Shown here piece by piece: positions 1-64,000 of a stretch of DNA of 64,000 nt. Where the stretch lies: positions 4,095 to 68,094 of the forward strand of contig JAUSNP010000006.1 in NCBI GenBank assembly GCA_030645735.1. The letters run 5' to 3'. The position numbers were made by a program, and so were the translations under genes. The stretch is from Candidatus Moraniibacteriota bacterium. Its GTDB lineage: Bacteria > Patescibacteriota > Minisyncoccia > Moranbacterales > UBA2206. The notes below the pieces were generated by a model, which worked only from the letters and a program-made list of their open reading frames with translations, had not been told where the DNA came from and did no database searches. Position 1 is the stretch's first letter; every line of letters begins with the position of its first letter.

Positions 1-621
1 ACCATTCGCAATGACATGAACAAGCTGGAAGAAGATGGATTTTTGCATCAGCCACACATTAGTGCTGGGCGAATCCCAACCGACAAAGGATACAAATATT
101 TTGTCGAAGAAATCATGGGCGACACGGAACTTTCTCTGGCGGATCAAAAAAAATTGCAAGCTGAACTTTTGAAACTCAAAGCGCAAAATCAAAGACTCTC
201 CAGAACAACTGCCAAACTGCTTTCGGGACTCAGTGGCAACTTGGCTATCAGTACGATTGAAAAAGATTTTTCTGAATTCGGCATCAAAGAGCTGTTGGGC
301 AAGCCGGAATTTCAGGAAGTGGATGAATTTTGCAAAGTGGCGGAAGCACTGGATTATATTGACGAGAACATTGATTTCATTTTGAAGAATGTCAAAGACA
401 ATGAAACGAAAATTTTCATCGGCAAGGACAATCCGATCAAGGGCATCCCGAATTGTTCACTGGTGGTCTCACCCTACAAAACCAAATCTGGACAGAAAGG
501 CGTGTTGGCAATCATTGGACCAAAAAGAATGAAATATGCTGAGAACAAATCACTGCTCAATTATGTCCGCAAAATGTTGAGCACGAGTGTGCTGATAATT
601 ATGTTAGTAAATATTTTTTAA
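1..621 (+). CDS. hrcA: Heat-inducible transcription repressor HrcA, C-terminal portion (5' end lies outside window)
   Basis: Translation contains the HrcA-type signature [17 protein letters not shown]; position immediately upstream of grpE-dnaK is classic hrcA-grpE-dnaK order; reading frame open from base 1. Confidence 0.8.
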
Positions 622-625
622 AATT

Positions 626-1510
626 ATGACAAACAAAAAAGAAAAATATGATGAAGAAATGAAAGATGAAAAAAATGTTAAAACTTTTATTGTGGCGGGT
701 GTTCTATTGGAAAAAGATGGAAAATATTTATTAATTCAAGAAACTAAAAAGAAAGCATACGGTCTTTGGAATATTCCAGCCGGAAAGGTTGAAAAAGATT
801 CAACAATTGAAGAAACAGCAATAAGGGAAGCAAAGGAGGAATCTGGTTTTGATGTTGAATTGATTAGTAAGATAGGCTCTTTTAATGCTAGTGTTGATGG
901 TCCAGTGGGGAATATTTTTTTCGCAAAAATTGTAGGTGGTGAACAAATCGAAGAATCTGATCAAATATTAGCTTCAAAATGGTTTGCCTTAGATGAGATA
1001 AAGAAAATGAAAGATGAATTGCGCGGAGAATACATCATAGAGGCTATAGAATTATTAGAAAGTAAAAATAAGACAAGCGAATATTTGGAAGGTTGGAAGA
1101 GATGTCAGGCGGACTTTGAGAACTACAAGAAGCGTCAAGCGGAATCACAAAAAGATTTGATTCGCTATTCAACCCAAAATATTGTTTTGCAAATTCTGCC
1201 AGTGATCGACAATTTCCACGCTTCGACCGATCACATTCCGGATGACCAGAAAGAAAATGCATGGGTAACCGGCATCATGTACATTCAAAAACAACTCGAA
1301 CAAGTTTTGGTGGATAATGGGGTGACGGAAATTGAAGTGAAAATCGGCGACAACTTTGATCCAGCCAAACATGAAGCGATTGAAGACATGGAATGCAAAG
1401 GTTGCAAAACGAAAGATTACAAATTCCAAAACAAGATCAAGAAAATAGTGACGCGCGGATATCAGATGGGGGAGAAGGTAGTGAGAGCGTCGAGAGTGAT
1501 AGTAGAGTAG
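626..1510 (+). CDS. grpE: NUDIX hydrolase domain fused to nucleotide exchange factor GrpE
   Basis: N-terminal ~140 aa carry a Nudix box (REAKEESGF, GKVEKD...); C-terminal ~150 aa match GrpE (ADFENYKKRQAES...LPVIDNFHAS...KHEAIE...GYQMGEKVVRASRV); single uninterrupted ORF. Confidence 0.75.
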   Translation: MTNKKEKYDEEMKDEKNVKTFIVAGVLLEKDGKYLLIQETKKKAYGLWNIPAGKVEKDSTIEETAIREAKEESGFDVELISKIGSFNASVDGPVGNIFFAKIVGGEQIEESDQILASKWFALDEIKKMKDELRGEYIIEAIELLESKNKTSEYLEGWKRCQADFENYKKRQAESQKDLIRYSTQNIVLQILPVIDNFHASTDHIPDDQKENAWVTGIMYIQKQLEQVLVDNGVTEIEVKIGDNFDPAKHEAIEDMECKGCKTKDYKFQNKIKKIVTRGYQMGEKVVRASRVIVE

Positions 1511-1654
1511 AAAATTTCTAATTAAGAATTTCTAATTTCGAATCAATAACTAATGACATAATGTCTAATTTAATAAGCAAAAAAGTAATAAATTAAATCA
1601 AAGTTTCTGGTGGGTGGGCGAAAAACCACAAACCAAAAACTACAAACTAAACAT

Positions 1655-3619
1655 ATGGGTAAAGTATTAGGAATCGACCTTGGAACTACCAACTCTGCGA
1701 TGTCAGTTGTGGAGGGTGGCAGTCCAGTCATCGTGGAAAACAAAGAAGGCGTGCGAACCACTCCTTCAATGATTGCGATGTCAAAAACCAATGAAAGATT
1801 GGTCGGGCTTTTGGCCAAGCGCCAAGCTGTGACCAATCCAGAAAACACATTGTTTTCCATCAAACGCTTGATCGGTCGTCATTTTGATGACGCTGAAGTG
1901 GCACGCGATATGAAAACTATGCCATACAAGATTGTGAAATCAGGTGAGGGCGTGAAAATTTTGATGGGTGACAAAGAATATACTCCGCAAGAAATTTCAG
2001 CCATGATTTTGTCAAAAATGAAAGCAGATGCGGAAGAAAAATTGGGACAATCAATCACTGAAGCGGTCATCACTGTGCCAGCCTATTTTGATGACTCACA
2101 AAGAAAAGCGACCATCGAAGCTGGTGAAATTGCCGGACTCAAAGTTCTTCGCATCATCAATGAACCAACAGCCGCAGCGCTGGCCTATGGTTTCAACAAA
2201 AAGAAAGATGAAAAAATTGCCGTCTATGACCTTGGAGGTGGAACTTTCGATATTTCAATTTTGGAAGTTTCTGAAGACACAGTGGAGGTGAAATCAACCA
2301 ATGGTGACACTCACCTTGGAGGCGATGACTTCGACCAAGTGTTGATTCACTGGATCATTGATGAATTCAAAAAACAAGAAGGCGTGGATTTGTCCAAAGA
2401 TCCTTTGGCCTTGCAAAGAATCAAAGAGTCAGCTGAAAAAGCCAAGATTGAACTTTCAACTGCGGTGGAAACTGAAATCAATCAACCTTTCATCACAGCG
2501 GATGCCAATGGTCCAAAACATCTTGTGATGAAATTGACCAGAGCTAAACTAGAAGAATTGGTAGGTGACTTGGTACAAAAAACTTTGGAGCCAACCAAGA
2601 AAGCATTGGCGGATGCGAAACTTTCAGTGTCTGACATCAATGAAGTGATTCTAGTTGGAGGTATGACTCGTATGCCATTGGTTTTGCAAACTGTTGAAAA
2701 ATTCTTTGGCAAGAAACCAAACATTTCTGTGAACCCTGATGAAGTTGTGGCACTGGGTGCTGCGATTCAAGGTGGAGTTTTGCAAGGGGATGTGAAGGAT
2801 GTGTTGCTATTAGACGTGACTCCTTTGACACTTGGAATTGAAACAATGGGTGGTATTCGAACTCCTTTGATTGATCGAAACACCACCATCCCAGCTGCCA
2901 AATCACAAACCTTCTCAACTGCCGCTGACAATCAACCATCTGTTGAAATTCATGTTTTGCAAGGTGAACGAGAAATGGCCACTGACAACAAAACTCTTGG
3001 CCGATTCATTCTAGATGGAATTCCACCATCTCCAAGAGGCATCCCGCAAATTGAAGTGACTTTTGACATCAATGCCAATGGAGTTCTTTCAGTGAAAGCC
3101 AAAGACAAAGCCACTGGCAAAGAACAATCCATTCGCATCGAAGCATCCACTGGTCTTTCCAAAGATGAAATTGAAAAGATGAAGAAAGATGCCGAGGCGC
3201 ATGCGGAAGAAGACAAGAAAAAGAAAGAAAATGTTGAAGCCAAAAATATGGCAGACACCTTGGTCTTCACCACTGAAAAAGCTTTGAAAGACGCAGGCGA
3301 CAAAATTTCTGAAGACAAAAAGAAACCAGTCCAAGAAAAAGTTGAAGCCTTGAAAAAAGTCAAAGATGGCGACGACATCGAAGCGATCAAAAAAGCCACC
3401 GAAGAACTATCTCAAGAGGCGCAAAAAATCGGTGAAGAGTTGTATAAAGCAGCTCAACCCGCCAATAATCCTACGGATAATCAGGCGGGCGGGCCCGAAC
3501 AACCAGCCGCAGGTGCCGAGGCGCCAAAAGAAGGTGAAGCTCCGAAAGAAGCTGAAACTGAAAAAGCAGACGACAGCCAGTCCGAAGCTTCAGCGAAGGA
3601 TGGAGAGAAAAAAGAATAA
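1655..3619 (+). CDS. dnaK: Molecular chaperone DnaK (Hsp70)
   Basis: [15 protein letters not shown]-terminus, DLGGGTFD, full-length Hsp70 with acidic/GEEP-rich C-terminal tail; start chosen at internal ATG 1655 matching DnaK N-terminus. Confidence 0.95.
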
Positions 3620-3629
3620 CAAACTTTAA

Positions 3630-3659
3630 AAAGAGCGAGGCGTTTGCCTCGCTCTTTTG
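3630..3659 (+). terminator. Rho-independent terminator after dnaK
   Basis: Hairpin agagcgagg-cgtttg-cctcgctct followed by TTTT. Confidence 0.6.
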
Positions 3660-3673
3660 ATAAAATAAAACTT

Positions 3674-4333
3674 ATGAATAAATTTTCAAAATATAATGAT
3701 ATCGAAGCAGTAATTTTAAAAGCTGATAATGATTTAGTTGATATTGAAAATAGATATCAAAAATCTCTCACTGAAGAAAATATACCAGCTGAGTTGCTTG
3801 TCGATATTAAGGATTATCTTGGCAACTTGAAGTCAGCACTTGATTATTGGGCAAATAAATATAATCTTAAATATTTTCCAGTGTGTGATAATGACAAAGA
3901 TTTTGCAAATAAGACAACAACAATTGATTTTAAAATAAAAAATATCTTATCTGCATATCAGCCATATAATAACAATGCTTGGATTAAATGGTTTAACATA
4001 TTAAACAATAAAAGTAAGCACCTAACCTTGGTTCCGCAAAAAAGAAAAGAGTCTGTGGAAACAAAGGTTTCTAATGGTAGTGGTGGCGTTAGCTGGAATA
4101 GTGGTGTTAGATTTGGATCGGGAGTGCGTATTATGGGTGTTCCGATTGATCCAATCACACAATTACCAGTCAGTAATAATTTAGTTAAGACAGAGCGAAC
4201 TATTTGGGTAAATTTTATTTTTGATAATACAGTTTCACCTCTACTGCCAGATAATATCTCCGTACTACCATTTTTGAAAGAGTGCAACATTAAAATTAAG
4301 GAAATAATTAATAATTTAGAAAAAGTTAATTGA
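3674..4333 (+). CDS. Hypothetical protein (very AT-rich insert gene)
   Basis: ORF from ATG 3674 (upstream ATG 3644 lies inside dnaK terminator hairpin); no recognisable domain. Confidence 0.4.
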   Translation: MNKFSKYNDIEAVILKADNDLVDIENRYQKSLTEENIPAELLVDIKDYLGNLKSALDYWANKYNLKYFPVCDNDKDFANKTTTIDFKIKNILSAYQPYNNNAWIKWFNILNNKSKHLTLVPQKRKESVETKVSNGSGGVSWNSGVRFGSGVRIMGVPIDPITQLPVSNNLVKTERTIWVNFIFDNTVSPLLPDNISVLPFLKECNIKIKEIINNLEKVN

Positions 4334-4354
4334 TTTTTTCTAAAATTAAAAAAT

Positions 4355-5023
4355 ATGGAAAATAGATTTAATTGTCCGCATTGTAAGACTAAGATGGTGA
4401 CTTATAAAGAAGAATCTTGTGAAATCCATGATTGGTCAGTAAAAAAAGAAGACGATACATCCGATCATTTTAGAGTATCTCACTTTTTATTGCGGTGCAA
4501 TGGTTGCGATGATATTACATATATCAAAAGGGTTAGTAGCACGATTATGCATTATCAGTCTCGTCCAACCGAGAATGAGCTAATTTCACTTATGCAGTAT
4601 CCAGCAGAGCGTGATTTCTTACCGGAGTACATCAATGGAAATATTAGAAAATTCTATTTAGAGGCAGTTGAAGCGTATAACTTTGGGTTATTAAATTCTG
4701 CATCAGCTATGTGTCGAAGGACTATATACGAAATTTGCGATAAGAAAAAAGTCGCCGGTAAAGATTATGGTGAAAAAATAAAAAATCTAGGACTGGATAA
4801 AAGGATTACAGATCCGCTTCTTAATATTAAAAATATAGGTGATGATAGTTTACATGCAACTGGATGGAATGCAGATACGGTAAAAAAAGCTATCGATGCT
4901 CTAGGTTTAATAATCGACTTGATGTATGTAGCAGAAGAAAAAATAAAAGATTTTTCCAAACATTATACAAAAGAAAATAAAGCAAGAAAAATAGAACAGG
5001 AAGTGAAAGATAAATCCGAATAA
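4355..5023 (+). CDS. Zn-ribbon protein with C-terminal DUF4145-like domain (domain family frequent in defense/restriction contexts)
   Basis: N-terminal CPHC...CNGC; C-terminal YLEAVEAYNFGLLNSASAMCRRTIYEI...KIKNL...ITDPLLNIKNIGDDSLHA resembles DUF4145 pattern; tentative. Confidence 0.4.
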   Translation: MENRFNCPHCKTKMVTYKEESCEIHDWSVKKEDDTSDHFRVSHFLLRCNGCDDITYIKRVSSTIMHYQSRPTENELISLMQYPAERDFLPEYINGNIRKFYLEAVEAYNFGLLNSASAMCRRTIYEICDKKKVAGKDYGEKIKNLGLDKRITDPLLNIKNIGDDSLHATGWNADTVKKAIDALGLIIDLMYVAEEKIKDFSKHYTKENKARKIEQEVKDKSE

Positions 5024-5037
5024 TTTTTAGACATCAC

Positions 5038-5346
5038 ATGAAATTCATCATCATCTACATCACCCACAAAAACATGAGAGAAGCGAAGAAGGTCGCTTCT
5101 CATTTGCTGGGCAAAAGATTGATTGCTTGCGTGAACTATTTTCCAATTCAGAGTTCCTATTGGTGGAAAGGAAAAATTGAGAGCAACAAGGAAATCGTGA
5201 CTCTGGTGAAAACCAAAAAAGCAAACTGGAAAAAAGTTCAAAACGAAGTCAAAAAAATCCACCCCTACGAAACGCCCTGCATAATGAAACTCGAAGTCGA
5301 AGCCGATGTCGATTATGCCGAGTGGATAAACAAAGAAACTAAATAA
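5038..5346 (+). CDS. cutA: Divalent-cation tolerance protein CutA1 family
   Basis: ~100 aa, KRLIACVNYFPIQSSYWWKGKIESNKEIVTLVKT...HPYETPCI typical CutA. Confidence 0.7.
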   Translation: MKFIIIYITHKNMREAKKVASHLLGKRLIACVNYFPIQSSYWWKGKIESNKEIVTLVKTKKANWKKVQNEVKKIHPYETPCIMKLEVEADVDYAEWINKETK

Positions 5347-5360
5347 ATTTATATACCCTA

Positions 5361-5387
5361 AAAAGCCTTGTATGAAGGGCTTTTTTG
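5361..5387 (+). terminator. Rho-independent terminator after cutA
   Basis: aaaagcc-ttgtatgaag-ggctttt stem plus T-run. Confidence 0.5.
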
Positions 5388-5528
5388 TCATGGTCTTGAC
5401 TTTTTGGCTAAAGTATGCTATTATCAATAGAATTCCTAAAACCCGTATGGGATTAGGTCATCCGAAAGGATAAGAGTGCTATCTTCCCACACTATCTTGG
5501 GAAGGCTTATTACATGAGGAGGTGCTGT

Positions 5529-5825
5529 ATGGCGCCGAAAAAAAGAGAAGAAGTTTCAGCTGGTCCTGGTATATCGGACATTATGATGTCCCTTCACAGG
5601 AACGAGAGGGATCGCGTTCTGGTCGACTTCTATCTCGAAAATACCGATCAGATTTCACAGGCCTTGATTGATGGTATAAGATACATCGATCGATCGGCAA
5701 AGTTTGTTGAACTGAGTGGAAACCTGGTCTATATTCATGAAGATAGGAATGAATATCGCCCCCGTGTCCACTTTCGCATGCTGTATTCACTGCAGGGGCG
5801 AAAAGGCACAATAATTTACGATTAG
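5529..5825 (+). CDS. Hypothetical protein (GC-rich, foreign-looking)
   Basis: GAGGAGG SD at 5515-5521 then ATG 5529 (MAPKKREEV...); ORF track start 5514 lies within SD. Confidence 0.4.
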   Translation: MAPKKREEVSAGPGISDIMMSLHRNERDRVLVDFYLENTDQISQALIDGIRYIDRSAKFVELSGNLVYIHEDRNEYRPRVHFRMLYSLQGRKGTIIYD

Positions 5826-5904
5826 GGCGCTAGCAGGAAAGTAGAAATTGGCGGGACACCGGAACATCGGATCCCGCTTTTGTTTTGTAAAATTATTCAG
5901 CAAG

Positions 5905-5959
5905 AACAACCCTCACCCGCTGGCAATCATCTGCGCAACAAATTTCATGCGCGCTTCAG
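5905..5959. repeat. Intergenic repeat family copy 1 (core ~55 bp)
   Basis: aacaaccctcacccgctggcaatcatctgcgcaacaaatttcatgcgcgcttcag; near-identical core recurs at 6363, 7887, 8689. Confidence 0.7.
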
Positions 5960-6025
5960 TATGTTAGGCTCTGTAACGAAATAAGTTCATATAACCACAT
6001 ATAGACACAAGATAAATTAAAACAT

Positions 6026-6349
6026 ATGTCTGAAAAAATAATTCAATTATTTCCTAATGCACAGAAGAAGGATCCGGTGTCGACAAATTCGGAAAAGCTT
6101 GAAGGAAAAATTCAAGTTGAAGAAAGAAATGCAATCATTTTGCTGACACCAGAAAGATTCAATTTTATGTTGGCAGTAAAAAGAAGTAATCCATTTAGCA
6201 TAAATTCTGATACATGCAGAAACGCCGTGGAGAATCTTAAGGGCACATCAAAGGTTGAAATAGCTGAAATGATAAATCTGGCTACCGAATTGGAAATTAA
6301 AAGAAAACCAACCTACTTTACAACGGCATTTAATATGCTTTTGGAATAG
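6026..6349 (+). CDS. Hypothetical protein
   Basis: 107-aa ORF, AT-rich, no recognisable domain. Confidence 0.35.
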   Translation: MSEKIIQLFPNAQKKDPVSTNSEKLEGKIQVEERNAIILLTPERFNFMLAVKRSNPFSINSDTCRNAVENLKGTSKVEIAEMINLATELEIKRKPTYFTTAFNMLLE

Positions 6350-6362
6350 TTATCTAATTAAG

Positions 6363-6400
6363 GACAACCCTCAACTGCCGGCAATCAGCTGTGCAACAAA
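6363..6400. repeat. Intergenic repeat family copy 2 (partial, diverged)
   Basis: gacaaccctcaactgccggcaatcagctgtgcaacaaa aligns to 5' part of core. Confidence 0.55.
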
Positions 6401-6430
6401 CAAATCTGCGTAGGCGGGTTTTTTAATAAA

Positions 6431-6462
6431 TAAAAAAAGGTCACTGGCGGATGCCAAGTGAC
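6431..6462 (-). terminator. Terminator for minus-strand gene 6502..7023
   Basis: ggtcactgg...ccaagtgacc hairpin with T-run on minus strand. Confidence 0.45.
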
Positions 6463-6501
6463 CTTGATGCTACTTTATACAGGTTTTTGTGGTGGTGTCG
6501 A

Positions 6502-7023
6502 CTATTTTTCCGACACTTTTACCACGGTGATTCCTCCGCCGAAAATCTTTTCCAGCGCGTTTGTGATGACAGACAGTGGAAGACCTTGTTTCTCCTTGGG
6601 AGCACAAAGAATGATTTGATTGTTTGCCCGAACTCTCCAGTTAGTGTAGTCGGATATTTCCTGTTCGCCGAAACGGGCTTGGACGGTGTCCCACATGATT
6701 TCATGCGCCGCATTTGCGCGAGTCGCATAAAGATTGTATTTTGCCAGGATGTCCGCAGGCACATCTGCAGGCCCCTGGTAAGCGGCCTGCATATCACCCA
6801 GGAGATCTTCCGCTTTGCGCAGGTAACGGCGATAGATAAAGTGGATTGCCTTTTCAAGTCCATTCATTACCCCGAGGGGTTTGTCGCCAGGTTCCACAAC
6901 GCTTGGCTCGTCAATTGATGAGTCATTCGCCATGGCAACAAAGATTTCCGCCAGCAACGAGCCTTTTGCAGCTACAATTGCCCGAGCTTGTTTTAATAGG
7001 TTGATGTCGTTGAGACTCTTCAT
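6502..7023 (-). CDS. Hypothetical protein (GC-rich)
   Basis: 173-aa ORF with downstream terminator on minus strand; preferred over overlapping plus-strand ORF 6451..6918. Confidence 0.45.
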   Translation of the reverse strand: MKSLNDINLLKQARAIVAAKGSLLAEIFVAMANDSSIDEPSVVEPGDKPLGVMNGLEKAIHFIYRRYLRKAEDLLGDMQAAYQGPADVPADILAKYNLYATRANAAHEIMWDTVQARFGEQEISDYTNWRVRANNQIILCAPKEKQGLPLSVITNALEKIFGGGITVVKVSEK

Positions 7024-7137
7024 TGTCTACCCCTCTCAAATTGTATAGGTGCTTTTTAATTACATTATCAGGCCCAGTGCCCAATACATGATTTAAGCAT
7101 ATTTTAGAAAATTAGTCAAAGTAAGGATTTTTTGCAC

Positions 7138-7165
7138 TTGACTTTTTCAATGATATGTGTATAAT
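7138..7165 (+). promoter_or_regulatory. Sigma70-like promoter (TTGACT-N16-TATAAT)
   Basis: TTGACT 7138-7143, TATAAT 7160-7165, upstream of 7237 gene which has AGGAGGG SD. Confidence 0.45.
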
Positions 7166-7236
7166 ATAGAATCTGGCGCAGGAAGTGTCAGAGGGGTAGT
7201 ATTTTTTACAATCAACTTTTAGGAGGGAACAGAAGG

Positions 7237-7797
7237 ATGAAGAAAAATGATAAACCTTCGGCAATGGAGTTAGAGCTCGACGGAACTTTGGTCGGGAGCA
7301 TCCTGGCCTGCATGGCATCCGGCAAGTTTTCGGACTATGCCAAAGGCAAGAAGCTCGAAGATGGGCAGATGGTCTTGGGCGAAATGACTTCTTTTGAGAA
7401 AGCCTGCCTGACTGTAGCCGATGAAGCCAAAAGTAAGCACAATGGTCTCGTCAACGGCGGCATTCCGTCCCAGGATAAAAACATGATTCTGGAAGTCGGC
7501 TTTCTGTCTAAGAGGGCTGATCAGGCGATGGGTCTGATGTGGTCGTCAATAGAGGAGCGGCTGAATTCGGGAGATTTCCGTGGCGTTGGGTTAGCGGAGG
7601 GATTTCAAATCTTTGGCCTCAGTAAATCGGCATCCGGATGCGATGAATGTCCGATCAGCGATGGTTGCCCCAACGCTGGCGAATGTGATGGCGAACCCAA
7701 TATCATCCGGGTCAGAGCTGGCTCCATGGAAGGTGCTATGCTCGGCATTTTGCTGGCTGGACTTCCCGGTATGTCGCCAGGCTTTCCTCGCGGCTGA
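7237..7797 (+). CDS. Hypothetical protein (GC-rich, Cys/Gly-rich C-terminal half)
   Basis: 186-aa ORF with SD aggaggg 7 nt upstream. Confidence 0.45.
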   Translation: MKKNDKPSAMELELDGTLVGSILACMASGKFSDYAKGKKLEDGQMVLGEMTSFEKACLTVADEAKSKHNGLVNGGIPSQDKNMILEVGFLSKRADQAMGLMWSSIEERLNSGDFRGVGLAEGFQIFGLSKSASGCDECPISDGCPNAGECDGEPNIIRVRAGSMEGAMLGILLAGLPGMSPGFPRG

Positions 7798-7886
7798 TGT
7801 GAATGTGCCCCATCAAAATGGGTTATGGGGGTTGCTCGATGAGCGACCTCCATTTTTTTTATGCTAAAATAGATTCGCTTAGTAAT

Positions 7887-8011
7887 GACAATCCTCACCT
7901 GCTAGCAATCACCTGCGCAACAAATTTCATGCGCGCTTCAGTTTTGAAAACAGAAAAACATTCTCATATTCTCAAGAATGTCAGAATGTCGATATGAAGT
8001 GTGCTAGAATA
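7887..8011. repeat. Intergenic repeat family copy 3 (full ~125 bp) with extended -10-like box TGcTAGAAT at 8002-8010
   Basis: Core plus 3' extension ttttgaaaacagaaaaacattctcatattctcaagaatgtcagaatgtcgatatgaagtgtgctagaata; ~95% identical to copy 4; ends 15 nt before ATG of 8026 gene. Confidence 0.7.
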
Positions 8012-8025
8012 ATAAGGGGTAAGTA

Positions 8026-8673
8026 ATGAATATGAAAAATATTAAATTTATTTGGTATGCACTAACATTTATTCCGATTATTTTATTAATTCTGGGATAT
8101 ATTTTTCCATCCCAATTTTTTGGGAGTCAGGAATCGATAAGGGATTTTGTCAATCAGTTTGGTATATTTTCTCCGGTTGCTTTTATTTTGATACAAATTA
8201 CGCAAGTTATTATTACTCCTTTTAGTCATTATGCCGTATCTATCGCAGGAGGATTTATTTTTGGAACATGGTACGGGTTTGTTTATAATTGGATTGGTAG
8301 AGTCGTTGGAACAGCAATAGCTTTTTATTTGGGGCGTTATCTAGGAAGAAGGATAATTAAACATGTAGTGAAAGAAGAAACTATTGAAAAATATGATTAT
8401 TACTTTGATAAAGGAAAATTATTATTATTCTTGGCATATTTCCTGCCGTTATTTCCAGATGACGAACTTTCTTATTTGGCAGGTTTCTCAGCTATGAGTC
8501 CAAAGGTATTCCTGCCTCTAATGGCAATTGGACATGTTAGTGGGAGTCTGTCCTTGGCATATTTAGGAAATGGAATCCAGTCAGCCAGGGACCCAATGTT
8601 TATTTTTCTTTCTTTGATAACTCTGATTGGTGGCATGCTGTTTGTTCGGCGATATAAAAAATTACATAAATAG
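8026..8673 (+). CDS. DedA/TVP38 (VTT-domain) family membrane protein
   Basis: Multi-TM 215 aa with LSYLAGFSAMSPKVFLPLMAIGHVSGSLSLAYLGNG pattern typical of DedA/SNARE-associated family. Confidence 0.6.
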   Translation: MNMKNIKFIWYALTFIPIILLILGYIFPSQFFGSQESIRDFVNQFGIFSPVAFILIQITQVIITPFSHYAVSIAGGFIFGTWYGFVYNWIGRVVGTAIAFYLGRYLGRRIIKHVVKEETIEKYDYYFDKGKLLLFLAYFLPLFPDDELSYLAGFSAMSPKVFLPLMAIGHVSGSLSLAYLGNGIQSARDPMFIFLSLITLIGGMLFVRRYKKLHK

Positions 8674-8688
8674 AAATGTTCGTAGCGA

Positions 8689-8815
8689 GAACAATCCTCA
8701 CCTGCTGGCAATCATCCACGCAACAAATTTCATGCGCGCTTCAGTTTTGAAAACAGAAAAAACATTCTCACATTCTCAAGAATGTCAGAATGTCGATGTG
8801 AAGTGTGCTAGAATA
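8689..8815. repeat. Intergenic repeat family copy 4 (full) with extended -10-like box TGcTAGAAT at 8806-8814
   Basis: Near-identical to copy 3; lies ~37 nt upstream of ATG of NUDIX gene 8852. Confidence 0.7.
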
Positions 8816-8851
8816 GCTAAGTAATTAATTCATGAATTAAATATGTAATTT

Positions 8852-9394
8852 ATGGACGAAGAACTCTTAGATATTGTTGATGAAAATAATGAGTTGACTG
8901 GCGAAAGCGTTTTGCGGAGCAAGGTTCACGCTGAGGGTCTTTGGCATCGAACGATTCATATCTCTGTTTTTCGAAAAAGAGAAAATCAGCTTGAATTTTT
9001 GGTTCATCTGCGATCAAAATTCAAAGATTTTCATGCCAATCAATGGGGCACAAGCGTTGGCGGACATATAAAATCTGGTGATAGTTTTGAAGAAGCTGTG
9101 AAAGCTGAATTGTGGGAAGAGATTGGGCTGAAAGTTGATTTTGCAAAACTTATCGGCGGTTATTGGCGCAAGAGAGACAAGAATCCTGATCGTGAATTTA
9201 CAAAAAATTATTGCTTTGAATTTGATGGCGATTTGGCAGATCTGACTTTCAATGATGGGGAAGTGCAAGAAGCAAAATGGATGAATGTGGCGGAGATTCA
9301 AAATTCTTTGCAGAAAAATCCAGAAATCTGGGCTGGCACCGGTGCTGGTCTTGTGGGCGTGTTGAATTTTTTGAAAGAAAATCATGAAATTTAA
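8852..9394 (+). CDS. NUDIX-family hydrolase
   Basis: GGHIKSGDSFEEAVKAELWEEIGL Nudix-box-like motif, ~180 aa. Confidence 0.6.
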   Translation: MDEELLDIVDENNELTGESVLRSKVHAEGLWHRTIHISVFRKRENQLEFLVHLRSKFKDFHANQWGTSVGGHIKSGDSFEEAVKAELWEEIGLKVDFAKLIGGYWRKRDKNPDREFTKNYCFEFDGDLADLTFNDGEVQEAKWMNVAEIQNSLQKNPEIWAGTGAGLVGVLNFLKENHEI

Positions 9395-9677
9395 AAACGA
9401 CAATTTCAAAAGAAAAAGAGGCGGGTATAGTCGGCTGTTGGAAATTTCTTGCGAGAAATGTGGCGAGGTTCTTTGTCGCTATCAAAAAGATGGACCTGGC
9501 AATTTACGACGCATGTATCATGACAGAATTTCTGATCCCGCAGTTTCAATTTCCAAGAAAAGCTTGGAATGCTCGCAAGGTCATTTGTTGGGAGTTGAAA
9601 TAATCTACGCCAAAGAAAATCGTCCAGCCTTTCGTTTGATTGCGGATGCGGTGAAAAAGAAGATTATTAAAGTATAA
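9384..9677 (+). CDS. Small Cys-containing (zinc-ribbon-like) hypothetical protein
   Basis: CEKCGEVLC...C..H; start overlaps NUDIX stop, suggesting co-transcription. Confidence 0.35.
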   Translation: MKFKNDNFKRKRGGYSRLLEISCEKCGEVLCRYQKDGPGNLRRMYHDRISDPAVSISKKSLECSQGHLLGVEIIYAKENRPAFRLIADAVKKKIIKV

Positions 9678-9752
9678 GTTTTTAAAATAAAAACGAGAGC
9701 CTGCGATGTTGTCGCGAGACTCCCTGTGTGGGTGTGGCGATTCAGTATGGTT

Positions 9753-9917
9753 TCAACTGATGCCAGGTGGGAATGGTTCTCTGTTGAGATCAGACGGACT
9801 AGTCGGGCCCCCATTGGCCTGCATGACCAAATCGAAAGCCAATTTTGAAGCTGCGGGATCAAGAGCGATACCTTCTTCTTCAACAGCGTCAGTGGGTGGT
9901 TGTTTCGTCTCAGTCAT
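9753..9917 (-). CDS. Small hypothetical protein (54 aa), GC-rich
   Basis: AAGGAG SD 6 nt upstream of ATG (MTETKQPP...); hairpin plus T-run terminator on minus strand at ~9690-9725. Confidence 0.3.
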   Translation of the reverse strand: MTETKQPPTDAVEEEGIALDPAASKLAFDLVMQANGGPTSPSDLNREPFPPGIS

Positions 9918-10144
9918 TGCAGGTCTCCTTGGGTAAAAGAAATGTAGCCACATTCGCCTTTGACTGAGGTTATTATGTGACACGAGAATAATTTTGTCAA
10001 AGGCAATTGATTTGCAAATTCCCCTCAAAATTGCTACGATAAAATACTTTACAAGTTAAAGTAGTTTTTGGTTTTTTGACAACAGAAGAGTGTCTCAAAA
10101 TTTTGAGATGAAATATAAATCCTAGGCATACAAAGGAGGCGGTC

Positions 10145-10591
10145 ATGTTCAAGAAAGTCGCAGTTATTTCGGTGGTGGTGCTCTTAGCTGCATCACATGT
10201 TTCCGGCATGCTTTGGGAAGTTGGCCAGATATTGGCTTCGATGTTGGAGGGGTTATCACCTTATGTTATCTCTCTGGTGATCGCCATTGCGGGTCTCAGT
10301 TGGGTTATTTTCCTCAGGACGCTAGAGGGCGTTGCAGGGAGTGCGCAGATGGAGTCTAATTCAGAAGGAGTAGAGTTGCAAAAAGGTTTATGTGGCCTTG
10401 TGGAAACCAATCAATGTATTGTGGGCTACAATGATCTTATCTCCCAGAAGGATATTATTGCAGAGGGAGACGAGTATCGTGAGAATGGCTCATGGTATAA
10501 AATTACCACGGGCAATCGCCTCATAGGGATGACTTACGGTGGTCTCATAAAAATGCGACGGCCAATAAGGGATTGCGGGGACTGTATGTAG
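10145..10591 (+). CDS. Secreted/membrane-anchored hypothetical protein with Cys-rich C-terminus
   Basis: AAAGGAGG SD; N-terminal hydrophobic signal/TM; second TM. Confidence 0.4.
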   Translation: MFKKVAVISVVVLLAASHVSGMLWEVGQILASMLEGLSPYVISLVIAIAGLSWVIFLRTLEGVAGSAQMESNSEGVELQKGLCGLVETNQCIVGYNDLISQKDIIAEGDEYRENGSWYKITTGNRLIGMTYGGLIKMRRPIRDCGDCM

Positions 10592-10763
10592 GCAATACAA
10601 TATCTCGCTTTGATTGTTCAAGCGGGCGGAACTCCATTGGAGGCCCGCTCGTTTTTATTTGACAAAAACCAATTTTGGGTGTATAAATAGTGGTCACCAA
10701 TTGGTGGGCAACTTAACAACTGAAACCCGATTTAGGGCAAAAACCAACAAGGAGAAAGCTACA

Positions 10764-11588
10764 ATGCTTCAAGAAGTGCGAGATCTTTTGAGAAAGGCTA
10801 AATACGGTGGAATACTGGTAAGATTTATCAGCGGTATTTTTAAACCAGATTCTGACTATCGATATAACAAAGTCAGGGCGGCAGTCAAGTATTTGAGTAC
10901 TTTTGAGGAGAAAGATGCCGAGTACTCAAGAGCTGTTGCCCTCATCTTGATTCGTCGTTCACGAGTTAAAGATCACGAGATCATTATTGCGGCGCTACTC
11001 CATCGAGTCATGAAGAATGCATCTACACAAGCCATCCAATCATTAGAAGATGAGTTCGGATATCGGACGGCTAGGCTAGTTAAGTGTTTTTCGACTGGCA
11101 AGCACAAAAATTTTCTGTGCGAGTTTCTCATGATCAAAATAGCAGGCTACGTGTATGAGCTGATGACAGCCAAAACACGAAATCCGCAATTAGTTAAGAA
11201 AGCTAGGAAACTCATTTTCCTTGCAGAAAAGCATCGTATCCTCATTCATGAGTTGGAGGCTGCCATTGATAGCTGTGGGAGGGGTATTCCTGTACATCCG
11301 CCCAAGAAGACAACTGTCTTGAGGGGCAAGGGTGTTGAGATGAGGGTTGACACCAGTAGGGCGATTTCTAAAATCAGAATTGTCGACGGTCAATCCTTAC
11401 TATTAACAAATGCTTTTAACGGTCAGCCAGTCAATGTTGCGATTGCACGTGATCATGAGATCGAGCGCATTGACAATCCGCAGGGTAGCGAAGAACCTTG
11501 GTTGGTAATCTCTGGAACTCAAATAGGCAATACGGAGAGCTCCTTTCGTAAAAAATGCCTAGAGCAAGGCATTGAGATGTTGGGGTGA
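10764..11588 (+). CDS. Hypothetical protein with degenerate HD-domain-like segment
   Basis: AAGGAGA SD before ATG 10764; segment EIIIAALLHRVMKNAS...FGYRTARLVK resembles RelA/SpoT-type HD motif but with H-R instead of H-D; terminator downstream. Confidence 0.4.
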   Translation: MLQEVRDLLRKAKYGGILVRFISGIFKPDSDYRYNKVRAAVKYLSTFEEKDAEYSRAVALILIRRSRVKDHEIIIAALLHRVMKNASTQAIQSLEDEFGYRTARLVKCFSTGKHKNFLCEFLMIKIAGYVYELMTAKTRNPQLVKKARKLIFLAEKHRILIHELEAAIDSCGRGIPVHPPKKTTVLRGKGVEMRVDTSRAISKIRIVDGQSLLLTNAFNGQPVNVAIARDHEIERIDNPQGSEEPWLVISGTQIGNTESSFRKKCLEQGIEMLG

Positions 11589-11609
11589 AGCTACCTCAAT
11601 ATCAAAAAA

Positions 11610-11652
11610 GGCCGGGACGCAGAAAATGCGCGTTCCGGCCTTTTGTTTTTGT
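11610..11652 (+). terminator. Rho-independent terminator
   Basis: ggccgggacgc...gcgttccggcc hairpin followed by TTTTGTTTTTG. Confidence 0.65.
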
Positions 11653-11753
11653 TTGACAAATGCGCCAAATTTGAATATCATGTTATCTGGTAATGGATAG
11701 TTTTTTCAAAAAAAATGCCCAAAATGGGCTAAAATTTAGGGGAGGAACTGAGT

Positions 11754-12443
11754 ATGAGTTTGAATGAACTGGTGGTTCCGCATGGTACTTTTCAGTTAAG
11801 TGATTCAGAAAAAGACTTCCTAGCAAGGGAGTCTCAGTGTAAGTTTCAAAAACACCCAATCATTGATGGGGTGCAAGTTCGTCAGCTTAACCCGAAGTTG
11901 AGCCCACGAGGGATTCAAAGGGTGTTGAGTGACGTAGGTGGCGTTCCAAGACAATTTTTTATTGTGAAAGCTGTCAGAGGAATCCCATTTCATCCGCACA
12001 CTGAAGAAGCTGAACTTTGTTTCGGCGGAAGTGGTGGCGTGGCTGTTTTTGTTAACGACCAAAAAGAAGAGATTGGTAGGTTTGAATTGCAGCCAGATTT
12101 CTATTCGATTGTCAAAAGTGGCAATTGGCATGGAACTGCGGCCAGTCAAGAAGTTGTTTTTTGCGGGATTAAATTCATTGAGAATCTCTGGTGCATTTGC
12201 CAAATTGAGAGAGCGCCTGCATTTTTTGGCAAAATCGAAGAGTTTGTGGGTCCCCTTGTTCGTATTCGGGTTGGAAGTAAAAAGAATGACTTAGCTCTTT
12301 GTAGTTGGAGTCAAGTCAGACGCTTTGTTACTGCTGAGGATATGTTGGAAAAATTTTCCAGACTTCCCGGCAACAACTTCAGGCAAACCGAGAAATATTT
12401 TTTGGAGCGGTTCCCATTGGAAAATGAGAGTCTTTCAAAATGA
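11754..12443 (+). CDS. Hypothetical protein (possible cupin-like fold)
   Basis: GGGGAGG SD; 229 aa; no secure motif. Confidence 0.4.
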   Translation: MSLNELVVPHGTFQLSDSEKDFLARESQCKFQKHPIIDGVQVRQLNPKLSPRGIQRVLSDVGGVPRQFFIVKAVRGIPFHPHTEEAELCFGGSGGVAVFVNDQKEEIGRFELQPDFYSIVKSGNWHGTAASQEVVFCGIKFIENLWCICQIERAPAFFGKIEEFVGPLVRIRVGSKKNDLALCSWSQVRRFVTAEDMLEKFSRLPGNNFRQTEKYFLERFPLENESLSK

Positions 12444-12463
12444 AAATTCAGCGCAAGGAGAAT

Positions 12464-12503
12464 AGGCCGGAACACAAACTGTGTGCCGGCCTATTATTTT
12501 TTT
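12464..12503 (+). terminator. Rho-independent terminator
   Basis: taggccggaacac...gtgtgccggccta hairpin then T-run. Confidence 0.65.
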
Positions 12504-12688
12504 ATATTCAAAAAGTTTTTTTATTCCAGCGTCATTTGGTAGGCGGTGTCAGTGTTTTTTGCAAGCCTCTAATACCTTTTTGTTTGAATGGTTTTTTTAA
12601 TGTATAATAACTTTGTTAATATTTTTTTAATCCAGCGAGAATATCCCTGTCTGTAAGGGTATGGGAATCTATAAATATTTTATAATTT

Positions 12689-13306
12689 ATGAAAATTACA
12701 TCTTCAAGTAAGCAAGAAATAATTTCTTTGCCCGTACCAATTTATTCATCAATAAAAATAGCCGATGCCATTGATAAGGACGGAATAGAATATGCAATGT
12801 TTGTTGGGATTGATGAGAAATATGTGCAGCAACTAAAAGAGTTATCTTTGGACAAAAGTGACACTGCAATCCAAAACAATACGGGCGACAGAAGGCGCTT
12901 TGGCGAGGGCTCATATGAAGAATGGTATAAAAAAAATCGCACACCATTTGTGCTAATTGACAAACAGAAGGATGTGTTAGCAGCAATTATTTGGTTTGGG
13001 CCAAAATCTTTGGGAAAAAAATCATTAAAATTCGGTGAGGAATCAAAAGATGTGATTCAAAATGAGTGGCATACAGTTGTTTGGCGTTGCTATCCAATGT
13101 ATAGGGGTAGAGGTCTTATGAAAGCATTTTCTCAGTATGTTATGGGTGTGTATAAGGAACAGTTTTTAGAAAATATAAAATTTTGGGCCGGAATGGACAA
13201 TAGAAATGATGCAATGGTCAGTTTAAGTTTAAAGCTTGGCTTTAAAGCAGATATGGAAAATTCTGACTTGAAATCAAATTGGTTAGTTGTGGTAAAAGAT
13301 GCATAG
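12689..13306 (+). CDS. Putative GNAT-family acetyltransferase
   Basis: VVWRCYPMYRGRGLMKAFSQYV resembles GNAT motif A (R-x-x-G-x-G); tentative. Confidence 0.4.
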   Translation: MKITSSSKQEIISLPVPIYSSIKIADAIDKDGIEYAMFVGIDEKYVQQLKELSLDKSDTAIQNNTGDRRRFGEGSYEEWYKKNRTPFVLIDKQKDVLAAIIWFGPKSLGKKSLKFGEESKDVIQNEWHTVVWRCYPMYRGRGLMKAFSQYVMGVYKEQFLENIKFWAGMDNRNDAMVSLSLKLGFKADMENSDLKSNWLVVVKDA

Positions 13307-13397
13307 TCTAAGTTATTATAGAGAATAAGACATTTGATTTGATATAAATTGATAATAATTCCTTAATATACTTTTCATATTTATTTTTAAAATAAAT

Positions 13398-14483
13398 ATG
13401 AAAAGTTGGCGTCGGATGAAAATAAAAATTTTGAAGTATACCTTGATTGCGCTGTCGTTGATTGTGGCATTGTTGGCGTGGCAATCAGTTGATCGGGCGA
13501 TCAATGTGGTTGGGTCTAGCGTATGGGGCATGCCAATTCTTTTTTTCTCTTCGCTTTTTGTATTATTATATCTGAGCATTGTGCTCATTCGTCGAATGAT
13601 TATTTTGCAGTCGATGTTGCTGGCAATTTTTGCGACGAGCCTTCCGTTTGCTTTTAGCTTGGGTCACTCGATTGTGATGATTTTGGCTTTTTTGTTTTCA
13701 CTCTGGTCGGTTGCAAAAATCAAGAGAGATTTGCATTTGAACGTGAAAGTGAGTCTGTGGAAATCAATCCGCACTGGCAGTGCTTTGATGTTGCTGGCAT
13801 TTTCTTTGATGATTACCAGTCAATATTATACTGAAATAAAAAACATGAGCTCGGCCAGAATCATGCCACAATTCAATGTGGGTGAAATGACGGGTGGGCT
13901 CACTTCAAAACTGTTGTCCGCTATGAACCCAGATTTCAAAAATTTGGATCAAGAGGGCTTGACGATTGATCAGTTTATTTTGCAAATTCAAAAAAATCAA
14001 GACGCGGATTCGACTAATGATATAAATAGCCAAATCGATCAAATGATTGAAGATTCCAATCCAAATTTAACTTTGGCTCAGAAGAAAGCTTTGCGTGAGG
14101 ATGCGTTGAAAAAAATGAATGGCGCCAGCGCTGGCATAAAAAATGGACAAGACCAATTGATCATTCAAGAAGGTAGAAAGAAGTTTTCAGAAATTGCGGG
14201 CGTGCAATTGACTGGCAATGAAAAAGTTTCGGATGTGCTTTCAGATATTGTGAATCGCCGAATCAATCAATACCTCGGCTCAGGTTTGGCTGGTTCACAA
14301 CAATCTTCACCTTTGCCGTTTATTATGGCTATTGGTCTTTTTCTGACAATTGTGCCACTCGGGTCACTGCTTAGCACGCTCTGGTTGATTGTGATCGAGG
14401 GTATTATCTGGATTTTTATCAAAACCGAATTGATAACTATCGCCAAAGTTTCAGTGGAAATGGAGATTATTGAGCAGGAATAA
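13398..14483 (+). CDS. Integral membrane hypothetical protein
   Basis: 361 aa with several hydrophobic TM segments at both termini. Confidence 0.45.
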   Translation: MKSWRRMKIKILKYTLIALSLIVALLAWQSVDRAINVVGSSVWGMPILFFSSLFVLLYLSIVLIRRMIILQSMLLAIFATSLPFAFSLGHSIVMILAFLFSLWSVAKIKRDLHLNVKVSLWKSIRTGSALMLLAFSLMITSQYYTEIKNMSSARIMPQFNVGEMTGGLTSKLLSAMNPDFKNLDQEGLTIDQFILQIQKNQDADSTNDINSQIDQMIEDSNPNLTLAQKKALREDALKKMNGASAGIKNGQDQLIIQEGRKKFSEIAGVQLTGNEKVSDVLSDIVNRRINQYLGSGLAGSQQSSPLPFIMAIGLFLTIVPLGSLLSTLWLIVIEGIIWIFIKTELITIAKVSVEMEIIEQE

Positions 14484-14501
14484 CCACTAATTGTGGTAAA
14501 T

Positions 14502-14528
14502 TAGCACTCACACTCTGGGATTGCTAAT
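14502..14528 (+). promoter_or_regulatory. CIRCE operator (HrcA binding site) upstream of dnaJ
   Basis: TTAGCACTC-acactctgg-GATTGCTAA vs consensus TTAGCACTC-N9-GAGTGCTAA (2 mismatches in right arm). Confidence 0.6.
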
Positions 14529-14550
14529 TTTTTAATTTGGGTGTATAATG
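14522..14550 (+). promoter_or_regulatory. Sigma70-like promoter TTGCTA-N17-TATAAT overlapping CIRCE right arm
   Basis: TTGCTA 14522-14527, TATAAT 14545-14550. Confidence 0.45.
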
Positions 14551-14577
14551 GGTATAATACAAATCTACGAATACCTG

Positions 14578-14637
14578 CATGCAAATCTACAAATATGCAA
14601 ATATAAGCTCAGATTCGCGTATTTGTAGATTTGCATA
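14578..14637 (+). promoter_or_regulatory. Perfect 17-bp inverted repeat ATGCAAATCTACAAATA / TATTTGTAGATTTGCAT separated by ~25 nt (coordinates +/-2)
   Basis: Seen directly between the promoter and dnaJ ATG; partial third copy caaatctacgaata just upstream. Confidence 0.4.
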
Positions 14638-14674
14638 AAATTCGCATCATTCGTATTATATAATATTAAAATTT

Positions 14675-15793
14675 ATGGCAGCAAATTATTATGATCTTCT
14701 GGGGGTTTCCAAAGGCGCCTCAGATGATGAAATCAAGAAAGCCTATCGCAAAATGGCTCACAAATATCATCCGGACAAGTCTGGCGGTGATGAGGCAAAA
14801 TTCAAGGAAATAAACCAGGCCTATCAGGTACTTTCGGACAAATCCAAGCGTCAGCAATATGACCAGTTCGGACAGACTTTTGAGGGTGGCAGTGGACAGC
14901 AGGGTGGATATGGCGGACAGGGCGGAGCGCAAGGCTTTGGCGGTTTTGATTTTTCTGGCTTTGATTTTGGTGGACAAAATGGAGGATTTGAATTTGGCAA
15001 TGAAGGCTATGAAGATATTTTCGCCAACATTTTTGGCGGTTCATCACGAGGTGGCCGACGACGCGCGCAAGGCGCTGACATCCAAGTGGACATGGAAATC
15101 ACTTTTGCGGAAATGGTTTCTGGCGTGGAAAAAGAAGTGCGATTGTATAAAAAAGTTGTCTGTGATCATTGCGATGGCGAAGGAGCTGAACCGGGGTCGG
15201 GCATGAAAACTTGTCCAACTTGCAAAGGCCAAGGCCGCGTGCAAACATTGCGCAAAAGTTTGTTTGGCAGTTTCTCACAAGTGACGGAATGTCCGGAGTG
15301 TCATGGCAATGGAAAAATTTTTGAAAAGAAATGCTCCAAGTGCGGTGGAGATGGACGTGTCAAAGAAGAGGAAGTGATCAAGATAAAAGTTCCAGCTGGT
15401 ATCGCTGATGGTCAAGCAATTTCCATGAGTGGCTTTGGCGAAGCTGGTGAACGAGGATCACGCGCTGGAGATTTGTTGGTGCAAATTCATATTTTGGCGC
15501 ACAAGAAATTCAAGCGCAAAGGCAACGACATTTTGAGCACAGAATTTGTGCCGTTTTCTATTGCAACCCTGGGAGGAAAAATTGAAATCGAAACTATTTC
15601 TGGCAGTTTGATTTTGAAAATTCCAGCCGGCACACCATCGGGTGAAGTTTTCCGCATTCGCGAAGAAGGCGTGCCAGATCTCAATGGTCGTGGCACAGGC
15701 AATCACTTGGTGACCGTGGTGGTCAAAGTGCCTAAAAGTCTTAGTCGTGAGCAGAAAAAATTGTTGGAGCAATTGGGGGATCAGGGGATTTAA
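14675..15793 (+). CDS. dnaJ: Chaperone DnaJ (Hsp40)
   Basis: J-domain YYDLLGV...HPDK, G/F-rich linker, four CxxCxGxG zinc-finger repeats, C-terminal domains. Confidence 0.95.
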
Positions 15794-15860
15794 AAAATAT
15801 TCAATTTTTTTAGTGATTGTTGGTATAATAAAATTATAACTATGAAATCACAATAAATAT

Positions 15861-16508
15861 ATGGATAACAAATATGACGCAATTATCGTTTTAGGCGGAG
15901 GGCGCACTAATGATGGAGAACTTACGACACTTTCAAAACAAAGACTTGATGCCGGATGCAAACTCTATCATGAAGGAGCGGCGCCAAAAATATTTGCACT
16001 AGGCGGAGCTTTTAGCACTTATAGTCCAGATGCCATACAATTTACACAAACTGGAGCTGAACAGAAAAGCGCTTACATGATAGAAAGAGGTGTAGATTCC
16101 GAAGATATTATAAAAGTTGTGGGTGGGCGTGACACAATCGGCGAAGCTTTTGTATCAAGAGACACAGCCAAAGAATTAAATTTCAAAAAATTGTTGTTGG
16201 TTACTTCTGATAAGCACATGGAAAGAGCTATGTTTATTTTTAATAGAATTTTTGGATCAGCGTATGTAATTGAAAGTGAAGAAGTGCCTTGCGGAGAAAT
16301 ACTCAACGCTGAGGAAGAAAAAGAATATTTACAAGTCACCAAAGAACTATTCGACACTTTGCCAGAGGAAATTCCGACACCTGAAAGTTGGGATGTTTGG
16401 AAAGAAACCAATCATCAGCTATATGATGAAATCAAAAGAATTCATGCTAATTATGTGGGGAGCGGGCCTGAAACAAATGAGGCTTATATGGGAGTAAAAG
16501 CAAAATAG
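15861..16508 (+). CDS. DUF218 (YdcF/ElyC/SanA-like) domain protein
   Basis: IIVLGGG...LVTSDKHMERAMFIF pattern of DUF218. Confidence 0.55.
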   Translation: MDNKYDAIIVLGGGRTNDGELTTLSKQRLDAGCKLYHEGAAPKIFALGGAFSTYSPDAIQFTQTGAEQKSAYMIERGVDSEDIIKVVGGRDTIGEAFVSRDTAKELNFKKLLLVTSDKHMERAMFIFNRIFGSAYVIESEEVPCGEILNAEEEKEYLQVTKELFDTLPEEIPTPESWDVWKETNHQLYDEIKRIHANYVGSGPETNEAYMGVKAK

Positions 16509-16529
16509 CTTATGCATCACTTATTAAAA

Positions 16530-16566
16530 GCGTTTAGGGCAAAACCTAGGCGCTTTTGTTTTTTGC
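16530..16566 (+). terminator. Putative rho-independent terminator
   Basis: agcgtttagg...cctaggcgct stem then TTTTGTTTTTT. Confidence 0.45.
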
Positions 16567-16612
16567 TAAAGGGGGTTATAATTTAAGCATAAATAAAAAA
16601 TAGAATTTCAAA

Positions 16613-17113
16613 ATGGATCTTGGATCTTTATTGGGTAAACTTGGTGTTTCACAGGCGCTGACGCAAGACATTTCACTCTTGATGGTCATTGCGCTTTTGA
16701 GTTTTGTATTTGGAATGTTTATCGGTCGCTACAAACTCATCACGATTCTCATCAACATTTATGTGGCTTTTGCTATCACGATGGTAGTGCCGGAAAGATT
16801 TTTCACGGATTATCTGTACAAGCTGATTTTCTTTTTAGCTGGTGTGATTATCTTGACTTTGATTAGCAAGCGCCTGTTTGAAATCTATATTTCCGGTTCC
16901 GGTTCTGGCTTTCTGTGGCGAGTTTTCGTGATGAGTTTTCTGGAGATTGTTTTTCTGATCAGCATCATTGTTTCAATTGTGCCCAAGAAAATGGTGTTGA
17001 CCTACATTTCACCAACTGCTTTTGAATATCTAGCCTCAGACAACGCCCGCTTGGCTTGGATGATTATCCCCTTGGCCTTCATGTTTTTTATCCACAAGCG
17101 ACTCAATCGATAG
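16613..17113 (+). CDS. Small integral membrane protein (possibly CvpA-like)
   Basis: 166 aa, 4 predicted TM helices. Confidence 0.4.
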   Translation: MDLGSLLGKLGVSQALTQDISLLMVIALLSFVFGMFIGRYKLITILINIYVAFAITMVVPERFFTDYLYKLIFFLAGVIILTLISKRLFEIYISGSGSGFLWRVFVMSFLEIVFLISIIVSIVPKKMVLTYISPTAFEYLASDNARLAWMIIPLAFMFFIHKRLNR

Positions 17114-17118
17114 AAACA

Positions 17119-17146
17119 TTGACGGTTTTTGATATGATGCTATAAT
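17119..17146 (+). promoter_or_regulatory. Sigma70-like promoter TTGACG-N16-TATAAT upstream of tRNA-Lys
   Basis: TTGACG 17119-17124, TATAAT 17141-17146. Confidence 0.45.
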
Positions 17147-17263
17147 AGCGAAAGGTTATTTAAATGATAATCTTGGTTATTTTTTGGCAAAAATTGCTGG
17201 ATAAGAATTAAAAAGTTTCAAAGGTAGGGAATTTATAAGGAGTCTCATTACAAACTAAATAAT

Positions 17264-17326
17264 TGTCCATAGTTGAGTCGGTAGATCCGCCAGCTGGCGG
17301 ACTTTTAATCAAACGGTCAGTAGGTT
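17264..17326 (+). pseudogene. Degenerate tRNA-Lys-like fragment (shares 5' half and variable-loop segments with adjacent tRNA-Lys; anticodon arm replaced by GC palindrome tccgccagctggcgga)
   Basis: ccatagttgagtcggtaga and cttttaatcaaacggtc align to ccatagctcagtcggtaga and cttttaagcaaacggtc of the intact tRNA 20 bp downstream; no acceptor/D-stem pairing. Confidence 0.45.
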
Positions 17327-18841
17327 AAAAATAAAATATAATATGCGCCCATAGCTCAGTCGGTAGAGCAGTTGCCTTTTAAGCAAACGGTCCCAAGTTC
17401 GAGTCTTGGTGGGCGCACCTTGATCACTTTTTCTGAATTCTGACAGTTCTTTGAACGGAGATTTCAGCTCTATTACCACGTTTTTCCCATTTATTTTGCA
17501 GTTCGAGCTTATCTTTTTGATGAATTCTCTCTTTTCATCATTAGTTCCCTTTATGTAGCTTAAATAAAGGGATTTTAGGAGTTCGAGTTTTTCGGTAAGT
17601 CTGCGACCGATTGAGTCTTCCTGACCGTTATTGTTAGTCATTTCCTCCTCGATTGATTTCATTTCTCGAAGAATAGATTCCTTCCGATCTTGATATGCTT
17701 CTTTTTCTATGACTTTATCGACGTAAGCATCGGTAAGTCGATCCAAACGAGATTTACATCTTTCTTGGCGAAATTGAATTTCTTGCTGATTCTTCTCCTG
17801 TGTTGTTTCGCGTGATTTTTTCATGCTGGTGACCAGCAAAGAAACCTGCTCAATTTCATCCGGACCCAATTGGAGCGGTCGGAGCAATCCGCGCACTTCC
17901 TGCTCGAAAACTTCTTCCCGGACGCAACTACCCTTGCAAAAGTGACAGCGATAATAGTTGTTTCCTTTTTGCTTTTCTCCGATATACGACCGATTACAAG
18001 ATTGACAGACAAACATCCGCCGAAACAGAAAATCATACCGCCCTGATCCTTTCTTTTTCTTACCACTAAGGATATCCTGGACACTGTCAAACAGGGACTT
18101 GCTGATTAGTGGCTCATGAATGCCGGTAAATATTTCCCCAGTCTTGTTGATTTTAATTATTCCGAAGTAAAACGGACTATGCAGAATCGTCGCAATTCCA
18201 CAACGGGTTAACGCCCCGCCATCCCTGTTCACACACCCCTTTTCAGACATATATGAAGCCAATTTGTCTAACGAATAATCGCCAGTAGCATAAAGTCTGA
18301 ATAATTCTCTGACCAGCGGAGCCTTGGCTGGATCAGGTATCTTGGGTTGGCCTGAGCCCTGATCAAGATATCCGATTGGCGCTCTCATAGGGTAAAGTCC
18401 TTGCTTGAGCCGTCCGTAAAATCCTTTTTTGGTCTCTTCCCTTAGATTGCGGATATAATCGGCGGCTATGACCGCTTGAATATCCGCAGAAAGCCTTCCT
18501 CCTCGCGCATGAAGATCCATATTGTCATGAGCGAAGCGTACATCGGTCCCAGCGTCCAATAATTCGCCCAGGGCAGCCCAATCCTTCAAATTCCGAGCAC
18601 TTCTATCTATCTTGTGAATTATTACTCCTGAGGCCTTTTTGAGGCGCAAATTTCTTAGCATTCGTGAAAAAACCGGACGACCATACTTGGCCGCCGTTTC
18701 ACGCTCTTCAAACCACTCGATTATTTGCAGCTGATTATTTCTGGCATACTGTTCAATGGCAGATTTTTGTTCCTGCAAAGACACGCCTTGCGTTCCCTGG
18801 CGGATAGTTGACACGCGGATATAGCCGTAAACTTGCTGCAT
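17309..18841 (-). CDS. Large serine recombinase (resolvase/invertase N-domain + recombinase domain + zinc ribbon + coiled coil); 3' end of ORF runs antisense through tRNA-Lys
   Basis: YGYIRVSTIRQ...catalytic serine region, SRMLRNL, IHKIDRSARN; later CQSC...RCHFCKGSC zinc ribbon; C-terminal 45 aa are translation of tRNA antisense. Confidence 0.8.
   Translation of the reverse strand: MQQVYGYIRVSTIRQGTQGVSLQEQKSAIEQYARNNQLQIIEWFEERETAAKYGRPVFSRMLRNLRLKKASGVIIHKIDRSARNLKDWAALGELLDAGTDVRFAHDNMDLHARGGRLSADIQAVIAADYIRNLREETKKGFYGRLKQGLYPMRAPIGYLDQGSGQPKIPDPAKAPLVRELFRLYATGDYSLDKLASYMSEKGCVNRDGGALTRCGIATILHSPFYFGIIKINKTGEIFTGIHEPLISKSLFDSVQDILSGKKKKGSGRYDFLFRRMFVCQSCNRSYIGEKQKGNNYYRCHFCKGSCVREEVFEQEVRGLLRPLQLGPDEIEQVSLLVTSMKKSRETTQEKNQQEIQFRQERCKSRLDRLTDAYVDKVIEKEAYQDRKESILREMKSIEEEMTNNNGQEDSIGRRLTEKLELLKSLYLSYIKGTNDEKREFIKKISSNCKINGKNVVIELKSPFKELSEFRKSDQGAPTKTRTWDRLLKRQLLYRLSYGRILYFIFNLLTV
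17345..17417 (+). tRNA. tRNA-Lys (anticodon UUU)
   Basis: gcgccca acceptor, gctcagtcggtagagc D-arm, anticodon loop cuUUUaa, T-arm ccaag-ttcgagt-cttgg, acceptor tgggcgc, discriminator A; CCA not fully encoded. Confidence 0.85.
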
Positions 18842-18892
18842 ATATTTAGGTCAATATCTAATTACCACCCTTCCCTACAGTTTAGAAACTGA

Positions 18893-19078
18893 TCATTCAT
18901 CTGTCAAACCACCTTTTCTATACATCTTTTCATCTTTTTCATAAATATCAAAACACAGTCGGATATATTCTCTAAATAATTCTTCGGCTTCATTCAGTTC
19001 TTCATCATTAAGATGTGGACACCGTTCACGAATAAACGGAATCTCTTTAGTAAAATCAATTTTGTCATATTTGCCCAT
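18893..19078 (-). CDS. Small hypothetical protein
   Basis: 61-aa ORF between recombinase and next gene. Confidence 0.3.
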   Translation of the reverse strand: MGKYDKIDFTKEIPFIRERCPHLNDEELNEAEELFREYIRLCFDIYEKDEKMYRKGGLTDE

Positions 19079-19164
19079 ATAACAAATTTACATATAAACA
19101 GAAAAACGCAATAGGCTACGCAAATCAGACAACAAGCACATATCACTATCTATAACCAAAGTCG

Positions 19165-20475
19165 TTGTTGATATATTCTATGACAATGGATACTAACAAA
19201 AACCAACAAAAAGAATTCAGCAATATTTTCCCAATCACATCCTTGGTCTTACCTGACCATACTCTTTTTGAAATGCTTTATGATCAAGACAACCGGCAAA
19301 CAAATTTCATCAAATGGAAAGCTGGCGAAACCGAAGTAGCCCATTCATTCAAGCTGGAAGAAGATTGGAAGATCGTCCCGTATCGACCGGAAAACCCTTT
19401 GCTACACCAGCGGATTATTCTTTTTCCCACAGAAACCCAGGAGTATTCAGATGATGAAACCCTAATCCGGGAAATCCAATCTTTCATTCATCGCTATGTA
19501 GACGTTTCCGAGACTTTCGAACTCGTTGCTGTCTACTATGTCCTGTTGACGTGGATATATGACACATTCAATGAAATTCCATATTTGCGCGTGAGAGGTG
19601 ACTATGGCAGCGGCAAGACCCGCTTTCTGCAAACCGTTGGCAGTATTTGCTACAAGCCGATTTTTGCTTCTGGCGCTTCAACCGTGGCTCCACTTTTCCA
19701 TATTCTCGATCAGGTAGGCGGCACCCTTATTTTGGATGAGGGCGACTTTCGTTTTAGTGACGAACGAGCTGACATTGCTAAAATCCTCAACAATGGCAAT
19801 GCCAAAGGATTTCCGGTTCTAAGGTGTGAAAAAATCAACCAGCGCGAGTTTGCACCTCGTGCATACACCATCTATGGCCCTAAAATTGTGGCGTCCCGGC
19901 ATGACTATGATGATTTCGCACTGGAGAGCCGGTTTATCACTGAAGATGTCGGACTCGCTGGGGTGCGCGATGATATTCCAATTACTCTACCGATAATTTT
20001 CCAGCATGAAGCCCAGGAACTGAGAAACAAATTACTTTTGTGGCGGTTTCATAATTTCAGCCGGCAGCGCTTTCCGGAAGCCCATGTTGATCCAAAGATT
20101 GACAAAAGGATCAGTCAGATATTCGCCCCGCTTCTAAGTCTCGTTTCTGACCAGGACATTCGAGCCAAAATTGCGAGACTTGCAAGGGACAAAAGCGACG
20201 AGATTCGCAGTGACAGAGGATTTCAGAAGGAGGCCGATGTTCTTATGGCCATTCGAGCGTGTTTGAAAGATGAGCCGATGACAATCTCAGCCATCACCCA
20301 AACTTTCACAAAGCAGTCGGGATTCAATTATGAGCGGCAAATAACGCCGAAATGGATTGGATCAGTGATCCGCAAAAAGCTTCGGCTCCGCACTCGAAAA
20401 AAGAACGGGATTTACGTGTTGGGAGAGAATCAGAAAGAAAAGCTCAAACTCCTTTTCAAAAAATACAATCTCTAA
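19165..20475 (+). CDS. P-loop NTPase of mobile element (possibly VapE/D5-like replication protein)
   Basis: Walker A GDYGSGKT, Walker B-like TLILDEGDF; family assignment tentative. Confidence 0.4.
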   Translation: MLIYSMTMDTNKNQQKEFSNIFPITSLVLPDHTLFEMLYDQDNRQTNFIKWKAGETEVAHSFKLEEDWKIVPYRPENPLLHQRIILFPTETQEYSDDETLIREIQSFIHRYVDVSETFELVAVYYVLLTWIYDTFNEIPYLRVRGDYGSGKTRFLQTVGSICYKPIFASGASTVAPLFHILDQVGGTLILDEGDFRFSDERADIAKILNNGNAKGFPVLRCEKINQREFAPRAYTIYGPKIVASRHDYDDFALESRFITEDVGLAGVRDDIPITLPIIFQHEAQELRNKLLLWRFHNFSRQRFPEAHVDPKIDKRISQIFAPLLSLVSDQDIRAKIARLARDKSDEIRSDRGFQKEADVLMAIRACLKDEPMTISAITQTFTKQSGFNYERQITPKWIGSVIRKKLRLRTRKKNGIYVLGENQKEKLKLLFKKYNL

Positions 20476-20477
20476 AC

Positions 20478-20502
20478 AGGACTTAGGGACTTCAGGGACT
20501 TT
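20478..20502. repeat. Inverted repeat, left copy (three tandem AGGGACTT-like units)
   Basis: aggacttagggacttcagggacttt; reverse complement matches 22607-22631 at 23/25. Confidence 0.65.
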
Positions 20503-20564
20503 GTCCGATGGCCAGCGAGATATATGTCCACAAACTTCCGCGTGACAGGTTGTGATTTTAATGA

Positions 20565-21197
20565 CTATAGAGGCACAAACACGGGCGGGAAAACCCTTCT
20601 TGCAATGAAAACTCCGACTATTCCTACTCCGGGAAATCTCTCAAGGAGCAAGGATTTCATGGCTTTAAAGTGCGCACCAGTAGTTAGCACATCATCGAAT
20701 ATAGCTATGCTTGACGGGATTGGATTCGTCAGGGCCTCGTTTATAGAATATCTCATGCGTATTTCATTTGGAGATGGACGGTCATTTGTATCGTGACTGG
20801 CAACAAAACTATTTTTCTGACACACAAGCTCTCTAATATCCAAGTGCTTTGCAGGGTCAATTTGTTGTAATATTTGCGTTATCCTAGCGTCATACGCGGG
20901 ATCAGCGGGGCTTTTTGATGGTGGAATTGGAACTAGAGTAGTTGTTTCTAGCCATGAACTTTTCAAACCACGTTTAATTATCTGGCCGCATTTTCTGATT
21001 GCTTCTTCTTTCCAATACCATTGGTTAGTTCCCCTATGTTCCGGAGATTTTTTTATATTTAATATCAATGAATTGGTATCACTATATTTAAACCCGCCAC
21101 CACTGGTATAATCACCATGGTAAACACAGATATCACCAGGTTCAAGATAATAATGATCCGGAAATGTAAATTCATCAATGAGCGTAAACAAAGTCAT
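20565..21197 (-). CDS. Phosphoribosyltransferase (PRTase)-fold protein, ComF-like C-terminal domain without zinc finger
   Basis: C-terminal SIAIFDDVLTTGAHFKAMKSLL PRPP-binding-type motif; overlaps dprA stop by 23 nt. Confidence 0.45.
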   Translation of the reverse strand: MTLFTLIDEFTFPDHYYLEPGDICVYHGDYTSGGGFKYSDTNSLILNIKKSPEHRGTNQWYWKEEAIRKCGQIIKRGLKSSWLETTTLVPIPPSKSPADPAYDARITQILQQIDPAKHLDIRELVCQKNSFVASHDTNDRPSPNEIRMRYSINEALTNPIPSSIAIFDDVLTTGAHFKAMKSLLLERFPGVGIVGVFIARRVFPPVFVPL

Positions 21198-22098
21198 TTT
21201 TCAAATGTTTCTTTATGTCTTCATAATCAACTACTCTAATTGCGCCGAGCTTTTCAAATCTCGCGGGCCAAGTAATGTCTGAACGCTTGAAGCAGCTATC
21301 AAGAATGAAAAGCTTTCGCTTTTGATATAATGCCGCTTGGGCCTGTATTAGTGTCCCAGATGTATCGCTTGCTTCAACAATAATGGTAGCTTTAGTAAGA
21401 GCAGACATAGTCTTGTTTCTTTCCGGAAAAAACAACCGATTATGCGTATATATTTGCTGAGAATAACGAAACACTGGCACTTGGCTGATAAGTAAATACT
21501 TTGAAGAAATTAATTTTTGTAAATCGTAATTTTCTTTTGGGTATACCTCAGATATAGGCGTCCCAATAACAGCAATAGTCAAGCCTCCTTCCTCAATCGC
21601 TGTTCTGTGTGCTGTTGTATCAATCCCTTGGGCTAACCCTGAAACTATCGTAAAGTTGTCTTTTACAAGATGTTTAACAAGTTTCACGGTTCTCTTGATA
21701 CCAGCTTCAGATGGTTTTCTACTTCCGACGATTGCAACAGAAGGGGTTTCAACGAGATTCCACCATCCTTGGTAGTAAAGCAGTTCAACAGGATGCATAG
21801 CTTGGCGAAGTTTTTCTGGGTATTCACCTGCATGGTGAATCCGAACACCAAAAGATTTAATATTGGCAGAATTGAGCATTTCGAAGACTTTCTGCCCCAT
21901 ATCCTCGGCCTCAGAGCGCTCGACAAAATCTGATGGCAACGAATTGGGATGCTCCCTGAAAATATCCGCAATCTTTTTAAATGTCGCCCCTTGCTTTGCC
22001 CATAAAACTTCATAGGCACCAAGCTCTAATTTAGGAGAGACGACCATTGAAATCAGGGCATCGTTAGTCCCAGTTTTTAGTAAATCTAGTTGCTGCAT
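21175..22098 (-). CDS. dprA: DprA/Smf (SLOG-fold) DNA-processing protein A family
   Basis: VAIVGSRKPSEAG...IVSGLAQGIDTTAHRTAIEEGGLTIAVIGTPISEVYPKEN...FFPERNKTMSALTKATIIVEASDTSGTLIQAQAAL matches DprA Rossmann domain. Confidence 0.7.
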   Translation of the reverse strand: MQQLDLLKTGTNDALISMVVSPKLELGAYEVLWAKQGATFKKIADIFREHPNSLPSDFVERSEAEDMGQKVFEMLNSANIKSFGVRIHHAGEYPEKLRQAMHPVELLYYQGWWNLVETPSVAIVGSRKPSEAGIKRTVKLVKHLVKDNFTIVSGLAQGIDTTAHRTAIEEGGLTIAVIGTPISEVYPKENYDLQKLISSKYLLISQVPVFRYSQQIYTHNRLFFPERNKTMSALTKATIIVEASDTSGTLIQAQAALYQKRKLFILDSCFKRSDITWPARFEKLGAIRVVDYEDIKKHLKNDFVYAH

Positions 22099-22236
22099 AC
22101 GTAGAACCCTAAAGCTTAAGAGGCGAACCGAATAGATTTATAGATAACGATGGACTTTAACATTTTTGGGTTGGATCGCAAGAGCATTGTAGCTAGACGA
22201 AGTTCACATTATTTCTACAAGATGCGATTATCGAAA

Positions 22237-22485
22237 CTACCGATCTTTGCTTGACTGCGACAAAACAGACGCAGCTAAAGTTTTGGTGTCATCACTATAT
22301 TTATCACTTTGCAGAACTTTTGAGGCCTTGGTTTCGAGTTCCGCCCCTGTTTGCTTGCAAGTGTTCGTCTGAGAAATAACTGATGCTGCAAGGCTTTTCG
22401 CAATCTGCGATGCCTTGGAATCTGTCAAAGTGTTAGCGGCAAGTTTAGCGACTTTGGAAGATGATTGCTTCGTATTTTTGTTCAT
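22237..22485 (-). CDS. Small hypothetical protein with internal K-x-LAASV-x-SQ repeats
   Basis: GGAGGT SD upstream; 82 aa. Confidence 0.3.
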   Translation of the reverse strand: MNKNTKQSSSKVAKLAANTLTDSKASQIAKSLAASVISQTNTCKQTGAELETKASKVLQSDKYSDDTKTLAASVLSQSSKDR

Positions 22486-22606
22486 CACGAATAACCTCCA
22501 TAATTTTGTTAAGCGGGAAAAAGAAACTTATTTTTTGTATACCCGTTCCGCGCAAAAAATCAATGCTGTTGCTAGATTGACTAATATTCAACACCTTTAC
22601 GTCTTT

Positions 22607-22631
22607 CAAGTCCCTAAAGTCCCTAAGTCCT
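22607..22631. repeat. Inverted repeat, right copy
   Basis: caagtccctaaagtccctaagtcct = reverse complement of 20478-20502 with 2 mismatches. Confidence 0.65.
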
Positions 22632-22747
22632 TATTTTCCCATAAAAGTTTGCCGATTTGACAAAAACACCAGTCTTTGCCCTGATATCATTCGGGTATAT
22701 TCTGGACTCAGGGTGGCCACCCTATTTAATTCATTAATATTACGGCT

Positions 22748-23086
22748 ATGTCATCTCCAAAGCTGGGAAGCTATTTGCGCACCTACCGGATCAAGTCCGG
22801 CCTTACGCAAAAAGATGTAGCTGCGCTCCTAGGCCTGGAAACTGGTAGCACAATTTCCAGAACCGAGAAGGGCAACGGCACTCCTTCCGTCAAAGTAATT
22901 TTGGGATATTGTGTGCTTTTCGAAGCACACCCCCAAGAGCTGGTGCCGGGGATTATCCTCGACATTGAAAACACAATCCATGCCGGTGCGCATACCTTAG
23001 AGGGACAGCTCAAGAAACGCCAGAAAACACCTATGGTGCTGGTGCGTCTCAGGTTTCTCGAAAAGCTATCCCAACTCATGGGATGA
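22748..23086 (+). CDS. XRE-family helix-turn-helix transcriptional regulator
   Basis: YLRTYRIKSGLTQKDVAALLGLETGSTISRTEKG HTH_XRE pattern. Confidence 0.6.
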   Translation: MSSPKLGSYLRTYRIKSGLTQKDVAALLGLETGSTISRTEKGNGTPSVKVILGYCVLFEAHPQELVPGIILDIENTIHAGAHTLEGQLKKRQKTPMVLVRLRFLEKLSQLMG

Positions 23087-23104
23087 CCGTATGCCACCAG
23101 AAGT

Positions 23105-23614
23105 ATGAATAATTCACATGAGGTGGAGGTTCACAAGTTAGCCCTTGCCATCGATCCTACCTCACGGGGTTTTGGTTATGCTCTTTTTGAAGGTCCGCAA
23201 ACTCCCCTTGATTGGGGAACCACTGAAATTCGCTCCGATCAGAATCAGAAATCCCTGGAGCGTATCACAAAGCTAATCCGATTCTATCATCCCGAAGTTT
23301 TGATTCTGGAAGACTGCTCAAAAGCGCAAGGCCGCCGCTGCGAAAGAACCAAAATTCTCCTCGATCAAATCGCCGAATATGCCCAGAGCCAAAAAATTCC
23401 GCTTGTGAAGTATTCGTCTGACCGGGTCAGGGAAGTCTTCTCCTTCTTCGACGTTAATAACAAGCAACAAATCGCACAAAGAATTTGCGAGTGGCTGCCC
23501 GAATTGGCACCCCGCATTCCGCCCGAAAGAAAACCTTGGATGAGCGAAGATCGGCGCATGGGCATCTTCGATGCCGTAGCCCTGATTCTCACCTACTATT
23601 ACCTCGAAGAATAA
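23105..23614 (+). CDS. Hypothetical protein, possibly RuvC/YqgF-like nuclease fold
   Basis: LALAIDPTSRGFGYALFEG N-terminus reminiscent of RuvC-like resolvases; tentative. Confidence 0.3.
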   Translation: MNNSHEVEVHKLALAIDPTSRGFGYALFEGPQTPLDWGTTEIRSDQNQKSLERITKLIRFYHPEVLILEDCSKAQGRRCERTKILLDQIAEYAQSQKIPLVKYSSDRVREVFSFFDVNNKQQIAQRICEWLPELAPRIPPERKPWMSEDRRMGIFDAVALILTYYYLEE

Positions 23615-23626
23615 GGAGAAACGACC

Positions 23627-24115
23627 ATGAGAAAGATTTCAACAAGAGAGCGCAGGTTTGTATTTGAGCAACCAGTCAGCGAGGATGAGATTTTGAGCCT
23701 GGCCAGAGAAATCACGACATCTCGATTGATTCGTGCCGGACCTCATATTTCATCATCTCAGTTGGCCAAGGACTTCTTGAGCCAACTGATCGGCAACAAC
23801 GACCGCGAAGTGTATGCGGTAATCTACCTAAATTTACGCCGCCGAATCATTGCTTACGAAGAGTTGTTTCGCGGCACAATCAACGGCACCACCGTATATC
23901 CAAGAGAAATTGTCATCCGAGTTCTTTTCCACAACGCTGTCGCTGTAATCCTAGCCCACAATCACCCCAGCGGTGATCCTGCCCCCAGTTCTGAAGACCA
24001 TCTTATCACCAAGCACGTGAAAGAGGCGCTGGCCTTGGTACAAGCCCGCCTTCTCGATCACTTGATCCTGGCGGGCTCAGCCTGGACCAGTTTCGCGGAT
24101 AGTGGGCTTCTTTAG
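23627..24115 (+). CDS. radC: RadC-like JAB/MPN domain protein
   Basis: VILAHNHPSGDPAPSSEDHLITK JAMM motif; common on integrative/conjugative elements. Confidence 0.7.
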   Translation: MRKISTRERRFVFEQPVSEDEILSLAREITTSRLIRAGPHISSSQLAKDFLSQLIGNNDREVYAVIYLNLRRRIIAYEELFRGTINGTTVYPREIVIRVLFHNAVAVILAHNHPSGDPAPSSEDHLITKHVKEALALVQARLLDHLILAGSAWTSFADSGLL

Positions 24116-24219
24116 TCACATCTTTCCCGAGCAGCTTTCATCCTGTCTGCCCCCGCCATTTGTGGTGGCAACTGGCCTTCCTTGCCCATATTCCAACCCA
24201 AACTCAGAAGGAGAAAACT

Positions 24220-24585
24220 ATGGAATCGACTGCACACGCCCAAGCACCAAGCATCACCGAACGAAAGAGTAGAATTGCATTTTTAAACGACCAATTACGA
24301 AAAACTGGTCTTGGCGGAAAATTTGTTATTACCGGCGGAGTGGCAAGTCTGGGGGATGAAAAGTTAGCTGGCGTTGTAAACGCCATGCGAGAATATGACA
24401 CCTGGAGCGAGGACAACGATCCTCATGGTGAGCATGATTTCGGCATGCTAACTCTCGCCAACTCCCAAAAAGTCTTTTTCAAAATAGACTACTATGACAC
24501 CCGCATGGAATTTGGCTCAGACGACCCGGCTGATCCAGAGAAAACAACACGGGTATTGACCTTGATGCTGGCAGAGGAATACTGA
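24220..24585 (+). CDS. Hypothetical protein (mobile-element associated)
   Basis: GAAGGAG SD then ATG 24220 (MESTAHAQ...). Confidence 0.4.
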   Translation: MESTAHAQAPSITERKSRIAFLNDQLRKTGLGGKFVITGGVASLGDEKLAGVVNAMREYDTWSEDNDPHGEHDFGMLTLANSQKVFFKIDYYDTRMEFGSDDPADPEKTTRVLTLMLAEEY

Positions 24586-24587
24586 CT

Positions 24588-24629
24588 AATCGTCAAAAAA
24601 AGGGAACGTGACTACGTTCCCTTAATTTT
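24588..24629. repeat. 40-bp direct repeat copy 1 (also a bidirectional terminator hairpin)
   Basis: aatcgtcaaaaaaagggaacgtgactacgttcccttaatttt; identical except A-run length to 32473-32512. Confidence 0.7.
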
Positions 24630-24642
24630 TTATTCTTGACCC

Positions 24643-25302
24643 TTATCTGACCTTTGGTTCATTCCAACCATAGACGCCACCTAAATGAAAAGTCACCTGC
24701 CCGCCCTGAGGATATTCCCAATAATCAATAATTCCAGCTTTAACCGAAAGCGGCTCCCCCAATAGATCACGGACCTGACCGTAATTCATGGCCTTGCGAA
24801 GAAGTCTCCATTGAGATAAATTTTTCCACTTGTCGGTAAATACAACGGGCGCACTCTGTGACGTTTCCAGCTGGTGTTCTAAAATATATACTCTTGCCTC
24901 AAGATCTTTAATCTTTTTGTCTACTGAAGAAGATCCACTTTCTTCGTTGGCTTGAATCTTACGAGTTTCTTCAACTGCTTTTATTTCAACCGGATTTTGC
25001 ACTTTTATTGCGGTGGTTGCCGTATCGGCAGGAAGTTCAGTGGCATCTGCAGCTATCGGCGCGACAGAACCTGTTATCCCTTTCCGTAAAAGAGGGTCAA
25101 CCGTTCCCGCCTCTCCAGTGTACGGGTTGATATTCCCTTTGGTGGAGTAATTGTTGGAAATGGTGCTGTCGGGAGCCGTGCGATAATGCGGCTGGACATA
25201 GGTGCCATCTTTACGAACATAGCCCTTAACCTGGACATCCCTGGCGAACACCGAAAGCGGGATTAACAACACCAAAAAGATTGCGATTAAAATTTTCATC
25301 AA
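24643..25302 (-). CDS. Secreted hypothetical protein
   Basis: N-terminal signal peptide MMKILIAIFLVLLIPLSVFA. Confidence 0.4.
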   Translation of the reverse strand: MMKILIAIFLVLLIPLSVFARDVQVKGYVRKDGTYVQPHYRTAPDSTISNNYSTKGNINPYTGEAGTVDPLLRKGITGSVAPIAADATELPADTATTAIKVQNPVEIKAVEETRKIQANEESGSSSVDKKIKDLEARVYILEHQLETSQSAPVVFTDKWKNLSQWRLLRKAMNYGQVRDLLGEPLSVKAGIIDYWEYPQGGQVTFHLGGVYGWNEPKVR

Positions 25303-25565
25303 TCACAGCCGCAAGACGGACTCAACGTGCCATCACAACATAGGGCGCGGCCCTCGCTGCAACCACATACTCCACCATGCCAAGAACAACACCCTCTTCG
25401 CTCAAGCTCCTGGTCAATAAGCTGGCTGGAGACACAAACCTTTTCTTGGAGGGGTGCTGTCGTTTGATGGATCTGCTCGTTGTCGATGCTTGTTTCAGCT
25501 ATTGACGGTGAATAGTTTAAGCCACAAACAGCAAGCGCCAGACAGAGAATCGCAATCTTTTTCAT
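25299..25565 (-). CDS. Small secreted Cys-rich protein (8 Cys in last 30 aa)
   Basis: AGGAGGA SD before MKKIAILCLALAVCG signal; C-terminus GCCSWHGGVCGCSEGRALCCDGTLSPSCGCD; 4-nt overlap with downstream gene. Confidence 0.4.
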   Translation of the reverse strand: MKKIAILCLALAVCGLNYSPSIAETSIDNEQIHQTTAPLQEKVCVSSQLIDQELERRGCCSWHGGVCGCSEGRALCCDGTLSPSCGCD

Positions 25566-25814
25566 TTCCTTTCCTCCTGTTTTGGGTCGGGGCTCATTAA
25601 CAGAAACCGCAAGCACTGTCAGTCCATTGTCTTACCCTTAATGATTAATTTATAGCACTTTATTTTAGCTTATTTGTCAACTTATACCCTTGAATTTCCA
25701 AGGTGAGCCTGCCCGCATTACCTATCAACGCACTTCATTACCCACCGCCCTTAAACCATGTCCTGAGATTCAAGTTTGCCTTCCAAAATTTCGGGCAGCT
25801 GGTTATAACTCACC

Positions 25815-26246
25815 ATGACTAACAAAAAGACCAAACATAAAGACATCGCCCGGATCGACCAAGAGTCTAAGCGTACTTACGGCTGGTATGTCCGAGTCCG
25901 CTACCTCGGCAAAACCCACAGCAAATTCTTTTCTGACAAGAAATGTGGCGGTAAAGATAATAGCCTGCTGACTGCCGTGGCCTGGCGCGATGCCACAGAG
26001 AAAGCGGTTGGTAAACCCCGGACCGACCGGCACATGGTCACCCAGACCCAGATCAGATCGAATACAGGTGAGGTCGGCGTCCGCCTCAACTCAAAGCATA
26101 ATCGTTACGAAGTCAGTTGGGTAGACAAGGACGGCAAGCAGGGTAAAACCTCAGTCTCGATTACTGCCCATGGGAAGTATGGGGCATTTAAGCTGGCATG
26201 TGCGAAAAGGGCGCAGAAAGAGGCGGAACGAATTGGTGTGGAGTAG
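25815..26246 (+). CDS. AP2-like DNA-binding domain protein (domain often N-terminal in integrases)
   Basis: YGWYVRVRYLGKTHSKFF...LLTAVAWRDATEKA pattern; tentative. Confidence 0.35.
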   Translation: MTNKKTKHKDIARIDQESKRTYGWYVRVRYLGKTHSKFFSDKKCGGKDNSLLTAVAWRDATEKAVGKPRTDRHMVTQTQIRSNTGEVGVRLNSKHNRYEVSWVDKDGKQGKTSVSITAHGKYGAFKLACAKRAQKEAERIGVE

Positions 26247-26311
26247 CCGCAAGGCAACCGCGTCCTCTTGCTCTCCCCATCAGGGATGAATTAAAAACCA
26301 CGGAGGTAGTT

Positions 26312-27262
26312 GTGAAAAAAATCATTTTGATAATTATTCAATTACTTGTCAGTGTGTCCATTGCCTTTGGGCAAGGTAACGGGAAGCTTCAAATCCATTT
26401 TATTGATGTTGGTCAAGGTGATGCGGCCCTTCTTATTTCACCGAAAGGTGAAACGGTATTGTTTGATAACGGGGTCGCCAAATTTTGCAACATGCCCGTG
26501 TCGTATTTGCAGCAATTAGGATTGGGTGAAATTGATTATCATATTGCCACGCATTACCACGACGACCATATCGGTTGCTCATCGGAAGTTCTAAGCGTGT
26601 TCCCATTAAAAAAACAAGCTTTTGACAGGGGATACACATACTCATCAGGTGTATACACAAAATACGAAAAAGCAGTCGGCGCTAAACGAAAGAAAGCAAC
26701 TCAAGGCGATAAAATTGTACTCGATTCCACATCTGAAACCCCCGTATACATCGAGTTTGTAGCGTTAAACGGCGGTGGGATAAATACTTCAAACGAGAAT
26801 GATTTGAGCCTAGTGTCGGTTGTCCATTATGGCAAGTTCGATGCTGTTATAGGTGGCGACCTAAGTGGGTTTGACGAGAATGATTATAAAGATATTGAAA
26901 GCACAGTGGCCAACAAAGTTGGACAAGTTGAGGTGTATAAAGTTCATCATCATTGTAGCAGCTACAGTACAAATGACACTTGGTTGTCAGTTGTAAAGCC
27001 TAAGGTCGGTATTATTTCGGCGTCAGGGACAATTGGAAGAAACCACAACCATCCGACTCAAAACTGTCTTGAAAGGCTTCATAAAGCAGGTGTGAAAACC
27101 TATTGGACCGAGATCGGTGGAGGTGCGACCCCTGAGCCTGCATGGGATGTCGTGGGTGGAAACATTGTTGTTGAAGCCGAGCCAAATAAAGATACTTTCA
27201 CAGTAGTTTATAATTGGTCTAACAAAGACACATATCCCTTGTGGGAGACGAAAGAACAATAG
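26312..27262 (+). CDS. Secreted metallo-beta-lactamase-fold hydrolase (ComEC C-terminal domain-like)
   Basis: GGAGGT SD then GTG; signal peptide; HFIDVGQGDAALLISPKGETVLFDNG and HYHDDH motifs. Confidence 0.55.
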   Translation: MKKIILIIIQLLVSVSIAFGQGNGKLQIHFIDVGQGDAALLISPKGETVLFDNGVAKFCNMPVSYLQQLGLGEIDYHIATHYHDDHIGCSSEVLSVFPLKKQAFDRGYTYSSGVYTKYEKAVGAKRKKATQGDKIVLDSTSETPVYIEFVALNGGGINTSNENDLSLVSVVHYGKFDAVIGGDLSGFDENDYKDIESTVANKVGQVEVYKVHHHCSSYSTNDTWLSVVKPKVGIISASGTIGRNHNHPTQNCLERLHKAGVKTYWTEIGGGATPEPAWDVVGGNIVVEAEPNKDTFTVVYNWSNKDTYPLWETKEQ

Positions 27263-27498
27263 CCTAGAAAACTTGGTGAAAGGTAGCTCTCCGCCATATG
27301 GTAAGAGGGTGCATGATAATTGTCAGTGATGTTGAAATTTCACGCGCTGATAAAATAATAGGCCCGGTCTCTTTATAGGGCCACCTGCAATCGCTTTCCA
27401 TTGCCCCTGTTTAGAAAAAGGCGAATGACACAATAGGGTTATAGGGTTAAGGTAGGTTAAGCGTGTCAAACGCCCCTGAGACATAATCTGATAGTTTT

Positions 27499-28068
27499 TT
27501 ACTGCCCTGTACCCTTCATGGTTTTATCCAAATCAACATCCCCTAAAGGCAAAGAGACAGAGCTTCCAGACTGATAAATAACCAACTTATCACCCTGGAC
27601 AATAGCAGAATCACAAGGCAACCAAGCGCCATTTTTCAAGTGTACCTTTTTTATGCTATTGCTATTTCCGCTGCCACTGACAATAGGATCAATGCTACTT
27701 CCAACTGAATTGTTAGATTTGTAAGCATTATTGTCCATAGAAGGCGGAGGTTTAACAGCTGGTGGAGTGCTCGGTGCCGGGGTGTACGTGCTATACCCAC
27801 CACCACTACCAGAATAATGACTTGAATGACTGGCATGGCTTCGATGACTTGAGTGGCTACGATGGCCAGCAAGCACCATATTGCCAGAATCATTAGCTCC
27901 TCCTTGCATAAGGAAAAGATCCGGTTTTTCAGATCTTCTCAGAGGCATTGTCGCAAGCATGCGAACAAATTCGGTTTGCATTGCCTGGCTTTTGCTGGAA
28001 TCAAGCCCGAGCATCGTCAGAGAGAACACAATCATAGCCCAAATTTTCAACATCACCCATCTAGCCAT
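27499..28068 (-). CDS. hxsA: His-Xaa-Ser repeat protein (HxsA-like), secreted
   Basis: Signal peptide; run HRSHSSHRSHASHSSHYS = six consecutive H-x-S repeats, followed by Gly/Ser/Pro-rich region; adjacent to two rSAM genes. Confidence 0.6.
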   Translation of the reverse strand: MARWVMLKIWAMIVFSLTMLGLDSSKSQAMQTEFVRMLATMPLRRSEKPDLFLMQGGANDSGNMVLAGHRSHSSHRSHASHSSHYSGSGGGYSTYTPAPSTPPAVKPPPSMDNNAYKSNNSVGSSIDPIVSGSGNSNSIKKVHLKNGAWLPCDSAIVQGDKLVIYQSGSSVSLPLGDVDLDKTMKGTGQ

Positions 28069-28118
28069 TAGTATGCCCCTTTCCTGATGTTGTTGATAAC
28101 ATTATGACACCGGTTCTA

Positions 28119-29252
28119 TCAACTAAACGCAGAGATCGACTGACTTCTGTGTGCTTGAGCCGAGTGAAAAAATCCTCCGCATGCAGACTGCATCTTACAA
28201 CCTTCACATTCCTGGAAGTAGATATTTTTCCATTCAGAAATCGACTTCCGAGCGAAAGGCCAAAGTGATTTTGGCAGCGTACAAATCTGGTGGTTATAGA
28301 TAGACACATTCATGCCACGGCGATGCAAGGATTTCACAGATTTTTCAAGTTGCTTCGCATAATCAGCGGGATCAATCCAAACTTTGTCTATGTTTTCTGC
28401 CGCTAACCCGATTGGCTCTAGTCCCATCAAGGCAACGTGATCAACAAACGGGAATGTCCTGTATACGAATTCAGCCCACTTTTCCAATCGTGAATAATTG
28501 GATTGCATGATGACAGTTCTTAATTCGACGCAGATTCCAACCCTAGCCAGGTTATATAATCCCTCGACGGTTTCCCAAAAAGCCCCTCTCACACCGACGA
28601 TTTCATCATGGAGAGAATCAACATCTCCATACAGAGGCACACAGGCGAACAAGTTTCCTTCGGCTAACTCTGCAAGTTCTTTCGCTTTAACAAAATCTTT
28701 TAACAGCCGGGCATTCGTCAGAAGTTGAATCGAAGTGTTTGGAAGAAATTTCCGTGAAGCTGATACAACCTTAAGTAACCCTTCCCAGTTGAGGGTTGGC
28801 TCACCTCCGGTTATGCCCAGCACCTCAAGGTCTGGGTCTATAAGTGAGATAATTTTGGAAGAAAAATCGGCCAAATCCTCTTGGTCTGGTTGAGGCGGTT
28901 GCGGGCATGTAATGCAATGTGAATTACACCGATTGGTGACAAGCACCGCATTGGAACGAGATTTCTTTTCGTATAATACAGTGCCCCCTTCATTGGGTGT
29001 CAGGAGAATGACATCGCCCTTTTCCACAACATAGTTTTCACCTAAAAGCTTAAAAACCGGTGAGTCACAATTTTCAAACACTGGAGAAGAGCTGTTTAAT
29101 AATAGGCCAGTTCGTTGTGACCTGCTCTGGGGGTCATTAAATATGAAAATATGAGAATCTGGCTCTGTGGCATGAGGAGAAACAGCTCCTGAGATAATTT
29201 TACCTATCAGGCTATAGGAAAAGTTGACTGCAACTCCTGTAAAGGTTCTCAT
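28119..29252 (-). CDS. hxsC: Radical SAM enzyme (HxsC-like maturase partner)
   Basis: CNSHCITC CxxxCxxC cluster motif, GGEP SAM motif. Confidence 0.6.
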   Translation of the reverse strand: MRTFTGVAVNFSYSLIGKIISGAVSPHATEPDSHIFIFNDPQSRSQRTGLLLNSSSPVFENCDSPVFKLLGENYVVEKGDVILLTPNEGGTVLYEKKSRSNAVLVTNRCNSHCITCPQPPQPDQEDLADFSSKIISLIDPDLEVLGITGGEPTLNWEGLLKVVSASRKFLPNTSIQLLTNARLLKDFVKAKELAELAEGNLFACVPLYGDVDSLHDEIVGVRGAFWETVEGLYNLARVGICVELRTVIMQSNYSRLEKWAEFVYRTFPFVDHVALMGLEPIGLAAENIDKVWIDPADYAKQLEKSVKSLHRRGMNVSIYNHQICTLPKSLWPFARKSISEWKNIYFQECEGCKMQSACGGFFHSAQAHRSQSISAFS

Positions 29253-29255
29253 GGT

Positions 29256-30725
29256 TCACATCTGAGTTGCGTTCGCAGAATTTTCTGCCAAAGGCTTGCC
29301 AATAATCCATGACCAGAAAATATCTTCAATATCTTCGTCATCCTTCGCTAAGTATTCAAAGATCACACGAAAAATGGCCTTATGCTTACGGCAGAAATCA
29401 TTTTCTGGTCTTTTGCCAACCATATCACCATAGACAGCGTAATTCCTAACTGGATCGGCACCGCAATAGGACTGAAAAACGCACCAAGCACAGCCAGGCA
29501 GTGCCTCTATACAAGAAGAACTGATTATTTCTCTCAGTCTCTCACTTCCAAATATTTCACGCCAAGAGTGGCTATGAGCGTTCCCGACACAAAAAGATTT
29601 ATCACCTTTGGAATGTGCCAGCATCCGGGCTTCATCCGATACATACACATCCCCGTTTGTGTCGTAAATCACGCCCCCAATTCCAACACCTGCTGGAGAC
29701 TGCAAATCCACAAATCCTGTCGAAAATGGGGTCAGAATTCTTGATAGCAATAGGGTTGTAAACATTTCTGGGAAATACACCCCGGAACGGTTGATTTGGA
29801 TAATTTTATCTAACGCCTTTGCATAGGCATCGACAAAATCATCCACAGAATAACCAAGCCGGTTCCACTCAGCTGATGCATAGCCGAGCGGGTTAAGCAT
29901 TCTTAAGAAAATAGAACCCAATCCTCGGGCAATATATTCGTCAATCACTTCATCAAGGTGATCAATGCTCAAGTCAGTGACAGTCATTAAAGCTGAAATA
30001 TTATCATGGCCAAGAGAAGATTGAGCTAGTGCCAAGTTTGCTGTCACATTTTTATAGCTTCCTTCTCCACTTCTATTTTTACGAAACTCGTCATGAATAT
30101 ACTCAGGGCCATCCAATGAGGTAGAAATATAAATTTTATTAGATTTAATATACTCAAGTTTATCTTCATCAAGAGCAATCAAATTTGTACAAACGACAAA
30201 CTCTAAATTCTTTTTATATTTTTCATTAAGCTCTAGCGAATACTCAACAACACTTTTCAAAACATTAAAATTCAATAGTGGCTCACCACCCTGAAATTCA
30301 ATTTTGATAGACTTAGCCGGACTCATAAAAACCAGTTCAACGCATTTTCTTGCGGTGGCAACATCCATATCAAGCACATCTTTGTCTTCAACACAAACCG
30401 ATGAAGCATGGCAGTATGCGCACCTTTGATTACACCTTCGAGTAAGAACAAACATGTGAAGAGAAGTAAAATCATACAGAAACTGTTTTTTAGTGCGGTA
30501 TTTGGTGGCCAGCAAATCTATCACATTAGAAAGATGAGAATCCCAGATCATGTTTTTGGATTTTAAATCTAGGTATTCACTGGATTCCGGCGAAATTTTT
30601 CGCCCGATCAATGCGTCAAAACTTGATTCTGGAAGGAAATGAAAATCTCCGACATCATTCACAAGGAGCACCCGATCCGCTACGCGCTCGAACCGGAATG
30701 GCAAAAAGCGATAAGACTGGCTCAT
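29256..30725 (-). CDS. hxsB: Radical SAM/SPASM-domain enzyme (HxsB-like maturase)
   Basis: CNQRCAYC rSAM motif, GGEPLL, C-terminal Cys-rich SPASM-like CIEALPGCAWCVFQSYCGADP. Confidence 0.65.
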   Translation of the reverse strand: MSQSYRFLPFRFERVADRVLLVNDVGDFHFLPESSFDALIGRKISPESSEYLDLKSKNMIWDSHLSNVIDLLATKYRTKKQFLYDFTSLHMFVLTRRCNQRCAYCHASSVCVEDKDVLDMDVATARKCVELVFMSPAKSIKIEFQGGEPLLNFNVLKSVVEYSLELNEKYKKNLEFVVCTNLIALDEDKLEYIKSNKIYISTSLDGPEYIHDEFRKNRSGEGSYKNVTANLALAQSSLGHDNISALMTVTDLSIDHLDEVIDEYIARGLGSIFLRMLNPLGYASAEWNRLGYSVDDFVDAYAKALDKIIQINRSGVYFPEMFTTLLLSRILTPFSTGFVDLQSPAGVGIGGVIYDTNGDVYVSDEARMLAHSKGDKSFCVGNAHSHSWREIFGSERLREIISSSCIEALPGCAWCVFQSYCGADPVRNYAVYGDMVGKRPENDFCRKHKAIFRVIFEYLAKDDEDIEDIFWSWIIGKPLAENSANATQM

Positions 30726-31060
30726 GGCTGAATTTTGCTCACGATGATATCGAGGTTATCAACTGGCTCGAAAGCCTGAGCAATGATCATCTCTCGAACC
30801 AATTTATAATCTCTTCCGACATCGACTCGTATTTGATGATCGGTAACCAAACGGATGAACTCGGAAATCAAGGAATCTGGAGTTGCTTCTGAGATCGATA
30901 CAGGCACATTGAAATTTACCTGGATTCTTCCCGCCGATGCAGTTTCGATGACTATCGTCGCTTTCTCTGTGAAATCATAGGAAGCATTCTTTATTGCCTC
31001 CAGAGAATACACTTTAGCGTCGAAACTAGTTGATACCACAACGTTATTCAATCTATTCAA
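30722..31060 (-). CDS. hxsD: Small protein at head of cluster (HxsD-like)
   Basis: 112 aa, translationally coupled (4-nt overlap) to hxsB-like gene; assignment by context. Confidence 0.4.
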   Translation of the reverse strand: MNRLNNVVVSTSFDAKVYSLEAIKNASYDFTEKATIVIETASAGRIQVNFNVPVSISEATPDSLISEFIRLVTDHQIRVDVGRDYKLVREMIIAQAFEPVDNLDIIVSKIQP

Positions 31061-31136
31061 GTTTAGATCCCTGCGAGATTTTTCGCATCTTGCGCCTCAA
31101 CTGAGGGAAACGGCTCGAAACATTCACCAAGTGTAT

Positions 31137-31922
31137 CTAATTTTCGAAAATTCGTCGTGTATCATTAAGCACTGCCCTAAGGAGCACTACTGAGCTTGCA
31201 ACTTGATGCGCAACCTCGTCGTCTGTCATTTTTCTTCCGTTTTCTTTGTAGGCAGCGTTGGCAATGGAGATAGATGAATTGGCAATTTTCACTATTTCCC
31301 GTTTCAAGTCATCCTCAGAAGAAACCACAATCTTTTCAGAAAGAATACCCTTTCCCATGTATGGCAGAACTTCGTCAAACCTCGCATCGAAAGCGCCATG
31401 CGCCTTGCCCGACCATAGCCCTTCGTCATGATAAACTTTACCGTCGCTTGCAGGCTCATCCTTGTAAGGGTAATTATGCAGCGGTTGAGAGAGATCACCT
31501 ATCAGATGTGCGATTGTCATCAGTCCATAATTATAATCTGACGAGTATTTCGTGGTCTTAATTTTCCGATAAAGGTCAACAATTTTCCAATACAAAACAC
31601 CCGATTCCGCTGGCACCATGATCTTAATAGACCGCGACGCCGGATCAGCTTTCGGAACATATTCTTGTTCTGAAACGCCATATTTATCGATATATTCGGG
31701 TGAGACTGCCGTATTCGGAGCCGCATTGTGATAATGGAACTGAACCAACAGGTTGTAATTATCGTACCGTGAAGCGTCGGGGACACAGGCATTTTCCGGA
31801 TCGTCTAAACCTGCTTGATGAGCTATGAAGCTGTGGGTTTGACATGACCATCCATAGCAGATGCTAGCAGGTAACGCCATGAACATCCCGAGCAACACGA
31901 CAGGTTTCATTATTTTGCGCAT
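31137..31922 (-). CDS. Secreted zinc-dependent phospholipase C / S1-P1 nuclease superfamily protein
   Basis: GAGGTG SD; signal peptide then mature N-terminus W-S-C-Q-T-H (Trp-1/His ligands), HYHN, HLIGDLSQPLH zinc-site-like motifs. Confidence 0.5.
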   Translation of the reverse strand: MRKIMKPVVLLGMFMALPASICYGWSCQTHSFIAHQAGLDDPENACVPDASRYDNYNLLVQFHYHNAAPNTAVSPEYIDKYGVSEQEYVPKADPASRSIKIMVPAESGVLYWKIVDLYRKIKTTKYSSDYNYGLMTIAHLIGDLSQPLHNYPYKDEPASDGKVYHDEGLWSGKAHGAFDARFDEVLPYMGKGILSEKIVVSSEDDLKREIVKIANSSISIANAAYKENGRKMTDDEVAHQVASSVVLLRAVLNDTRRIFEN

Positions 31923-31985
31923 TTCCACACCTCGTTGTTTCGGGCCAGGCAGTTCCAAGTACGAACTACCTGGCCGAGGATCAAT

Positions 31986-32162
31986 TTATTTTCCCAAATG
32001 TTTTCTTACTGCTGCGCCGGATGTACCAACAGCTTTTACAGCAGCTTTAAGCTCTTTTTCTGAACAACTGAGGGCCTTACACCAGTTTCTGACCTCAGCC
32101 GGATCATTGATGTCAATGCGTTTTGCATCAAGCGGGTGTGTGATTTTTTTGTTGTCCGTCAT
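31986..32162 (-). CDS. DUF3606-like small protein
   Basis: 58 aa MTDNKKITHPLDAKRIDINDPAEVRNWCKALSCSEKELKAAVKAVGTSGAAVRKHLGK; preferred over overlapping plus ORF 31861..32181. Confidence 0.45.
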   Translation of the reverse strand: MTDNKKITHPLDAKRIDINDPAEVRNWCKALSCSEKELKAAVKAVGTSGAAVRKHLGK

Positions 32163-32472
32163 AACGATCTCCTTGAGTTAACATCTTTATGAAATTCACC
32201 TCGTGGCTTGTACACTTTTCTAAAGCATCAATGGTAATGTTTCCAATGGCACCAGACAACACCTCTCTTATTAATCCCAAATATTATTCCTGGCATCTTA
32301 AAGGACTAATGACCCAGGTCAATAAGGGGATGGTGTAAATTAATAGGGGTTTTCCCTACCAGCGCAATAAGCCATCTCAGGAAGCCACCGACTCACACGA
32401 AAACGTACGGCAACAAACATTGTATGTGTGGGAAATATATTTATGTAACCAGAAATGGTCGTCAAAAAAAAT

Positions 32473-32512
32473 AATCGTCAAAAAGGGAACGTGACTACGT
32501 TCCCTTAATTTT
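32473..32512. repeat. 40-bp direct repeat copy 2
   Basis: aatcgtcaaaaagggaacgtgactacgttcccttaatttt; preceded by partial tandem tcgtcaaaaaaaa. Confidence 0.7.
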
Positions 32513-32768
32513 GTATAAAAACACAGTTAGGCAAGTTCTTTACTGATTGGTTATGATGGCGCTAAAAATTTCGCACAGACAATTAGGAGGACGCGCAAGG
32601 TCAAATTTCGCTCGCAGAGGCTCAGCACACAATCGCTATGGATTGGATTGCGGTGTACAAAGAGTTTTATGATCCAGCAGGGTGCAGATAAATCGTTTGT
32701 TTAGGTCAATCGTAATGCCAATAGAAGAAGCACTCACCGGCTAACAGCTAACGGGATAAGGCGATAGT

Positions 32769-33890
32769 ATGACGACTGATTTCAGTATTAACAAGGTTGT
32801 AATCCACGAGCTAATCAAAGAACAGCACAAGGGAATACAGCCATCAAATATACGGCCCAGTGTTTTAGATGGCAGGAATGAAGCTGTTAAAAAATTAATC
32901 ATGGGCATTACTTCCCTTTACGGAAGACGTAACAATAATGCCCATTATGGCACATTCCGAATAGGCGAAGGTCGCGGTTCATTTCCAGATCATTTTGAAT
33001 CATATGCCCTCGTTATGCCACCCACCGAAGATGTCTTCTTGGCATTGACCCAAATCGCCATGAAATCTTTGTACTCAAAAGCCGAATTAAGCCCTCTAGC
33101 ATCAGGTGGCTACATTTTATTTTGTGACTACTCAAACCAGCAAGGTCGATATTTCTTAACCGCAATGGTCAAGCAAAAAGAAGGCATTAAACTGAGCGAA
33201 GCTTTGGAACCAGAAGAGCTTGTTCAATTAGATTTAAGTCGGCTCCACCAAGCTGCACGAATCAATTTTGGTAAATTATCGGCATATTTAGCGGCAGACG
33301 AAAGAGATCGGCTCGAATTAAGTTATTTAAGTTTCGTAAGCCCACACACAGGCAAAACCGCCGCTGGTTATTTTATAACTGCTCTTGGCTGTGCACCTGG
33401 AGCCGGTTCTGCACGCGCCACAGAGACATTGATTCAGGAGAGCACAAAGTTCTTCAAAGAGAATGAGACGCTACAGCCACACGCCAGAGAGTTCAAAATC
33501 AACCTAATCGCTTACTTGCAAAGAAAAAAAGAGTCCGGTGAGTCCGCAAAGCTTTCGGAAATAGAGGAAATTGCTCGGCCATTTATGCCTGCCGATGAGT
33601 CTGGCCAAGCCGACGACCTTGTAGATGCTTTCATTACTCGCTTAAATAGTGAAGAGCTGGCAGTTCCAATTGAGTTTCCAGTAAGTAAGCGTGCCCTCGG
33701 CAGATATACGCATATAAAATATAAGGCGGACAACTGGGAATTAAACTTTGAGCGAGGGGCACTCGGCAATGACGATACAGCCGACATTTACTATGACACT
33801 GCTCTAAATCGTATCATAATAAATCAAATCCCTACTGGTGCGATTGAATTAATCAAACAAGAACTTGATAGCCGCGTAACTGAGCAATAG
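32769..33890 (+). CDS. Nucleoid-associated protein NdpA/YejK (NA37) family
   Basis: N-terminus INKVVIHELIKEQ...YGTF typical of NA37 family; tentative. Confidence 0.5.
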   Translation: MTTDFSINKVVIHELIKEQHKGIQPSNIRPSVLDGRNEAVKKLIMGITSLYGRRNNNAHYGTFRIGEGRGSFPDHFESYALVMPPTEDVFLALTQIAMKSLYSKAELSPLASGGYILFCDYSNQQGRYFLTAMVKQKEGIKLSEALEPEELVQLDLSRLHQAARINFGKLSAYLAADERDRLELSYLSFVSPHTGKTAAGYFITALGCAPGAGSARATETLIQESTKFFKENETLQPHAREFKINLIAYLQRKKESGESAKLSEIEEIARPFMPADESGQADDLVDAFITRLNSEELAVPIEFPVSKRALGRYTHIKYKADNWELNFERGALGNDDTADIYYDTALNRIIINQIPTGAIELIKQELDSRVTEQ

Positions 33891-33893
33891 ATA

Positions 33894-35114
33894 ATGTCAC
33901 TCTCATATTTTATTGAATTATTTCGAATTGCTGGGAAACCAGCAATTACTGGAGGAATGTTTTATGCGAGTCTAATTTACGACTCAAATGTTTCTAAGCT
34001 CATTACAGAAATACGCAAAATCAAAGCAGCAGTTTATTTCGATGAAATTATCGTCGATGGCTCAGAAATACTCGACACCAATCCACTGCCAGAGACATGG
34101 AGCAAAATTCAATTCACACTCAAGCTACCAGTTGATTCTTCAAGGAGGTTTTATCAATCTATTGAGGATCTAATCAACTGGCCCAAAACCTCAAGAGGTG
34201 AGCTACCTGAGGAATTCTATATAGTTGACCATGATTATTGCAGTGGCGAAGAGCCAATTCCTGCTAAATTGGAAAAATTGCTCAGTATATGTAAGCTTAT
34301 AAAGTCGTTATCATGTCTTGCCAATTATCATGACGAAAAAGCTGAATCTGGATATTACAAATTAGTATTTATCCAATCTAACGATACTCAATATTTGCCA
34401 GCGACAGTCATTGAAACAAAGATAAGTAAAGAAATTCTAGAATTTTCAACCCCAGACATTAGATTGGTTCAGGGCTTATGTTCAGAAACTGCCAAGACTG
34501 ACCCTCATTACAATTTACAGATAGGTGTTTTTTCTGTATCTATTACTGATTTCATGAGCAAATCACCAGGAAATGGACAGTCTTTTTCTTTTCTAATTCA
34601 GAATTGGAAAGATTTCTTAGAAATATACCAACAAAACCTAAGCACATATTTAAGTGGATTTTCTTTTCACAAGGCAAAAAAGGAAGTTGCTGAAACAGAA
34701 CTAAAAATGGCAGAACAGTTTTCTAAAGTAATAAGTGACATCACAATTAAACTATTTAGCATCCCAGTATCATTCGCAGGGGTTATTATTATAGCGAAGC
34801 CAGTTAATGTTATCGAGAGTTCATTAGTTGAAATTGGCCTTATCCTTGCTGCATATCTTATTGATTGTACTGTTGACAACCAGCAACGTCAATTATCTTG
34901 TATAAGTGATGCGAAGAATATCGTCTTAAATTCTTTCGAGGGCAAAAAGGCAAGCTATCCGGATGAACTGAAAGTTGCTGTTAAAGGAATGAAAACCAAA
35001 CTTGACGAAGGAGAAAGAAAACTGCGCCGATCATTAATTTCTTTCCGTGTGTTGAGTTGGTTACCTCCTATTGCCGGCATGGTTCCGCACATTTATTATC
35101 ACTTCCTATCCTAG
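33894..35114 (+). CDS. Hypothetical protein with C-terminal TM segments
   Basis: 406 aa, starts 4 nt after NA37 stop. Confidence 0.4.
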   Translation: MSLSYFIELFRIAGKPAITGGMFYASLIYDSNVSKLITEIRKIKAAVYFDEIIVDGSEILDTNPLPETWSKIQFTLKLPVDSSRRFYQSIEDLINWPKTSRGELPEEFYIVDHDYCSGEEPIPAKLEKLLSICKLIKSLSCLANYHDEKAESGYYKLVFIQSNDTQYLPATVIETKISKEILEFSTPDIRLVQGLCSETAKTDPHYNLQIGVFSVSITDFMSKSPGNGQSFSFLIQNWKDFLEIYQQNLSTYLSGFSFHKAKKEVAETELKMAEQFSKVISDITIKLFSIPVSFAGVIIIAKPVNVIESSLVEIGLILAAYLIDCTVDNQQRQLSCISDAKNIVLNSFEGKKASYPDELKVAVKGMKTKLDEGERKLRRSLISFRVLSWLPPIAGMVPHIYYHFLS

Positions 35115-35185
35115 TGTTTTTATGTGATTTACACAGAATGTAGTGACAGAACGGGCAGAGGTAAAATAAAAACCAGGAGGGTACT

Positions 35186-35422
35186 ATGGCACTTTACAAA
35201 CAAGAACAATATCTGACGAAATCCAATGATGTTGCTTTTGATTCAAAATATTCTCCCGGAACCGCTGCGCCCCACCCCGGAATTTACCGTTGCACATCCT
35301 GTGGAGACGAAATAGCCATAGCTGGCGGACACATTTTGCCACCCCAAAACCACAAGCAACATAATCCTTCAAATGGTGCTGTTCACTGGCAACTATTGGT
35401 ATACCCAGTCCAGAAGAAGTGA
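35186..35422 (+). CDS. Small hypothetical protein with CxxC
   Basis: AGGAGGG SD; 78 aa. Confidence 0.35.
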   Translation: MALYKQEQYLTKSNDVAFDSKYSPGTAAPHPGIYRCTSCGDEIAIAGGHILPPQNHKQHNPSNGAVHWQLLVYPVQKK

Positions 35423-35445
35423 CACCCCCCCCACTTGCGTATTGT

Positions 35446-35490
35446 GAAAAAACCCCCGACTCATCAATTTGATGAGTCGGGGCTGAGTTT
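35446..35490. terminator. Bidirectional terminator hairpin
   Basis: cccccgactcatca-attt-gatgagtcgggg with T/A runs on both sides. Confidence 0.5.
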
Positions 35491-35510
35491 TACGACCAAA
35501 TGACAATGTT

Positions 35511-37436
35511 CTACGTTTCCTCCTCCTGCCACAATTTTTCCATCTTCTCTTTTGACCTGTTACTAGGAACTCGCTTGCCGTTTTCCCATGATTGAACCGA
35601 GCTAGGATCAGCCCCAAGCAATTTGGCAATTTCCTTTGTAGAGAGTCCAAGGTGTGTCCGGAAAAGGCGTAATCTTTCACCTTCCGTTTGGGAAGGCTCG
35701 ATAAGGCAATATCCCAGGAAAGAAAATATCTTCGGATAATGCCGGACGGAGGGTGGGTAATGGTTCAACTCCCACTTATTAACCGAACAAGAGTCTACAC
35801 CAATCACTTTGGCCACATCTTTCTGCTCAAGGCCAAGTTCCAACCGTTTTGCTCTCAGATGATCGCCAAGAGTTACTAACTCACTGGGATGCTTGGGATT
35901 TTGAGGCCGGACAGAGGCTTTAGTTACAGGTGACAACTTAGCAATGAAACCATGAGTATTCGTTGCTAAGTTGTTGTCATTTAGAAAAAAGGGGAGGTAG
36001 TGCAGATTGACGGCTACTTCGTCTTTGTGGATGATGATGCTTTCGGTAATGGCTTCCACGATTTGGTGTTGTTCGTCGCGTGACATGATCGACCAACGGG
36101 AATGAAGGTCTTTGGTTTCGGACATAATTTGCTCAGAGGATAGATTCTTAATTTTCAAAAAGTCTATCTCACTCTGGAGTTTAGGAAGCTGGTTGTCCAG
36201 TTGAGCAAAACGCTCTTCAAGAGGTCTGTGTTTTCTCCCGAATCCTTCCTTGGAAATCTGTCCGTCCATGTAGAGGTCATAGAGCTTATCCATCTCCCGC
36301 CCAAGATCGGTTTTTTCTTTTTTCAGGACTTCCAGTTGTTGAGACTTTTCCCGGATCGTGTCATCGGCTTGGTGAAAATAGGTGGCCAGGTCATCCTCAG
36401 AAAGCAGGAAATCCTTGAGCTGTTCTTGGTAAATTGCTTCCAAGTCTTCCGCTGGAATTTTGTTGCGGCACTTTACACATGTGTATTTCTTGCTGCCCGA
36501 AGGCACATACATCTTGCCATCACAATGGCAGAAAGTGAGCCCTGCAAAAAGGTGGGTAGCTGGTTTCCTCGGGATTCTTTTTCCGGACTCTTTCTGATCA
36601 GCCAAAATGGCGTTGCATTTTCCCCAGAGTTCTTCCGTAACAATCGGCTCGACGCTGGAAAAGACCCATTGATCTTCCGGTTTGAGCTCCCAATGTTTCC
36701 TGTCACCAGTACTCCGGGTGTAATTGGCCCGACGCATCCCTTTGGCAATAGGATCGGTAAGGAGCCTATCGACTGTGGTGTCTGTAAATTCTCCACCGTT
36801 ACGAGTCCGATAGCCTCTTTGGTTGAGTAACCTTGCCACGGTCTTTTTCCGCTTATGTTCCAAAAACAATTCGAACATAAGTTGGCGGATGGGAGATTCG
36901 TGAGGATTCACGACCAGGCTTTTGCCTTCCCACTGATAGCCGAAAGGGGCAGCCCCTCCGAGTGGTTTTCCTAATTGTGCCCGGATCGGCACAGAGGCGG
37001 CCACTCGATCACTGATTTCTTCGCGCTCCCATTGGGCCATGGCGGCAATCATTGTGTAAAAAAGTCTACCAGCTGGCGAGGTGGTGTCGATAGCCTCCTG
37101 AAGGGAAATCAGACCGGCATCAGATGATCGAAAGATGTCGGCAATGTCCAGAAGTTCACGGGTATTCCGGGCAATGCGTGCTAACTTTGAAAAAATAATC
37201 CCCGAGATATGCCCAGACCGAATGTCAGCAATCATGCGTTGTGCTTCAGGATGATCCAACACGGATTTACCGCTGACGCCGGAAAGATTGTAGAGCTCAA
37301 CAACATTCCAGTTCTTCGACTGCGCGTAGTATCGAGCGCGTTGTTCGTGGTTTTCGGGGCTTTCCCCCTTGGCTTGATCTTCCGTTGATACCCTAACCCA
37401 GATACCGACACGTTTAGAACTTTGCGGTTTATCCAT
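35511..37436 (-). CDS. Large serine recombinase fused to two C-terminal XRE-type HTH domains
   Basis: VGIWVRVSTEDQ catalytic Ser region, recombinase domain, Cys-pair zinc ribbon CHCDGK...CVKCRNK, coiled coil, then two HTH-like segments. Confidence 0.8.
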   Translation of the reverse strand: MDKPQSSKRVGIWVRVSTEDQAKGESPENHEQRARYYAQSKNWNVVELYNLSGVSGKSVLDHPEAQRMIADIRSGHISGIIFSKLARIARNTRELLDIADIFRSSDAGLISLQEAIDTTSPAGRLFYTMIAAMAQWEREEISDRVAASVPIRAQLGKPLGGAAPFGYQWEGKSLVVNPHESPIRQLMFELFLEHKRKKTVARLLNQRGYRTRNGGEFTDTTVDRLLTDPIAKGMRRANYTRSTGDRKHWELKPEDQWVFSSVEPIVTEELWGKCNAILADQKESGKRIPRKPATHLFAGLTFCHCDGKMYVPSGSKKYTCVKCRNKIPAEDLEAIYQEQLKDFLLSEDDLATYFHQADDTIREKSQQLEVLKKEKTDLGREMDKLYDLYMDGQISKEGFGRKHRPLEERFAQLDNQLPKLQSEIDFLKIKNLSSEQIMSETKDLHSRWSIMSRDEQHQIVEAITESIIIHKDEVAVNLHYLPFFLNDNNLATNTHGFIAKLSPVTKASVRPQNPKHPSELVTLGDHLRAKRLELGLEQKDVAKVIGVDSCSVNKWELNHYPPSVRHYPKIFSFLGYCLIEPSQTEGERLRLFRTHLGLSTKEIAKLLGADPSSVQSWENGKRVPSNRSKEKMEKLWQEEET

Positions 37437-37541
37437 ATTCTCACCCCACCAAAATTGTTAAAGTGCCAGCAATCAGTTTTGTGTTTTTCTCAGTTGGAAT
37501 TGTAACGTCAATTAGCAGACCATCAAAGGCGGTGTTCTTTG

Positions 37542-40500
37542 CTAGCTCTTCATCTTTTTCATTGAGTTTACAATCAGCTTGGCAATTGCGTCCTGCCGTT
37601 GCTTTTGCTGGGCGGCTTCTCCTGCCGTATAGTTCACTCTCACTTTATAACCCCGGATGGTTTTTTGCTGCTCCATTTTTGGGGTCTGTTTTGAGTCAAG
37701 AAACACAATCAGCTCTTCTGGCGAGAGATAACGGATTCTCTCATGAGTGCCAGCATCCAGCACCTCAACTGCCAGTTGACGGATTTTGTTCAGCTGAGAT
37801 TTTTCATGCGAAAGAACCAGTACAGTTTCATATCCGGCGGCCAAACATTTTTGGATATTTTCTAATTCATGAGCAGCCGAGGTGGTCACCGAAATCTCAC
37901 AGGCTAATTTTTCATTCTCTTTCCTAAGGGAAACATCCACGATTCCCGTGCCGCCCAAGACGGATAGCTCGACCTCGGCTTTGTATCCACGCTCTTCTGC
38001 CAAGCGTTTGATGAGCTGCTGAAGGTATCTGTGCTGAACCCCGCCCCGCCCAGAAGTAGGTTGATCAGGTATGGTTGATTTTCTTCGGGCATCATCTTTG
38101 GGTGATTCATTTCGAGGAGATTGTTCAACCGTATTAGGTTGAGCTTCAGACACTCGCTCGACTCTAGACTCTCCATTCTTCTCACCAGCCGGAGGTGGAT
38201 TTTCCGCTTCTAGCATTTCGATTACTTGGCTTTTGGGAGTCCCGTATTTCTCCCTGGATCGATTGACTATGGCCAGTCGAGCTTCGGCATTCTCATTTCT
38301 TTCCGGAAGCGGGAAAGTCCTTAGATTGAAATCGTATTCTGCTTGCTCAATGCGTCCTACGGCTTGGCCAATAGCCAAACTCTGAAGATCCTTGGCATCG
38401 AAAAAAGAAAAGCCACCCGCCAGTTTTACGGCGTCATGATCACCCATGCGAAAGCAGATGCGCGTGTACGGATTGGAAAGTACGGAGCTGGCCACATCGC
38501 GGTCTTTGGACTCTAATTGTCGCAACTCTTGATGAGCCAGAACGAGTCCTAGTCCATATTTTCTGGCTCCGGAGAGAATGCCTTCCATGGAAGGGGTAAT
38601 GAAATTTTGAAATTCATCGATGTACAAGAAAAAGGGCTGCCGCTTTTCTTGCGAAATTGCTTGGCGGCTCAATGCCAATTGATGAATCTTGGCCACGATG
38701 AGGGCACCCAGAAGATATGAGTTCTCTTCGCCGATACCGCCGTGAGAAAGTTTGGCCAAGAAAATCTTTTTCTCATTCATGACTTGGCCAAAGTCGATAC
38801 GGTTTTGTTTCTGTGAGACCATATACCGGATGAGCTTTGGACGTAGAAAGGTATCCAGGCGGGTCAGAACTGGCCCTTGAGGCTTGCCGGTGAGAAGCGG
38901 AAACTCTTTTTCCCAGTAGTAAACAATCTCCTGGTCACGCACGGTTTTTAAATATTTTCGCCGAAAATCCGGTTCAATCAAAAATCGCCGGAGGGTCATG
39001 AGAGTTCCGCCTTCATTACTTTCCAGCATGGCCAAAATTCCATTGGCCAACACTGAATTCATCTGGTCGCCCCAGCTGGTGGACAGTCGGCGAAAGACCC
39101 CGACCAGATCAGAGGCAAGAAGAGTTTTTTCCGTTTCCGAGTGCGCCCCGAAGATATTGAAACCAATCGGGTACTCTTCATCGGTTGGGTCAAACAACAC
39201 TACGTCATCAAGGCGCTGCGGCGGGATAAAGTCCATGATTTGGTCTATTAAATCGCCGTGGGGGTCAAGGACGGCAATTCCGTGGCCATTCTGAATATCT
39301 TGGATGATCAGATTAAGCAGCAGTGTGGATTTACCGGTGCCTGATGCGCCGACGACATACATGTGTCGCAATCTCTGCTCAGAACTGAGCGAGACATTCT
39401 TGATCCGGCCATGGTGGGCATTCTCTCCTAAAAGGAGCTGATGATTTTCTGACAGACCCGGAGCGGCCTTGGTCTTTTTGGCGTTGCGTAAAAACTTTGC
39501 GCTCCTGATCGACGAAGACGGGAAATGGACGAAGTTGATCAACTCATCCAGATTGAGAAGTATTCCGCTCCGGTTGGTCAATCGCCCTACCACATTCTGT
39601 GCATGAATCTCATCGGGATAATCTTTGTTGTGTAGCGGAATGAGGCTATTGCTGCCGGGAGAATTAAATTGAACCAGCGCCCCGCCGAGACTTTTAACGA
39701 TGGAGTTGGCTCTTTGCCGTGATGAACTTTTGGCACCGACTCGGACGACTGCCCCATAGAGAGGTTTCTCAATCTTACTTCTGACACTTTTTGCCAGTTC
39801 GGGGGCATCCGCCAGAAACGGTTTGCCGTTCCAGTCTAGGGCAGCAAATTGCAGACTATCCGCCCACGGACAGCGAGCCGGTAGGAAGATAACTTGAAAA
39901 ATACCGATGTCCGTTTCCTGGCACAGAGACAAGGCACCAATAATTCCAATCAACGGATCGACATCAAATCGGTCAGTACGTTCCAAGGGCAGCATGGATT
40001 CTTGATCCAAGCCGAAATCAACAACAACTGTCTGGTCATTGCGAGGATCTTCCCAGGGGACGGAGAAGAGCCCCTGCTCTTGGGTAATCACAGCCTCGGG
40101 CAGATACGCTTCCAGTTGCGTGAGGATTTCTGGGCGGTCGCGTTGGCGAACAGCCAACTGAACCCAAATTTGGTCGGCAGTGCCGATGAGCTCAAAACAG
40201 ATTGGAAAACGGGAATAACTCAGTGATTGTAGGAATTGATCGGCCAAACGTTTTTTGCATTCATAGGACGGCGGTAGGACAATTTGCAACTCGCAGATTT
40301 CACCTTCGGGAACATACAGGTCGGGCAGATCTTCCGACTCTTCTTCGTAATAGTTGGCGGTGGATTCTTCTGGATTTGGCGATACGGAATTTCGAAATGC
40401 GTCAGCTATCGAGCTAAGAAAGGTGGGCTTCCGCCCGTCATCTATGACTTGGGCTGGCGGAATATAGTGTCCACGAAATGGTTGGAACGGTGGTTCAGGG

Positions 40501-40622
40501 GAGACAGGATAAGGCCAAGTCAAATACCCTCGGGTCCGGTATTCCCAGTCATAGAAGTTTTTAGTGAGAAGCGCGGCCTGGCTTTGCGATGCCGAGCGAT
40601 AGGCTACCGGTGGATCGGCCAT
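37542..40622 (-). CDS. Large (1026 aa) protein with central HerA/DUF87-type P-loop ATPase and C-terminal restriction-endonuclease-like (Mrr-like) domain
   Basis: Walker A GASGTGKSTLLLNLI...VLDPHGD, Walker B FFLYIDEFQNF, ARKYGLGLVLAHQ; C-terminus GYKAEVELSVLGGTGIVDVSL...CEIS...VLVLSHEKS; N-terminal ~400 aa unknown. Confidence 0.5.
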   Translation of the reverse strand: MADPPVAYRSASQSQAALLTKNFYDWEYRTRGYLTWPYPVSPEPPFQPFRGHYIPPAQVIDDGRKPTFLSSIADAFRNSVSPNPEESTANYYEEESEDLPDLYVPEGEICELQIVLPPSYECKKRLADQFLQSLSYSRFPICFELIGTADQIWVQLAVRQRDRPEILTQLEAYLPEAVITQEQGLFSVPWEDPRNDQTVVVDFGLDQESMLPLERTDRFDVDPLIGIIGALSLCQETDIGIFQVIFLPARCPWADSLQFAALDWNGKPFLADAPELAKSVRSKIEKPLYGAVVRVGAKSSSRQRANSIVKSLGGALVQFNSPGSNSLIPLHNKDYPDEIHAQNVVGRLTNRSGILLNLDELINFVHFPSSSIRSAKFLRNAKKTKAAPGLSENHQLLLGENAHHGRIKNVSLSSEQRLRHMYVVGASGTGKSTLLLNLIIQDIQNGHGIAVLDPHGDLIDQIMDFIPPQRLDDVVLFDPTDEEYPIGFNIFGAHSETEKTLLASDLVGVFRRLSTSWGDQMNSVLANGILAMLESNEGGTLMTLRRFLIEPDFRRKYLKTVRDQEIVYYWEKEFPLLTGKPQGPVLTRLDTFLRPKLIRYMVSQKQNRIDFGQVMNEKKIFLAKLSHGGIGEENSYLLGALIVAKIHQLALSRQAISQEKRQPFFLYIDEFQNFITPSMEGILSGARKYGLGLVLAHQELRQLESKDRDVASSVLSNPYTRICFRMGDHDAVKLAGGFSFFDAKDLQSLAIGQAVGRIEQAEYDFNLRTFPLPERNENAEARLAIVNRSREKYGTPKSQVIEMLEAENPPPAGEKNGESRVERVSEAQPNTVEQSPRNESPKDDARRKSTIPDQPTSGRGGVQHRYLQQLIKRLAEERGYKAEVELSVLGGTGIVDVSLRKENEKLACEISVTTSAAHELENIQKCLAAGYETVLVLSHEKSQLNKIRQLAVEVLDAGTHERIRYLSPEELIVFLDSKQTPKMEQQKTIRGYKVRVNYTAGEAAQQKQRQDAIAKLIVNSMKKMKS

Positions 40623-40635
40623 GCTTCACCGACAG

Positions 40636-41172
40636 TTATAGGTTGAAGAAATTACGCATCACTGGCTTCCGATCAGTTTCTGAGAGGACTTTGAGTCCAT
40701 TGGTCTTGGTCATGCCATCCACCACTTCCAACACGGCGCTATGAACCAGGGACTGATACATGCTGGCGGTATCAACGGTGTAATACGTGGTGGTACGGAA
40801 CCATTTTTCCATCAAAGATCCAAGAATCGGAATCCACAGTATGAGTGACCAGAAAAACGAAGGCATTTCTCCCAGCCACCAGGAAATGAAGAAGCCATTG
40901 CCAAAAGGAGCGCCACAAATATCAAAGGTCAGTCTCTTTCTGCGAACACGTAGATATTCCCGTTTTGCAGAAAAGATGCCCCCTTCCTTCCAATCTACAC
41001 GGGAAAACTTGGCCTCGGGGATTAGTTTTGTTTTTAGAGCATTTTGCACATCGTCATAAAATTCTTTCGGCGAAGCAGTCAGGCCTTCGACAAAAGTGCT
41101 CCAGTGGGAAATTACCATGGGGGCTTTGGGCATGGATATTCTCCTTAGCAGAATTTGAAGCCAAAAACGCAC
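40636..41172 (-). CDS. Small membrane protein
   Basis: 178 aa with hydrophobic helices FFISWWLGEMPSFFWSLILWIPILGSL. Confidence 0.4.
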   Translation of the reverse strand: MRFWLQILLRRISMPKAPMVISHWSTFVEGLTASPKEFYDDVQNALKTKLIPEAKFSRVDWKEGGIFSAKREYLRVRRKRLTFDICGAPFGNGFFISWWLGEMPSFFWSLILWIPILGSLMEKWFRTTTYYTVDTASMYQSLVHSAVLEVVDGMTKTNGLKVLSETDRKPVMRNFFNL

Positions 41173-41232
41173 AAAATAGAGTTGGATAGTTACCGATTAC
41201 CAGCGACATTTCAATGACAAAAAGCTGAGACA

Positions 41233-42408
41233 CTAATTTTCTTGGCTACCACAAGGTGATATTGTTACGGCGCTGAATGGGAGGGATGGTTTGCCGTCGA
41301 TCATTAACTTCAGGTAGATATGATAATTAGGTAGGCGCATGAGGTCATGAGAGGTAAATATTCCCTGAAATTCTTTTTCAAGGAAGGTGGCATCTCTGCC
41401 ACCCAAGCGAAAGCAGATGAGTGTTCCGGCGTTTCCAATTACGGCATTCCGGATTTTGACATCCAGCTGGTCAAGGTATTGGTGCGCGAGAATGAGGCCA
41501 ACGTGATACTTTCTGAGTTCTGAAGCCATGTTGACGAGAGAAAGCGTAGTAAACGATTGGAACTCATCGGCATAGAGAGCAAAGTCCCGCCTCTCCTGTT
41601 CAGGGCTATCCGCACGGCTGAAGGCGGCCAGTCCAACCGAAGTCATGAGGAGTCCACCAAGAAGCAAGGAAGCATCTTCACCTAATTTACCCTTGGCCAA
41701 GTTGACCAGCAGAACTTGGCCGTTATCCATAATCCGACGCAAGCTGAGGGCTTGTTTCGGTTCAGTGAGGACTTGCTTGAGAACCGGATTGGCCAGAAAA
41801 GCCCCAATCTTATTTTGAATTGGCGCAATAGCGTCAGCGCGCATCCGGTAAGAATACTTTTCGTACTCTTGGAGCCAGAAAGATTTTACCAGCTCATTCT
41901 CAACCCACTTCAGGGCTTTGTGCCGGTAAGTGGGACTATTGAACAGTTGAAGAATATCGGCGAGAGTGGCATGAGGTTGATCAAGGAGGGTCAGGAGACA
42001 ATTTCGAAAGATGTGTTCCATTCGCACTCCCCAAGCATCACCCCATTGTTTTTTGAAGACCTCAAGGATGCCTGAGGCTAATAATGGGCGGCGCTTGGGT
42101 GAAACATGGCGAATAGGATTGTATCCAATTCCCAGGGTGTTTTCCGCGACATCCCAATAGATCACGCTTGGGTTATTTTTAACTGCCGCATAGATTTTTT
42201 GCGATGAGTCACCGTGAGGGTCGAAAAAAACCAGACCTCTTTGGCTAGAGATGTCTTGAAGGATGAGGTTTTCGAGGAGAGTGGACTTTCCCGTGCCGGT
42301 TTTGCCGATTATGTAAATATGGGATAATCTATCTTTGCTTTTGATGTAGAATTGGAGCTCAGATCCTCGAAAATTGGTTATTCCGATGAGGTATGTTTGT
42401 TTTTTCAT
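41233..42408 (-). CDS. HerA/DUF87-type P-loop ATPase (FtsK/HerA/TraD superfamily)
   Basis: GKTGTGKSTLLENLI...FFDPHGD, Walker B FALYADEFQSF, LRKYHVGLILAHQ. Confidence 0.55.
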   Translation of the reverse strand: MKKQTYLIGITNFRGSELQFYIKSKDRLSHIYIIGKTGTGKSTLLENLILQDISSQRGLVFFDPHGDSSQKIYAAVKNNPSVIYWDVAENTLGIGYNPIRHVSPKRRPLLASGILEVFKKQWGDAWGVRMEHIFRNCLLTLLDQPHATLADILQLFNSPTYRHKALKWVENELVKSFWLQEYEKYSYRMRADAIAPIQNKIGAFLANPVLKQVLTEPKQALSLRRIMDNGQVLLVNLAKGKLGEDASLLLGGLLMTSVGLAAFSRADSPEQERRDFALYADEFQSFTTLSLVNMASELRKYHVGLILAHQYLDQLDVKIRNAVIGNAGTLICFRLGGRDATFLEKEFQGIFTSHDLMRLPNYHIYLKLMIDGKPSLPFSAVTISPCGSQEN

Positions 42409-42889
42409 GCCATTTAATGATAGGAGGACTAGCGTAAGCGTTAAAGGCTGTGAGTTTTGAATGCAAACCTAATTTTTATTGGGTAATATACAAAAAGAGT
42501 GCGAGTGGCGATTTAACAATCCAAAACCTGATGAGCAATTAAAGCTCTTAAAACAGCTAGTTAAAAAATATGGGCTAGTTATCTAGGACAGTCCCAAGAA
42601 CATTATTCAATAAAAGCTGAGTTATTGAGAAAGTCGCGATTTACTAAGCATTCCCATATTGTGTTAACTAGCCGATATTACGGGGCATAACTCTAGCGTC
42701 AAACTTTGCGCAAATATTTGCCGAACTGTGAAGTTCTTAATAAGTATCGAATACTGAATGCGCCACCAGAGGACATTACGTAAATATTATCGTCATCGTC
42801 CACAACGTTACGCATACACACAGTCGTCAATAGAGTGACGGAAACTTGCCGATGGAAACATATTACAAACCTATACCAAAATTATCCTA

Positions 42890-43843
42890 ATGAAATCTCA
42901 AGCGGAACAACTATTAAGTACATCTGTTAAGACTTCAGATGGCCCAGGAATAAGCATTACAACTGCGGCAATCCTGTCAATTGTAATGCCTATTCTTATG
43001 CTTACCATCAGTTTACACATAAAAGACACGAAAAGATTTATTTCATACTCAACAAGCTTCAGCAAAAACGACAACACCAATATTACCATAAAGAACGAGT
43101 CTAAATATTTTATTGATAAAATCGTACTCTCAATTGATTCTAATGGGATTTATCCTGTATCAATAGAAGACTCTAATGGCATAAATTTGATGGCAAAAGC
43201 CACATTGATTGGGAATGTCCCAGATCATGGCAGTGTCAATTCTACAAACAATTTCGCACTCAAAATTGAAAATTTAGCCGGTCATGCTATAATTTCAGTA
43301 GGATTAATTTTTCCAGAAAAGCATGTTAAAATCACTCCCGTAAATTCATTTCCAGAAAACATCCATATTGTAGAAAATACAAATAACACATACTTATATA
43401 ATTGGTATTACTGGTTACCTTACTCAATCATACTGTTGATCTTTGTATATCGTGTTGAGAAATATAGAAAAATAAGAAGAAATGCTATAATATTAGACAA
43501 ATGTATATATTTGATAAACAGAGAATTCCACAACAACACGGAAGATTTTCTAAAGTATACATACGATGATTTATGTAAAAGAATAAAACATATCAACAGT
43601 GCAATCGCATCTGCCCCAAATGAGCTAATTGATTTCAATGATTTTGGATTAAAGAATAGATATATTGTTGGAGACGAAAAAGAATACATTATATTCGCTC
43701 CAAAAACATTAATGGGTCTTCCAACCTTCAGATATCGTTTTGGAAACAGAGAAAGAGTGCTATTATACATAGAGTTCACAAAAAACAATGACCGCCACGA
43801 AATATGCAAGATGGAATATCATCCAATTAACGATTTTTTCTAA
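42890..43843 (+). CDS. Hypothetical membrane protein (very AT-rich)
   Basis: 317 aa ORF with TM segments. Confidence 0.35.
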   Translation: MKSQAEQLLSTSVKTSDGPGISITTAAILSIVMPILMLTISLHIKDTKRFISYSTSFSKNDNTNITIKNESKYFIDKIVLSIDSNGIYPVSIEDSNGINLMAKATLIGNVPDHGSVNSTNNFALKIENLAGHAIISVGLIFPEKHVKITPVNSFPENIHIVENTNNTYLYNWYYWLPYSIILLIFVYRVEKYRKIRRNAIILDKCIYLINREFHNNTEDFLKYTYDDLCKRIKHINSAIASAPNELIDFNDFGLKNRYIVGDEKEYIIFAPKTLMGLPTFRYRFGNRERVLLYIEFTKNNDRHEICKMEYHPINDFF

Positions 43844-43852
43844 TAACTAAAG

Positions 43853-44500
43853 ATGAAATACCAAAAAAGAAAAATTAAGAATATCGGCTTATTTAATCGT
43901 ATAGGGATTAAAGGGAATAAACTTCCGTCTGAAAAGCTGCAACAAATCTATCAATTGTTGCTAAGCAAGGGCTTTAGAGAAACAAGATGGCAGTTTATTT
44001 ACGAGGGACAACTGGCGGGACTGGTAAAACCCTACTCATGTGGAAAAAACGAAATCCATGTTAGGTTTTACGATGACAGAATATTCGCTGAGTTTGAAAT
44101 TGGAAGAGCATATATACAACATTTTCTTGGCCCACGCCTCAATGCAAATGGTTATTTATTCTCTTTGCTAGTGAACCATTTTAGCGAATTGAATGACATC
44201 AAGTGGTTGGAAGAGTTATTTTCCACGGAAAACCAGACTATTGATGAATTGTCTATGCGAATTTGGGACGTCAACAAAACTGAAGACCCTTTTTTATACA
44301 AGAGACAACAAGAAAATATACTACGCGCTAGTACTCTGTTTGTATTATCAAATTTTTTTATTGGTTGGAAATGGGCTTACAGCATCATTGTCATTGGAAT
44401 ATCAATATATGTATTCAAGTTTTCAATAGAGTATCTTGTCTTACTTCCCTTGATGGCTATTCTATTAACTCCTTTTCTGCCACACAAAGGTAAGCCATGA
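43853..44500 (+). CDS. Hypothetical protein with C-terminal TM
   Basis: 215 aa ORF. Confidence 0.35.
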   Translation: MKYQKRKIKNIGLFNRIGIKGNKLPSEKLQQIYQLLLSKGFRETRWQFIYEGQLAGLVKPYSCGKNEIHVRFYDDRIFAEFEIGRAYIQHFLGPRLNANGYLFSLLVNHFSELNDIKWLEELFSTENQTIDELSMRIWDVNKTEDPFLYKRQQENILRASTLFVLSNFFIGWKWAYSIIVIGISIYVFKFSIEYLVLLPLMAILLTPFLPHKGKP

Positions 44501-44530
44501 AACACAATATAAATATAGACAATAACTCAA

Positions 44531-45184
44531 ATGGACTATAAGTCGATTGAATCTTTTTTTAACTTTGACACCATATATGTATTATTAAATCTCCCGCCCC
44601 TTCAGTTTTATTGCGTACTATTCGCCCTTATGTTTTTTAATTCGTTAGTTATGGTTCCACCTAGTGAATATATATGTATTGCCGCCGGAATACTCTTGTC
44701 AACCAAAGGCGATTACAACCTAAACTTAATCATTATAATTGCAACTTTATCAAATTTGCTTGGGACTTTACCGTGGTATTTTCTAGGTAAACGCCATAAA
44801 ACACGCAACAAATCGCTAACTAAAAAAACATTTTCGAAATGGCTTATCATAAATAAAATTATAAATATTTACACAAAAGATTTACAGCACATTGAGAGAT
44901 TATATGAAACCAACGGTTTTTTGCTAGTCTCCATCCTTAGAAATGTCCCAGTCATTAGATCAATTTGCTCATATCCTGCCGGCAGGATTGGTATGGATTT
45001 TACTAGATTTGTCACTTATTCTTTTGTAGGTATTTTGGCATGGGTAACCATTTGGTCTTGTGCTGGTAAATTTATAGGATACACAATCATCAATTACAAT
45101 ATGTATATTTCGTTATCATTTGGTGTAATATCATTTTTAATTTTAAAATTAACGATCAATCTATTAAGGAATAAAGCAATTTAA
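44531..45184 (+). CDS. DedA/VTT-domain family membrane protein
   Basis: LVMVPPSEYICIAAGILL...NVPVIRSICSYPAGRIGMDFTRF pattern of DedA family. Confidence 0.5.
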   Translation: MDYKSIESFFNFDTIYVLLNLPPLQFYCVLFALMFFNSLVMVPPSEYICIAAGILLSTKGDYNLNLIIIIATLSNLLGTLPWYFLGKRHKTRNKSLTKKTFSKWLIINKIINIYTKDLQHIERLYETNGFLLVSILRNVPVIRSICSYPAGRIGMDFTRFVTYSFVGILAWVTIWSCAGKFIGYTIINYNMYISLSFGVISFLILKLTINLLRNKAI

Positions 45185-45239
45185 AAGTCTACAAAACCAC
45201 CGTGATTTAAAACAGTTAATGAAATATTGAAGAAGAATC

Positions 45240-45345
45240 GTCTTTCAAGAGAATTGAATAAATTTGTTTAGCTTCTTTGGCGGTGCATTTTCTCTTTCGG
45301 TAAAGAATTGCCCCTTTCTTTCGATTTGTTGTTCGACAAGGGCAC
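45240..45345. repeat. ~106-bp direct repeat copy A
   Basis: ~90% identical to 52913-53019 (gtctttcaagagaattgaataaatttgtttagcttctttggcggtgcattttc...gttgttcgacaagggcac). Confidence 0.7.
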
Positions 45346-45741
45346 CTGTCAAGGTGGTGTATATTGTGCAGCTAGCAACCCCCAAACAAACGCCTAGTTA
45401 AGACGTTCGTTCGTTTGTTTTAGATGCCCCATAAATACATACCTTAGACATACAATTCCCTCAAGCCTCTCAGGCTTCCATCGACTATCTAAATTCCCTA
45501 TACTTCATTCCTATATTTAGTGTAAAATCAATCTATTGTTTCTCGCATCGGCTTACCGAACTGGTCGAAGTAAGCCATCTAAAATCTAACTTTGCCGTCA
45601 TCGATAGATCCCTTGCGTGCTTTGTTCATAAGATTTCATTTGAAAAGCTAGTGATGCGAACGAATATCGATAGACATGGCAACATTGACTTTATTGCTCA
45701 AAAAGCTATGCTTAAGTGATTAATAGAATAATTAAATAGTT

Positions 45742-46440
45742 ATGCAAAAAAAAGTTTTGAATGCAGTTATTTTCTCAGCAGTTGTCCTGTCTGCCAGTGT
45801 TGGTTTTTTTATATTGATAAACATAAAAGGTCCACAAGATCCAAATATAAATCATAAACAAGAACAAACAGAACATGTACAGGAAAGACCTGAGGATATT
45901 TTTGTTCGCAATGTTGATATTTCAAGATGGACGACATACAAAAACGAAGAACAAGGAATTGAGTTTAAGTATCCCGAGAAATTGTTTGATTTAAAAATAG
46001 ATGGTGATGATCATTCTGGTTCTATGGAGTTGGTTAATATAAATAATTCTAGAATTTGGCTTACTCAAAAAGGATTTTCAGTAAATGACACTGAACATAG
46101 GATTATTATAAATATCAACTCCCTTAAAACTATCAAAGAATATTATGTGGAAAAAGATGGCAAATGCAACTCCGTATCGGTATCAAATATTAAAGGAAAG
46201 ATATGTGGATACGAAAGCGGTTCTAAATACGAGGAAGATATTTTTAAAGATTCTATGAATCGTTATTTATCACTAATCAATGACGGTGTGTGTAATGGAC
46301 AATTTACAGTTTTTACAAATGAAATAAGAATAAAAAATGCTGGTGATTTTACTAGTAGTATCAATGTCGGTTGTAACGATGATTTTGTAATGGAAAAAAT
46401 TTATCAGGCTATATATAAATCTATCCATTTTTCTAAATAG
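45742..46440 (+). CDS. Secreted hypothetical protein
   Basis: N-terminal signal/TM; 232 aa. Confidence 0.4.
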   Translation: MQKKVLNAVIFSAVVLSASVGFFILINIKGPQDPNINHKQEQTEHVQERPEDIFVRNVDISRWTTYKNEEQGIEFKYPEKLFDLKIDGDDHSGSMELVNINNSRIWLTQKGFSVNDTEHRIIININSLKTIKEYYVEKDGKCNSVSVSNIKGKICGYESGSKYEEDIFKDSMNRYLSLINDGVCNGQFTVFTNEIRIKNAGDFTSSINVGCNDDFVMEKIYQAIYKSIHFSK

Positions 46441-46544
46441 AACCTTATTTAGTTAACTAGTTTATATTTAATAATAATACATTTGCAGATTCACAAAACT
46501 GTGAGTCTATTTTTGAGGTTCTCTGACAAGAGGAGGATTTAATT

Positions 46545-48629
46545 ATGGCGAGGATATGTTATGTCGGATTTCTGGGAATTATTTTATTGACAGCTCATAC
46601 CGCGAATGCTCAAACTGTTATGGATGTGCAATTACCTTTCTATGACGGCAAGTCCTATAGATGTACTCAGAACAGCAATGACAGCCCAACTCATAACAAT
46701 ATTTATACTATGTATGATTTGGATTTTGGATTGTCAAATGGTTCTATTGTAGTTGCAGCAAGCGATGGGGTAATGCACTACGGAAGCAATCCCAATGGTT
46801 TCGGGACTTACGCTAAGATTGATCATGGTAATGGCTACTGGACAATGTATGGTCACTTGAGTGGCTATATTGCCAATGAAGGAGATGTGGTTGCTGGACA
46901 ACCAATCGCGTACTCAGGAAATACGGGGCTTTCCATTGGTAGTGGTGGTGGTTATCATTTACACTTCGGAGTGCACAGCGGTTCAGGTGTAGGAAATTCC
47001 AAAAAGATGAGCGTGTATGCTTTAAATAAAAATACAAATTCATCGGGATATTTTGATACTGGATTGCAAAATGAAACAGAATTTGTTTGCGGACTTACTT
47101 CCGGTAATTTCTATGAATCTCGTCCCGTTGGTTCCATATTTAGTGATTATCAATGCAAGTCACTTACAAGTGGTGGTGTCCTTTGCTGGAGTGGAAACCC
47201 GACAACTTGTGAAGATGGCGATAATCACGTTTGGTATCACAAAAATAGCGAGGGTGCCAAAGTAAGTGAAAGTAATTCTAGTACTTGGCAAAAATGCTCT
47301 CTTGATTCTGGACAAATAGCTAATATTTTCTCGTATCTTGATGGTGGTTATGGTGTTGGTGGGGTTGGGCCTGGGTCGTGGACTGATGCAACTGACTCTG
47401 CAACTTCAAGCTTACCTGACTTTGTCGTCAATAAAACTTGGCTCGAAACCCCTTGGGGCGTCGAAACATACAAGTTTGGTCTGGGTGAGTCTTTCAACAC
47501 TAAGGCCCAATCTGAAAACATTGGTGACGGCTCATGCCTCAACACTGATGCGACTCAGGAGATCACCGGCCATTTCTATCTCTCTAAGGGCTACAAAGAA
47601 GATGTGCATAGTGGAGATGGAGCATGGCGTAGGCTCGACAGCACCAACACGCATTGTTCCAATCTTGGTCAGGGTGAAACTAACACCGAAACCAAAAGTA
47701 CCAATGTTTGGGAATGGATCACGGAGCCGGGAATTTACAATGTCGTCTATTGTATTGATCATCCGCAAGATGATCATAACAACGGAGGCGACCACGCCGA
47801 AAAACACGAATCCAATAATTGCAGCACGGAAGCCGTTTTTGAAGTGACGGCTGATCAGATTGTCAATCCTGATCCACGATTTGTCGATTTCACCACAAAT
47901 GGATTGGGATTTCGCGGCACCCCGCCAATCTATGCTGGCAGCCAAGCACATTTTGGCGCATGGGTAACCAACAAGGGAAACACAACTCCTGGGCGAGACA
48001 TTCGCTCAAACTATTCTGTACAATGTTCCGGCACCGCCCGCATTCAATTGGCTGATGATGGCACACCTGCCAGTGCACTTTCTCCGGGAGCTTCGGCTTT
48101 CGAAGAAAACATTGGCGCGGTCACATTGCCAAATGCCTCAGGGGCTTGTGTGGCCTATTTCTGCGCTGACTATCAAAACGCAGTGGTTGAATCCAATGAG
48201 GCAAATAATTGCACAACATTCAACTTCACTTTGAAACCCAGACCGACACCCAACTTCAAAATAATCAAGATTGAAGACAAAAAAGGTTGTTGTACTACCA
48301 ACCGTGGAGACAAGGTATATCCGCGTGTTTGGACGCAAAACACCGGTACGGCTGCACCGCTGCAAAACGTGGCTATGCGTTATTACATCCGGAGTGCTGG
48401 CACTGGCAATGTTTGGTGGGAAATTGCCAACGACACTATGGAACCAAGAGAACTTCCACCGGGAGGAACCGACGAAGAAAGTCTGGACTCTGGTTGGAAA
48501 ATTCCCAGTGGCAGCGCTTGGAAAAACCAATGGCATGAGATCAAGGCTTGCGTTGATCCGCTCAACGCCATTGCTGAATCCAATGAGTCTGACAACTGCA
48601 TGAGCTACAGTCGGTTTTCGAAGAAATAA
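46545..48629 (+). CDS. Secreted M23 (LytM-type) metallopeptidase with three C-terminal CARDB-like repeats
   Basis: Signal peptide; KIDHGNGYWTMYGHLS...GNTG...YHLHFGV M23 motifs; three repeats ending ESNE(A/S)(N/D)NC. Confidence 0.6.
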   Translation: MARICYVGFLGIILLTAHTANAQTVMDVQLPFYDGKSYRCTQNSNDSPTHNNIYTMYDLDFGLSNGSIVVAASDGVMHYGSNPNGFGTYAKIDHGNGYWTMYGHLSGYIANEGDVVAGQPIAYSGNTGLSIGSGGGYHLHFGVHSGSGVGNSKKMSVYALNKNTNSSGYFDTGLQNETEFVCGLTSGNFYESRPVGSIFSDYQCKSLTSGGVLCWSGNPTTCEDGDNHVWYHKNSEGAKVSESNSSTWQKCSLDSGQIANIFSYLDGGYGVGGVGPGSWTDATDSATSSLPDFVVNKTWLETPWGVETYKFGLGESFNTKAQSENIGDGSCLNTDATQEITGHFYLSKGYKEDVHSGDGAWRRLDSTNTHCSNLGQGETNTETKSTNVWEWITEPGIYNVVYCIDHPQDDHNNGGDHAEKHESNNCSTEAVFEVTADQIVNPDPRFVDFTTNGLGFRGTPPIYAGSQAHFGAWVTNKGNTTPGRDIRSNYSVQCSGTARIQLADDGTPASALSPGASAFEENIGAVTLPNASGACVAYFCADYQNAVVESNEANNCTTFNFTLKPRPTPNFKIIKIEDKKGCCTTNRGDKVYPRVWTQNTGTAAPLQNVAMRYYIRSAGTGNVWWEIANDTMEPRELPPGGTDEESLDSGWKIPSGSAWKNQWHEIKACVDPLNAIAESNESDNCMSYSRFSKK

Positions 48630-48920
48630 TTAAGTTTATCTAAGATTATTCCACCTGCCGCTCGGTGACCTTATGTCATCGGGCGGCACTTTTATAATAA
48701 TTCAAGCAACTTCCGTTCCTTGTCATTTCAATTTGCTTCTGATAATATTTAAATATCTTTCGCTCATCCTTTTTGTTATACCTCCTTTTTATATCGCTAC
48801 GACAGATAGGTACGCATTATGTTTTTTTCGACTTGCTACTGAGCAAGGGGGGTGATTGTTTTGAATCTCGTTTTAAATCCTCCATCCCGTATACAGGATG
48901 AAATTATAGGAAAAACTTTT

Positions 48921-51002
48921 ATGAAAATAACGAACGTACACCTAAGGAATTTTCGTAGGCTAGAGAATGTCGAGATCGGATTTGAGGCCGAGGAAACTGT
49001 TTTTGTAGGGCCAAACAATAGCGGTAAAACTTCGGCAACCGCTGCTTTTCGACTTTTCTTGGTTCGTCAAGAATTCAAAATTCACGACTTTTCCGTTTCG
49101 CGAATTGCAGAGATAAATGCATTTGGAACAACTGACAGTATAGACAAAGACAGTCTCCCCTCAATCAAAATGGATATTTGGTTTTCAATAAATCCAGATA
49201 TAGAATTTGGACGGGTTTTCTCTCTTGTGCCCAATGTTTCGGCCAGCTTAGAAAAAGTTGGTGTTCGAATGAAATTTAGCGTCAAGGATGCCAAGAAGCT
49301 GAAGTACGAATATCTAGCCACATTCCCCCGCTTAGAAAGTGGTGTGGCACAGAAAACGCTCTCCCATTACCTTTCTCTTCAAGGAAATTTAAATCGTCAT
49401 TTTGGATTGAGTTACTATGCCTTAGAAAACACCGAGAATGATTTAGTGACTATCCCGCTTGAACCGGAGGAAGGTAAGCGTGTTTTAAAATCTTTGGTTC
49501 GAGTGGACTTTGTTGATGCACAGAGAAATATCGATGACCAGGAGAATGGTCGTAGTAACCGGTTATCCTCAGCATTTGCAGCGTTCTACAAGAAGAACCT
49601 CGAACAAGCGGAGATAAACGAGGACGCAAATCGAATAATCGATGAAAACAATGAAAGCCTCACAAAACACTACGATAAGCACTTTAAAGACTTAATGGTT
49701 GTAATCAAGAGCCTTGGTGTGCCATCGGCCAATGACCGTGAGTTGAAGATCATCTCCTCTTTAAGTTCTGAATCAGCGTTGCAGGGAAACACAGCTCTTC
49801 TCTATGTAGACCCTGTACACAACCATGAACTTCCCGAAGTGTATAATGGTCTCGGGTTCAAGAACCTTGTTTATATGGCGATCCAAATCAGCCATTTTCA
49901 CTTACAGTGGATAAACACTGAAGAGAAACGGCCTCTATGCCAAATCATTTTTGTCGAAGAGCCGGAGGTACACCTCCATGCGCAGGTTCAACAAACATTT
50001 GTTTCGAATATTTGGGAGATTATACGGAAGGCATCTGACGACGCCGGTGAAAGTCACATGGTGCCTCAAATTGGAATTACTACTCATTCATCACATATTT
50101 TGGATGCAGTTGAATTTAGAAAGGTCAGATATTTCCGCCGTTGCGCTTTAGATGGAGAAGATCAATCCAAAATTACAACTTTGAATGCTTCAAAGGTTCT
50201 TAGTCTACGAGACTTTAAGCCACAAAAAAAATCAGCCGCCGGAGAGATCGAAAACGAGGAAGAAACGTTAGACTTTCTTAAACGGTATCTTAAACTCACA
50301 CACTGTGATCTATTCTTTGCTGATGCTGCCGTACTAGTCGAGGGCACCGTCGAGAAACTTCTCTTACCAAAGATGATGGAAAAGTCTGCTCCAGGCCTGA
50401 AGCAAAATTACCTCACAGTGCTTGAGGTTGGTGGTGCTTATGCCAGCCGCTTTGCAAGTCTCCTGGAGTTCTTGGGCATAGCCTACCTAGTCATAACGGA
50501 CTTAGACTCGGTTGATCCAACCAATAAAAGAAAAGTATGTAGAGCTGACACGCCAGGATCAGTTACTTCAAATGCATCACTTAAATTCTATTTTAACAAA
50601 TCTGTTATCAGCGATTTGGTAAAACTGAATCATGCGGAACAGATTTTGCCAGGTGGTCGTAGTTTTGTTGCATTTCAAAAGCCAACAACCGTTATAGGTC
50701 ATAATCCTGCAAAAGAAATGCACGGTCGTACATTTGAGGAAACATTTATTTATCAAAACTTGCAACTTTTCCGAGACAGAAAGATTGGTTTTGAAGCAGA
50801 TATCCCAGGCGATCAAGACTTTGAGAAAGAGTATAGCGCCATCTTTGAGGGGATAAAATCACCATCTTTTAAGAAAACTGAGTTCGCGCTTGGTGTTGCA
50901 TCAGTAAAAGTTGATTGGGAAACTCCTCAGTACATTGCTGAGGGTTTAAGCTGGCTAGAGAAAACAATGTGCGCAAACCCTCTATGTGAAGCTAACAAGT
51001 AG
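48921..51002 (+). CDS. gajA: OLD-family ATPase with C-terminal Toprim nuclease domain (Gabija GajA-like)
   Basis: MKITNVHLRNFRRLENVEI...VGPNNSGKTS Walker A; IFVEEPEVHLHAQ; Toprim VLVEGTVE and VITDLD. Confidence 0.65.
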   Translation: MKITNVHLRNFRRLENVEIGFEAEETVFVGPNNSGKTSATAAFRLFLVRQEFKIHDFSVSRIAEINAFGTTDSIDKDSLPSIKMDIWFSINPDIEFGRVFSLVPNVSASLEKVGVRMKFSVKDAKKLKYEYLATFPRLESGVAQKTLSHYLSLQGNLNRHFGLSYYALENTENDLVTIPLEPEEGKRVLKSLVRVDFVDAQRNIDDQENGRSNRLSSAFAAFYKKNLEQAEINEDANRIIDENNESLTKHYDKHFKDLMVVIKSLGVPSANDRELKIISSLSSESALQGNTALLYVDPVHNHELPEVYNGLGFKNLVYMAIQISHFHLQWINTEEKRPLCQIIFVEEPEVHLHAQVQQTFVSNIWEIIRKASDDAGESHMVPQIGITTHSSHILDAVEFRKVRYFRRCALDGEDQSKITTLNASKVLSLRDFKPQKKSAAGEIENEEETLDFLKRYLKLTHCDLFFADAAVLVEGTVEKLLLPKMMEKSAPGLKQNYLTVLEVGGAYASRFASLLEFLGIAYLVITDLDSVDPTNKRKVCRADTPGSVTSNASLKFYFNKSVISDLVKLNHAEQILPGGRSFVAFQKPTTVIGHNPAKEMHGRTFEETFIYQNLQLFRDRKIGFEADIPGDQDFEKEYSAIFEGIKSPSFKKTEFALGVASVKVDWETPQYIAEGLSWLEKTMCANPLCEANK

Positions 51003-51015
51003 GCGTCACGACGAT

Positions 51016-52854
51016 ATGCGAAGATTAATTGAAACTAAAGCAGATGCAGAAATCAAAATTTGCTTAGAGGCGAAGCAAAGTTTTTCTGTTATTGCCGGGG
51101 CGGGTTCAGGTAAGACCACTTCATTGGTCACTGCACTTCAGCATTTAAGACAGACAGCGGGGCCAAGCCTTCGACGCAATGATCAAAAAATAGTGTGTAT
51201 TACATATACTAACCGAGCGGCAGAAGTTATTTCTAACCGTTTGGATTTTGATGATTTGTTTCTTGTGGCAACCCTACATACCTTTTTGTGGAGCCAAATC
51301 AAAAGATTTACACCCAACATCAGGGAAGCTGTTCGTGAGCATATCATTCCGGCACATATTGAAAACAAACAAAAAGACGACAATGGTGGTCAAAGCAAAA
51401 AGGCGGTTGCAGCTAGAGCGAAGATTGCGTCACTACAGGCTGCTCTTGATAACTTGGATGCAGTTGATAAATTTGAGTACAACGACAATAAGTTTAGCGA
51501 CTATCCCCAAGGCAAATTGAATCACGATGACATAATTGATATCGCCGCCTACTTGATATCAGATAACGCAATTCTCCGACAAATTATTGGACAGAACTAT
51601 CCATATATCTTTGTTGATGAAGCACAAGATACTTTTGGAAATGTAGTTGATGCGTTAAACAAGGTTTGTGAAAATGATGGCCTGCCTATTGTTTGCTATT
51701 TCGGTGATCCAATGCAGCAAATTTACGATAAGAGAGCGGGAGACTTTGCAGGTCCATCCGGTTCCATAATAATCACAAAAGAAGAGAATTTCAGATGTTC
51801 ACGCAAGGTAATCGATTTGCTAAATGCCTTTCGTAATGATGTAAAACAGATTCCAGCAGGTAAAAACGCCGAAATTGATGGTAGTGTATTTATCAGATTA
51901 GTTGCTGCTGAGACGCCTTTGGGTGAACGGAAAAAATATACCGAAATTCAAATTGAGCGCACATCCGCACGCTTTGACGAAGCTTTAGAGAGTTGGGGTT
52001 GGGCAGGACGATCCGAAGTTAAGCAACTCTTCCTAGTTCGTCAAATGATTGCAAAGCGACTAGGATTTCCCATTCTTCACAAACTATTCACTGGCCAGTT
52101 TGCCTCTTCAAACGCCCAAGAAGCTTATGAAAAAGGTGAGCATTTTTTGTTACAGCCGTTTGTAAATTGTTTATATCCTTTAGTGCAAGCCCATCGAGAT
52201 AGTGATCTGAGACGAGTTTTCGATATCTTGAGAAGGTCAAGCCCGACATTTGATCCCCAAGGAGTCAACGCGGAACGCACTTTGGGCGAAATGAAAGAGC
52301 GCGCAATTGACTTAATTAAGAGTCTTTCAACTCTTTGGATTGACAATTCTTTGGCTGATATTTTGAGGTTTTGTCGAGCAAACAACTTGTGCCATATTTC
52401 GGATCGACTGTCCGAGCATTTAGATCGCGCACCAAGAGAAGAAGAATATGATGATGATTTGCATTCAAGTGCCAAAGGCGACTGGTTGGTAGATATATTT
52501 TTCAAAATGACTAGCAAGGAAATCGAGCCATTCACTGCGTTTATCCGTGAAAACACTCCTTTAAGCACCCAGCACGGTGTAAAGGGTGAGGAATACAAAG
52601 ATGTTGTTGTTGTATTTGATGACATTGAAGCTGCGTGGAACAACTACAGTTTCACAAAAACACTGACACCCAATACATCAGGTGCGCCTACCGATGGACA
52701 ATCCGACAAGAGCAGAAAGCTTGCCTATGTTTGTTTTTCTAGAGCTGAGGAGAATTTAAGAATTCTTCTATTTACGTCGAATCCAGCGGCTGCTAAGGAA
52801 GAACTTATATCAAAAGAATTGTTTAAAGAAAACCAAATATCTATTGCCAGTTAA
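51016..52854 (+). CDS. gajB: UvrD/PcrA-like SF1 helicase (Gabija GajB-like); alternative start 50986 overlaps gajA
   Basis: FSVIAGAGSGKTT motif I, CITYTNRAA, FVDEAQDT motif II. Confidence 0.65.
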   Translation: MRRLIETKADAEIKICLEAKQSFSVIAGAGSGKTTSLVTALQHLRQTAGPSLRRNDQKIVCITYTNRAAEVISNRLDFDDLFLVATLHTFLWSQIKRFTPNIREAVREHIIPAHIENKQKDDNGGQSKKAVAARAKIASLQAALDNLDAVDKFEYNDNKFSDYPQGKLNHDDIIDIAAYLISDNAILRQIIGQNYPYIFVDEAQDTFGNVVDALNKVCENDGLPIVCYFGDPMQQIYDKRAGDFAGPSGSIIITKEENFRCSRKVIDLLNAFRNDVKQIPAGKNAEIDGSVFIRLVAAETPLGERKKYTEIQIERTSARFDEALESWGWAGRSEVKQLFLVRQMIAKRLGFPILHKLFTGQFASSNAQEAYEKGEHFLLQPFVNCLYPLVQAHRDSDLRRVFDILRRSSPTFDPQGVNAERTLGEMKERAIDLIKSLSTLWIDNSLADILRFCRANNLCHISDRLSEHLDRAPREEEYDDDLHSSAKGDWLVDIFFKMTSKEIEPFTAFIRENTPLSTQHGVKGEEYKDVVVVFDDIEAAWNNYSFTKTLTPNTSGAPTDGQSDKSRKLAYVCFSRAEENLRILLFTSNPAAAKEELISKELFKENQISIAS

Positions 52855-52912
52855 GGTGTTGATGTGCATTATCGACAAGCTCTGTAATCAATTGGTCAGA
52901 TGGGGCTGGATA

Positions 52913-53019
52913 GTCTTTGACAAGAATAGCATAAATTTGTTTAGCTTTTTGGGTGGTGCATTTTCTTTTCTGGTAAAGAATCACCCCTTTCTTTCGAGTT
53001 GTTGTTCGACAAGGGGCAC
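52913..53019. repeat. ~106-bp direct repeat copy B
   Basis: matches 45240-45345. Confidence 0.7.
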
Positions 53020-53070
53020 ACAGTATAAATCCAGCGAGATTTTCTTTTTTGTCTATATTAAATTAACCTA

Positions 53071-54060
53071 ATGGTAGGTATAATACTTGCTTTTATAGTT
53101 TCAATCTTGGCTACAGCTCAAAATACGATGCTGAAGGTTTTGGGTGGAAAAAAGATTGAAGTGCCTGAGGAAAAAAAGCAGTTGCAGAAAGACTCGGATT
53201 CAATGATGGGATTGATTACAGCGTGGGCATCGGCAGGGGTGGCTTTTATAATCACAACTATTGTCCTAGTTTGGTTGGGCGGTTTGTCGCGAGTAGCGGA
53301 ATTGCCAATTGAGTTTTGGCAGGCTGCGGCATGGAAAATCCCACTATATGCTCTGGCAGTTTGGAGCTATGCTTTGGCGCATCGAAAAGGGGATATATCA
53401 TTGATTAGTCCGCTTCTCTCAATTACCCCAGCAATTATTGTTGTACTTGCACCGATGATTGGCCAGACAGCTAGCCCGCTTGGCATAGCTGGAGTGGCTT
53501 TTATTGTGATTGGAGCGTATTTTTTGAATTTTTCACAAAGGAAAGATGGTTTTTTGGCTCCGATGAAAGAGCTATGGAAGGATCATGGCGCCAGATTTAT
53601 GATGTTGACAGCTACGCTTTGGGCCATTGTTAGTGTGGTTGATGCAGTTGGTGTCAGGACTGGCGGCAATGATTTTGTGGCAGCTGTTATGTGGACAGTA
53701 GTTATAAATCTTGGTTCTGTTGTTCTCTTGATGCCGTTTGCTTTGTATTTCATAAACAAGCTCAAATCTAAAAACGAATATCAAGAACTTGCCTCTGTTC
53801 AAAAATTTCTCGGAAAGAGTGGCGCTGGCAAAATGACTTTGACTGGTTTTTTTGATGGAACTCGAGAGGTTTTTCAGATGATGGCTATGACTTTCATGCA
53901 GGCGGCCTATGTCAATGCTATAAAACGATTTTCGATGGTACTGGGGGTCATTGTCGGCGCGGTTGTCTTCAAGGAAAAAAATTTCCAAGAACGATTAACT
54001 GGCTCACTCATCATGCTTGTTGGGGTTATCTTCATTATTATCTCAGCGGTTATAAAATAA
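53071..54060 (+). CDS. EamA/DMT-superfamily transporter-like membrane protein
   Basis: 329 aa, ~10 TM, two-halves architecture. Confidence 0.45.
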   Translation: MVGIILAFIVSILATAQNTMLKVLGGKKIEVPEEKKQLQKDSDSMMGLITAWASAGVAFIITTIVLVWLGGLSRVAELPIEFWQAAAWKIPLYALAVWSYALAHRKGDISLISPLLSITPAIIVVLAPMIGQTASPLGIAGVAFIVIGAYFLNFSQRKDGFLAPMKELWKDHGARFMMLTATLWAIVSVVDAVGVRTGGNDFVAAVMWTVVINLGSVVLLMPFALYFINKLKSKNEYQELASVQKFLGKSGAGKMTLTGFFDGTREVFQMMAMTFMQAAYVNAIKRFSMVLGVIVGAVVFKEKNFQERLTGSLIMLVGVIFIIISAVIK

Positions 54061-54155
54061 CTTCGTGAAATTCATTCGATCTAAAAAGACTCGCATCTGA
54101 AAAGCTAGATGGCGAGCTTTTTTAATTTTTTACTTTATTATGCTATAATAAATCT

Positions 54156-55202
54156 ATGAAAAAGTATTTTTTGGTTACAATTTTACTCACAGCCACAACT
54201 TTGTTGTCTGGCTGTTCTTCGACGCCAAAAACAACTACGCCAGTGGTGAAAGTGCCGGTTAGTAACATTATGAAGTCAATTGATGGCGGAGCGAATTGGG
54301 AAGCCAAAGACAAGACGGCAGACAAAGTGACGCTGGCATCAATTGATGTGATTAGCATGGCAGTCAATCCCTATGACGGCAAAAATGTTTTTGTTGGAAC
54401 TCTTAAAAATGGAATTTTGAAAACGGATGATGGTGGAGAAAATTGGAGTTTGTTGAAATTCCCAGCGGAAAAGACCTACGGCTTGGCAATTGACAACATA
54501 GACAGTCGCGTGATTTATGCTAGTGGTGTTTGGCAGGGCCGAGGCAAAATTTTCAAGAGTATCAATGGCGGGACTGATTGGAATGAAATTTACACGGCGC
54601 CATCCGATGGTCCGTTGGTAATTTCGCTGACTATGAGTAAGAAAAATTCCAATGTTTTGTATGCGACTACGAGTGACAATCAAATGATGAAAAGTGTGGA
54701 TGCGGGCTCATCGTGGAAAAACATTTTTGTTTCACCGAGTCCAGTTTTGAAAATTGCCATTGATGCAACGAATGACAATTTGCTGTATATGAATTTGCAA
54801 ACCGGCAACATTTTGCGCAGTACAGATGGTGGCGTCACAAATGAAGAATCTTCAATGGATATCAATCGAGGCATTGGTTTTATTGAAACTGATCCGTTTC
54901 ATGCTAGCTGGGTTTATGCTGGCGGTCAGGCAGGGCTATTTCGCAGTAAGGACGCGGGTAAAACTTGGGAAACTTTGAAAACACTGGGTGATTCCAAAAC
55001 CTTCCCAGTCAAAGCTGTGGCTATTAGCCCAACCAATTCTAATGAGATTATCTATGGCGCAGCTCAAGCAACCTACAAATCAGTCGATGGTGGAGTGAAT
55101 TGGGCAACCTTCCAATTGGAAACAAAAAACACAGTCAGTCTGTTGCGATACAGTTCAACTGAGCCAGATGTGTTTTATATGGGTTTGCGAAAAAGTAATT
55201 AA
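54156..55202 (+). CDS. Lipoprotein with BNR/Asp-box repeats (beta-propeller)
   Basis: Lipobox LLSGCSS; repeated S-x-D-x-G-x-(T/N)-W motifs (SIDGGANW, TDDGGENW, SINGGTDW, SVDAGSSW, SKDAGKTW, SVDGGVNW). Confidence 0.55.
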   Translation: MKKYFLVTILLTATTLLSGCSSTPKTTTPVVKVPVSNIMKSIDGGANWEAKDKTADKVTLASIDVISMAVNPYDGKNVFVGTLKNGILKTDDGGENWSLLKFPAEKTYGLAIDNIDSRVIYASGVWQGRGKIFKSINGGTDWNEIYTAPSDGPLVISLTMSKKNSNVLYATTSDNQMMKSVDAGSSWKNIFVSPSPVLKIAIDATNDNLLYMNLQTGNILRSTDGGVTNEESSMDINRGIGFIETDPFHASWVYAGGQAGLFRSKDAGKTWETLKTLGDSKTFPVKAVAISPTNSNEIIYGAAQATYKSVDGGVNWATFQLETKNTVSLLRYSSTEPDVFYMGLRKSN

Positions 55203-55226
55203 TAACTAAATTTTTAAAATATCAGT

Positions 55227-55784
55227 ATGTACAAAGAAATCATCGAGAAGAAAAAACCGGAATTGGAAAAAACAATGGAGCATTTCAAGGAAGAGTTGGG
55301 TCAACTTCGCACAGGGCGCGCGGCCACTGCTATGGTGGATAGTTTGATGGTGGATTATTATGGAGCTAAATCTCCATTGAAACAAGTGGCGAGCATCACC
55401 ATTCCAGAAGCGCGCACAATTATGATTTCCCCATGGGACAAGGACAGCTTGGTGGCAATTGAAAAAGCTATCCGTGAATCACAATTGAATTTGAATCCAA
55501 ACAATGATGGACAAGTGATTCGCATCAACATCCCGGCCTTGAATGAGGATCGTCGCAAAGATTTAGTGAAGATGCTCAATCAAAAATCTGAAGATGCTCG
55601 TATTTCAATTCGCAAGCACAGAGAAGATGTGTGGGAAGAAATTCAAGAGTCAGAAAAAGCTGGACTCATGGGTGAGGATGACAAATTTGCTGGCAAAGAT
55701 GATTTGCAAAAAGTAGTGGATGAATATAACAAGAAAGTTGAAGAAATTCGCGCTAAAAAAGAAGAAGAGATCCTAACAGTTTAA
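55227..55784 (+). CDS. frr: Ribosome recycling factor
   Basis: 185 aa, VDSLMVDYYGAKSPLKQVASITIPEARTIMISPWD typical RRF. Confidence 0.9.
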   Translation: MYKEIIEKKKPELEKTMEHFKEELGQLRTGRAATAMVDSLMVDYYGAKSPLKQVASITIPEARTIMISPWDKDSLVAIEKAIRESQLNLNPNNDGQVIRINIPALNEDRRKDLVKMLNQKSEDARISIRKHREDVWEEIQESEKAGLMGEDDKFAGKDDLQKVVDEYNKKVEEIRAKKEEEILTV

Positions 55785-55919
55785 ATTCCAAGATACAAGA
55801 AACAAAAACCAAGCAAGCATCAAATCACAATACTCAAATAATCAAACTTTTGAATATTGAAAATTGATTATTGAATATTGTTTGGGATTTGTTACTTGGT
55901 TATTGGTTGTTACATCACA

Positions 55920-57041
55920 ATGTTAACCGCAATTATATTCCTGCTGATTTTAGGTGTCTTGGTTTTTGTGCATGAGATGGGTCATTTCATCACGGCTAGA
56001 CGAAATGGCGTCAAAGCTGATGAGTTTGGTTTTGGTTTTCCGCCCAGAATGGCTGGCTTTGTGAAGGATGAAAAAACTGGCAAATATAAATTCGTCTGGG
56101 GCAACAAAGAAATTGAATCAAGCAACACTGTCTATTCAATCAATTGGATTCCATTGGGCGGATTTGTGCGGATCAAGGGCGCTGACACCTCCGAAACTGG
56201 TCCGGATAGTTTTGTCGAGAAAAAAGCTTGGCCAAGAATCAAGATTTTGGCGGCTGGCGTGATTATGAATTTCATTTTTGCGTGGGTTTTGATTTCATTG
56301 GCCTTGATGATTGGGGCACCAGAAGCCACAGATAGCACAGCTACTGATGTGCCAAATTCGAAAATTCAAATCACGGAAGTTGTGTCTGGTTCGCCAGCTG
56401 AATTGGCCGGGATAAAAGTAGGGGATGAAATTTTGAGAAATAATTTGCAAACCAATTTTGCGGGTGTGGCGGATGTGCAAAATTATATCAAAGCTAATCA
56501 AGGCAAAGAAATTGCTTTCAATGTTTTGCGCGGCGCAGACACAATTGCCATCAAAGTTGTGCCGAGAGAGAATGCCCCAGCCAATCAAGGCGCAATTGGC
56601 GTGGGCTTGGCGCAAACTATCATAGTGAAATATCCAATTCACCAAGCGTTGTGGAAAGGCGCAGTGGCAGTTTATGATATGACCTTGATGATCATTTTGG
56701 CATTAGGCGGAATCATTGTGAAATTGTTTGCGGGCAATGGAGTGGGCGCGGAAGTTTCTGGCCCTATCGGCATTGCGATTTTGACCAAGCAGGTGGCGAC
56801 CATGGGCTTTGTCTACATCCTGCAATTTGCTGCCATGCTCAGCATCAATCTTGGTATCATCAATGCTTTGCCAATTCCAGCTCTCGACGGTGGTCGCATC
56901 TTGTTTATTTTGATTGAAAAAATCAAAGGCAGTCCCGTCACACAAAAGACTGAACAAGCCTTTCACACCATTGGCTTTGTCTTCTTGATTCTTCTCATGA
57001 TTCTCATCACCCTGCGGGATGTGGTGAAGATTATAAAATAA
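55920..57041 (+). CDS. rseP: RseP-like site-2 protease (M50 zinc metalloprotease with PDZ)
   Basis: HEMGHF HExxH in first TM, PDZ-like segment, LDGG motif NALPIPALDGGRILF. Confidence 0.8.
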   Translation: MLTAIIFLLILGVLVFVHEMGHFITARRNGVKADEFGFGFPPRMAGFVKDEKTGKYKFVWGNKEIESSNTVYSINWIPLGGFVRIKGADTSETGPDSFVEKKAWPRIKILAAGVIMNFIFAWVLISLALMIGAPEATDSTATDVPNSKIQITEVVSGSPAELAGIKVGDEILRNNLQTNFAGVADVQNYIKANQGKEIAFNVLRGADTIAIKVVPRENAPANQGAIGVGLAQTIIVKYPIHQALWKGAVAVYDMTLMIILALGGIIVKLFAGNGVGAEVSGPIGIAILTKQVATMGFVYILQFAAMLSINLGIINALPIPALDGGRILFILIEKIKGSPVTQKTEQAFHTIGFVFLILLMILITLRDVVKIIK

Positions 57042-57051
57042 AAATGTTTAA

Positions 57052-57077
57052 AAATCCCATTAAATGGGATTTTTTTG
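57052..57077 (+). terminator. Rho-independent terminator after rseP
   Basis: aaatcccat-taa-atgggattt then TTTTT. Confidence 0.55.
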
Positions 57078-57129
57078 ACAATGCGCGTCCAGTGAAGTAT
57101 TATAGAAAGAGCGTAAATTGGGCATTTTT

Positions 57130-58212
57130 ATGAAAAAAGTTAGAAATATTTTTAGAGATTGGGTTGGCAATATATTTGGCAATTTTTCCAAGGATATTGG
57201 CATTGATTTGGGCACGGCCAACACCTTGGTCTATGTCAAAGGCAAGGGCATTGTTATCAATGAACCGTCCGTAGTGGCCGTCAACACCAAGACTGGACAA
57301 GTTTTGGCGATTGGTCGGGAGGCCAAAAAAATGGTGGGCAAAACCCCCAGTCACATTGTGGCGACGCGTCCCTTGGTGGATGGTGTGGTGAGTGATTTTG
57401 AGGTGACGGAACAAATGCTCAAATATTTCATCGACAAAGTTCATCGTGACAGCTTCACTTTGTTTCCGAGGCCAAGAGTGGTGATTGGAATTCCATCGGA
57501 TGTGACGGAAGTGGAAAAGCGCGCCGTGATTGATGCCACAATGAATGCTGGAGCGCGTGAAGCCTATTTGATTGACGAACCAATGGCAGCCGCGATTGGC
57601 GCACGTTTGCCCGTGCAAGATGCAGCCGGAAATATGATTGTGGATATCGGTGGTGGGACCACTGATATTGCGGTCATCTCTTTGGGCGGTGTGGTGACTT
57701 CACGCAATTTGAGAATTGCCGGGGACGAAATGAATGAAGATATTATTCGCTATTGTCGCGATGAATTCAATCTTTTGATTGGAGAAAAAACCGCTGAAGA
57801 TGCCAAGATTGCCATTGGCAGCGCTTGTCCGCAAAAAGAAAAATTGCAAATGCCAGTGCGTGGTCGTGATTTGGTGACGGGTCTGCCAAAAGAAATCATC
57901 ATCAACGACGAGCAAGTGCGTGAAGCCTTGTCGCGTTCAATCCGCATCATCGTGAACAATGTGAAATCAACCATTGAAGAAACCCCACCAGAACTTTTGG
58001 CGGACATTATGCAACGTGGCATCATCTTGGCGGGCGGAGGCAGTTTGATTCGCGGTCTGGATAGACTGGTAGCTGACCAAACTGATATGCCAGTGCGCAT
58101 GATGGAAGATCCATTGACGGCCGTGGTGCGTGGCACAGGAATTGTTTTGGAAGACATCGAAGCCTTGAAAGACATTCTGACCGAAAATCAGCATGATAGA
58201 TCCTATACATAA
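57130..58212 (+). CDS. mreB: Rod shape-determining actin homolog MreB
   Basis: IGIDLGTANTLVYV, DIGGGTTD, full-length MreB. Confidence 0.9.
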   Translation: MKKVRNIFRDWVGNIFGNFSKDIGIDLGTANTLVYVKGKGIVINEPSVVAVNTKTGQVLAIGREAKKMVGKTPSHIVATRPLVDGVVSDFEVTEQMLKYFIDKVHRDSFTLFPRPRVVIGIPSDVTEVEKRAVIDATMNAGAREAYLIDEPMAAAIGARLPVQDAAGNMIVDIGGGTTDIAVISLGGVVTSRNLRIAGDEMNEDIIRYCRDEFNLLIGEKTAEDAKIAIGSACPQKEKLQMPVRGRDLVTGLPKEIIINDEQVREALSRSIRIIVNNVKSTIEETPPELLADIMQRGIILAGGGSLIRGLDRLVADQTDMPVRMMEDPLTAVVRGTGIVLEDIEALKDILTENQHDRSYT

Positions 58213-58310
58213 AAAATATCAAGTTCCAAATAAATAATTTTGAATTTTGAAAATTGTAATTTGAAATTTATTTGTGATTTGTGATTTGGAATTTGTGATT
58301 TAATCGTTTT

Positions 58311-59117
58311 ATGTCTAACAAATATCTTTCACCAAAATCAATAAAATTTATTGCAGTGACGGCTGTTTGTTTCGGCTTGGTTTTTTTGAATCCCAAAGGA
58401 TTTTTTAATCCAGTCAGAATGGTGTTTCTCGAAATTGCCTATCCTTTTCAAAAAACTTTTTATATCCTCGGGCAAAACACGGATGAATTTTTTTCTTTTT
58501 TTGGTTCGATTGGCTCAATGCGGACTGAGAATGAAAAGTTGATTCGAGAAAACAACTTGCTGGTTTCGGAAGTCGCTTCTTTGCAAGAAATGAAAAAAGA
58601 AAATGAATCTTTGCGTGAGCAACTCAATTTAGTGCCACGAGATAAGTTTGATTTGGAGCCGAGTTTTGTGATTGGCCAAGATCCGCAAAATTTGGGCAGT
58701 TGGTTGATGATTGGCAAAGGCAGTTCAGATGGCATCAGAGCTGGCATGTCAGTCATCGTCTCGGAAGGCATCTTGATTGGAAAAATAGAGGAGGTTTATC
58801 CAGATAGCTCACGGGTGGTTTTGCTAACTGATTCCAGCAGTGTAATCAACGCTAATGACCTTGAAACGGGCGCCAGAGGGCTCATAAAAGGCACTTATGG
58901 CTTGGGTATGGTTTTAGATATGGTGGCGCAGGTAGACTCCCTGAATGAAGGCGACACAATCATTACCTCTGGTTTGGGCGGGGAAGTTCCCAAAGGGCTT
59001 TTGATTGGCAAGATTCAAGAAATTAGAATGTCTGCTGACAAGCTTTTTCAACAAGCCATTGTTATCCCCAGAGTTAGATATCAAAAATTGGATATAGTTT
59101 TTGTAGTTAAGAAATAA
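58311..59117 (+). CDS. mreC: Rod shape-determining protein MreC
   Basis: N-terminal TM, coiled coil ENEKLIRENNLLVSEVASLQE, C-terminal beta domains; position after mreB. Confidence 0.75.
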   Translation: MSNKYLSPKSIKFIAVTAVCFGLVFLNPKGFFNPVRMVFLEIAYPFQKTFYILGQNTDEFFSFFGSIGSMRTENEKLIRENNLLVSEVASLQEMKKENESLREQLNLVPRDKFDLEPSFVIGQDPQNLGSWLMIGKGSSDGIRAGMSVIVSEGILIGKIEEVYPDSSRVVLLTDSSSVINANDLETGARGLIKGTYGLGMVLDMVAQVDSLNEGDTIITSGLGGEVPKGLLIGKIQEIRMSADKLFQQAIVIPRVRYQKLDIVFVVKK

Positions 59118-59143
59118 GTGTTAGCAATAGTTTTATATAACAA

Positions 59144-59665
59144 ATGCAAAATATTTTTGTTGGGATAATTATTTTTTTTGGCGTCATTTTGCAAACTTCG
59201 TTTTTGCCAAACTTTTTTCCAACTGGCCTGATTCCAGATGTGGTGCTGGTTATGATTATTATTTGGACGGCCAAAGCGGATTTCAATGCAATCTGGGTCA
59301 GGGCGATTTTTGCCGGCTTGATGTTTGATTTGTTGTCTTTTTGGCCAATTGGTATCAATATTTTTTCATTTGTGGCTGTGGCCTTTGCGACCAATTCTTT
59401 GTGCAAGAGATTTTTAGTTCCGCAATCTGTCAGAAGGTTTTTGATTATTGGCATTGCAGTTGTTGTCGGAACAATGATTAATCAGTTAATCGTAGCAATC
59501 GGTATTAATTTACAAAATTTTTCTTGGAATAATTTGGAAATATTCAATCAAGCACTGATCCTAAAGCCAATATGCAATCTGATTATCCTTGCTATTTTAT
59601 ATTGGCCATTGGAAAAAATTGAGGAAGTTTTTAGACACCAAAATAAAATGATAATAAAAAGATAA
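59144..59665 (+). CDS. mreD: Rod shape-determining protein MreD
   Basis: 173-aa polytopic membrane protein following mreC. Confidence 0.6.
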   Translation: MQNIFVGIIIFFGVILQTSFLPNFFPTGLIPDVVLVMIIIWTAKADFNAIWVRAIFAGLMFDLLSFWPIGINIFSFVAVAFATNSLCKRFLVPQSVRRFLIIGIAVVVGTMINQLIVAIGINLQNFSWNNLEIFNQALILKPICNLIILAILYWPLEKIEEVFRHQNKMIIKR

Positions 59666-61548
59666 TGTTTGAACGCTATTTCAACAAAAGAAGAATGTCG
59701 CGGGGAATGGAAATTGAAGATTCCATTATGACGGTGACGCAAAAAGAAAAGGCGATTATGGAAACGCCATTCAAAAGACATGGCTTGGATATGGTGTGGT
59801 TTATCATTGTTTTTTTTCTGGGAATTTTCGTGGCGCGCATTGCCTATTTGGATATTATCAAGGGCAGTTATTATTCTGACATCTCAAAGGGCAATCGAAT
59901 CCGTTCAATCACGGTCAAAGCTCCGCGTGGAAAAATTATAGATAGATCTGGACAAGTTTTGGCGAATAACACCCCCAGTATGGATGCCATTATTATTCCT
60001 AATGATTTGCCGACGGAAAATGACAAACGGCAAGCAGTTGTGGATACGGTTGCAAGTATATTGGGAGCGGAAACAGGTGAGATCAAAGCTGCTTTTGAGA
60101 TTAAAAATAAAAATTCACTAGATCCAATTTTGTTGAAGGAAAACATTACGCGTGAACAAGCCTTGATTCTGGCTGGCAAAGCCAAAGAATTGCCAGGGGT
60201 TTTGGTGGAAAACACCGCCATCAGAAATTATGAAGACAGCAATATTTTTTCTTCGGTAATCGGCTATGACGGCAAAATAACCAAAGATGAAATGGCAAAA
60301 AATCCAAATTATGTCATGACGGATTATATTGGAAAAGCGGCTTTGGAAAAACAATATGAAAAAGAATTGCGCGGAATTGCTGGCGCCAAACAAGTGGAAG
60401 TTGATTCCTTGGGCAATGTGAAAAAAAATCTGGGCATCATCAATCCGCAGGCAGGTTCTGATTTGATTTTGAACATTGACGCTGGCTTGCAGAAGAAGCT
60501 CTATGACAGCATGGTGAGCGTGTTGGAAAAAACTGGCACAAAAACGGCGGCCGCTGTGGCGATTGATCCGCGCGATGGTGGCGTGTTGGCGATGGTGAAT
60601 TTCCCAAATTATGACAACAATCTTTTTGCGCGCGGAATATCTAATGCGGAATACCAAGAAATTATTAGCAACAAGGACCTCCCGTTGTTTAATCGCGTAG
60701 TGAATGGTGAGTATCCGCCAGGATCAACATTGAAAATGGCAGTGGCTTCAGCTGCTCTTTCAGAGGGCACAATCACTCCAGAAACGATTGTCAATGGAAT
60801 GGGAGGCAGTATTAATATTGGCGGGTTTAGATTCGGTGATTGGAAGACGCATGGACCAAGTGATGTGCGCACGGCGATTGCTGAGAGTAATGACATTTTT
60901 TTCTATTCAATCGGCGGTGGCTATGCCAATATCCAAGGGCTTGGCATGAGTCGTATGAAAAAATATGAAAACCTTTTTGGCTTTGGCAGTCCGACGGGCA
61001 TCGATTTGCCAATTGAAGCCTCAGGTTTTATTCCAGACGAACAATGGAAACTGAATACACTAAAAGAAAAATGGTATATCGGCAATTCATATCATGCTTC
61101 CATTGGGCAAGGTTTCGTGACAACTACACCTCTGCAAATAGCTAATTATACTGCGGCTCTAGCGAATGGCGGAACACTTTTCAAACCAAGAATTGTCAAT
61201 CAGATCAAAACTAATGATGGAAAAGTTGTAGGCAAAAGTCCAGAAATAATTCGCAAAAATTTTATTTCAGATTCAGTGATGCAAGTGGTGCGTGAAGGCA
61301 TGCGGAAAACTGTGACTGATGGCACAGCGCAACCACTCAAAACCTTGTCGGTGGAAGTGGCCGGAAAAACTGGAACGGCTCAGTTCGGCAATGAGGACAA
61401 AACTCATGGTTGGTTTGTTTCTTTTGCGCCCTATGACAATCCAACTATTGCCATGGTGATTTTGGCGGAAGGTGGTGGCGATGGACATTCTTCAGGTGTG
61501 CCAGTGACTAAAGAAGTTTATGACTATTATTTCAATCGGAACAAATAG
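59665..61548 (+). CDS. mrdA: Penicillin-binding protein 2 (elongasome transpeptidase)
   Basis: N-terminal TM, SxxK as GSTLKM, SxN/KTG-type motifs (KTGTA), position after mreBCD; ATG overlaps mreD stop (TAATG). Confidence 0.85.
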   Translation: MFERYFNKRRMSRGMEIEDSIMTVTQKEKAIMETPFKRHGLDMVWFIIVFFLGIFVARIAYLDIIKGSYYSDISKGNRIRSITVKAPRGKIIDRSGQVLANNTPSMDAIIIPNDLPTENDKRQAVVDTVASILGAETGEIKAAFEIKNKNSLDPILLKENITREQALILAGKAKELPGVLVENTAIRNYEDSNIFSSVIGYDGKITKDEMAKNPNYVMTDYIGKAALEKQYEKELRGIAGAKQVEVDSLGNVKKNLGIINPQAGSDLILNIDAGLQKKLYDSMVSVLEKTGTKTAAAVAIDPRDGGVLAMVNFPNYDNNLFARGISNAEYQEIISNKDLPLFNRVVNGEYPPGSTLKMAVASAALSEGTITPETIVNGMGGSINIGGFRFGDWKTHGPSDVRTAIAESNDIFFYSIGGGYANIQGLGMSRMKKYENLFGFGSPTGIDLPIEASGFIPDEQWKLNTLKEKWYIGNSYHASIGQGFVTTTPLQIANYTAALANGGTLFKPRIVNQIKTNDGKVVGKSPEIIRKNFISDSVMQVVREGMRKTVTDGTAQPLKTLSVEVAGKTGTAQFGNEDKTHGWFVSFAPYDNPTIAMVILAEGGGDGHSSGVPVTKEVYDYYFNRNK

Positions 61549-61573
61549 GCTGAAAAAGCTCAATTTTTTGCGC

Positions 61574-61601
61574 TTGACAGATTCTAAAAAACTGTTACAA
61601 T
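61574..61601 (+). promoter_or_regulatory. Promoter TTGACA-N16-tgtTACAAT driving ncRNA
   Basis: TTGACA 61574-61579; extended -10 TGtTACAAT 61593-61601. Confidence 0.5.
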
Positions 61602-61607
61602 GGTTTA

Positions 61608-61808
61608 GTTAAACTTAATATAGTTTAGTAACGCAACCGCCTCGGGAGATGAATTCCTAAGGGGATTCTGAGGGAAAAGGTGGGTCGCGGTTGTACTAGA
61701 CCTGTTTGAGCTTCCGTATACGGGGGAGGTGTGCGGATTTACGCTCACAGGTCGGCGAGAGCCACTTCCAGAGGAAGTATTACTCCGGAAGTGGCTCAGT
61801 TTTTTTAT
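61608..61808 (+). ncRNA. Unclassified structured small RNA (~200 nt) with own promoter and intrinsic terminator, upstream of greA
   Basis: Locally GC-rich block with multiple stems incl. palindrome ccgtatacgg; ends in 13-bp stem gagccacttccag/ctccggaagtggctc plus TTTTTTT. Confidence 0.45.
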
Positions 61809-61831
61809 TAAGCCCATGTTAATATCCGAGG

Positions 61832-61859
61832 TTGACACTCTTGCAAGATATGTTACAAT
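61832..61859 (+). promoter_or_regulatory. Promoter TTGACA-N16-tgtTACAAT for greA
   Basis: Same architecture as ncRNA promoter. Confidence 0.45.
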
Positions 61860-61947
61860 TGGCCTTGTGAATTATATATGGAATATTTTCACTGAATTAT
61901 AATCAATAATCATTACTGTCATTAAGACAGTATTTTTTAAAAAAACA

Positions 61948-62406
61948 ATGATAACAAGACTCGTAACTGAAGAAGGTTTGCAGAAAATCAAGGAAGAATT
62001 GGAAAACAGAAAAACCACTGTTCGTCAAAACATTGCCAATTCAATCAAGGAAGCCAAAGAACAAGGCGATCTTTCTGAGAATGCTGAATATAGTGAGGCT
62101 AAGAGCCAACAAGCGGAAAATGAAGCTCGCGTAGCTGAACTTGAATTCATGCTCAAGGAAGTGACTGTAGTGGCTCACAATGCGAAAACTGATGCTGTGC
62201 AGATGGGCTCTTCAGTGATTGTGAACTTCAATGGTTCAAAAATGGAATTCAAAATCGTAGGCTCCAACGAAGCTAGTCCAGCTGAAATGAAAATCTCCAA
62301 CGAATCTCCATTGGGCAAAGGATTCATTGGCAAGAAAAAAGGCGACAAGGTTGAAATCGACACGCCGAATGGCAAGATGAAATATGAGATTCTGGATGTA
62401 AAATAG
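61948..62406 (+). CDS. greA: Transcription elongation factor GreA
   Basis: 152 aa; N-terminal coiled coil with DLSENAEY acidic tip, C-terminal FKBP-like domain. Confidence 0.85.
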   Translation: MITRLVTEEGLQKIKEELENRKTTVRQNIANSIKEAKEQGDLSENAEYSEAKSQQAENEARVAELEFMLKEVTVVAHNAKTDAVQMGSSVIVNFNGSKMEFKIVGSNEASPAEMKISNESPLGKGFIGKKKGDKVEIDTPNGKMKYEILDVK

Positions 62407-62437
62407 TTTTCGAAGTCAAAAGTCTATCAAGTTCATA

Positions 62438-62478
62438 AAGTCTGTAAAGCCTAGTGTTTTACAGACTTTTTGTTTTTT
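62438..62478 (+). terminator. Rho-independent terminator after greA
   Basis: aagtctgtaaa-gcctagtg-tttacagactt perfect 11-bp stem then TTTTGTTTTTT. Confidence 0.6.
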
Positions 62479-62565
62479 CAAGATTTGCTTGTTTGAGCGG
62501 AAAAATATATAATAAAAACAATACTTTATGGACTTTTAACTTTTAACTTTATAGACTCTAAAATT

Positions 62566-64000
62566 ATGCGAGAAGATATTTTGCAGACCAAGTTGGACAA
62601 ATTGAACAATATTCGTGAATTTGGCATGGAGGCCTATCCGGAAAAAACTCAGCGTGACATGAAAAATGTTGAGGCGCTGGATGGTTTTGATGGGCTACAG
62701 GAAAAAGAACTGACATTGGTTGGACGCGTGCGATCTTTCCGTCCGATGGGCGGTTCGACTTTTGCGCACATCGAGGACGAGTCTGGCAAGATTCAATTGT
62801 TTTTGAACAAGAATAATATTGACGAAGCAAAATATAAATTGTTTGCCAAAAATGTTGAGTTGGGAGATTTCGTGCAAGTGACTGGCAAGCTTTTCAAAAC
62901 CAAGCAAGAAGAAAAAACTTTGGAGGTGCATGATTGGACAATGCTGTCGAAAAATATGCGTCCGATTCCCACTGAGCATTTCGGCATCAAAGATGAAGAG
63001 GAATTGTTGCGCAAAAGATATTTGGATTTGTTGGCCAATCCGGAAACTCGTGAAATATTTCGTAAGAAAAATGCTTTCTGGCAGACGGTGCGCAAAAACT
63101 TAGTGGACGCAGAATTTTTGGAAGTGCAAACTTCAGTTTTTGAACACACCCCAGGTGGAGCTGATGCCGAACCATTCATCACACATCACAATTCCTTGGA
63201 TCAAGATTTCTTTTTGCGCATCTCTTTGGAGTTGCCTTTGAAGAGACTTTTGGTAGGAGGATATGAGCGAGTTTTTGAAATCGGTCGCGTTTTTCGCAAT
63301 GAAGGCATGGATCGCGATCATTTGCAGGAATTTGATCACATGGAATTTTATTGGGCCTATTCAGACATGGAAAAGGGCATGAAGTTTGCGCAAAAAATGT
63401 TTCAAGAAATTGCCCAAAATGTTTTGGGTGGTTTTGTGCATGAATATGAGGGTGAGCAAATTGATTGGAGCGCGAAGTTTCCAGTTGTAGATTATTTCAC
63501 TGAGTTCAAAAAAGAAACCGGGCTTGATTTGTCTGACGCCAATTTGTCAGTAGAAACTTTGAAAGCCAAGGCTGATGAACTTGGCATCAAATATGAAGCG
63601 GGATATAGTAAGGGCAGAATGATTGACACGATCTACAAAAAAACGGTGCGACAAAAATTGATCCAGCCATGTTTCTTGGTGGGACATCCTTTGGAAATTT
63701 CGCCTCTAGCCAAAACTGATCCAGCAAGTCCAATGAAGGTTTTGCGTTTCCAAATCGTGGCCGGACGCAGTGAACTCTGCAATGCTTTTGGAGAATTGAA
63801 TGATCCGATTGATCAGAAGAATCGTTTTGAACAACAAATGAAAATGCGCGAAGCAGGGGACACGGAAGCGCAAATGATCGATGAGGATTTTGTGGAAGCC
63901 CTTGAAATCGGCATGCCGCCAGCCTTTGGTTTCGGCATGAGTGAGCGCGTCTTCGCTTTCATGATGAACAAATCCATCCGCGAAACCGTGATTTTCCCAG
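62566..64000 (+). CDS. lysS: Lysyl-tRNA synthetase class II (3' end beyond window)
   Basis: OB-fold N-domain LVGRVRSFRPMGGSTFAHIEDESGKIQLF, class II motifs FRNEGMDRDHLQEFDHMEFYWAY and GFGMSERV; open to window end. Confidence 0.9.
   Translation, partial: MREDILQTKLDKLNNIREFGMEAYPEKTQRDMKNVEALDGFDGLQEKELTLVGRVRSFRPMGGSTFAHIEDESGKIQLFLNKNNIDEAKYKLFAKNVELGDFVQVTGKLFKTKQEEKTLEVHDWTMLSKNMRPIPTEHFGIKDEEELLRKRYLDLLANPETREIFRKKNAFWQTVRKNLVDAEFLEVQTSVFEHTPGGADAEPFITHHNSLDQDFFLRISLELPLKRLLVGGYERVFEIGRVFRNEGMDRDHLQEFDHMEFYWAYSDMEKGMKFAQKMFQEIAQNVLGGFVHEYEGEQIDWSAKFPVVDYFTEFKKETGLDLSDANLSVETLKAKADELGIKYEAGYSKGRMIDTIYKKTVRQKLIQPCFLVGHPLEISPLAKTDPASPMKVLRFQIVAGRSELCNAFGELNDPIDQKNRFEQQMKMREAGDTEAQMIDEDFVEALEIGMPPAFGFGMSERVFAFMMNKSIRETVIFP

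What the first reader, a model, noticed from the sequence alone, without database searches (positions are those of the whole stretch)
17264..42800. Integrative island of about 25 kb at tRNA-Lys carrying two large serine recombinases
Base composition becomes visibly GC-richer from just after tRNA-Lys (17417) to about 42.8 kb, then drops back to very AT-rich DNA. The segment carries two large serine recombinases (17309-18841 and 35511-37436, the latter fused to HTH domains). It also carries RadC-JAB, an XRE regulator, an AP2-like DNA-binding protein, a P-loop replication-like protein, DprA, two HerA-like ATPases and the HXS cluster, but no phage structural genes. This composition suggests an integrative, possibly mobilisable or conjugative, element rather than a prophage. 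Large serine recombinases do not create long direct repeats, so the exact right end is not obvious.
Basis: partly seen in the sequence, partly recalled or inferred. Interest (0 to 1): 0.6.

Follow-up and report, generated by a model that had tools for sequence, protein, structure and literature searches.

The report
Two-recombinase mobile defence island at tRNA-Lys
This is a roughly 36 kb mobile island in a tiny-genome (CPR) bacterium that entered a tRNA-Lys gene through a recombination site lying inside its own serine-recombinase gene, and it belongs to a widespread, apparently undescribed family that carries two such recombinases for two different chromosomal targets.

Summary
The island is real, but it is larger than reported and organised differently.

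**Host and left junction.** The host is a Candidatus Moranbacteria MAG. The left junction lies at the 3' end of tRNA-Lys (window about 17,420). There the ORF of the first large serine recombinase (LSR1) runs antisense into the tRNA.

**Right end.** The native 46-aa LSR1 tail is known from a 93%-identical sister element. In the window it lies at 45,228-45,347 and again at 52,874-53,021. The LSR1 recombination site (attP) is therefore inside the gene, and integration split the gene.
- The right end is at 45.35 kb at the least.
- It is most likely 53.02 kb, giving 35.6 kb rather than 25 kb.

**Corrected annotations.**
- "DprA" is ShosA of a Shosta defence system.
- Gabija lies in the extra 10 kb.
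- The two "HerA-like ATPases" and the second recombinase (LSR2) are conserved backbone genes of the same element family.

**Related loci.**
- LSR1 is fused to a tRNA in all 13 CPR copies: 12 ARAGORN-called tRNAs of six amino-acid types, plus one that is tRNA-like.
- LSR1 is intact in all of about 65 non-CPR copies.
- In those non-CPR copies LSR2 is the split gene, fused to comM in four loci.
- In 16 of about 75 loci, direct repeats of the LSR1 tail delimit arrays of accessory-gene cassettes.

The element is not a prophage and not a self-transmissible ICE.

The parts
17345..17419 (+). tRNA-Lys(TTT), the chromosomal target (attB left half). The gene stays complete after integration.
   Evidence: ARAGORN; Rfam RF00005 71 bits; sequence.
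17408..17430 (.). attL junction: ...GGGCGCACC|TTGATCAC... Homology to the sister element L003 starts at 17412. The core GGTG(C), read on the LSR strand, is shared with attP.
17420..18841 (-). LSR1 core (474 aa). The ORF continues to 17309 through the antisense of tRNA-Lys, which replaces the native 46-aa tail.
   Evidence: Pfam Resolvase 6e-27 and Recombinase 1e-16. 93% identical to P0001. Tail analysis. dN/dS 0.05-0.10.
18893..19078 (-). 61-aa protein just upstream of LSR1. It is conserved in close relatives and is a candidate regulator or directionality factor (inference).
   Evidence: tblastn in 7 loci; gene calls in L004, L006, L093.
19165..20475 (+). p436, a conserved P-loop protein (Walker A GDYGSGKTR). 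It is a backbone gene of the family and its function is unknown.
   Evidence: Present in 39 of 80 loci; alignment A4; no Pfam, PHROGs or PDB match.
20478..22631 (.). Cargo slot bounded by 24-nt inverted repeats (3x AGGGACTT) at 20478-20501 and 22608-22631. It holds the Shosta system: ShosT 20565-21197(-) and ShosA 21175-22098(-).
   Evidence: Inverted repeat. PADLOC ShosA 8e-101 and ShosT 5e-47. Homology to L011, L006 and L004 breaks at 20502-20504 on the p436 side and, for L011, exactly at 22608 on the XRE side (L006 resumes at 22709).
22748..24585 (+). Backbone module: XRE regulator, p169 (RuvC-like motif, inference), RadC-JAB, DUF3768.
   Evidence: Pfam; XRE in 45 and p169 in 49 of 80 loci.
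24597..32516 (.). Cargo region bounded by two 37-nt hairpin repeats (24597-24633 and 32480-32516). It holds two secreted proteins, AP2, an MBL-fold protein, HxsA/C/B/D (27499-31060, -) and an S1/P1-like nuclease.
   Evidence: Repeat; Pfam; NCBIfam HxsB 566, HxsC 362 and HxsD 62 bits, all above their cut-offs. Homology to L003 breaks at 24633 and resumes at 27498.
32769..35422 (+). Cargo: NdpA-like nucleoid protein, a 406-aa partner (phrog_5023; weak match to an anti-phage model) and a 78-aa protein.
   Evidence: Pfam NA37 9e-52; NCBIfam NF053869 at 82 bits, below its cut-off; PHROGs.
35511..37436 (-). LSR2, intact, with its native 2xHTH C-terminal tail. The predicted second attP lies inside the ORF at about aa 497-502 (window about 35,925-35,945).
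   Evidence: Pfam. Homologues occur in long and short forms. Junctions with comM in L052, L072, L035, L082. Detached HTH tail in L012.
37542..42408 (-). Backbone module: 1026-aa coupling-protein-like ATPase, 178-aa protein, 391-aa DUF87/TrwB-like ATPase.
   Evidence: Pfam and NCBIfam. ATP391 in 30 loci, p178 in 7 and T4CP in 7 of 80 loci. Same order in L094.
42890..45184 (+). AT-rich cargo (GC 0.33-0.36): two unknown membrane proteins and a VTT/DedA protein.
   Evidence: Lies inside the element because tail1 lies beyond it.
45228..45347 (-). tail1: the detached 3' end of the LSR1 gene (P arm of attP). It is either the attR of a minimal element or an internal array site.
   Evidence: tblastn to the P0001 tail 89% aa, E 1.5e-20. 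blastn to L003 93% over 120 nt, ending at the core. Left arm ...CTTGACA|GGTG resembles array sites in L066 and L011.
45348..52873 (+). Cassette between the two tail copies: 232-aa protein, M23 peptidase-CARDB protein, and Gabija (GajA 48852-51002, GajB 50986-52854).
   Evidence: PADLOC GajA 3.5e-208 and GajB 4e-176; Pfam. The same tail-GajB-GajA order occurs in L006.
52874..53021 (-). tail2: a second, more diverged copy of the LSR1 tail. It is the most likely attR, the outer right end of the island, and sits 50 nt before the host EamA gene.
   Evidence: tblastn 69% aa, E 2e-17; blastn to L003 89% over 106 nt; 106-nt direct repeat. Composition returns to core values here.

Best explanation
The segment from about 17,420 to about 53,020 is one integrative mobile element in a Candidatus Moranbacteria chromosome.

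**How it integrated (shown by sequence comparison).**
- Its integrase LSR1 carries the element's recombination site (attP) inside the 3' end of its own gene, at the codons ...Q-G-A-P (GGTGC).
- Recombination with the 3' end of tRNA-Lys (...GCGCACC) joined the LSR1 core to the antisense tRNA. This is attL.
- The native 46-codon tail was left at the far end of the element. This is attR.
- Two direct copies of that tail are present. They bracket a 7.7 kb Gabija/M23 module.

**How the site is recognised (inferred).** The attP arm contains an invariant TCGAAC that mimics the tRNA T-loop, about 6 bp further from the core than in the tRNA. This matches the known attP/attB half-site offset of serine integrases. 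It would explain why any tRNA gene can serve as a target.

**The second recombinase (shown in related loci, inferred for this copy).** LSR2 has its own ORF-internal attP, aimed at the conserved AAMNP-coding region of comM. That site is unused and intact here.

**Gene content.**
- Backbone: LSR1, p61, p436, XRE, p169, RadC, DUF3768, two coupling-protein-like ATPases, p178, LSR2.
- Cargo: exchangeable defence or conflict genes, namely Shosta, Hxs, NdpA-pair and Gabija.

**Not established.** Excision, the directionality factor and the route of cell-to-cell transfer.
For: - **Split gene.** The tail of P0001 (the 93%-identical LSR1 homologue, locus L003) is absent at 17.4 kb. It is found at 45,341-45,228 (E 1.5e-20) and 53,017-52,874 (E 2e-17).
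- **Junction sequences.** Alignment of attP (L003), attL and both tail sites shows homology switching exactly at GGTG(C).
- **Independent integrations of relatives at the same codon.** They lie in tRNA-Leu(taa) (L004), tRNA-Ala(ggc) (L093) and in Glu, Ala, Arg, Gln and Leu tRNAs of ten CPR genomes; one of these (L050) is tRNA-like but cut by the locus end. About 65 non-CPR loci keep the intact tail.
- **DNA-level constraint on the tail.** TCGAAC is invariant and Arg is always encoded CGA across phyla.
- **Insertion at the core.** L062 differs from L060 (99.9% identical backbones) by 5.9 kb inserted exactly at the core. The insert consists of cassettes, each with its own tail copy.
- **Tail arrays.** Found in 16 of about 75 loci, all in direct orientation.
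- **Shared backbone.** Backbone genes are shared across loci, and true LSR2 orthologues occur in the same elements.
- **LSR2 split in non-CPR loci.** It is split at comM in L052, L072, L035 and L082. Its HTH tail is detached by 20 kb in L012. It is intact wherever LSR1 is split (window, L094).
- **Selection.** The LSR1 core is under purifying selection, dN/dS 0.05-0.10.
- **Composition.** The anomaly spans 17.4 to about 52.5 kb.
Against: - No empty site was found. Relatives of the host are not syntenic and a metagenome scan for the reconstructed attB gave nothing.
- No excised circle of this element was observed.
- Which tail copy is the true attR is unresolved. tail1 is closer to the sister element's tail (93% against 89% nt).
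- The compact sister element L093/L094 shows no recognisable tail at its far end within the DNA held.
- All relatives are metagenome assemblies, and repeats can be misassembled. However, arrays also occur on complete long-read chromosomes such as L087.
- The half-site spacing argument is inference only.
Confidence: 0.8

Rival explanations
1. There are two separate integration events in tandem (accretion). A complete 27.9 kb LSR1 element (17,420-45,347) would sit next to the 7.7 kb relic of an older, related element (45,348-53,021). That relic would have kept only its right end (Gabija plus tail2) and lost its recombinase. This resembles tandem ssrA islands in Dehalococcoides and SCC composite islands.
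For: - tail1 is the closer match to the sister element's tail, and the two copies are only 86% identical to each other.
- Tandem recombinase-less islands delimited by repeats are documented for serine-recombinase islands at ssrA (PMC3146451).
Against: - No LSR remnant lies right of tail1.
- The left arm of tail1 resembles array-site arms in L066 and L011 rather than AT-rich host DNA.
- In L062 versus L060, cassettes with their own tails are inserted at the recombinase-proximal site of an element that is not at a tRNA at all. Arrays can therefore form without tRNA accretion.
- A canonical serine integrase should not use the attL left by a first element as a target.
Confidence: 0.3
2. The tail repeats mark an integron-like platform. 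LSR1 would insert and excise small circular cassettes, each carrying a tail-like site, at the site in its own 3' end. Integration of the whole element into a tRNA would be the same reaction with the chromosome as partner.
For: - L060, L062 and L056 share one backbone but have 0, 3 and 1 cassettes at the core.
- Arrays of up to 4 sites occur, always in direct orientation and always downstream of LSR1.
- Cassette genes are accessory or conflict genes: OLD nucleases, Fic, PIN, Schlafen/AlbA_2, kinase, APH.
- Left arms are enriched in short palindromes, 55% against 14%.
Against: - Canonical large serine integrases recombine only attP with attB.
- No free cassette circle was observed.
- The arrays could equally arise by alternate use of attR sites during excision (gene capture).
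- Only two sites are present in this window.
Confidence: 0.35
3. The region is a prophage or a self-transmissible conjugative element (ICE).
For: - Two coupling-protein-like ATPases.
- RadC and DUF3768 are common on conjugative elements (own knowledge).
Against: - No capsid, portal, terminase or tail genes in Pfam or PHROGs.
- No VirB4, relaxase or other mating-pair genes. The coupling-protein matches are all far below family cut-offs.
- No relatives in 2.9 million viral contigs.
Confidence: 0.05
4. The region is ancestral host DNA of unusual composition, not a mobile insertion.
For: No empty site could be found.
Against: - The same backbone, at 72-94% identity, lies next to unrelated genes in L003, L004, L006, L011 and L093/94.
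- The family occurs in many phyla at about 50% identity.
- The recombinase ORF is fused to a tRNA.
- GC skew and 4-mer signals break at both ends.
Confidence: 0.02

Closest known systems
Dehalococcoides ssrA-specific genomic islands (DsiB, CcrB-like serine recombinase; PMC3146451)
   Same: - A large serine recombinase gene sits next to attL.
- Integration is into the 3' T-loop region of a tRNA-like gene.
- Several modules lie in tandem, delimited by direct repeats, and some lack a recombinase.
- There is no phage or conjugation machinery.
   Different: - There the repeat is a 20-bp copy of the target (ssrA) and the recombinase gene is not split. Here the repeat is the recombinase's own 3' coding tail and the target is any of at least seven tRNA types.
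- There is no second, comM-directed recombinase there.
SSV-type 'suicidal' tyrosine integrases of archaeal elements (PMC7253208); Myxococcus phage Mx8 IntP (own knowledge)
   Same: attP lies inside the integrase ORF, so integration into a tRNA gene splits or re-tails the integrase gene.
   Different: - Those are tyrosine recombinases. Here the enzyme is a serine recombinase.
- Only a 46-aa tail is exchanged here. The 474-aa core remains an intact ORF under purifying selection.
Serine integrases targeting Mg-chelatase/comM (12.4% of site-specific LSRs in PMC10083194; Wolbachia sr1WO prophages, PMC9203015)
   Same: - LSR2 relatives are found fused to a truncated comM at the AAMNP motif.
- In sr1WO, HTH_XRE genes sit at the prophage end opposite the recombinase. 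The detached HTH tail in L012 has the same arrangement.
   Different: - LSR2 is at most 28% identical to any GenBank phage integrase.
- It rides in a non-phage element together with a second integrase.
- In this window it is unused.
SCCmec and SCC composite islands (CcrA/CcrB)
   Same: - Two serine recombinases in one element.
- Integration at the 3' end of a conserved gene while preserving that gene.
- Recombinase-less modules separated by direct repeats.
   Different: - CcrA and CcrB are adjacent and act together on one site.
- Here the two recombinases are 17 kb apart, and each is split in a different host group. This implies two alternative sites.
Integrons
   Same: Arrays of promoter-less accessory cassettes, all in one orientation, lie next to the recombinase gene. 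Each cassette ends in a repeated recombination site.
   Different: - Integrons use a tyrosine integrase (IntI) and folded attC sites.
- Here the recombinase is a serine recombinase, the repeat is about 70 bp, and the repeat also encodes the recombinase's C-terminus.
- The mechanism is unproven.

Membership tests
Large serine recombinase (LSR1 and LSR2) | N-terminal resolvase catalytic domain with the serine nucleophile | tested here: met
   PF00239 6e-27 (LSR1) and 6e-31 (LSR2). The R-V-S-T motif is invariant in alignment A2.
Large serine recombinase (LSR1 and LSR2) | Recombinase domain (PF07508) followed by a zinc ribbon and coiled coil | tested here: inconclusive
   PF07508 is met (1e-16 and 1e-19). 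PF13408 scores 16.9 and 17.3 bits, below the 25.3 cut-off, but four Cys (C279, C282, C299, C302) are invariant in A2. The coiled coil was not tested.
Large serine recombinase (LSR1 and LSR2) | attP and attB share only a short core, so there are no long target duplications | tested here: met
   attP, attL and the tail sites share only GGTG(C) plus a few bases.
Large serine recombinase (LSR1 and LSR2) | Catalysis of attP x attB recombination, with excision dependent on a directionality factor | not testable with these tools
   No assay is possible, and no directionality factor was identified.
Integrase with attP inside its own ORF (SSV-type arrangement) | The recombination site lies within the integrase coding sequence, so the gene is split on integration | tested here: met
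   The LSR1 tail is detached to 45.3 and 53.0 kb. The LSR2 tail is detached in L012, and the core is fused to comM in four loci.
Integrase with attP inside its own ORF (SSV-type arrangement) | Tyrosine recombinase fold, with both halves becoming inactive pseudogenes | tested here: not met
   The enzyme is a serine recombinase. The 474-aa core ORF is intact, with dN/dS 0.05-0.10 between integrated copies.
Integrative and conjugative element (ICE) | Mating-pair formation genes (VirB4 and others) and a relaxase | tested here: not met
   There are only coupling-protein-like matches far below their cut-offs, and no VirB4 or relaxase family hit.
Prophage | Capsid, portal, terminase and tail genes | tested here: not met
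   None found in Pfam or PHROGs. No relatives in viral contigs.
Integron | IntI tyrosine integrase with attI and attC hairpin sites | tested here: not met
   There is no tyrosine recombinase in the island. The repeats are about 70-bp coding tails.
Integron | Co-oriented cassette array next to the recombinase gene | tested here: met
   There are two sites in the window, and 16 of about 75 related loci have 2-4 sites.
Shosta defence system | Adjacent ShosT (PRTase-like) and ShosA (DprA-like) genes | tested here: met
   PADLOC ShosT 5e-47 and ShosA 8e-101, in overlapping genes at 20565-22098. Anti-phage activity was not tested.
Gabija defence system | Adjacent GajA (ATPase-TOPRIM) and GajB (UvrD-like helicase) genes | tested here: met
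   PADLOC GajA 3.5e-208 and GajB 4e-176; Pfam AAA_15, OLD TOPRIM and UvrD.
His-Xaa-Ser (Hxs) system | HxsA repeat peptide with the HxsB and HxsC radical SAM enzymes and HxsD | tested here: met
   HxsB 566 (cut-off 370), HxsC 362 (268) and HxsD 62 (50) bits. HxsA scores 76 bits, below its 122 cut-off, but carries the H-x-S repeats.

The most novel reading that the evidence does not exclude
This may be a previously undescribed class of mobile element, found from CPR bacteria to Acidobacteriota and Proteobacteria, that carries two "self-splitting" large serine recombinases.
- One recombinase has its attP inside its own 3' end and uses a tRNA T-arm mimic to enter any tRNA gene.
- The other does the same with comM.
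- The element can therefore choose between two universal targets, depending on the host.
- The tRNA-type site would also act as an integron-like dock. It would accumulate defence-gene cassettes, each of which supplies a fresh C-terminal tail to the recombinase.
Probability: 0.4. Interest if true: 0.88.

Novelty: new variant of a known kind. Interest (0 to 1): 0.78.

Why it matters
- **CPR biology.** CPR/Patescibacteria have genomes of about 1 Mb, and almost nothing is known about their mobile DNA. Here a single element makes up tens of kilobases and brings at least two recognised anti-phage systems, Shosta and Gabija.
- **Finding element ends.** A serine integrase whose site lies inside its own gene gives a purely computational way to find both ends of such islands. 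This is normally the hard part for serine-recombinase elements.
- **Genome engineering.** A recombinase that recognises the universal tRNA T-arm and acceptor end would be a broad-host "landing" enzyme.
- **Gene flow.** The two-integrase design and the tail-repeat cassette arrays suggest a new route by which defence genes are shuffled between very distant phyla.

Tried and rejected
**Searches for an empty site**
- Genome-contig scan with the flanking DUF218 protein found no relatives.
- Homologues of that protein at 60-70% identity lie in non-syntenic contexts or on short contigs.
- A metagenome scan for the reconstructed attB gave 0 hits.
- Exact look-ups of window proteins found only the same sample. 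Its Logan contigs break inside the tRNA and at the 37-nt repeat, which is uninformative.

**Other searches that gave nothing useful**
- Viral-contig scans with both recombinases found nothing.
- Rfam found only the tRNA. The 106-nt repeat is not a known RNA.
- p436: there are no matches in Pfam, PHROGs, NCBIfam or PADLOC, and nothing in a profile search of PDB sequences. Structure prediction was not run, because the alignment holds sequences the tool would refuse.
- The far end of the compact sister element L093/L094 shows no recognisable tail.

**Ideas rejected**
- That LSR2 plus the ATPases form a second element nested at 35.4-42.8 kb. Their orthologues co-occur with LSR1 backbones in many genomes.
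- A tyrosine-integrase-style search for a direct repeat of the tRNA 3' end. No such repeat exists.
- That the LSR1 pseudo-tail is a real conserved protein motif. The conservation is at DNA level.
- A first attempt to extract the comM fragment picked a spurious GC-rich frame. This was corrected.

Full report
**1. Observation**

The window holds one tRNA, tRNA-Lys(TTT), at 17345-17419.

The host core genes all lie on the + strand:
- dnaJ, a DUF218 gene and a 166-aa membrane protein lie on the left.
- EamA, frr, rseP, mreBCD and pbp2 lie on the right.
- GC skew in these regions is +0.15 to +0.2.

Between about 17.4 and about 52.5 kb the composition differs from the core:
- GC skew collapses to about 0.
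- GC rises to 0.45-0.50 in two blocks, then drops to 0.33-0.36 at 42-46 kb.
- Tetranucleotide correlation with the core stays below 0.89. It returns to 0.93 or more only in the 51-54 kb window.

The GC step at 42.8 kb, however, is internal to the anomaly and is not its end.

The 100%-identical DUF218 protein is annotated "MAG: Candidatus Moranbacteria bacterium" on a 329.6 kb NCBI contig. The host is therefore a CPR/Patescibacteria organism.

**2. Gene content**

LSR1 (17309-18841, -) and LSR2 (35511-37436, -) both have Resolvase and Recombinase domains. LSR2 ends in two XRE-type HTH domains.

Several annotations need correcting or adding:
- The "DprA" protein is ShosA (8e-101). With the overlapping PRTase-like ShosT (5e-47) it forms a Shosta system.
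- HxsB, HxsC and HxsD pass NCBIfam cut-offs.
- The 1026-aa and 391-aa ATPases match TrwB/TraD/DUF87 models only weakly.
- Beyond 42.8 kb lie three AT-rich membrane-protein genes, an M23 peptidase and a full Gabija system (GajA 3.5e-208, GajB 4e-176).
- No phage structural, relaxase or T4SS genes were detected.

**3. The left junction and the split recombinase**

The last 37 codons of the LSR1 ORF (…GAPTKTRTWDRLLKRQLLYRLSYG…) are the antisense reading of tRNA-Lys.

A homologue search returned a large family. The closest member, P0001, is 93% identical and lies on Logan contig L003.
- P0001 ends instead in …GAPCRTTNRKKGVIIYRKRKCTAKKAKQIYAILLKDDSSS.
- tblastn of that tail against the window finds it on the minus strand at 45,341-45,228 (89%, E 1.5e-20) and at 53,017-52,874 (69%, E 2e-17).
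- These are the two copies of a 106-nt direct repeat seen earlier.
- At DNA level the window matches L003 continuously from 17,412 to 24,633 and again at 27,498-30,747.
- Both tails match up to the core: 45,229-45,347 at 93% and 52,914-53,019 at 89%.

The junction sequences, read on the LSR strand, are:
- attP (L003): GTGATCAA|GGTGCCCCTTGTCGAACAACAAATCGAAAG
- attL: GTGATCAA|GGTGCGCCCACCAAGACTCGAACTTGGGAC
- tail1: CCACCTTGACA|GGTGCCCTTGTCGAAC…
- tail2: TTTATACTG|TGTGCCCCTTGTCGAAC…

LSR1's attP therefore lies inside its own ORF. Integration into the tRNA 3' end detached the 46-codon tail to the other end of the element.

**4. Independent support from relatives**

A scan of one genome per species with an LSR1 alignment found 414 relatives, and 80 loci were kept.

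Every CPR locus shows the LSR1 ORF running into an antisense tRNA right after GGTG:
- These are Zambryskibacteria x2, Liptonbacteria, Paceibacteria, Doudnabacteria x2, Saccharibacteria x3 and a Patescibacteria MAG.
- The tRNAs are Glu, Ala, Arg, Gln and Leu. One locus (L050) is tRNA-like but is cut by the locus end.
- The same holds for L004 (Parcubacteria, tRNA-Leu-taa) and L093 (tRNA-Ala-ggc).

All of about 65 non-CPR loci keep an intact tail. Several of these are on Mb-scale or complete chromosomes.

The tail DNA holds an invariant TCGAAC, with Arg always encoded CGA even in GC-rich phyla. This indicates a DNA-level constraint rather than a protein-level one.
- The motif lies about 24 nt from the core in attP and 18 nt from it in the tRNA, where it is the T-loop.
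- I read this as the known outward shift of the zinc-ribbon-binding motif in attP relative to attB half-sites (PMC3783163 and own knowledge). This is inference.

The LSR1 core is under purifying selection, with dN/dS 0.05-0.10. That includes comparisons between integrated copies.

**5. The second recombinase explains the non-CPR copies**

tblastn of all island proteins against the loci shows a shared backbone:

| Gene | Loci with a match (of 80) |
|---|---|
| p436 | 39 |
| XRE | 45 |
| p169 | 49 |
| 391-aa ATPase | 30 |
| p178 | 7 |
| 1026-aa ATPase | 7 |

True LSR2 orthologues (55-67% identical) lie in the same elements, in seven loci: L012, L035, L050, L052, L072, L076 and L082.

LSR2 homologues come in two forms:
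- a long form with the 2xHTH tail, which includes Patescibacteria MAGs;
- a short form ending near …HGFIAA(T/I)S at about aa 502.

In L052, L072, L035 and L082 that end abuts, antisense, a truncated comM. The comM reading is …LRQPLExGxVxIARAxxxxxYPxRxQL(I/V)AAMNP|. Pfam gives Mg_chelatase 2e-75 and ChlI 1e-39.

In L012 the detached HTH tail, starting exactly at LSR2 residue 503, lies 20 kb away on the other side of the backbone.

LSR2 therefore also has its site inside its own ORF, and its target is comM.

In every locus where both genes are visible, exactly one of them is split:
- LSR1 is split in the window and in L093/L094, where LSR2 is full length.
- LSR2 is split in the non-CPR loci.

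Mg-chelatase/comM is already known as the commonest target of serine integrases (PMC10083194). It is also the target of Wolbachia sr1WO prophages, which carry HTH_XRE genes at the far end (PMC9203015).

**6. Tail repeats and the right end**

L060 and L062 share a 99.9%-identical backbone. L062 has an extra 5.9 kb inserted exactly at the core. The insert is three cassettes, each followed by its own roughly 70-bp tail copy. The distal copy equals L060's single tail. L056 has the same backbone with one cassette.

Sixteen of about 75 loci have 1-3 extra tail copies:
- All are in direct orientation.
- All are downstream of LSR1.
- Homology starts at xGTG.

Cassette ORFs encode OLD-family nucleases, Fic, PIN, Schlafen/AlbA_2, a kinase, APH and others. 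The non-repeated left arms are enriched in short palindromes, 55% against 14%.

In the window, several observations favour one 35.6 kb element whose attR is tail2, with tail1 as an internal array site:
- The left arm of tail1 (…CACCACCTTGACA|GGTG) resembles array arms in L066 and L011.
- L006 shows LSR-tail-(methyltransferase)-GajB-GajA, which is the order seen at tail2.
- Composition is anomalous out to about 52.5 kb.

The alternative is a 27.9 kb element plus an older relic, as in Dehalococcoides ssrA islands (PMC3146451). It is not excluded, because tail1 is the closer match to the sister tail.

**7. What it is not**

Both recombinases are at most 28% identical to any GenBank phage integrase. 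They have a single distant plasmid relative, in Sulfitobacter at 43.5%, which sits next to DUF3768 and a coupling-protein-like gene. No viral-contig relatives were found.

Literature searches found:
- the tyrosine "suicidal" integrases (PMC7253208);
- tycheposons, which are mostly tyrosine-recombinase elements;
- the papers cited above.

They found nothing describing this LSR1 family, targeting of tRNA genes (as opposed to the tmRNA gene) by serine recombinases, or tail arrays.

**8. Limits**

- No empty site and no excised circle were obtained.
- All relatives are metagenome assemblies.
- The directionality factor, replication and transfer functions are unknown. p436 has no detectable homologue of known structure.
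- The half-site and integron-like interpretations are inference.

**9. Verdict**

The finding is real and more interesting than reported. It is a 35.6 kb (at minimum 27.9 kb) serine-recombinase element integrated at tRNA-Lys of a CPR bacterium. Its ends are defined by a self-split integrase gene. It carries a second, unused, comM-directed integrase, together with Shosta, Hxs and Gabija. It represents a widespread and apparently undescribed family.

Noticed in passing
window 17264-17330: A degenerate tRNA-Lys-like sequence lies 14 nt upstream of the real tRNA-Lys. It has a D-arm and an anticodon loop CTTTTAA, with a palindromic insertion CCGCCAGCTGGCGG, and no T-arm. It is host DNA, because it is also on the host-flank contig L001. 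It does not end at the recombinase crossover point.
   Followed up: partly
window 20478-20501 and 22608-22631: 24-nt inverted repeats made of AGGGACTT units flank the Shosta genes. Homology to L011, L006 and L004 breaks at 20502-20504 on the p436 side and, for L011, exactly at 22608 on the XRE side. Those elements hold other cargo in this position (for example DnaB_C in L006), so it behaves as a defined exchange slot. The repeats could be iterons for the adjacent P-loop protein p436.
   Followed up: partly
window 24597-24633 and 32480-32516: A 37-nt GC hairpin followed by a T-run (AAAAAGGGAACGTGACTACGTTCCCTTAATTTT) occurs twice, 97% identical, and brackets the AP2/MBL/Hxs/nuclease cargo. Homology with L003 breaks at the first copy, and a Logan contig of the source sample starts at the second.
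   Followed up: partly
window 27499-31958; L003 1-3260; L072 14.8-17.5 kb: The His-Xaa-Ser (Hxs) radical-SAM cluster travels as cargo of this element family in at least three loci. In the window it sits next to an S1/P1-like nuclease, and in L003 next to an SNase. This hints that the still uncharacterised Hxs system is a conflict or defence module.
   Followed up: no
window 32769-35114: An NdpA-like nucleoid-associated protein is paired with a 406-aa membrane-anchored protein. The partner matches phrog_5023 at 3e-53, and matches an NCBIfam 'anti-phage protein' model at 82 bits, below that model's cut-off. This is a possible two-gene defence candidate.
   Followed up: no
window 23105-23614: p169 is the most widely conserved backbone partner, present in 49 of 80 loci and always next to the XRE gene. 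It starts with LAIDPTSRGFGYAL…LILED, which resembles the RuvC/RNase H-like catalytic motif. No family model matches it.
   Followed up: no
L093 1317-8084 / L094 14902-21669: In the Shosta slot, the compact sister element carries a ThiF/E1-E2 fusion, a JAB peptidase and a DHH phosphoesterase. These are ubiquitin-like conjugation genes of the kind linked to CBASS or Bil-type defence.
   Followed up: no
L006 11.7-21.6 kb: Downstream of the intact LSR1 tail lies a dense run of defence genes: a methyltransferase, Gabija, DUF932, RloB with an AAA_21 protein, and patatin with a DncV-like cyclase (CBASS).
   Followed up: no
window 46545-48629: A 694-aa secreted protein has an N-terminal M23 peptidase domain and two CARDB domains. 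It lies inside the tail-flanked cassette next to Gabija. This is unusual cargo and could be a cell-wall hydrolase relevant to an epibiotic lifestyle.
   Followed up: no
L013 versus L029: A 1.6 kb contig binned as Verrucomicrobia (REEB50) carries the same LSR1 3' sequence as a Patescibacteria MAG from the same study (REEB71). This is probably a binning error. It does not affect the CPR versus non-CPR split.
   Followed up: no

Follow-up and report, generated by a model that had tools for sequence, protein, structure and literature searches.

A His-Xaa-Ser gene cluster with a variant HxsA and flanking putative secreted-nuclease genes on a mobile island in Moranbacteria

The hxs cluster and its maturases

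The window, the whole 64-kb stretch of Moranbacteria (CPR) DNA that we analysed, contains a complete His-Xaa-Ser (HXS) cluster at 27499-31060. An earlier note had described four tightly packed, co-oriented minus-strand genes here, and the ORF list contains all four, hxsD-hxsB-hxsC-hxsA, in the canonical HXS order D-B-C-A:

30722-31060, minus strand: hxsD, 112 aa, TTG start; small accessory protein in HxsA maturation
29256-30725, minus strand: hxsB, 489 aa; radical SAM, SPASM-like maturase
28119-29252, minus strand: hxsC, 377 aa; second radical SAM maturase
27499-28068, minus strand: hxsA variant, 189 aa; exported effector/substrate

The end of hxsD and the start of hxsB share 4 nt, and gaps of 3 nt and 50 nt separate hxsB from hxsC and hxsC from hxsA. 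On an identical contig the hxsD product is called at 105 aa, so that its start possibly lies 7 codons later, and is annotated with PF27806 (HxsD). All four reading frames are intact, and purifying selection acts on each, with dN/dS values of 0.22 (hxsD), 0.09 (hxsB), 0.09 (hxsC) and 0.10 (hxsA) against a 91%-identical sister locus (L006).

In profile searches against the NCBI curated models, three of the four products exceed their cut-offs: HxsB (TIGR03978, 566 bits, E 4.5e-170, cut-off 370), HxsC (TIGR03977, 362 bits, E 1.7e-108, cut-off 268) and HxsD (TIGR03976, 62.3 bits, E 4e-17, cut-off 50). HxsA, in contrast, stays below all four HxsA models. The profile matches of all four proteins show that the cluster is not a chance pattern; the HxsB, HxsC and HxsD scores, together with the canonical order, uphold its identification as a His-Xaa-Ser system.

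The HXS families (TIGR03976-03979) were first defined by Haft & Basu 2011, and Pseudomonadota hold 99.7% of known systems. The earlier note regarded HXS as a purely computational definition without known chemistry or function, which is out of date because Li et al. showed both anti-phage function and HxsA maturation (Nat Commun 2026, PMC13128918; bioRxiv 10.64898/2026.01.06.697848). In E. coli, HXS protects broadly against phages by keeping their DNA from entering the cell. N-terminal cleavage of HxsA depends on HxsB, HxsC and HxsD, the last being the partner of HxsC; once cleaved, periplasmic HxsA bears a +8 Da modification on one repeat, the SHRSS site (PMC13128918). The matured protein stops phage DNA entry from the periplasm; the mechanism of the block and the +8 Da chemistry were not settled in that work. 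The active species is a large cleaved HxsA (residues 48-214) that needs its peptidoglycan-binding domain and binds DNA in vitro, and the four genes suffice, with no need for nucleases (PMC13128918). The suggestion in the earlier note that the radical-SAM pair modifies His or Ser residues of a secreted protein agrees with these experiments.

Both enzymes carry the radical-SAM motifs that had been read from the sequence, CNQRCAYC at residue 98 of HxsB (C98/C102/C105) and CNSHCITC at residue 109 of HxsC (C109/C113/C116). The SPASM-like character claimed for the HxsB C-terminus holds in its six cysteines (379, 405, 412, 415, 421 and 445), but a Pfam search gave no match to the SPASM model. C412/C415/C421 are invariant in 8/8 HxsB sequences compared, and HxsC keeps C349/C352/C358 as well as its CxxxCxxC cysteines relative to the Klebsiella protein. 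HxsD Y28, D74 and R78 align with positions at which mutations impaired E. coli HXS. Judged by alignment, every residue whose mutation inactivated E. coli HXS is conserved in the window proteins (HxsB C98/C102/C105 and C412/C415; HxsC C109/C113/C116 and C349/C352; HxsD Y28, D74 and R78).

Identity to the enterobacterial proteins is low (31% between window and Klebsiella HxsB; 31% for HxsB and 36% for HxsC against the E. coli system). Closer HxsB proteins, 43-57% identical, occur in the HxsA2/HxsA3/HxsA4 systems (NF038296, NF038309, NF038313; e.g. Nostoc sp. C057 plasmid p057_G). HxsB also has in common with PapB, the SCIFF maturase and the anaerobic sulfatase maturase a radical-SAM core and a Cys-rich C-terminal auxiliary-cluster region, but it scores far below their family cut-offs. 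In contrast to those systems, the target here would be an exported protein of ~190 aa on which two radical-SAM enzymes and HxsD act together.

A variant HxsA

HxsA consists, in order, of a signal peptide, a leader with a KPDLFL motif, the HxS array, a low-complexity linker and a predicted C-terminal small beta-barrel:

27982-28068, minus strand: signal peptide, approximately aa 1-29
27811-27864, minus strand: six tandem His-Xaa-Ser triplets, HRS HSS HRS HAS HSS HYS
approximately 27511-27648, minus strand: predicted small beta-barrel, aa 141-186 (AF2 model)

The N-terminus is a hydrophobic signal-like segment, MARWVMLKIWAMIVFSLTMLGLDSSKSQA. As described earlier, six H-x-S triplets (HRSHSSHRSHASHSSHYS, residues 69-86) are followed by a G/S/P-rich stretch, and this array is the sole run of at least three H-x-S units in any frame of the window. 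The likeness to E. coli HxsA extends from the signal peptide to the G/S/P-rich linker: KPDLFL aligns with the essential DLVIAPL region, the core AGHRSHSSHRSH..SH.S is kept, and the last triplet, SHYSG, aligns with the modified SHRSS site. The window protein has six repeats, the E. coli protein five.

Although the N-terminal half and the array match TIGR03979, the protein is not a canonical HxsA. The match (75.8 bits, E 4e-21, cut-off 121.65) is confined to positions 5-114 of the 190-position profile, and the scores for HxsA2, HxsA3 and HxsA4 are also too low (41.3 vs 48, 25.2 vs 65 and 20.3 vs 55). A Pfam search found no domain in it, PG_binding_1 included. In the AF2 model, residues 141-186 reach a pLDDT of ~85 and the rest is disordered; Foldseek returned only generic Sm/SH3-like barrels (E at least 0.02). 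A small beta-barrel is thus predicted to stand where the peptidoglycan-binding domain would be. Because of this replacement, envelope retention would have to differ from that in E. coli, and the missing domain, which E. coli HxsA needs, counts against a simple transfer of function. Close relatives are few: only 5, at 33-87% identity, among 5.8 billion clusters. Substrates of the HxsA2/A3/A4 systems are short (80-120 aa), end right past the repeats and are often encoded upstream of hxsD, whereas window HxsA adds a linker and a folded C-terminal domain.

The mobile island and the genes beside the cluster

The cluster lies on a mobile island, and further genes for exported proteins adjoin it:

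17412-42408: mobile island; left end in the 3' end of tRNA-Lys, right end approximate
17309-18841 and 35511-37436: two large serine recombinases (Pfam Resolvase/Recombinase)
37542-42408: T4SS coupling-protein-like ATPases (Pfam TrwB_AAD_bind)
31986-32162, minus strand: gene for a small DUF3606 protein (PF12244, both on the identical contig and in L006), lying 5' of the nuclease gene in the same orientation
31137-31922 (ORF to 31958), minus strand: secreted zinc nuclease of the S1/P1 type; its gene ends 76 nt before hxsD and has the same orientation
26198-27262, plus strand: secreted or membrane-anchored hydrolase with an MBL fold, of the type of the ComEC C-terminal domain; convergent with hxsA
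25299-25616, minus strand: Cys-rich secreted protein with a C-terminal CCSWHGGVCGC...CCDGTLSPSCGC motif

Synteny with L006 ends at 17412, within tRNA-Lys (17345-17419). Housekeeping genes lie outside the island, dnaK/dnaJ to the left and frr, rseP, mreBC and PBP2 to the right. The host assignment agrees with the window DnaK, which is 83-94% identical to DnaK of Moranbacteria/Parcubacteria, and with an exact copy of the HxsA protein encoded on a 330-kb contig in a Moranbacteria metagenome-assembled genome. The mobile island and the neighbours that the earlier note reported were all recovered: the recombinases and ATPases, further Pfam matches to DprA, RadC and DUF3768, and the S1/P1-like, MBL-fold and Cys-rich proteins.

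The S1/P1-like protein falls just short of the Pfam S1-P1_nuclease cut-off (29.4 bits, cut-off 29.5). Among 32 homologues, W25, H30, D49, H63/H65, H139, D143, H149, H175 and D179 are invariant, and these would correspond to the zinc ligands of P1 nuclease. Its AF2 model (pLDDT 90.3) has S1/P1/BFN/SmNuc1 nucleases as its top 21 PDB fold matches (E 1e-4 to 6e-3), with phospholipases C matching more weakly. Its dN/dS against L006 is 0.12. The S1/P1-hxsDBCA segment is kept in L006 as one 4.45-kb block at 91% nucleotide identity in varying surroundings, and the DUF3606 protein is conserved with the module (93% aa identity). We propose that the nuclease is an optional accessory of the HXS module.

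The MBL protein matches Lactamase_B and, at profile positions 418-660 only, TIGR00361 ComEC_Rec2 (83.9 bits); it may be a second accessory nuclease. In L006 the same slot, immediately 3' of hxsA, holds a staphylococcal-type nuclease (SNase) gene, convergent as well, and MBL homologues adjoin HxS-repeat genes in L036 and L044. The Cys-rich protein, which has no match in Pfam or NCBIfam, is a recurrent neighbour of HXS/SNase genes: over 35 aa it is 80% identical to the C-terminus of a secreted protein on a Woesebacteria contig (L009) that adjoins SNase and hxsD, and its C-terminal motif recurs in L014, L032 and L059.

We compared 67 non-redundant HXS loci for signal-peptide nucleases of the SNase (with or without an Ada-like zinc motif), S1/P1 and MBL types, counting as adjacent those within 1.3 kb of the cluster ends. 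Twelve such ORFs, in 11 loci, are adjacent and 3 lie in the remaining flanks, which are 2.2-fold larger, so that density is ~9 times higher beside the clusters (binomial p = 1.4e-4, in a test that is partly post hoc; loci fetched after the idea arose give 7 adjacent vs 4 non-adjacent, hand-estimated p ~0.03). The adjacent nuclease genes border hxsD on its 5' side or hxsA on its 3' side, usually in the same orientation, in Syntrophobacteraceae (L007), Woesebacteria (L009), a Nostoc plasmid (L012; on p057_G a thermonuclease gene lies beside hxsC, as a nuclease gene adjoins the window cluster) and metagenome loci (L014, L017, L036, L039, L041, L042, L050). Such neighbours occur in only ~16% of related loci, and as a general rule the nuclease-hxs link is weak.

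Proposed function and alternatives

We propose that the locus encodes a functional HXS defence module as in E. coli, carried as cargo of a serine-recombinase island at tRNA-Lys, with nucleases that possibly degrade arrested DNA; we put the probability of this reading at about one half. By homology, HxsC-HxsD and HxsB would remove the HxsA leader in the cytoplasm and install a small covalent modification in its last repeat, SHYSG. The matured histidine-rich, basic HxsA would then be exported and, on the outer side of the cytoplasmic membrane, disturb the entry of DNA from phages or other foreign sources. The secreted S1/P1 nuclease and the convergent MBL hydrolase may degrade the DNA that HxsA holds. 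If so, delayed DNA entry would become DNA destruction.

What is already known is HXS as an anti-phage system, with the same four families in the same order, also island-borne, in a proteobacterium; new here are the CPR host, the different effector tail and the secreted nuclease genes flanking both sides. Counting against the transfer is that it is made from proteins only 31-36% identical. The periplasmic model was built for a diderm, and the host, as a member of the CPR, which have been placed in a monoderm clade (10.1101/2021.05.31.446380), reportedly has no outer membrane. The MBL gene lies on the opposite strand, which also counts against the proposal.

It is possible, though we doubt it, that this is an ordinary four-gene DNA-entry defence and that the S1/P1 nuclease, MBL hydrolase and Cys-rich protein are unrelated cargo of a mosaic island. 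The sufficiency of four genes in E. coli (PMC13128918) fits that explanation, as does the lack of a nuclease gene beside hxs both in the inspected E. coli and Klebsiella loci and in 25 viral-contig HXS loci (one of which, L115, has an MBL gene ~1.3 kb from its HxS gene). Members of the S1/P1-like family are also found in housekeeping contexts that lack HXS, the convergent MBL gene is not co-transcribed, and the window and L006 have different segments 3' of hxsA, a sign of frequent reshuffling. Unrelated cargo would not, however, be expected to place three unrelated signal-peptide nuclease folds in the same two bordering slots of at least 11 non-redundant loci from distant taxa, at the density given above, nor to leave S1/P1-hxsDBCA as one conserved block amid varying surroundings. 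In L007 and L014, moreover, the called SNase gene begins only 5 bp and 31 bp, respectively, past the hxsA stop.

A role that is not primarily anti-phage appears unlikely. A matured His-rich wall protein with secreted nucleases could capture extracellular DNA and digest it for nucleotide salvage, consistent with DNA binding by HxsA in vitro (PMC13128918), with the reduced genomes and supposedly limited biosynthetic capacity of CPR, and with DprA and a ComEC-type domain on the same island. Alternatively, HxsA could bind Zn/Ni or deliver it to zinc-dependent secreted enzymes: histidine repeats are classical metal ligands, and the neighbours are zinc enzymes (S1/P1, MBL) or have Cys-rich or Ada-like zinc motifs. 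However, SNase, the most frequent partner, requires calcium rather than zinc; a mobile island, not the core genome, carries the module; and free-living non-CPR taxa show the same nuclease association. The only experimental data on the family concern phage defence (PMC13128918). Very improbable, in our view, is a classical RiPP pathway in which the HxS segment is excised and released as a small modified antimicrobial or signal peptide, with the remaining HxsA as carrier. HxsB does resemble peptide-modifying rSAM/SPASM maturases (PapB 134 bits, SCIFF maturase and others), and most substrates in its closest clade are HxsA2-like peptides of 80-100 aa ending just past the repeats. Yet ORFs and Pfam reveal no peptidase or exporter gene within the operon, ~100 residues follow the repeats in window HxsA, including a conserved predicted folded domain under purifying selection, and the active E. 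coli species is a large protein.

The proposed defence module resembles two other systems in its logic. [quoted passage not shown] In both, as proposed here, foreign DNA is stopped or destroyed before it reaches the cytoplasm, but the proteins are unrelated and none has a radical-SAM-matured effector. In the window, a protein that arrests DNA would be paired with a dedicated secreted nuclease.

The His-Xaa-Ser operon and its host

[quoted passage not shown]

Genes of the hxs operon, in window coordinates
30722-31060, minus strand: hxsD, 112 aa
29256-30725, minus strand: hxsB, 489 aa, with a 4-nt overlap with the hxsD stop
28119-29252, minus strand: hxsC, 377 aa, after a 3-nt gap to hxsB
27499-28068, minus strand: hxsA, 189 aa, after a 50-nt gap

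The identity of the cluster as an HXS system is supported by profile HMM searches, which placed HxsB, HxsC and HxsD above their curated cut-offs but HxsA below all four HxsA models. HxsB gives a full-length match (8-474) to TIGR03978 at 566.4 bits (cut-off 370), HxsC, whose gene is adjacent to hxsB, scores 361.9 bits against TIGR03977 (cut-off 267.9), and HxsD scores 62.3 bits against TIGR03976 (cut-off 50). The LYW and LLNDYxLRE-type motifs of HxsD are degenerate in the window copy (SYDF and LVTDHQIRV), with the Y, D and R residues retained. HxsA reaches 75.8 bits with TIGR03979 (cut-off 121.65), in a match confined to positions 5-114 of the 190-position profile, and 41.3, 25.2 and 20.3 bits with the HxsA2, HxsA3 and HxsA4 models (cut-offs 48, 65 and 55, respectively).

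The two radical SAM (rSAM) enzymes carry the motifs attributed to them, CNQRCAYC at residue 98 of HxsB and CNSHCITC at residue 109 of HxsC, and the cysteines of the Cys-rich C-terminus were located as well. HxsA begins with a hydrophobic signal-like segment ending in ...SKSQA, an end (SQA) that we read from the sequence by eye and not with a predictor. Its H-x-S array is likewise where it was claimed to be: HRSHSSHRSHASHSSHYS occupies residues 69-86 as six HxS units, is followed by a G/S/P-rich stretch, and is the sole array of at least three such units in any frame of the window. Pfam matched only the radical-SAM cores of the operon, and PADLOC-DB 2023, which has no HXS model, returned only weak viperin-like matches to the same cores. 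A promoter and terminator scan of 27.2-32.8 kb gave the same counts as shuffled sequence.

The host is a member of the candidate phyla radiation (CPR). An identical HxsA protein is on record in a Candidatus Moranbacteria MAG, on a contig of 330 kb, and the window DnaK is 83-94% identical to DnaK proteins labelled Moranbacteria, Moraniibacteriota or Parcubacteria; hrcA-grpE-dnaK-dnaJ, frr, rseP, mreB, mreC and PBP2 are also present. CPR bacteria have been placed in a monoderm clade (10.1101/2021.05.31.446380), and the host thus departs from the typical HXS host, a diderm member of the Pseudomonadota with a periplasm, which is a feature of the distribution and not a strict criterion.

Comparison with the E. 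coli system

The earlier note regarded the HXS system as one without known function or chemistry. That view is outdated, because Li et al. (Nat Commun 2026; PMC13128918; also on bioRxiv) have reported both HXS function and HxsA modification, and the family is no longer an orphan. According to that report, the E. coli hxsD-B-C-A operon restricts 110 of 113 coliphages without abortive infection and with adsorption unaffected; T7 escape mutations fall in the ejectosome proteins gp15 and gp16, and a DpnI/Southern assay and electron microscopy show that phage DNA entry is delayed (PMC13128918). The signal peptide and the peptidoglycan-binding domain of E. coli HxsA are both essential. Its N-terminal cleavage requires each of HxsB, HxsC and HxsD, and the CxxxCxxC motif and a second Cys motif of both rSAM enzymes are required for cleavage and for defence. 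The same report describes a +8 Da change on cleaved periplasmic HxsA, localised to SHRSS in the last repeat, binding of HxsC to HxsD, and binding of DNA by periplasmic HxsA; it places 99.7% of HXS systems in Pseudomonadota and 99.6% in the order D-B-C-A, with 23% of E. coli operons overlapping prophage predictions (PMC13128918).

As a proxy for the characterised system we used a Klebsiella plasmid operon (L013), the DNA of which shows 99.8% identity to an operon on one E. coli chromosome and 74-97% to the others sampled. Its HxsA and rSAM enzymes follow the residue numbering of Li et al., with an offset of two residues in its HxsD. Window HxsB and HxsC are only 31% and 36% identical to their L013 counterparts (tblastn), yet all residues mutated in the E. 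coli study are retained: C98/C102/C105 and C412/C415 in HxsB, C109/C113/C116 and C349/C352 in HxsC, and Y28, D74 and R78 in HxsD. In HxsA the core AGHRSHSSHRSH..SH.S aligns between the two systems, with six repeats in the window and five in the E. coli type. The SHRSS modified in E. coli is SHYSG in the window, an ending found more often among the HxsA relatives retrieved, and the essential E. coli pre-repeat region (residues 23-47, ...DLVIAPL) aligns with a conserved SEKPDLFL. Relative to the sister locus in L006 (91% DNA identity), dN/dS is 0.09-0.22 across the four hxs genes, which are therefore maintained by purifying selection.

The C-terminal part of HxsA has been replaced. Most HxsA relatives carry a peptidoglycan-binding domain (PF01471, PG_binding_1), for which window HxsA has no Pfam hit; this protein and five close relatives (33-87% identity) are without the domain and have in common a C-terminal segment of ~50 aa. 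The AlphaFold model of HxsA is confident only at residues 141-186 (pLDDT ~85), where it predicts a five-strand barrel with a short helix. Because Foldseek matched this model only to generic small barrels (Hfq/Sm, designed SH3) at E values of at least 0.02, we do not claim a nucleic-acid-binding Sm domain. The C-terminal segments of other relatives are PEGA-like or SH3-like, as judged by eye, or missing, and this variation makes the HxsA tail modular. The resulting variety of anchoring domains (peptidoglycan-binding, PEGA-like by eye, small-barrel, none) offers natural domain-swap experiments.

In 80 metagenome loci with the HxsB proteins closest to that of the window (44-57% identity), the substrates are mostly short HxsA2-like peptides. 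Most HxS substrates of loci L014-L093 are 79-109 aa long and end 1-6 residues past the repeats, and several metagenome loci (e.g. L059, L077 and L044) encode two or three distinct HxS proteins. Long HxS proteins have highly dissimilar C-terminal parts, the form in locus L001 having cadherin/Ig-like repeats. In two E. coli loci, L097 (7435-9247) and L098 (7417-9024), whose operons share 94% and 74% identity with the Klebsiella query, a co-oriented DUF6119/TIGR04141 'sporadically distributed' gene lies 19-69 bp past hxsA; it is frameshifted in one of them and lies outside the published four-gene system. The hxsB gene looks damaged in L097 (E. coli O157:H7 493/89; 4273-5650, annotated frameshift), in Parabacteroides leei (L002, 8001-9390, split over two frames) and in a Woesebacteria contig (L009, 4723-6190, no gene call and ~30 N-terminal codons missing).

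Predicted secreted nucleases beside hxs operons

Both flanking genes named in the earlier note, for an S1/P1-PLC-like nuclease and an MBL-fold hydrolase, are present, the former resembling nucleases more closely than phospholipases C and the latter being of ComEC type. The S1/P1-like gene (31137-31922, minus strand, ORF to 31958) is co-oriented with hxsD, lies 76 nt upstream of it and encodes a signal-peptide protein that scores 0.1 bit below the Pfam gathering threshold. In 32 homologues, residues W25, H30, D49, H63/H65, H139, D143, H149, H175 and D179 do not vary, and they probably correspond to the zinc ligands of P1-family nucleases; Trp would be the first residue of the mature protein. 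A PDB sequence search gave no meaningful match, so that the fold assignment needed structure prediction and Foldseek. With the AF2 model (pLDDT about 90), the best 21 PDB fold matches are S1, P1, plant bifunctional (BFN) and SmNuc1 nucleases (E 1e-4 to 6e-3, TM ~0.5), and phospholipases C are weaker. With its N-terminal Trp, His/Asp ligands and predicted all-alpha fold, the product has the features of an S1/P1 zinc nuclease.

The MBL gene (26198-27262, plus strand) is downstream of hxsA and convergent with it; its product carries a signal peptide, and the match of this product to ComEC is confined to the C-terminal MBL part. The 3' end of an AP2-domain DNA-binding protein gene (25815-26246, plus strand) overlaps the annotated start of this ORF, and the MBL protein therefore probably begins later, near VVVKKIILII.

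Nucleases recur at other hxs loci. The S1/P1-hxsDBCA block is shared by the sister island L006, in which a staphylococcal-type nuclease (SNase) gene takes the place of the window's MBL gene. An SNase-Ada-Zn fusion gene begins 5 bp past hxsA in a Syntrophobacteraceae locus (L007), an SNase gene and an Ada-Zn/Cys-rich protein gene lie against hxsD in the Woesebacteria contig L009, and a thermonuclease gene follows hxsC on a Nostoc plasmid (L012). We counted nucleases with local HMMs in 93 loci, collapsed to 67 at 90% HxsB identity. Within 1.3 kb of a cluster end there are twelve nuclease ORFs, against three in the remaining flanks, which contain 2.2 times more sequence (p = 1.4e-4), and nearly all of these ORFs have a signal-peptide-like start. 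A caveat is that the idea of adjacency came from some of the loci tested; in the later-fetched loci only, the counts are 7 adjacent and 4 non-adjacent (p ~0.03, a hand estimate).

The association is not a universal feature of HXS: no such neighbour is present in the two E. coli loci or the single Klebsiella locus inspected, and an adjacent nuclease is found in 0 of 25 HXS loci on viral contigs. Nor is the S1/P1-like family dedicated to HXS, as the available flanks of three homologues (Geobacteraceae, Thermodesulfovibrio and Desulfobaccales) contain no hxs genes, one of these contigs ending at the gene. Because of these absences, the HXS-free homologues and the partly post hoc nature of the test, we class the nuclease as optional, an accessory of a minority HXS subtype and not a defining part.

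We favor, with a probability of about 0.5, a reading of the window locus as a variant of the HXS DNA-entry defence, in which the C-terminal domain of HxsA is not a peptidoglycan-binding one and arrested DNA is destroyed by accessory secreted nucleases. HxsA would be matured by HxsB, HxsC and HxsD and exported, and would then block DNA entry; the secreted nucleases would cooperate by destroying the DNA that it arrests. Their recurrence suggests a stronger two-step variant of HXS defence. It is somewhat unlikely that the defence is the same and the nucleases are unrelated cargo, a reading that fits the enterobacterial and viral loci and is at odds with the clustering of nuclease ORFs at the cluster ends. 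DNA scavenging or metal handling in place of defence would also be consistent with a secreted nuclease with putative zinc ligands; we consider it quite improbable. A released RiPP peptide would suit the short substrates of the metagenome loci better than the window HxsA with its predicted folded tail, and is very improbable here.

Extending the favored reading of an entry defence, we tentatively propose an undescribed HXS subtype, in which a DNA-binding HxsA matured by rSAM enzymes acts with dedicated, seemingly interchangeable secreted nucleases (S1/P1, staphylococcal-type, ComEC-type MBL) as an extracytoplasmic 'catch and cut' barrier. Here a new beta-barrel domain, for anchoring or oligomerisation, would suit the barrier to a CPR cell, which reportedly has no outer membrane. 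Three unrelated secreted-nuclease folds beside hxs operons bear on whether HxsA engages DNA or phage proteins, and if 'catch and cut' is correct, the comparative pattern independently supports the putative action of HxsA on DNA itself. The window copy extends a defence reported almost only from Pseudomonadota to CPR bacteria, reportedly without an outer membrane, and is a test of generality for the 'periplasmic gatekeeping' model. The locus is chiefly of value for comparison, as evidence on the workings of HXS and on its adaptation outside Pseudomonadota.

About 25 HXS loci (L099-L123, IMG/VR), some of the enterobacterial long-HxsA type and some of short HxsA2 types, lie on viral-classified contigs, so that (pro)phages carry the system too, in line with the 23% prophage overlap reported for E. 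coli. A Cys-rich secreted protein at 25299-25616 (minus strand) has a C-terminal CCSWHGGVCGC...CCDG(T)LSPSC motif and no Pfam or NCBIfam family. Secreted proteins with this motif recur a few kb from hxs clusters (L009 6950-7363, L014 1688-2020, L032 10469-10882 and L059 250-585); in two loci the motif is joined with an Ada-like zinc motif (YHYPxC...GYxPCKVCKP), which elsewhere is fused to SNase. The Cys-rich gene has a 4-nt overlap with a gene (24643-25302, minus strand) for a secreted protein of 219 aa that matched no family, and this gene and the AP2 gene are cargo positioned between the Cys-rich gene and the island backbone.

The mobile island and a second defence system

Homology with L006 stops at 17412, inside the 3' end of a tRNA-Lys(UUU) gene (17345-17419, plus strand), and the island therefore appears to be inserted there. 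The 3' end of a serine recombinase ORF (17309-18841, minus strand) overlaps the same tRNA gene. Two large serine recombinases and two T4SS coupling-protein-like ATPases are encoded on the island, along with DprA, RadC, DUF3768 and an NA37 nucleoid-associated protein. This content is ICE/IME-like, and we reject a prophage origin, with nothing phage-like among the annotated ORFs. A direct-repeat search at the island ends, the right one being approximate, found chance-level matches and no long repeats, as is expected for serine recombinases. The NA37 (YejK-like) gene and a 406-aa gene 3 nt further on, with no family hit, form a pair (32769-35114, plus strand) that replaces the AGS_C/MBL genes at the same place in L006.

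A second defence system lies on the contig ~18 kb from HXS: a Gabija-like pair (48852-52854, plus strand) in which a GajA-like gene (AAA_15 plus OLD-type TOPRIM, 716 aa) overlaps a GajB-like gene (UvrD helicase, 622 aa). Together with an M23/CARDB protein gene, the pair occupies a 7.6-kb segment bracketed by a direct repeat of ~105 nt (45229-45347 and 52914-53019), with no Rfam or tRNA match at either repeat site. The repeat is 88-93% identical to L006 16964-17083, a sequence adjoining that island at its recombinase end, and the two window copies may be what is left of the att sites of a second inserted element that uses the same recombinase family.

Follow-up and report, generated by a model that had tools for sequence, protein, structure and literature searches.

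Two coupling-type ATPases and a serine integrase in the backbone of a widespread family of small integrating elements: a candidate mobilization module from Candidatus Moraniibacteriota

What do two related ATPases, a small membrane-type protein and a nuclease-like domain do next to a serine recombinase? The question is raised by four co-oriented minus-strand genes, termed A, M, B and R here, which the ORF list places at 35511-42408 of a 64,000-nt stretch (the window) of a Candidatus Moraniibacteriota contig (Table 1). A sequence-only reading had described this operon, and the sizes, coordinates and orientation of the four ORFs are exactly as it gave them. It offered two candidate functions, a minimal FtsK/TraB-like apparatus for dsDNA transfer or a HerA-based anti-phage system. 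By comparison with related loci, we identified the four genes as the conserved core of small integrating mobile elements that form a widespread family, apparently undescribed so far. A, M and B would make up a conjugation-type trio for processing and coupling of the element DNA, beside the serine integrase R. We favor, with a probability of about 55%, the reading that A-M-B is the mobilization/coupling module of an integrative mobilizable element; a defense role is unlikely.

Table 1. Features of the A-M-B-R operon (positions in the window)
Feature	Position	Strand	Description
A	41233-42408	-	391 aa; soluble TrwB/DUF87-type ATPase
M	40636-41172	-	178 aa; orphan protein, one weak hydrophobic segment
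B	37542-40622	-	1026 aa; multidomain ATPase
B N-terminal domain (DUF8128)	39438-40622 (aa 1-395)	-	VirB4-N-domain-like predicted fold
B ATPase domain	38298-39437 (aa ~396-775)	-	TrwB/TraD/VirD4-type with alpha-helical insert
B C-terminal domain	37545-38051 (aa 858-1026)	-	PD-(D/E)xK/Mrr-like predicted fold and conserved RGYKVKV tail
R	35511-37436	-	641 aa; large serine recombinase with C-terminal double XRE-HTH, un-recombined configuration
attP-like palindrome in R gene	35933-35974 (codons ~489-502)	-	ACAACTTAGCAA-CGAATACTCATGGTTTCA-TTGCTAAGTTGT
Double-HTH part of R	35514-35930 (aa ~503-641)	-	gene of its own, at the opposite end of the element, in integrated relatives
Intrinsic-terminator-like hairpin, bidirectional	35454-35482	.	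operon end; 13-bp stem, then GTTTTTTC on the minus strand

The G+C content of the region is 0.47-0.50 compared to 0.33-0.42 in the flanks. In the surrounding island there are genes for RadC, DUF3768 and a DprA-like protein, genes that match PHROGs, and a second recombinase gene that runs antisense to tRNA-Lys at its 3' end. The module is nested in this larger island, which entered tRNA-Lys via the second serine recombinase; the module in the window is intact, but it was not integrated via its own attP. An OLD-family gene is found ~6 kb from the operon. No relaxase, oriT or mating-pore gene was found within the 64-kb window, and none of these is universal among the relatives. The sequence-only reading had reserved the name of an ordinary conjugation module for homology to TraD/VirD4 coupling proteins together with a relaxase on the element. 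Homology to coupling proteins was found at the domain level and Replic_Relax genes occur in relatives, but the relaxase is missing from the window and the label "ordinary" is therefore not applicable.

Both ATPases carry the Walker A/HerA-type, Walker B and further motifs quoted in the sequence-only reading. They read GKTGTGKSTLLENLILQDI...DPHGD, YADEFQSF and LRKYHVGLILAHQ in A, with Walker A and Walker B intact, and GASGTGKSTLLLNLIIQDI...DPHGD, YIDEFQNF and ARKYGLGLVLAHQ in B. The motif residues are invariant among 70 homologs, and the invariant residues of the B ATPase domain include K431, D669 and E670. A matched Pfam DUF87 (33.3 bits) and TrwB_AAD_bind (28.4 bits), both above the cut-off. 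B scored 51.8 bits with TrwB_AAD_bind (cut-off 20.5), 32.1 with TraG-D_C (cut-off 22) and 29.9 with T4SS-DNA_transf (cut-off 20.1). FtsK_SpoIIIE remained below its cut-off of 24 (19.5 bits for A and 16.4 bits for B) and covered the P-loop only. Because FtsK_SpoIIIE is sub-threshold and the three coupling-type families are above threshold, the ATPases were placed in the TrwB/TraD/VirB4 clade and not with FtsK/TraB. An FtsK/SpoIIIE-TraB translocase was rejected on the same score and on the absence of a wHTH from this copy. The NCBIfam coupling-protein models were far below cut-off (SXT_TraD, 47.5 vs 366; conju_CD1115, 43.5 vs 250). A Foldseek search with the B ATPase domain retrieved TrwB (1gl6/1gl7; TMt 0.65-0.67) along with HerA, DotL and Cag-beta. 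Domain content and predicted fold show B to be a hexameric-translocase-type ATPase of the TrwB/TraD/VirB4 clade. A shows 32% identity to B residues 397-749 and is, judging from this alignment, a paralog of the B ATPase domain. Homologs of A are found 0-9 kb upstream of M-B in at least 16 loci, sometimes inverted and with variable cargo in between. A would serve as a second, partner ATPase. Neither protein has an N-terminal TM-like segment; the most hydrophobic stretch lies at aa 246 inside the ATPase in A and at aa 224 inside the N-domain in B.

For the N-domain of B, modeled alone by AF2 (pLDDT 86.5, pTM 0.83), TrwK/VirB4 of R388 accounts for each of the ten best Foldseek matches in the PDB (E 1e-4 to 1e-3 and probability at least 0.99, with a modest TMq of ~0.35 and rmsd of ~8.8 Å). 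TrwK/VirB4 also ranks first for whole B (E 2e-11 over ~850 columns), and TM-scores of B or its N-domain to VirB4 are only 0.25-0.36 with rmsd of 8-15 Å. The DUF8128 assignment is a weak precomputed match on record. By sequence, B does not belong to the VirB4 families: Pfam AAA_10 and CagE_TrbE_VirB were not detected, and TIGR00929 gave 21.8-27.6 bits against a cut-off of 643. The HAS-barrel of HerA was not seen in B, whose N-domain matches VirB4 instead.

A disordered linker (aa ~810-857) leads to the C-terminal domain, where an alpha-beta-beta-beta-alpha-beta topology is predicted at residues 862-937 with pLDDT ~90. E885, D896, E909, E919, N922 and K925 are invariant; the canonical (D/E)xK position reads E-I-S, and the invariant K925 is on the next helix. 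BFVD returned small and weak structural matches to viral Mrr, PD-(D/E)XK and endonuclease proteins. No nuclease family was matched significantly by sequence, and there is no relation to Replic_Relax. The Mrr-like label of the sequence-only reading is therefore kept for a predicted fold, which the topology, the conserved D896/E909/K925 and the structural matches suggest, and not as a family assignment by sequence. A search with the domain gave 1600 cluster representatives. Among the 150 of these that were listed, the domain is C-terminal in proteins or fragments of B-like length with one exception, and two matches that were read are both B-like. The domain would recognize or cut the excised element DNA.

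M had been described as a membrane protein, which agrees with its family better than with the copy in the window. Two TM-like segments are present in 35 of 59 family members, with two to three at most in the family, and the M protein in the window has one marginal stretch (aa 103-121, Kyte-Doolittle 1.59). Other gene callers start M at 165 aa. No match to M was found in Pfam, NCBIfam, PADLOC, PHROGs or PDB, and no similarity is detectable to TcpE (VirB3-like) of the Bacillus plasmid described below. Wherever a locus extends upstream of B, an M homolog is almost always its immediate neighbor there. The M-B gap ranges from -41 to +24 nt in all but one of 50 loci (49), and the two genes appear to be translationally coupled. 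M would hold B at the membrane, and the membrane anchor that is built into canonical coupling proteins would here come from M.

R matched Pfam Resolvase (107.9 bits), Recombinase (71.1 bits), two XRE-type HTH domains (HTH_3/HTH_31) and, weakly, Zn_ribbon_recom; NCBIfam CcrB and XisF were sub-threshold. It is classified as a large serine recombinase (integrase), and its fusion to HTH domains had been correctly read from the sequence. The palindrome in its gene, detected with a repeat finder, has 16-nt arms with 94% complementarity. The window DNA aligns with relatives integrated in comM up to position 35941, and in those relatives the sequence becomes antisense comM just beyond the palindrome center. 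The same R codons form palindromes with differing arms in three other loci, and all four R genes are unsplit. In integrated relatives, stand-alone homologs of 145-162 aa match 35532-35930. This HTH gene abuts the 3' fragment of comM in four loci; the 5' fragment of comM adjoins R in nine loci, and the R and comM ORFs overlap by exactly 29 nt in seven. Thirteen junctions in relatives served to deduce the att sites, and the junction sequences at comM are consistent with recombination at the R palindrome. Comparison of the loci shows that the attP of relatives has recombined with codons ...A-A-M-N-P/C-P-C-G... of this competence gene. It also shows that integration cuts off the double-HTH tail, which the element then carries at its opposite end as a gene of its own. 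As attP lies within an element coding sequence, the gene product is altered by integration. R is the integrase of the element, and its attP lies inside its own gene. Neither this attP nor comM as the target of the family figured in the sequence-only reading.

Homologs of B number more than 3000 in many phyla. We compared 80 genome loci, from Acidobacteriota, Verrucomicrobiota, Bacteroidota, Planctomycetota, Gemmatimonadota, CPR and others. In 29 of 72 loci (~40%) the gene that follows B encodes an R-type recombinase (45-87% identity to R), and the compact A-M-B(-R) arrangement is seen again in six loci. Recurrent accessory genes are Replic_Relax (nine), DnaG-type primase (six), ArdC (four) and RadC (three), which are typical of conjugative or mobilizable elements. 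Defense genes of related elements (type I R-M, SIR2, STAND) are variable cargo between the backbone genes. A Desulforudis MAG shares 76% nucleotide identity with the module, limited to 35941-42422; we count this match as support for a probable recent cross-phylum spread. The family is distributed almost wholly in uncultured lineages, and no full-length B homolog was found among 72,556 PLSDB plasmids. Full-length relatives are present in the large Bacillus phages G, JL and 0305phi8-36 and in PHROG 5156. Shorter relatives in CPR genomes are surrounded by housekeeping genes, with no transfer genes near. The ATPase domains also match TraG-like proteins of Sulfolobus conjugative plasmids.

Since mating-pore genes are absent, a mobilization/coupling module with the pore supplied in trans is likelier than a self-sufficient apparatus, and the element DNA would most likely be handed to such a pore. 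The DNA-transfer candidate of the sequence-only reading is thus favored in this form, without the FtsK/TraB type and without self-sufficiency. It is unlikely that A-M-B is a self-sufficient minimal DNA-transfer machine that makes a ~7-kb element self-transmissible with no other pore, for which Streptomyces TraB and the crenarchaeal conjugative plasmids, with only two recognizable ATPase homologs, may be analogs. A, M and B are the sole non-integrase genes common to all members and compact elements carry no more; two paralogous ATPases of the VirB4/VirD4 clade with a membrane partner resemble a type IV energy center; the family occurs across very different cell envelopes, CPR included; and the Sulfolobus TraG-like matches point the same way. 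However, the elements encode neither a polytopic channel protein (VirB6-like) nor a cell-wall hydrolase or adhesin, M has at most two to three TM segments and one weak segment in the window copy, crossing the two envelopes of diderm hosts with such parts has no known precedent, and a full Tcp-like pore accompanies the nearest plasmid relatives. A bolder version is distinctly improbable: a complete, envelope-independent DNA-export machine that makes a ~7-kb four-gene element self-transmissible across phyla including CPR, in which the nuclease-like domain replaces a relaxase and the attP-in-gene switch couples the integration state to the recombinase make-up. If true, no smaller self-transmissible integrative element would be known.

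Several observations sit less easily with the coupling reading: the absence of a relaxase, oriT and pore genes from the window, the NCBIfam coupling-protein and VirB4 scores far below cut-off, the missing N-terminal transmembrane domain in A and B, the modest structural match of the N-domain to VirB4, the phage and CPR relatives, the weak hydrophobicity of M in the window, and a C-domain that reads E-I-S at the canonical (D/E)xK position and matches no nuclease family significantly by sequence. The combination of ATPase and nuclease is also the logic of HerA-based defense systems. An anti-phage or anti-plasmid defense or exclusion module carried by the element, in which a HerA-like translocase would deliver foreign DNA to the PD-(D/E)xK domain by analogy to HerA-SIR2, HerA-DUF4297 or DndH/SspH, could account for the fused nuclease-like domain, the PADLOC matches (mad8, E 3e-17 and 7e-15; HerA, E ~1e-5; DndH C-terminus, E 8e-6), the HerA defense complexes 8xaw and 8zit among the Foldseek ATPase matches, and the OLD-family gene nearby. 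We regard it as quite doubtful. The PADLOC matches are confined to the shared ATPase core (generic P-loop matches) and the partner genes are absent; homologs hold the coupling-protein slot of conjugative plasmids; and the N-domain resembles VirB4 and not a HAS-barrel. A-M-B co-varies with the integrase as an invariant backbone and recognizable defense genes vary around it as cargo, so the earlier HerA anti-phage candidate is unsupported. Least probable of all, and very much so, is the reading that A-M-B maintains the excised element and does not transfer it. The role would be in replication initiation or resolution, in partition, or in packaging into capsids or vesicles, the last perhaps analogous to the FtsK/HerA-type packaging ATPases of membrane-containing viruses. 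The Bacillus phage and PHROG 5156 relatives, a weak P-loop match to a large terminase in PHROGs, and the primase and Replic_Relax genes that accompany the module in relatives would fit such a role. Yet compact elements have no capsid, portal or replication-initiator gene, PHROG 5156 has no assigned function, the terminase match covers only ~40 residues around Walker A, and the strongest family and context signals indicate coupling proteins.

If the mobilization/coupling reading is right, a very large family of compact elements has been overlooked, which moves genes (restriction-modification and other defense cargo included) between phyla of soil and groundwater and CPR; collections of cultured plasmids cover such lineages poorly. 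A coupling-type ATPase with a VirB4-like N-domain bears on the relationship between VirB4 and coupling proteins. The serine integrase with attP in its own gene, which loses its DNA-binding tail upon comM integration, has a built-in switch and might find application in genome engineering.

Among known systems, MADS (mad1-mad8) is an eight-gene operon that includes a methyltransferase (10.1101/2023.03.30.534895). It was rejected here: only the mad8 model matches, via the shared ATPase core, the others being mad1 on the HTH of R and mad3 on the P-loop of A (both E 0.04). HerA-SIR2 and HerA-DUF4297 were rejected as well, as the PADLOC HerA match spans ~45 residues around Walker A and no SIR2, DUF4297 or NurA partner was found by PADLOC.

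The nearest annotated relatives of B are DUF87 proteins of 886-913 aa from Bacillus plasmids (e.g., NZ_OX419581 and NZ_CP032854), which match B residues 221-758 (E 4e-28, 22% identity). They are similar in length, and the homology covers the entire ATPase and the latter half of the N-domain. Their gene is followed immediately by one of the replication-relaxation family, which is the most common accessory of A-M-B, and by a Tcp-like cluster encoding a complete pore with TcpC, TcpD, TcpE and its own AAA_10 VirB4. Because the DUF87 gene heads a relaxation gene and a pore that has its own VirB4, it occupies the position of a coupling protein. No M homolog upstream, PD-(D/E)xK-like C-domain or serine integrase was detected at these loci, and we found no experimental study of these proteins in the literature.

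Integrative mobilizable elements with their own coupling protein and relaxase are small, lack pore genes and integrate site-specifically in a conserved gene. The element in the window likewise combines an integrase and a coupling-type ATPase without pore genes, but it has no recognizable relaxase, it has two ATPases and M, and a nuclease-like domain is fused to one ATPase. With the type IV coupling proteins (TrwB of R388, TraD and VirD4), A and B share the TrwB-type nucleotide-binding domain with its alpha-helical insert, and relatives of the module adjoin a relaxase-like gene. Unlike them, A and B lack an N-terminal transmembrane domain, a separate M is nearly always encoded just upstream of B, and B adds a 400-aa VirB4-like N-domain and the nuclease-like C-domain. 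VirB4/TrwK has what appears from the models to be the same N-domain and ATPase architecture as B, and virB3 lies immediately upstream of virB4 as the small membrane-type gene M directly precedes B; B differs in lacking the defining VirB4 sequence families and in having no other pore components alongside. For R, the closest parallels are SSV1-type integration and the integration-dependent gene rearrangement in mycobacteriophages such as BPs, where attP is also inside an element coding sequence. Those cases use tyrosine integrases, whereas R is a large serine recombinase whose catalytic part stays intact and whose detached part is kept as an ORF at the far end of the element.

The four co-oriented genes that had been described from the sequence alone (A, M, B and R) were all found as open reading frames. 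The ATPase motifs quoted in that sequence-only reading are present in both A and B and are invariant among 70 B homologues. The contig of origin is 329 kb long and belongs to a MAG labelled Candidatus Moranbacteria. The intergenic spacing is 60 nt (A/M), 13 nt (M/B) and 105 nt (B/R). The G+C content of the block is 0.47–0.50 vs 0.33–0.42 in both flanks. Besides a palindrome inside R and the terminator behind it, only short repeats (direct or inverted) at chance level flank the module, and an Rfam search of 34–44 kb of the window gave no matches.

Features of the A-M-B-R block and of the surrounding island (window positions)
Feature	Position	Strand	Size or remark
A, ATPase	41233-42408	-	391 aa
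M, small partner protein	40636-41172	-	178 aa (165-aa start per another caller)
B, multidomain ATPase	37542-40622	-	1026 aa
R, large serine recombinase	35511-37436	-	641 aa
Predicted attP palindrome	35933-35974		within R
Hairpin terminator, bidirectional	35454-35482		3' of R
Degenerate tRNA-like stretch	17267-17318		partial remnant just 5' of tRNA-Lys
Second large serine recombinase	17309-18841	-	510 aa; left edge of the skew-less stretch and island
tRNA-Lys	17345-17419	+	antisense to last ~30 codons of second recombinase
Island region	~19000-35400 and 42890-52854		around the module
DprA-like	21175-22098		between the two recombinases
RadC	23627-24115		between the two recombinases
DUF3768	24160-24585		between the two recombinases
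Two radical-SAM genes	28119-30725		between the two recombinases
Two PHROG-matching genes	33894-35422		between the two recombinases
OLD-family AAA_15 + TOPRIM gene	48852-51002		right of module
Partner of OLD-family gene	50986-52854		622 aa

A and the centre of B match Pfam TrwB_AAD_bind and DUF87 above the cut-offs, and B also matches TraG-D_C and T4SS-DNA_transf. FtsK_SpoIIIE scored under the cut-off in both proteins. The NCBIfam TraD, VirD4-like, VirB4 and Ced models scored far under their cut-offs on A and central B, and PADLOC matches (mad8, HerA, DndH) are confined to the shared ATPase core. B was modelled with AlphaFold2 (70 homologues as input, mean pLDDT 81.8); the model consists of an N-domain (aa ~100–395), an ATPase that carries a helical insert (aa ~396–775), a disordered linker (aa ~810–857) and a C-domain of alpha-beta-beta-beta-alpha-beta topology (aa 862–937). 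The top Foldseek match in the PDB is TrwK/VirB4 of the R388 secretion system (E 2e-11, ~850 aligned columns), followed by HerA, TrwB (TMt ~0.66), DotL and Cag-beta. These matches establish the ATPase family and fold. When the N-domain was modelled alone (pLDDT 86.5), its ten best PDB matches were all TrwK/VirB4, with E values of 1e-4 to 1e-3 and TM-scores of only ~0.35.

The C-domain of B had been read as Mrr-like. The predicted topology is consistent with this, as is a series of small hits at the end of the match list against predicted viral structures, to Mrr, PD-(D/E)XK and "endonuclease" proteins, which were attributed to the C-domain by their size, the tool output giving no query ranges. 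At the sequence level no significant match was found by phmmer and profile search against the PDB, by Pfam scans of 18 members or by hhalign against Replic_Relax. The canonical (D/E)xK position reads E-I-S, so that catalytic competence of the C-domain is only putative. The residues E885, D896, E909, E919, N922 and K925 are invariant among B homologues. Among the matches listed from a search of 1.84 billion representatives, the domain is C-terminal in proteins of B-like length or in fragments, with a single exception, P0257 (530 aa), in which an HTH_17/excisionase-like N-terminus precedes two tandem copies. Some B homologues (P0039 and P0111) end in an HTH_17 domain that replaces the usual tail. 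These HTH_17 combinations link the C-domain with DNA recognition.

M has no relatives in Pfam, NCBIfam, PADLOC or PHROGs or by PDB profile search, and hhalign of M against a TcpE protein found nothing. Its earlier description as a membrane protein fits most family members, in which two TM-like segments are inserted at the same point, better than the window copy, with its one marginal hydrophobic stretch. An M homologue is found directly 5' of B at nearly every locus, and the M-B pairing is obligate; the two genes are -41 to +24 nt apart in 49 of 50 cases.

More than 3000 B homologues were found, and the best 120 are all ~1030 aa long with at least 48% identity. When one genome was scanned for each species, 80 loci emerged, nearly all of them in MAGs; they belong to Acidobacteriota, Verrucomicrobiota, Bacteroidota, Planctomycetota, Gemmatimonadota, Binatia, Eisenbacteria, Desulfarculus and three CPR lineages. 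We mapped the four window proteins onto the loci and clustered all ORFs. An R homologue (45–65% identity, to 87% among the closest relatives) lies 3' of B in 29 of 72 loci, 20 of which have the two genes side by side. An A homologue is located 0–9 kb 5' of M-B in at least 16 loci, inverted in some. The genes between A and M vary from locus to locus: recurrent families are Replic_Relax (nine proteins), DnaG-type primase (six), ArdC (four) and RadC (three), and genes seen once include ParA/ParB and the defence-type SIR2 and STAND NTPase. Type I restriction-modification genes adjoin M-B at several loci.

The compact A-M-B-R order recurs in a Desulforudis MAG (locus L082) and on two metagenome contigs (L083 and L088). 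The module is ~75% identical in nucleotide sequence to these three copies and the flanks are unrelated; with L082 (8192–14689) the identity is 76% and limited to 35941–42422 of the window. This implies that the module either passed between very distant lineages fairly recently or was mis-binned. From these comparisons it was concluded that A, M and B make up a mobile element's backbone and not its cargo. In L088, A is inverted relative to M-B-R, with the breakpoint at the same position, 14 nt 5' of A. The cargo 5' of A is different in L082 (2243–7868) and L083 (868–3299). Both carry a staphylococcal-nuclease gene beside a MarR regulator, and one has an HSP70-like gene, two uncharacterised partners and a Ppx-GppA phosphatase.

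The C-terminus of R, a large serine recombinase, carries two XRE-type HTH domains. In nine loci (L002–L004, L023, L029, L043, L055, L072 and L082) R is adjoined on the opposite strand by the 5' part of the competence gene comM/yifB, broken within the Mg_chelatase domain. The R and truncated comM ORFs overlap by exactly 29 nt in seven of the nine. At four other loci (L011, L017, L022 and L039) a stand-alone double-HTH gene, whose product is homologous to residues 503–635 of window R, abuts the 3' part of comM. One junction sequence is ...GGCAACGCAACCTCA(A/C)GG / GTTCATGGCGGCGGCAAGCAT, its right half antisense to the comM codons M-L-A-A-A-M-N-P; the other is CCACAAGGACA / ..ACCTGCGTTGCC.., its left half antisense to C-P-C-G. 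Together they give attB as ...AAMNP/CPCG.... The attP of the comM-integrated lineages is the palindrome GGCAACGCA ... TGCGTTGCC within the recombinase gene, at codon ~500. The corresponding palindrome is intact in window R. R is also unsplit at three other loci (L005, L065 and L037); in each, these codons hold a palindrome whose arms differ in sequence, a pattern across the four lineages that is expected of a conserved protein-binding site. The alignment of L082, L083 and L088 to the window runs to 35941, and antisense comM begins just past the palindrome centre. It was concluded that the elements target comM with an attP inside R. From the two kinds of junction, integration cuts R to ~500 aa and places the HTH tail at the far end of the element. 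Both ends were seen together in none of the loci examined, as the elements are longer than the 10-kb flanks. No circular form was found: the termini of the 7.1-kb contig L088 do not overlap, and the contig stops at a comM junction. At L003 an HTH gene lacks an adjoining comM fragment. L051 (19430–21389) differs: behind the recombinase comes the comM 3' part, read from the same strand as the recombinase, in place of the 5' part read from the other strand. This implies that either the element inserted there the other way round or attP is reversed in that lineage.

In the window, R is unsplit, its attP is intact and no comM fragment occurs within the 64 kb, which indicates that the module did not insert here via its own site. 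It lies between ~17 and ~52 kb of the window, a stretch that lacks the strong positive GC skew seen elsewhere in the window. The second large serine recombinase at the left edge has the same att-inside-gene design as R, in the recombined state. The related elements L002 and L048 likewise contain recombinases of the second type. No second tRNA-Lys copy was found to mark the far end of the island, and its right edge was not located. AP2-domain, metallo-beta-lactamase, S1/P1-nuclease and NA37 nucleoid protein genes also lie between the two recombinases, and an M23/CARDB protein gene lies right of the module. The OLD-family gene and its 622-aa partner may form a defence pair. The simplest reading is of a composite island whose entry into tRNA-Lys went through the second recombinase and in which A-M-B-R is a still-competent passenger.

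Full-length B homologues were absent from PLSDB plasmids and INPHARED phages. Closest to B among plasmid proteins are DUF87 proteins (886–913 aa) of small Bacillus plasmids, which align to B 221–758 (E 4e-28). On the two plasmids examined, the DUF87 gene is directly followed by a "replication-relaxation family protein" gene, with a Tcp-like conjugation cluster (TcpC, TcpD and TcpE) and its own AAA_10 VirB4-type ATPase downstream. The B-like protein thus occupies the position expected of a coupling protein. The pLS20 coupling protein was a candidate for the closest studied relative but was dropped, since the matching Bacillus plasmids have a different, Tcp-like system. The ATPase domains also match TraG-like proteins of Sulfolobus and haloarchaeal plasmids. 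The best plasmid match of A (47%) is on a Sulfitobacter plasmid, beside a serine recombinase and a DUF3768 gene; the remainder of that locus is broken up by insertion sequences. Full-length structural relatives of B are encoded by the large Bacillus phages G (gp156/gp155; BFVD G3MBM2/G3MBM1), JL (S5MSQ0) and 0305phi8-36; A7KUX5 is a further BFVD match. Those of phage G form an adjacent paralogous ATPase pair reminiscent of A and B. PHROG 5156 (function not assigned) matches both A and B. Shorter relatives (~750–820 aa, 30% identity) are found amid housekeeping genes in Falkowbacteria, Peregrinibacteria, Abawacabacteria and other CPR (L075–L081). They have the N-domain and an A-like ATPase without the C-domain, with neighbours such as dnaX and tRNA synthetases, and at several of these loci an uncharacterised paralogue family (~560 aa) is present in multiple copies around the gene. 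The shorter proteins may have a chromosomal, non-mobile role.

We favour A-M-B as a mobilisation or coupling module that uses a pore in trans, with a probability of roughly 0.55. B would act as a hexameric DNA translocase, with M keeping it at the membrane and A as the partner ATPase. The C-domain of B would recognise or cut the excised element, and the DNA would be handed to a mating pore supplied in trans. The DNA-transfer side of the sequence-only reading is retained here, and its FtsK/TraB-like side is dropped given the FtsK_SpoIIIE score. That A-M-B is a self-sufficient transfer machine is unlikely; two paralogous ATPases of the VirB4/VirD4 clade with a partner such as M could be read that way, and the closest plasmid relatives occur together with a full Tcp-like pore.

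A defence or exclusion module is a still weaker candidate. Recognisable defence genes turn up as variable cargo of the relatives. The sequence-only reading had offered a HerA-based anti-phage system, which is unlikely because the PADLOC matches are limited to the shared ATPase core and the module is backbone. Least probable is a role in element maintenance or packaging, to which the replication-type genes of the A-M interval and the phage relatives of B could be related; the coupling-protein position on the Bacillus plasmids points to transfer.

Our literature search found no paper describing this element family. Integrative mobilisable or conjugative elements are already known as a kind. New in B is the combination of a VirB4-like N-domain, a coupling-type ATPase and a nuclease-like domain within one protein, and new in the A-M-B-R family are the orphan partner M, the second ATPase (A) and a serine integrase that is remodelled through its own integration.
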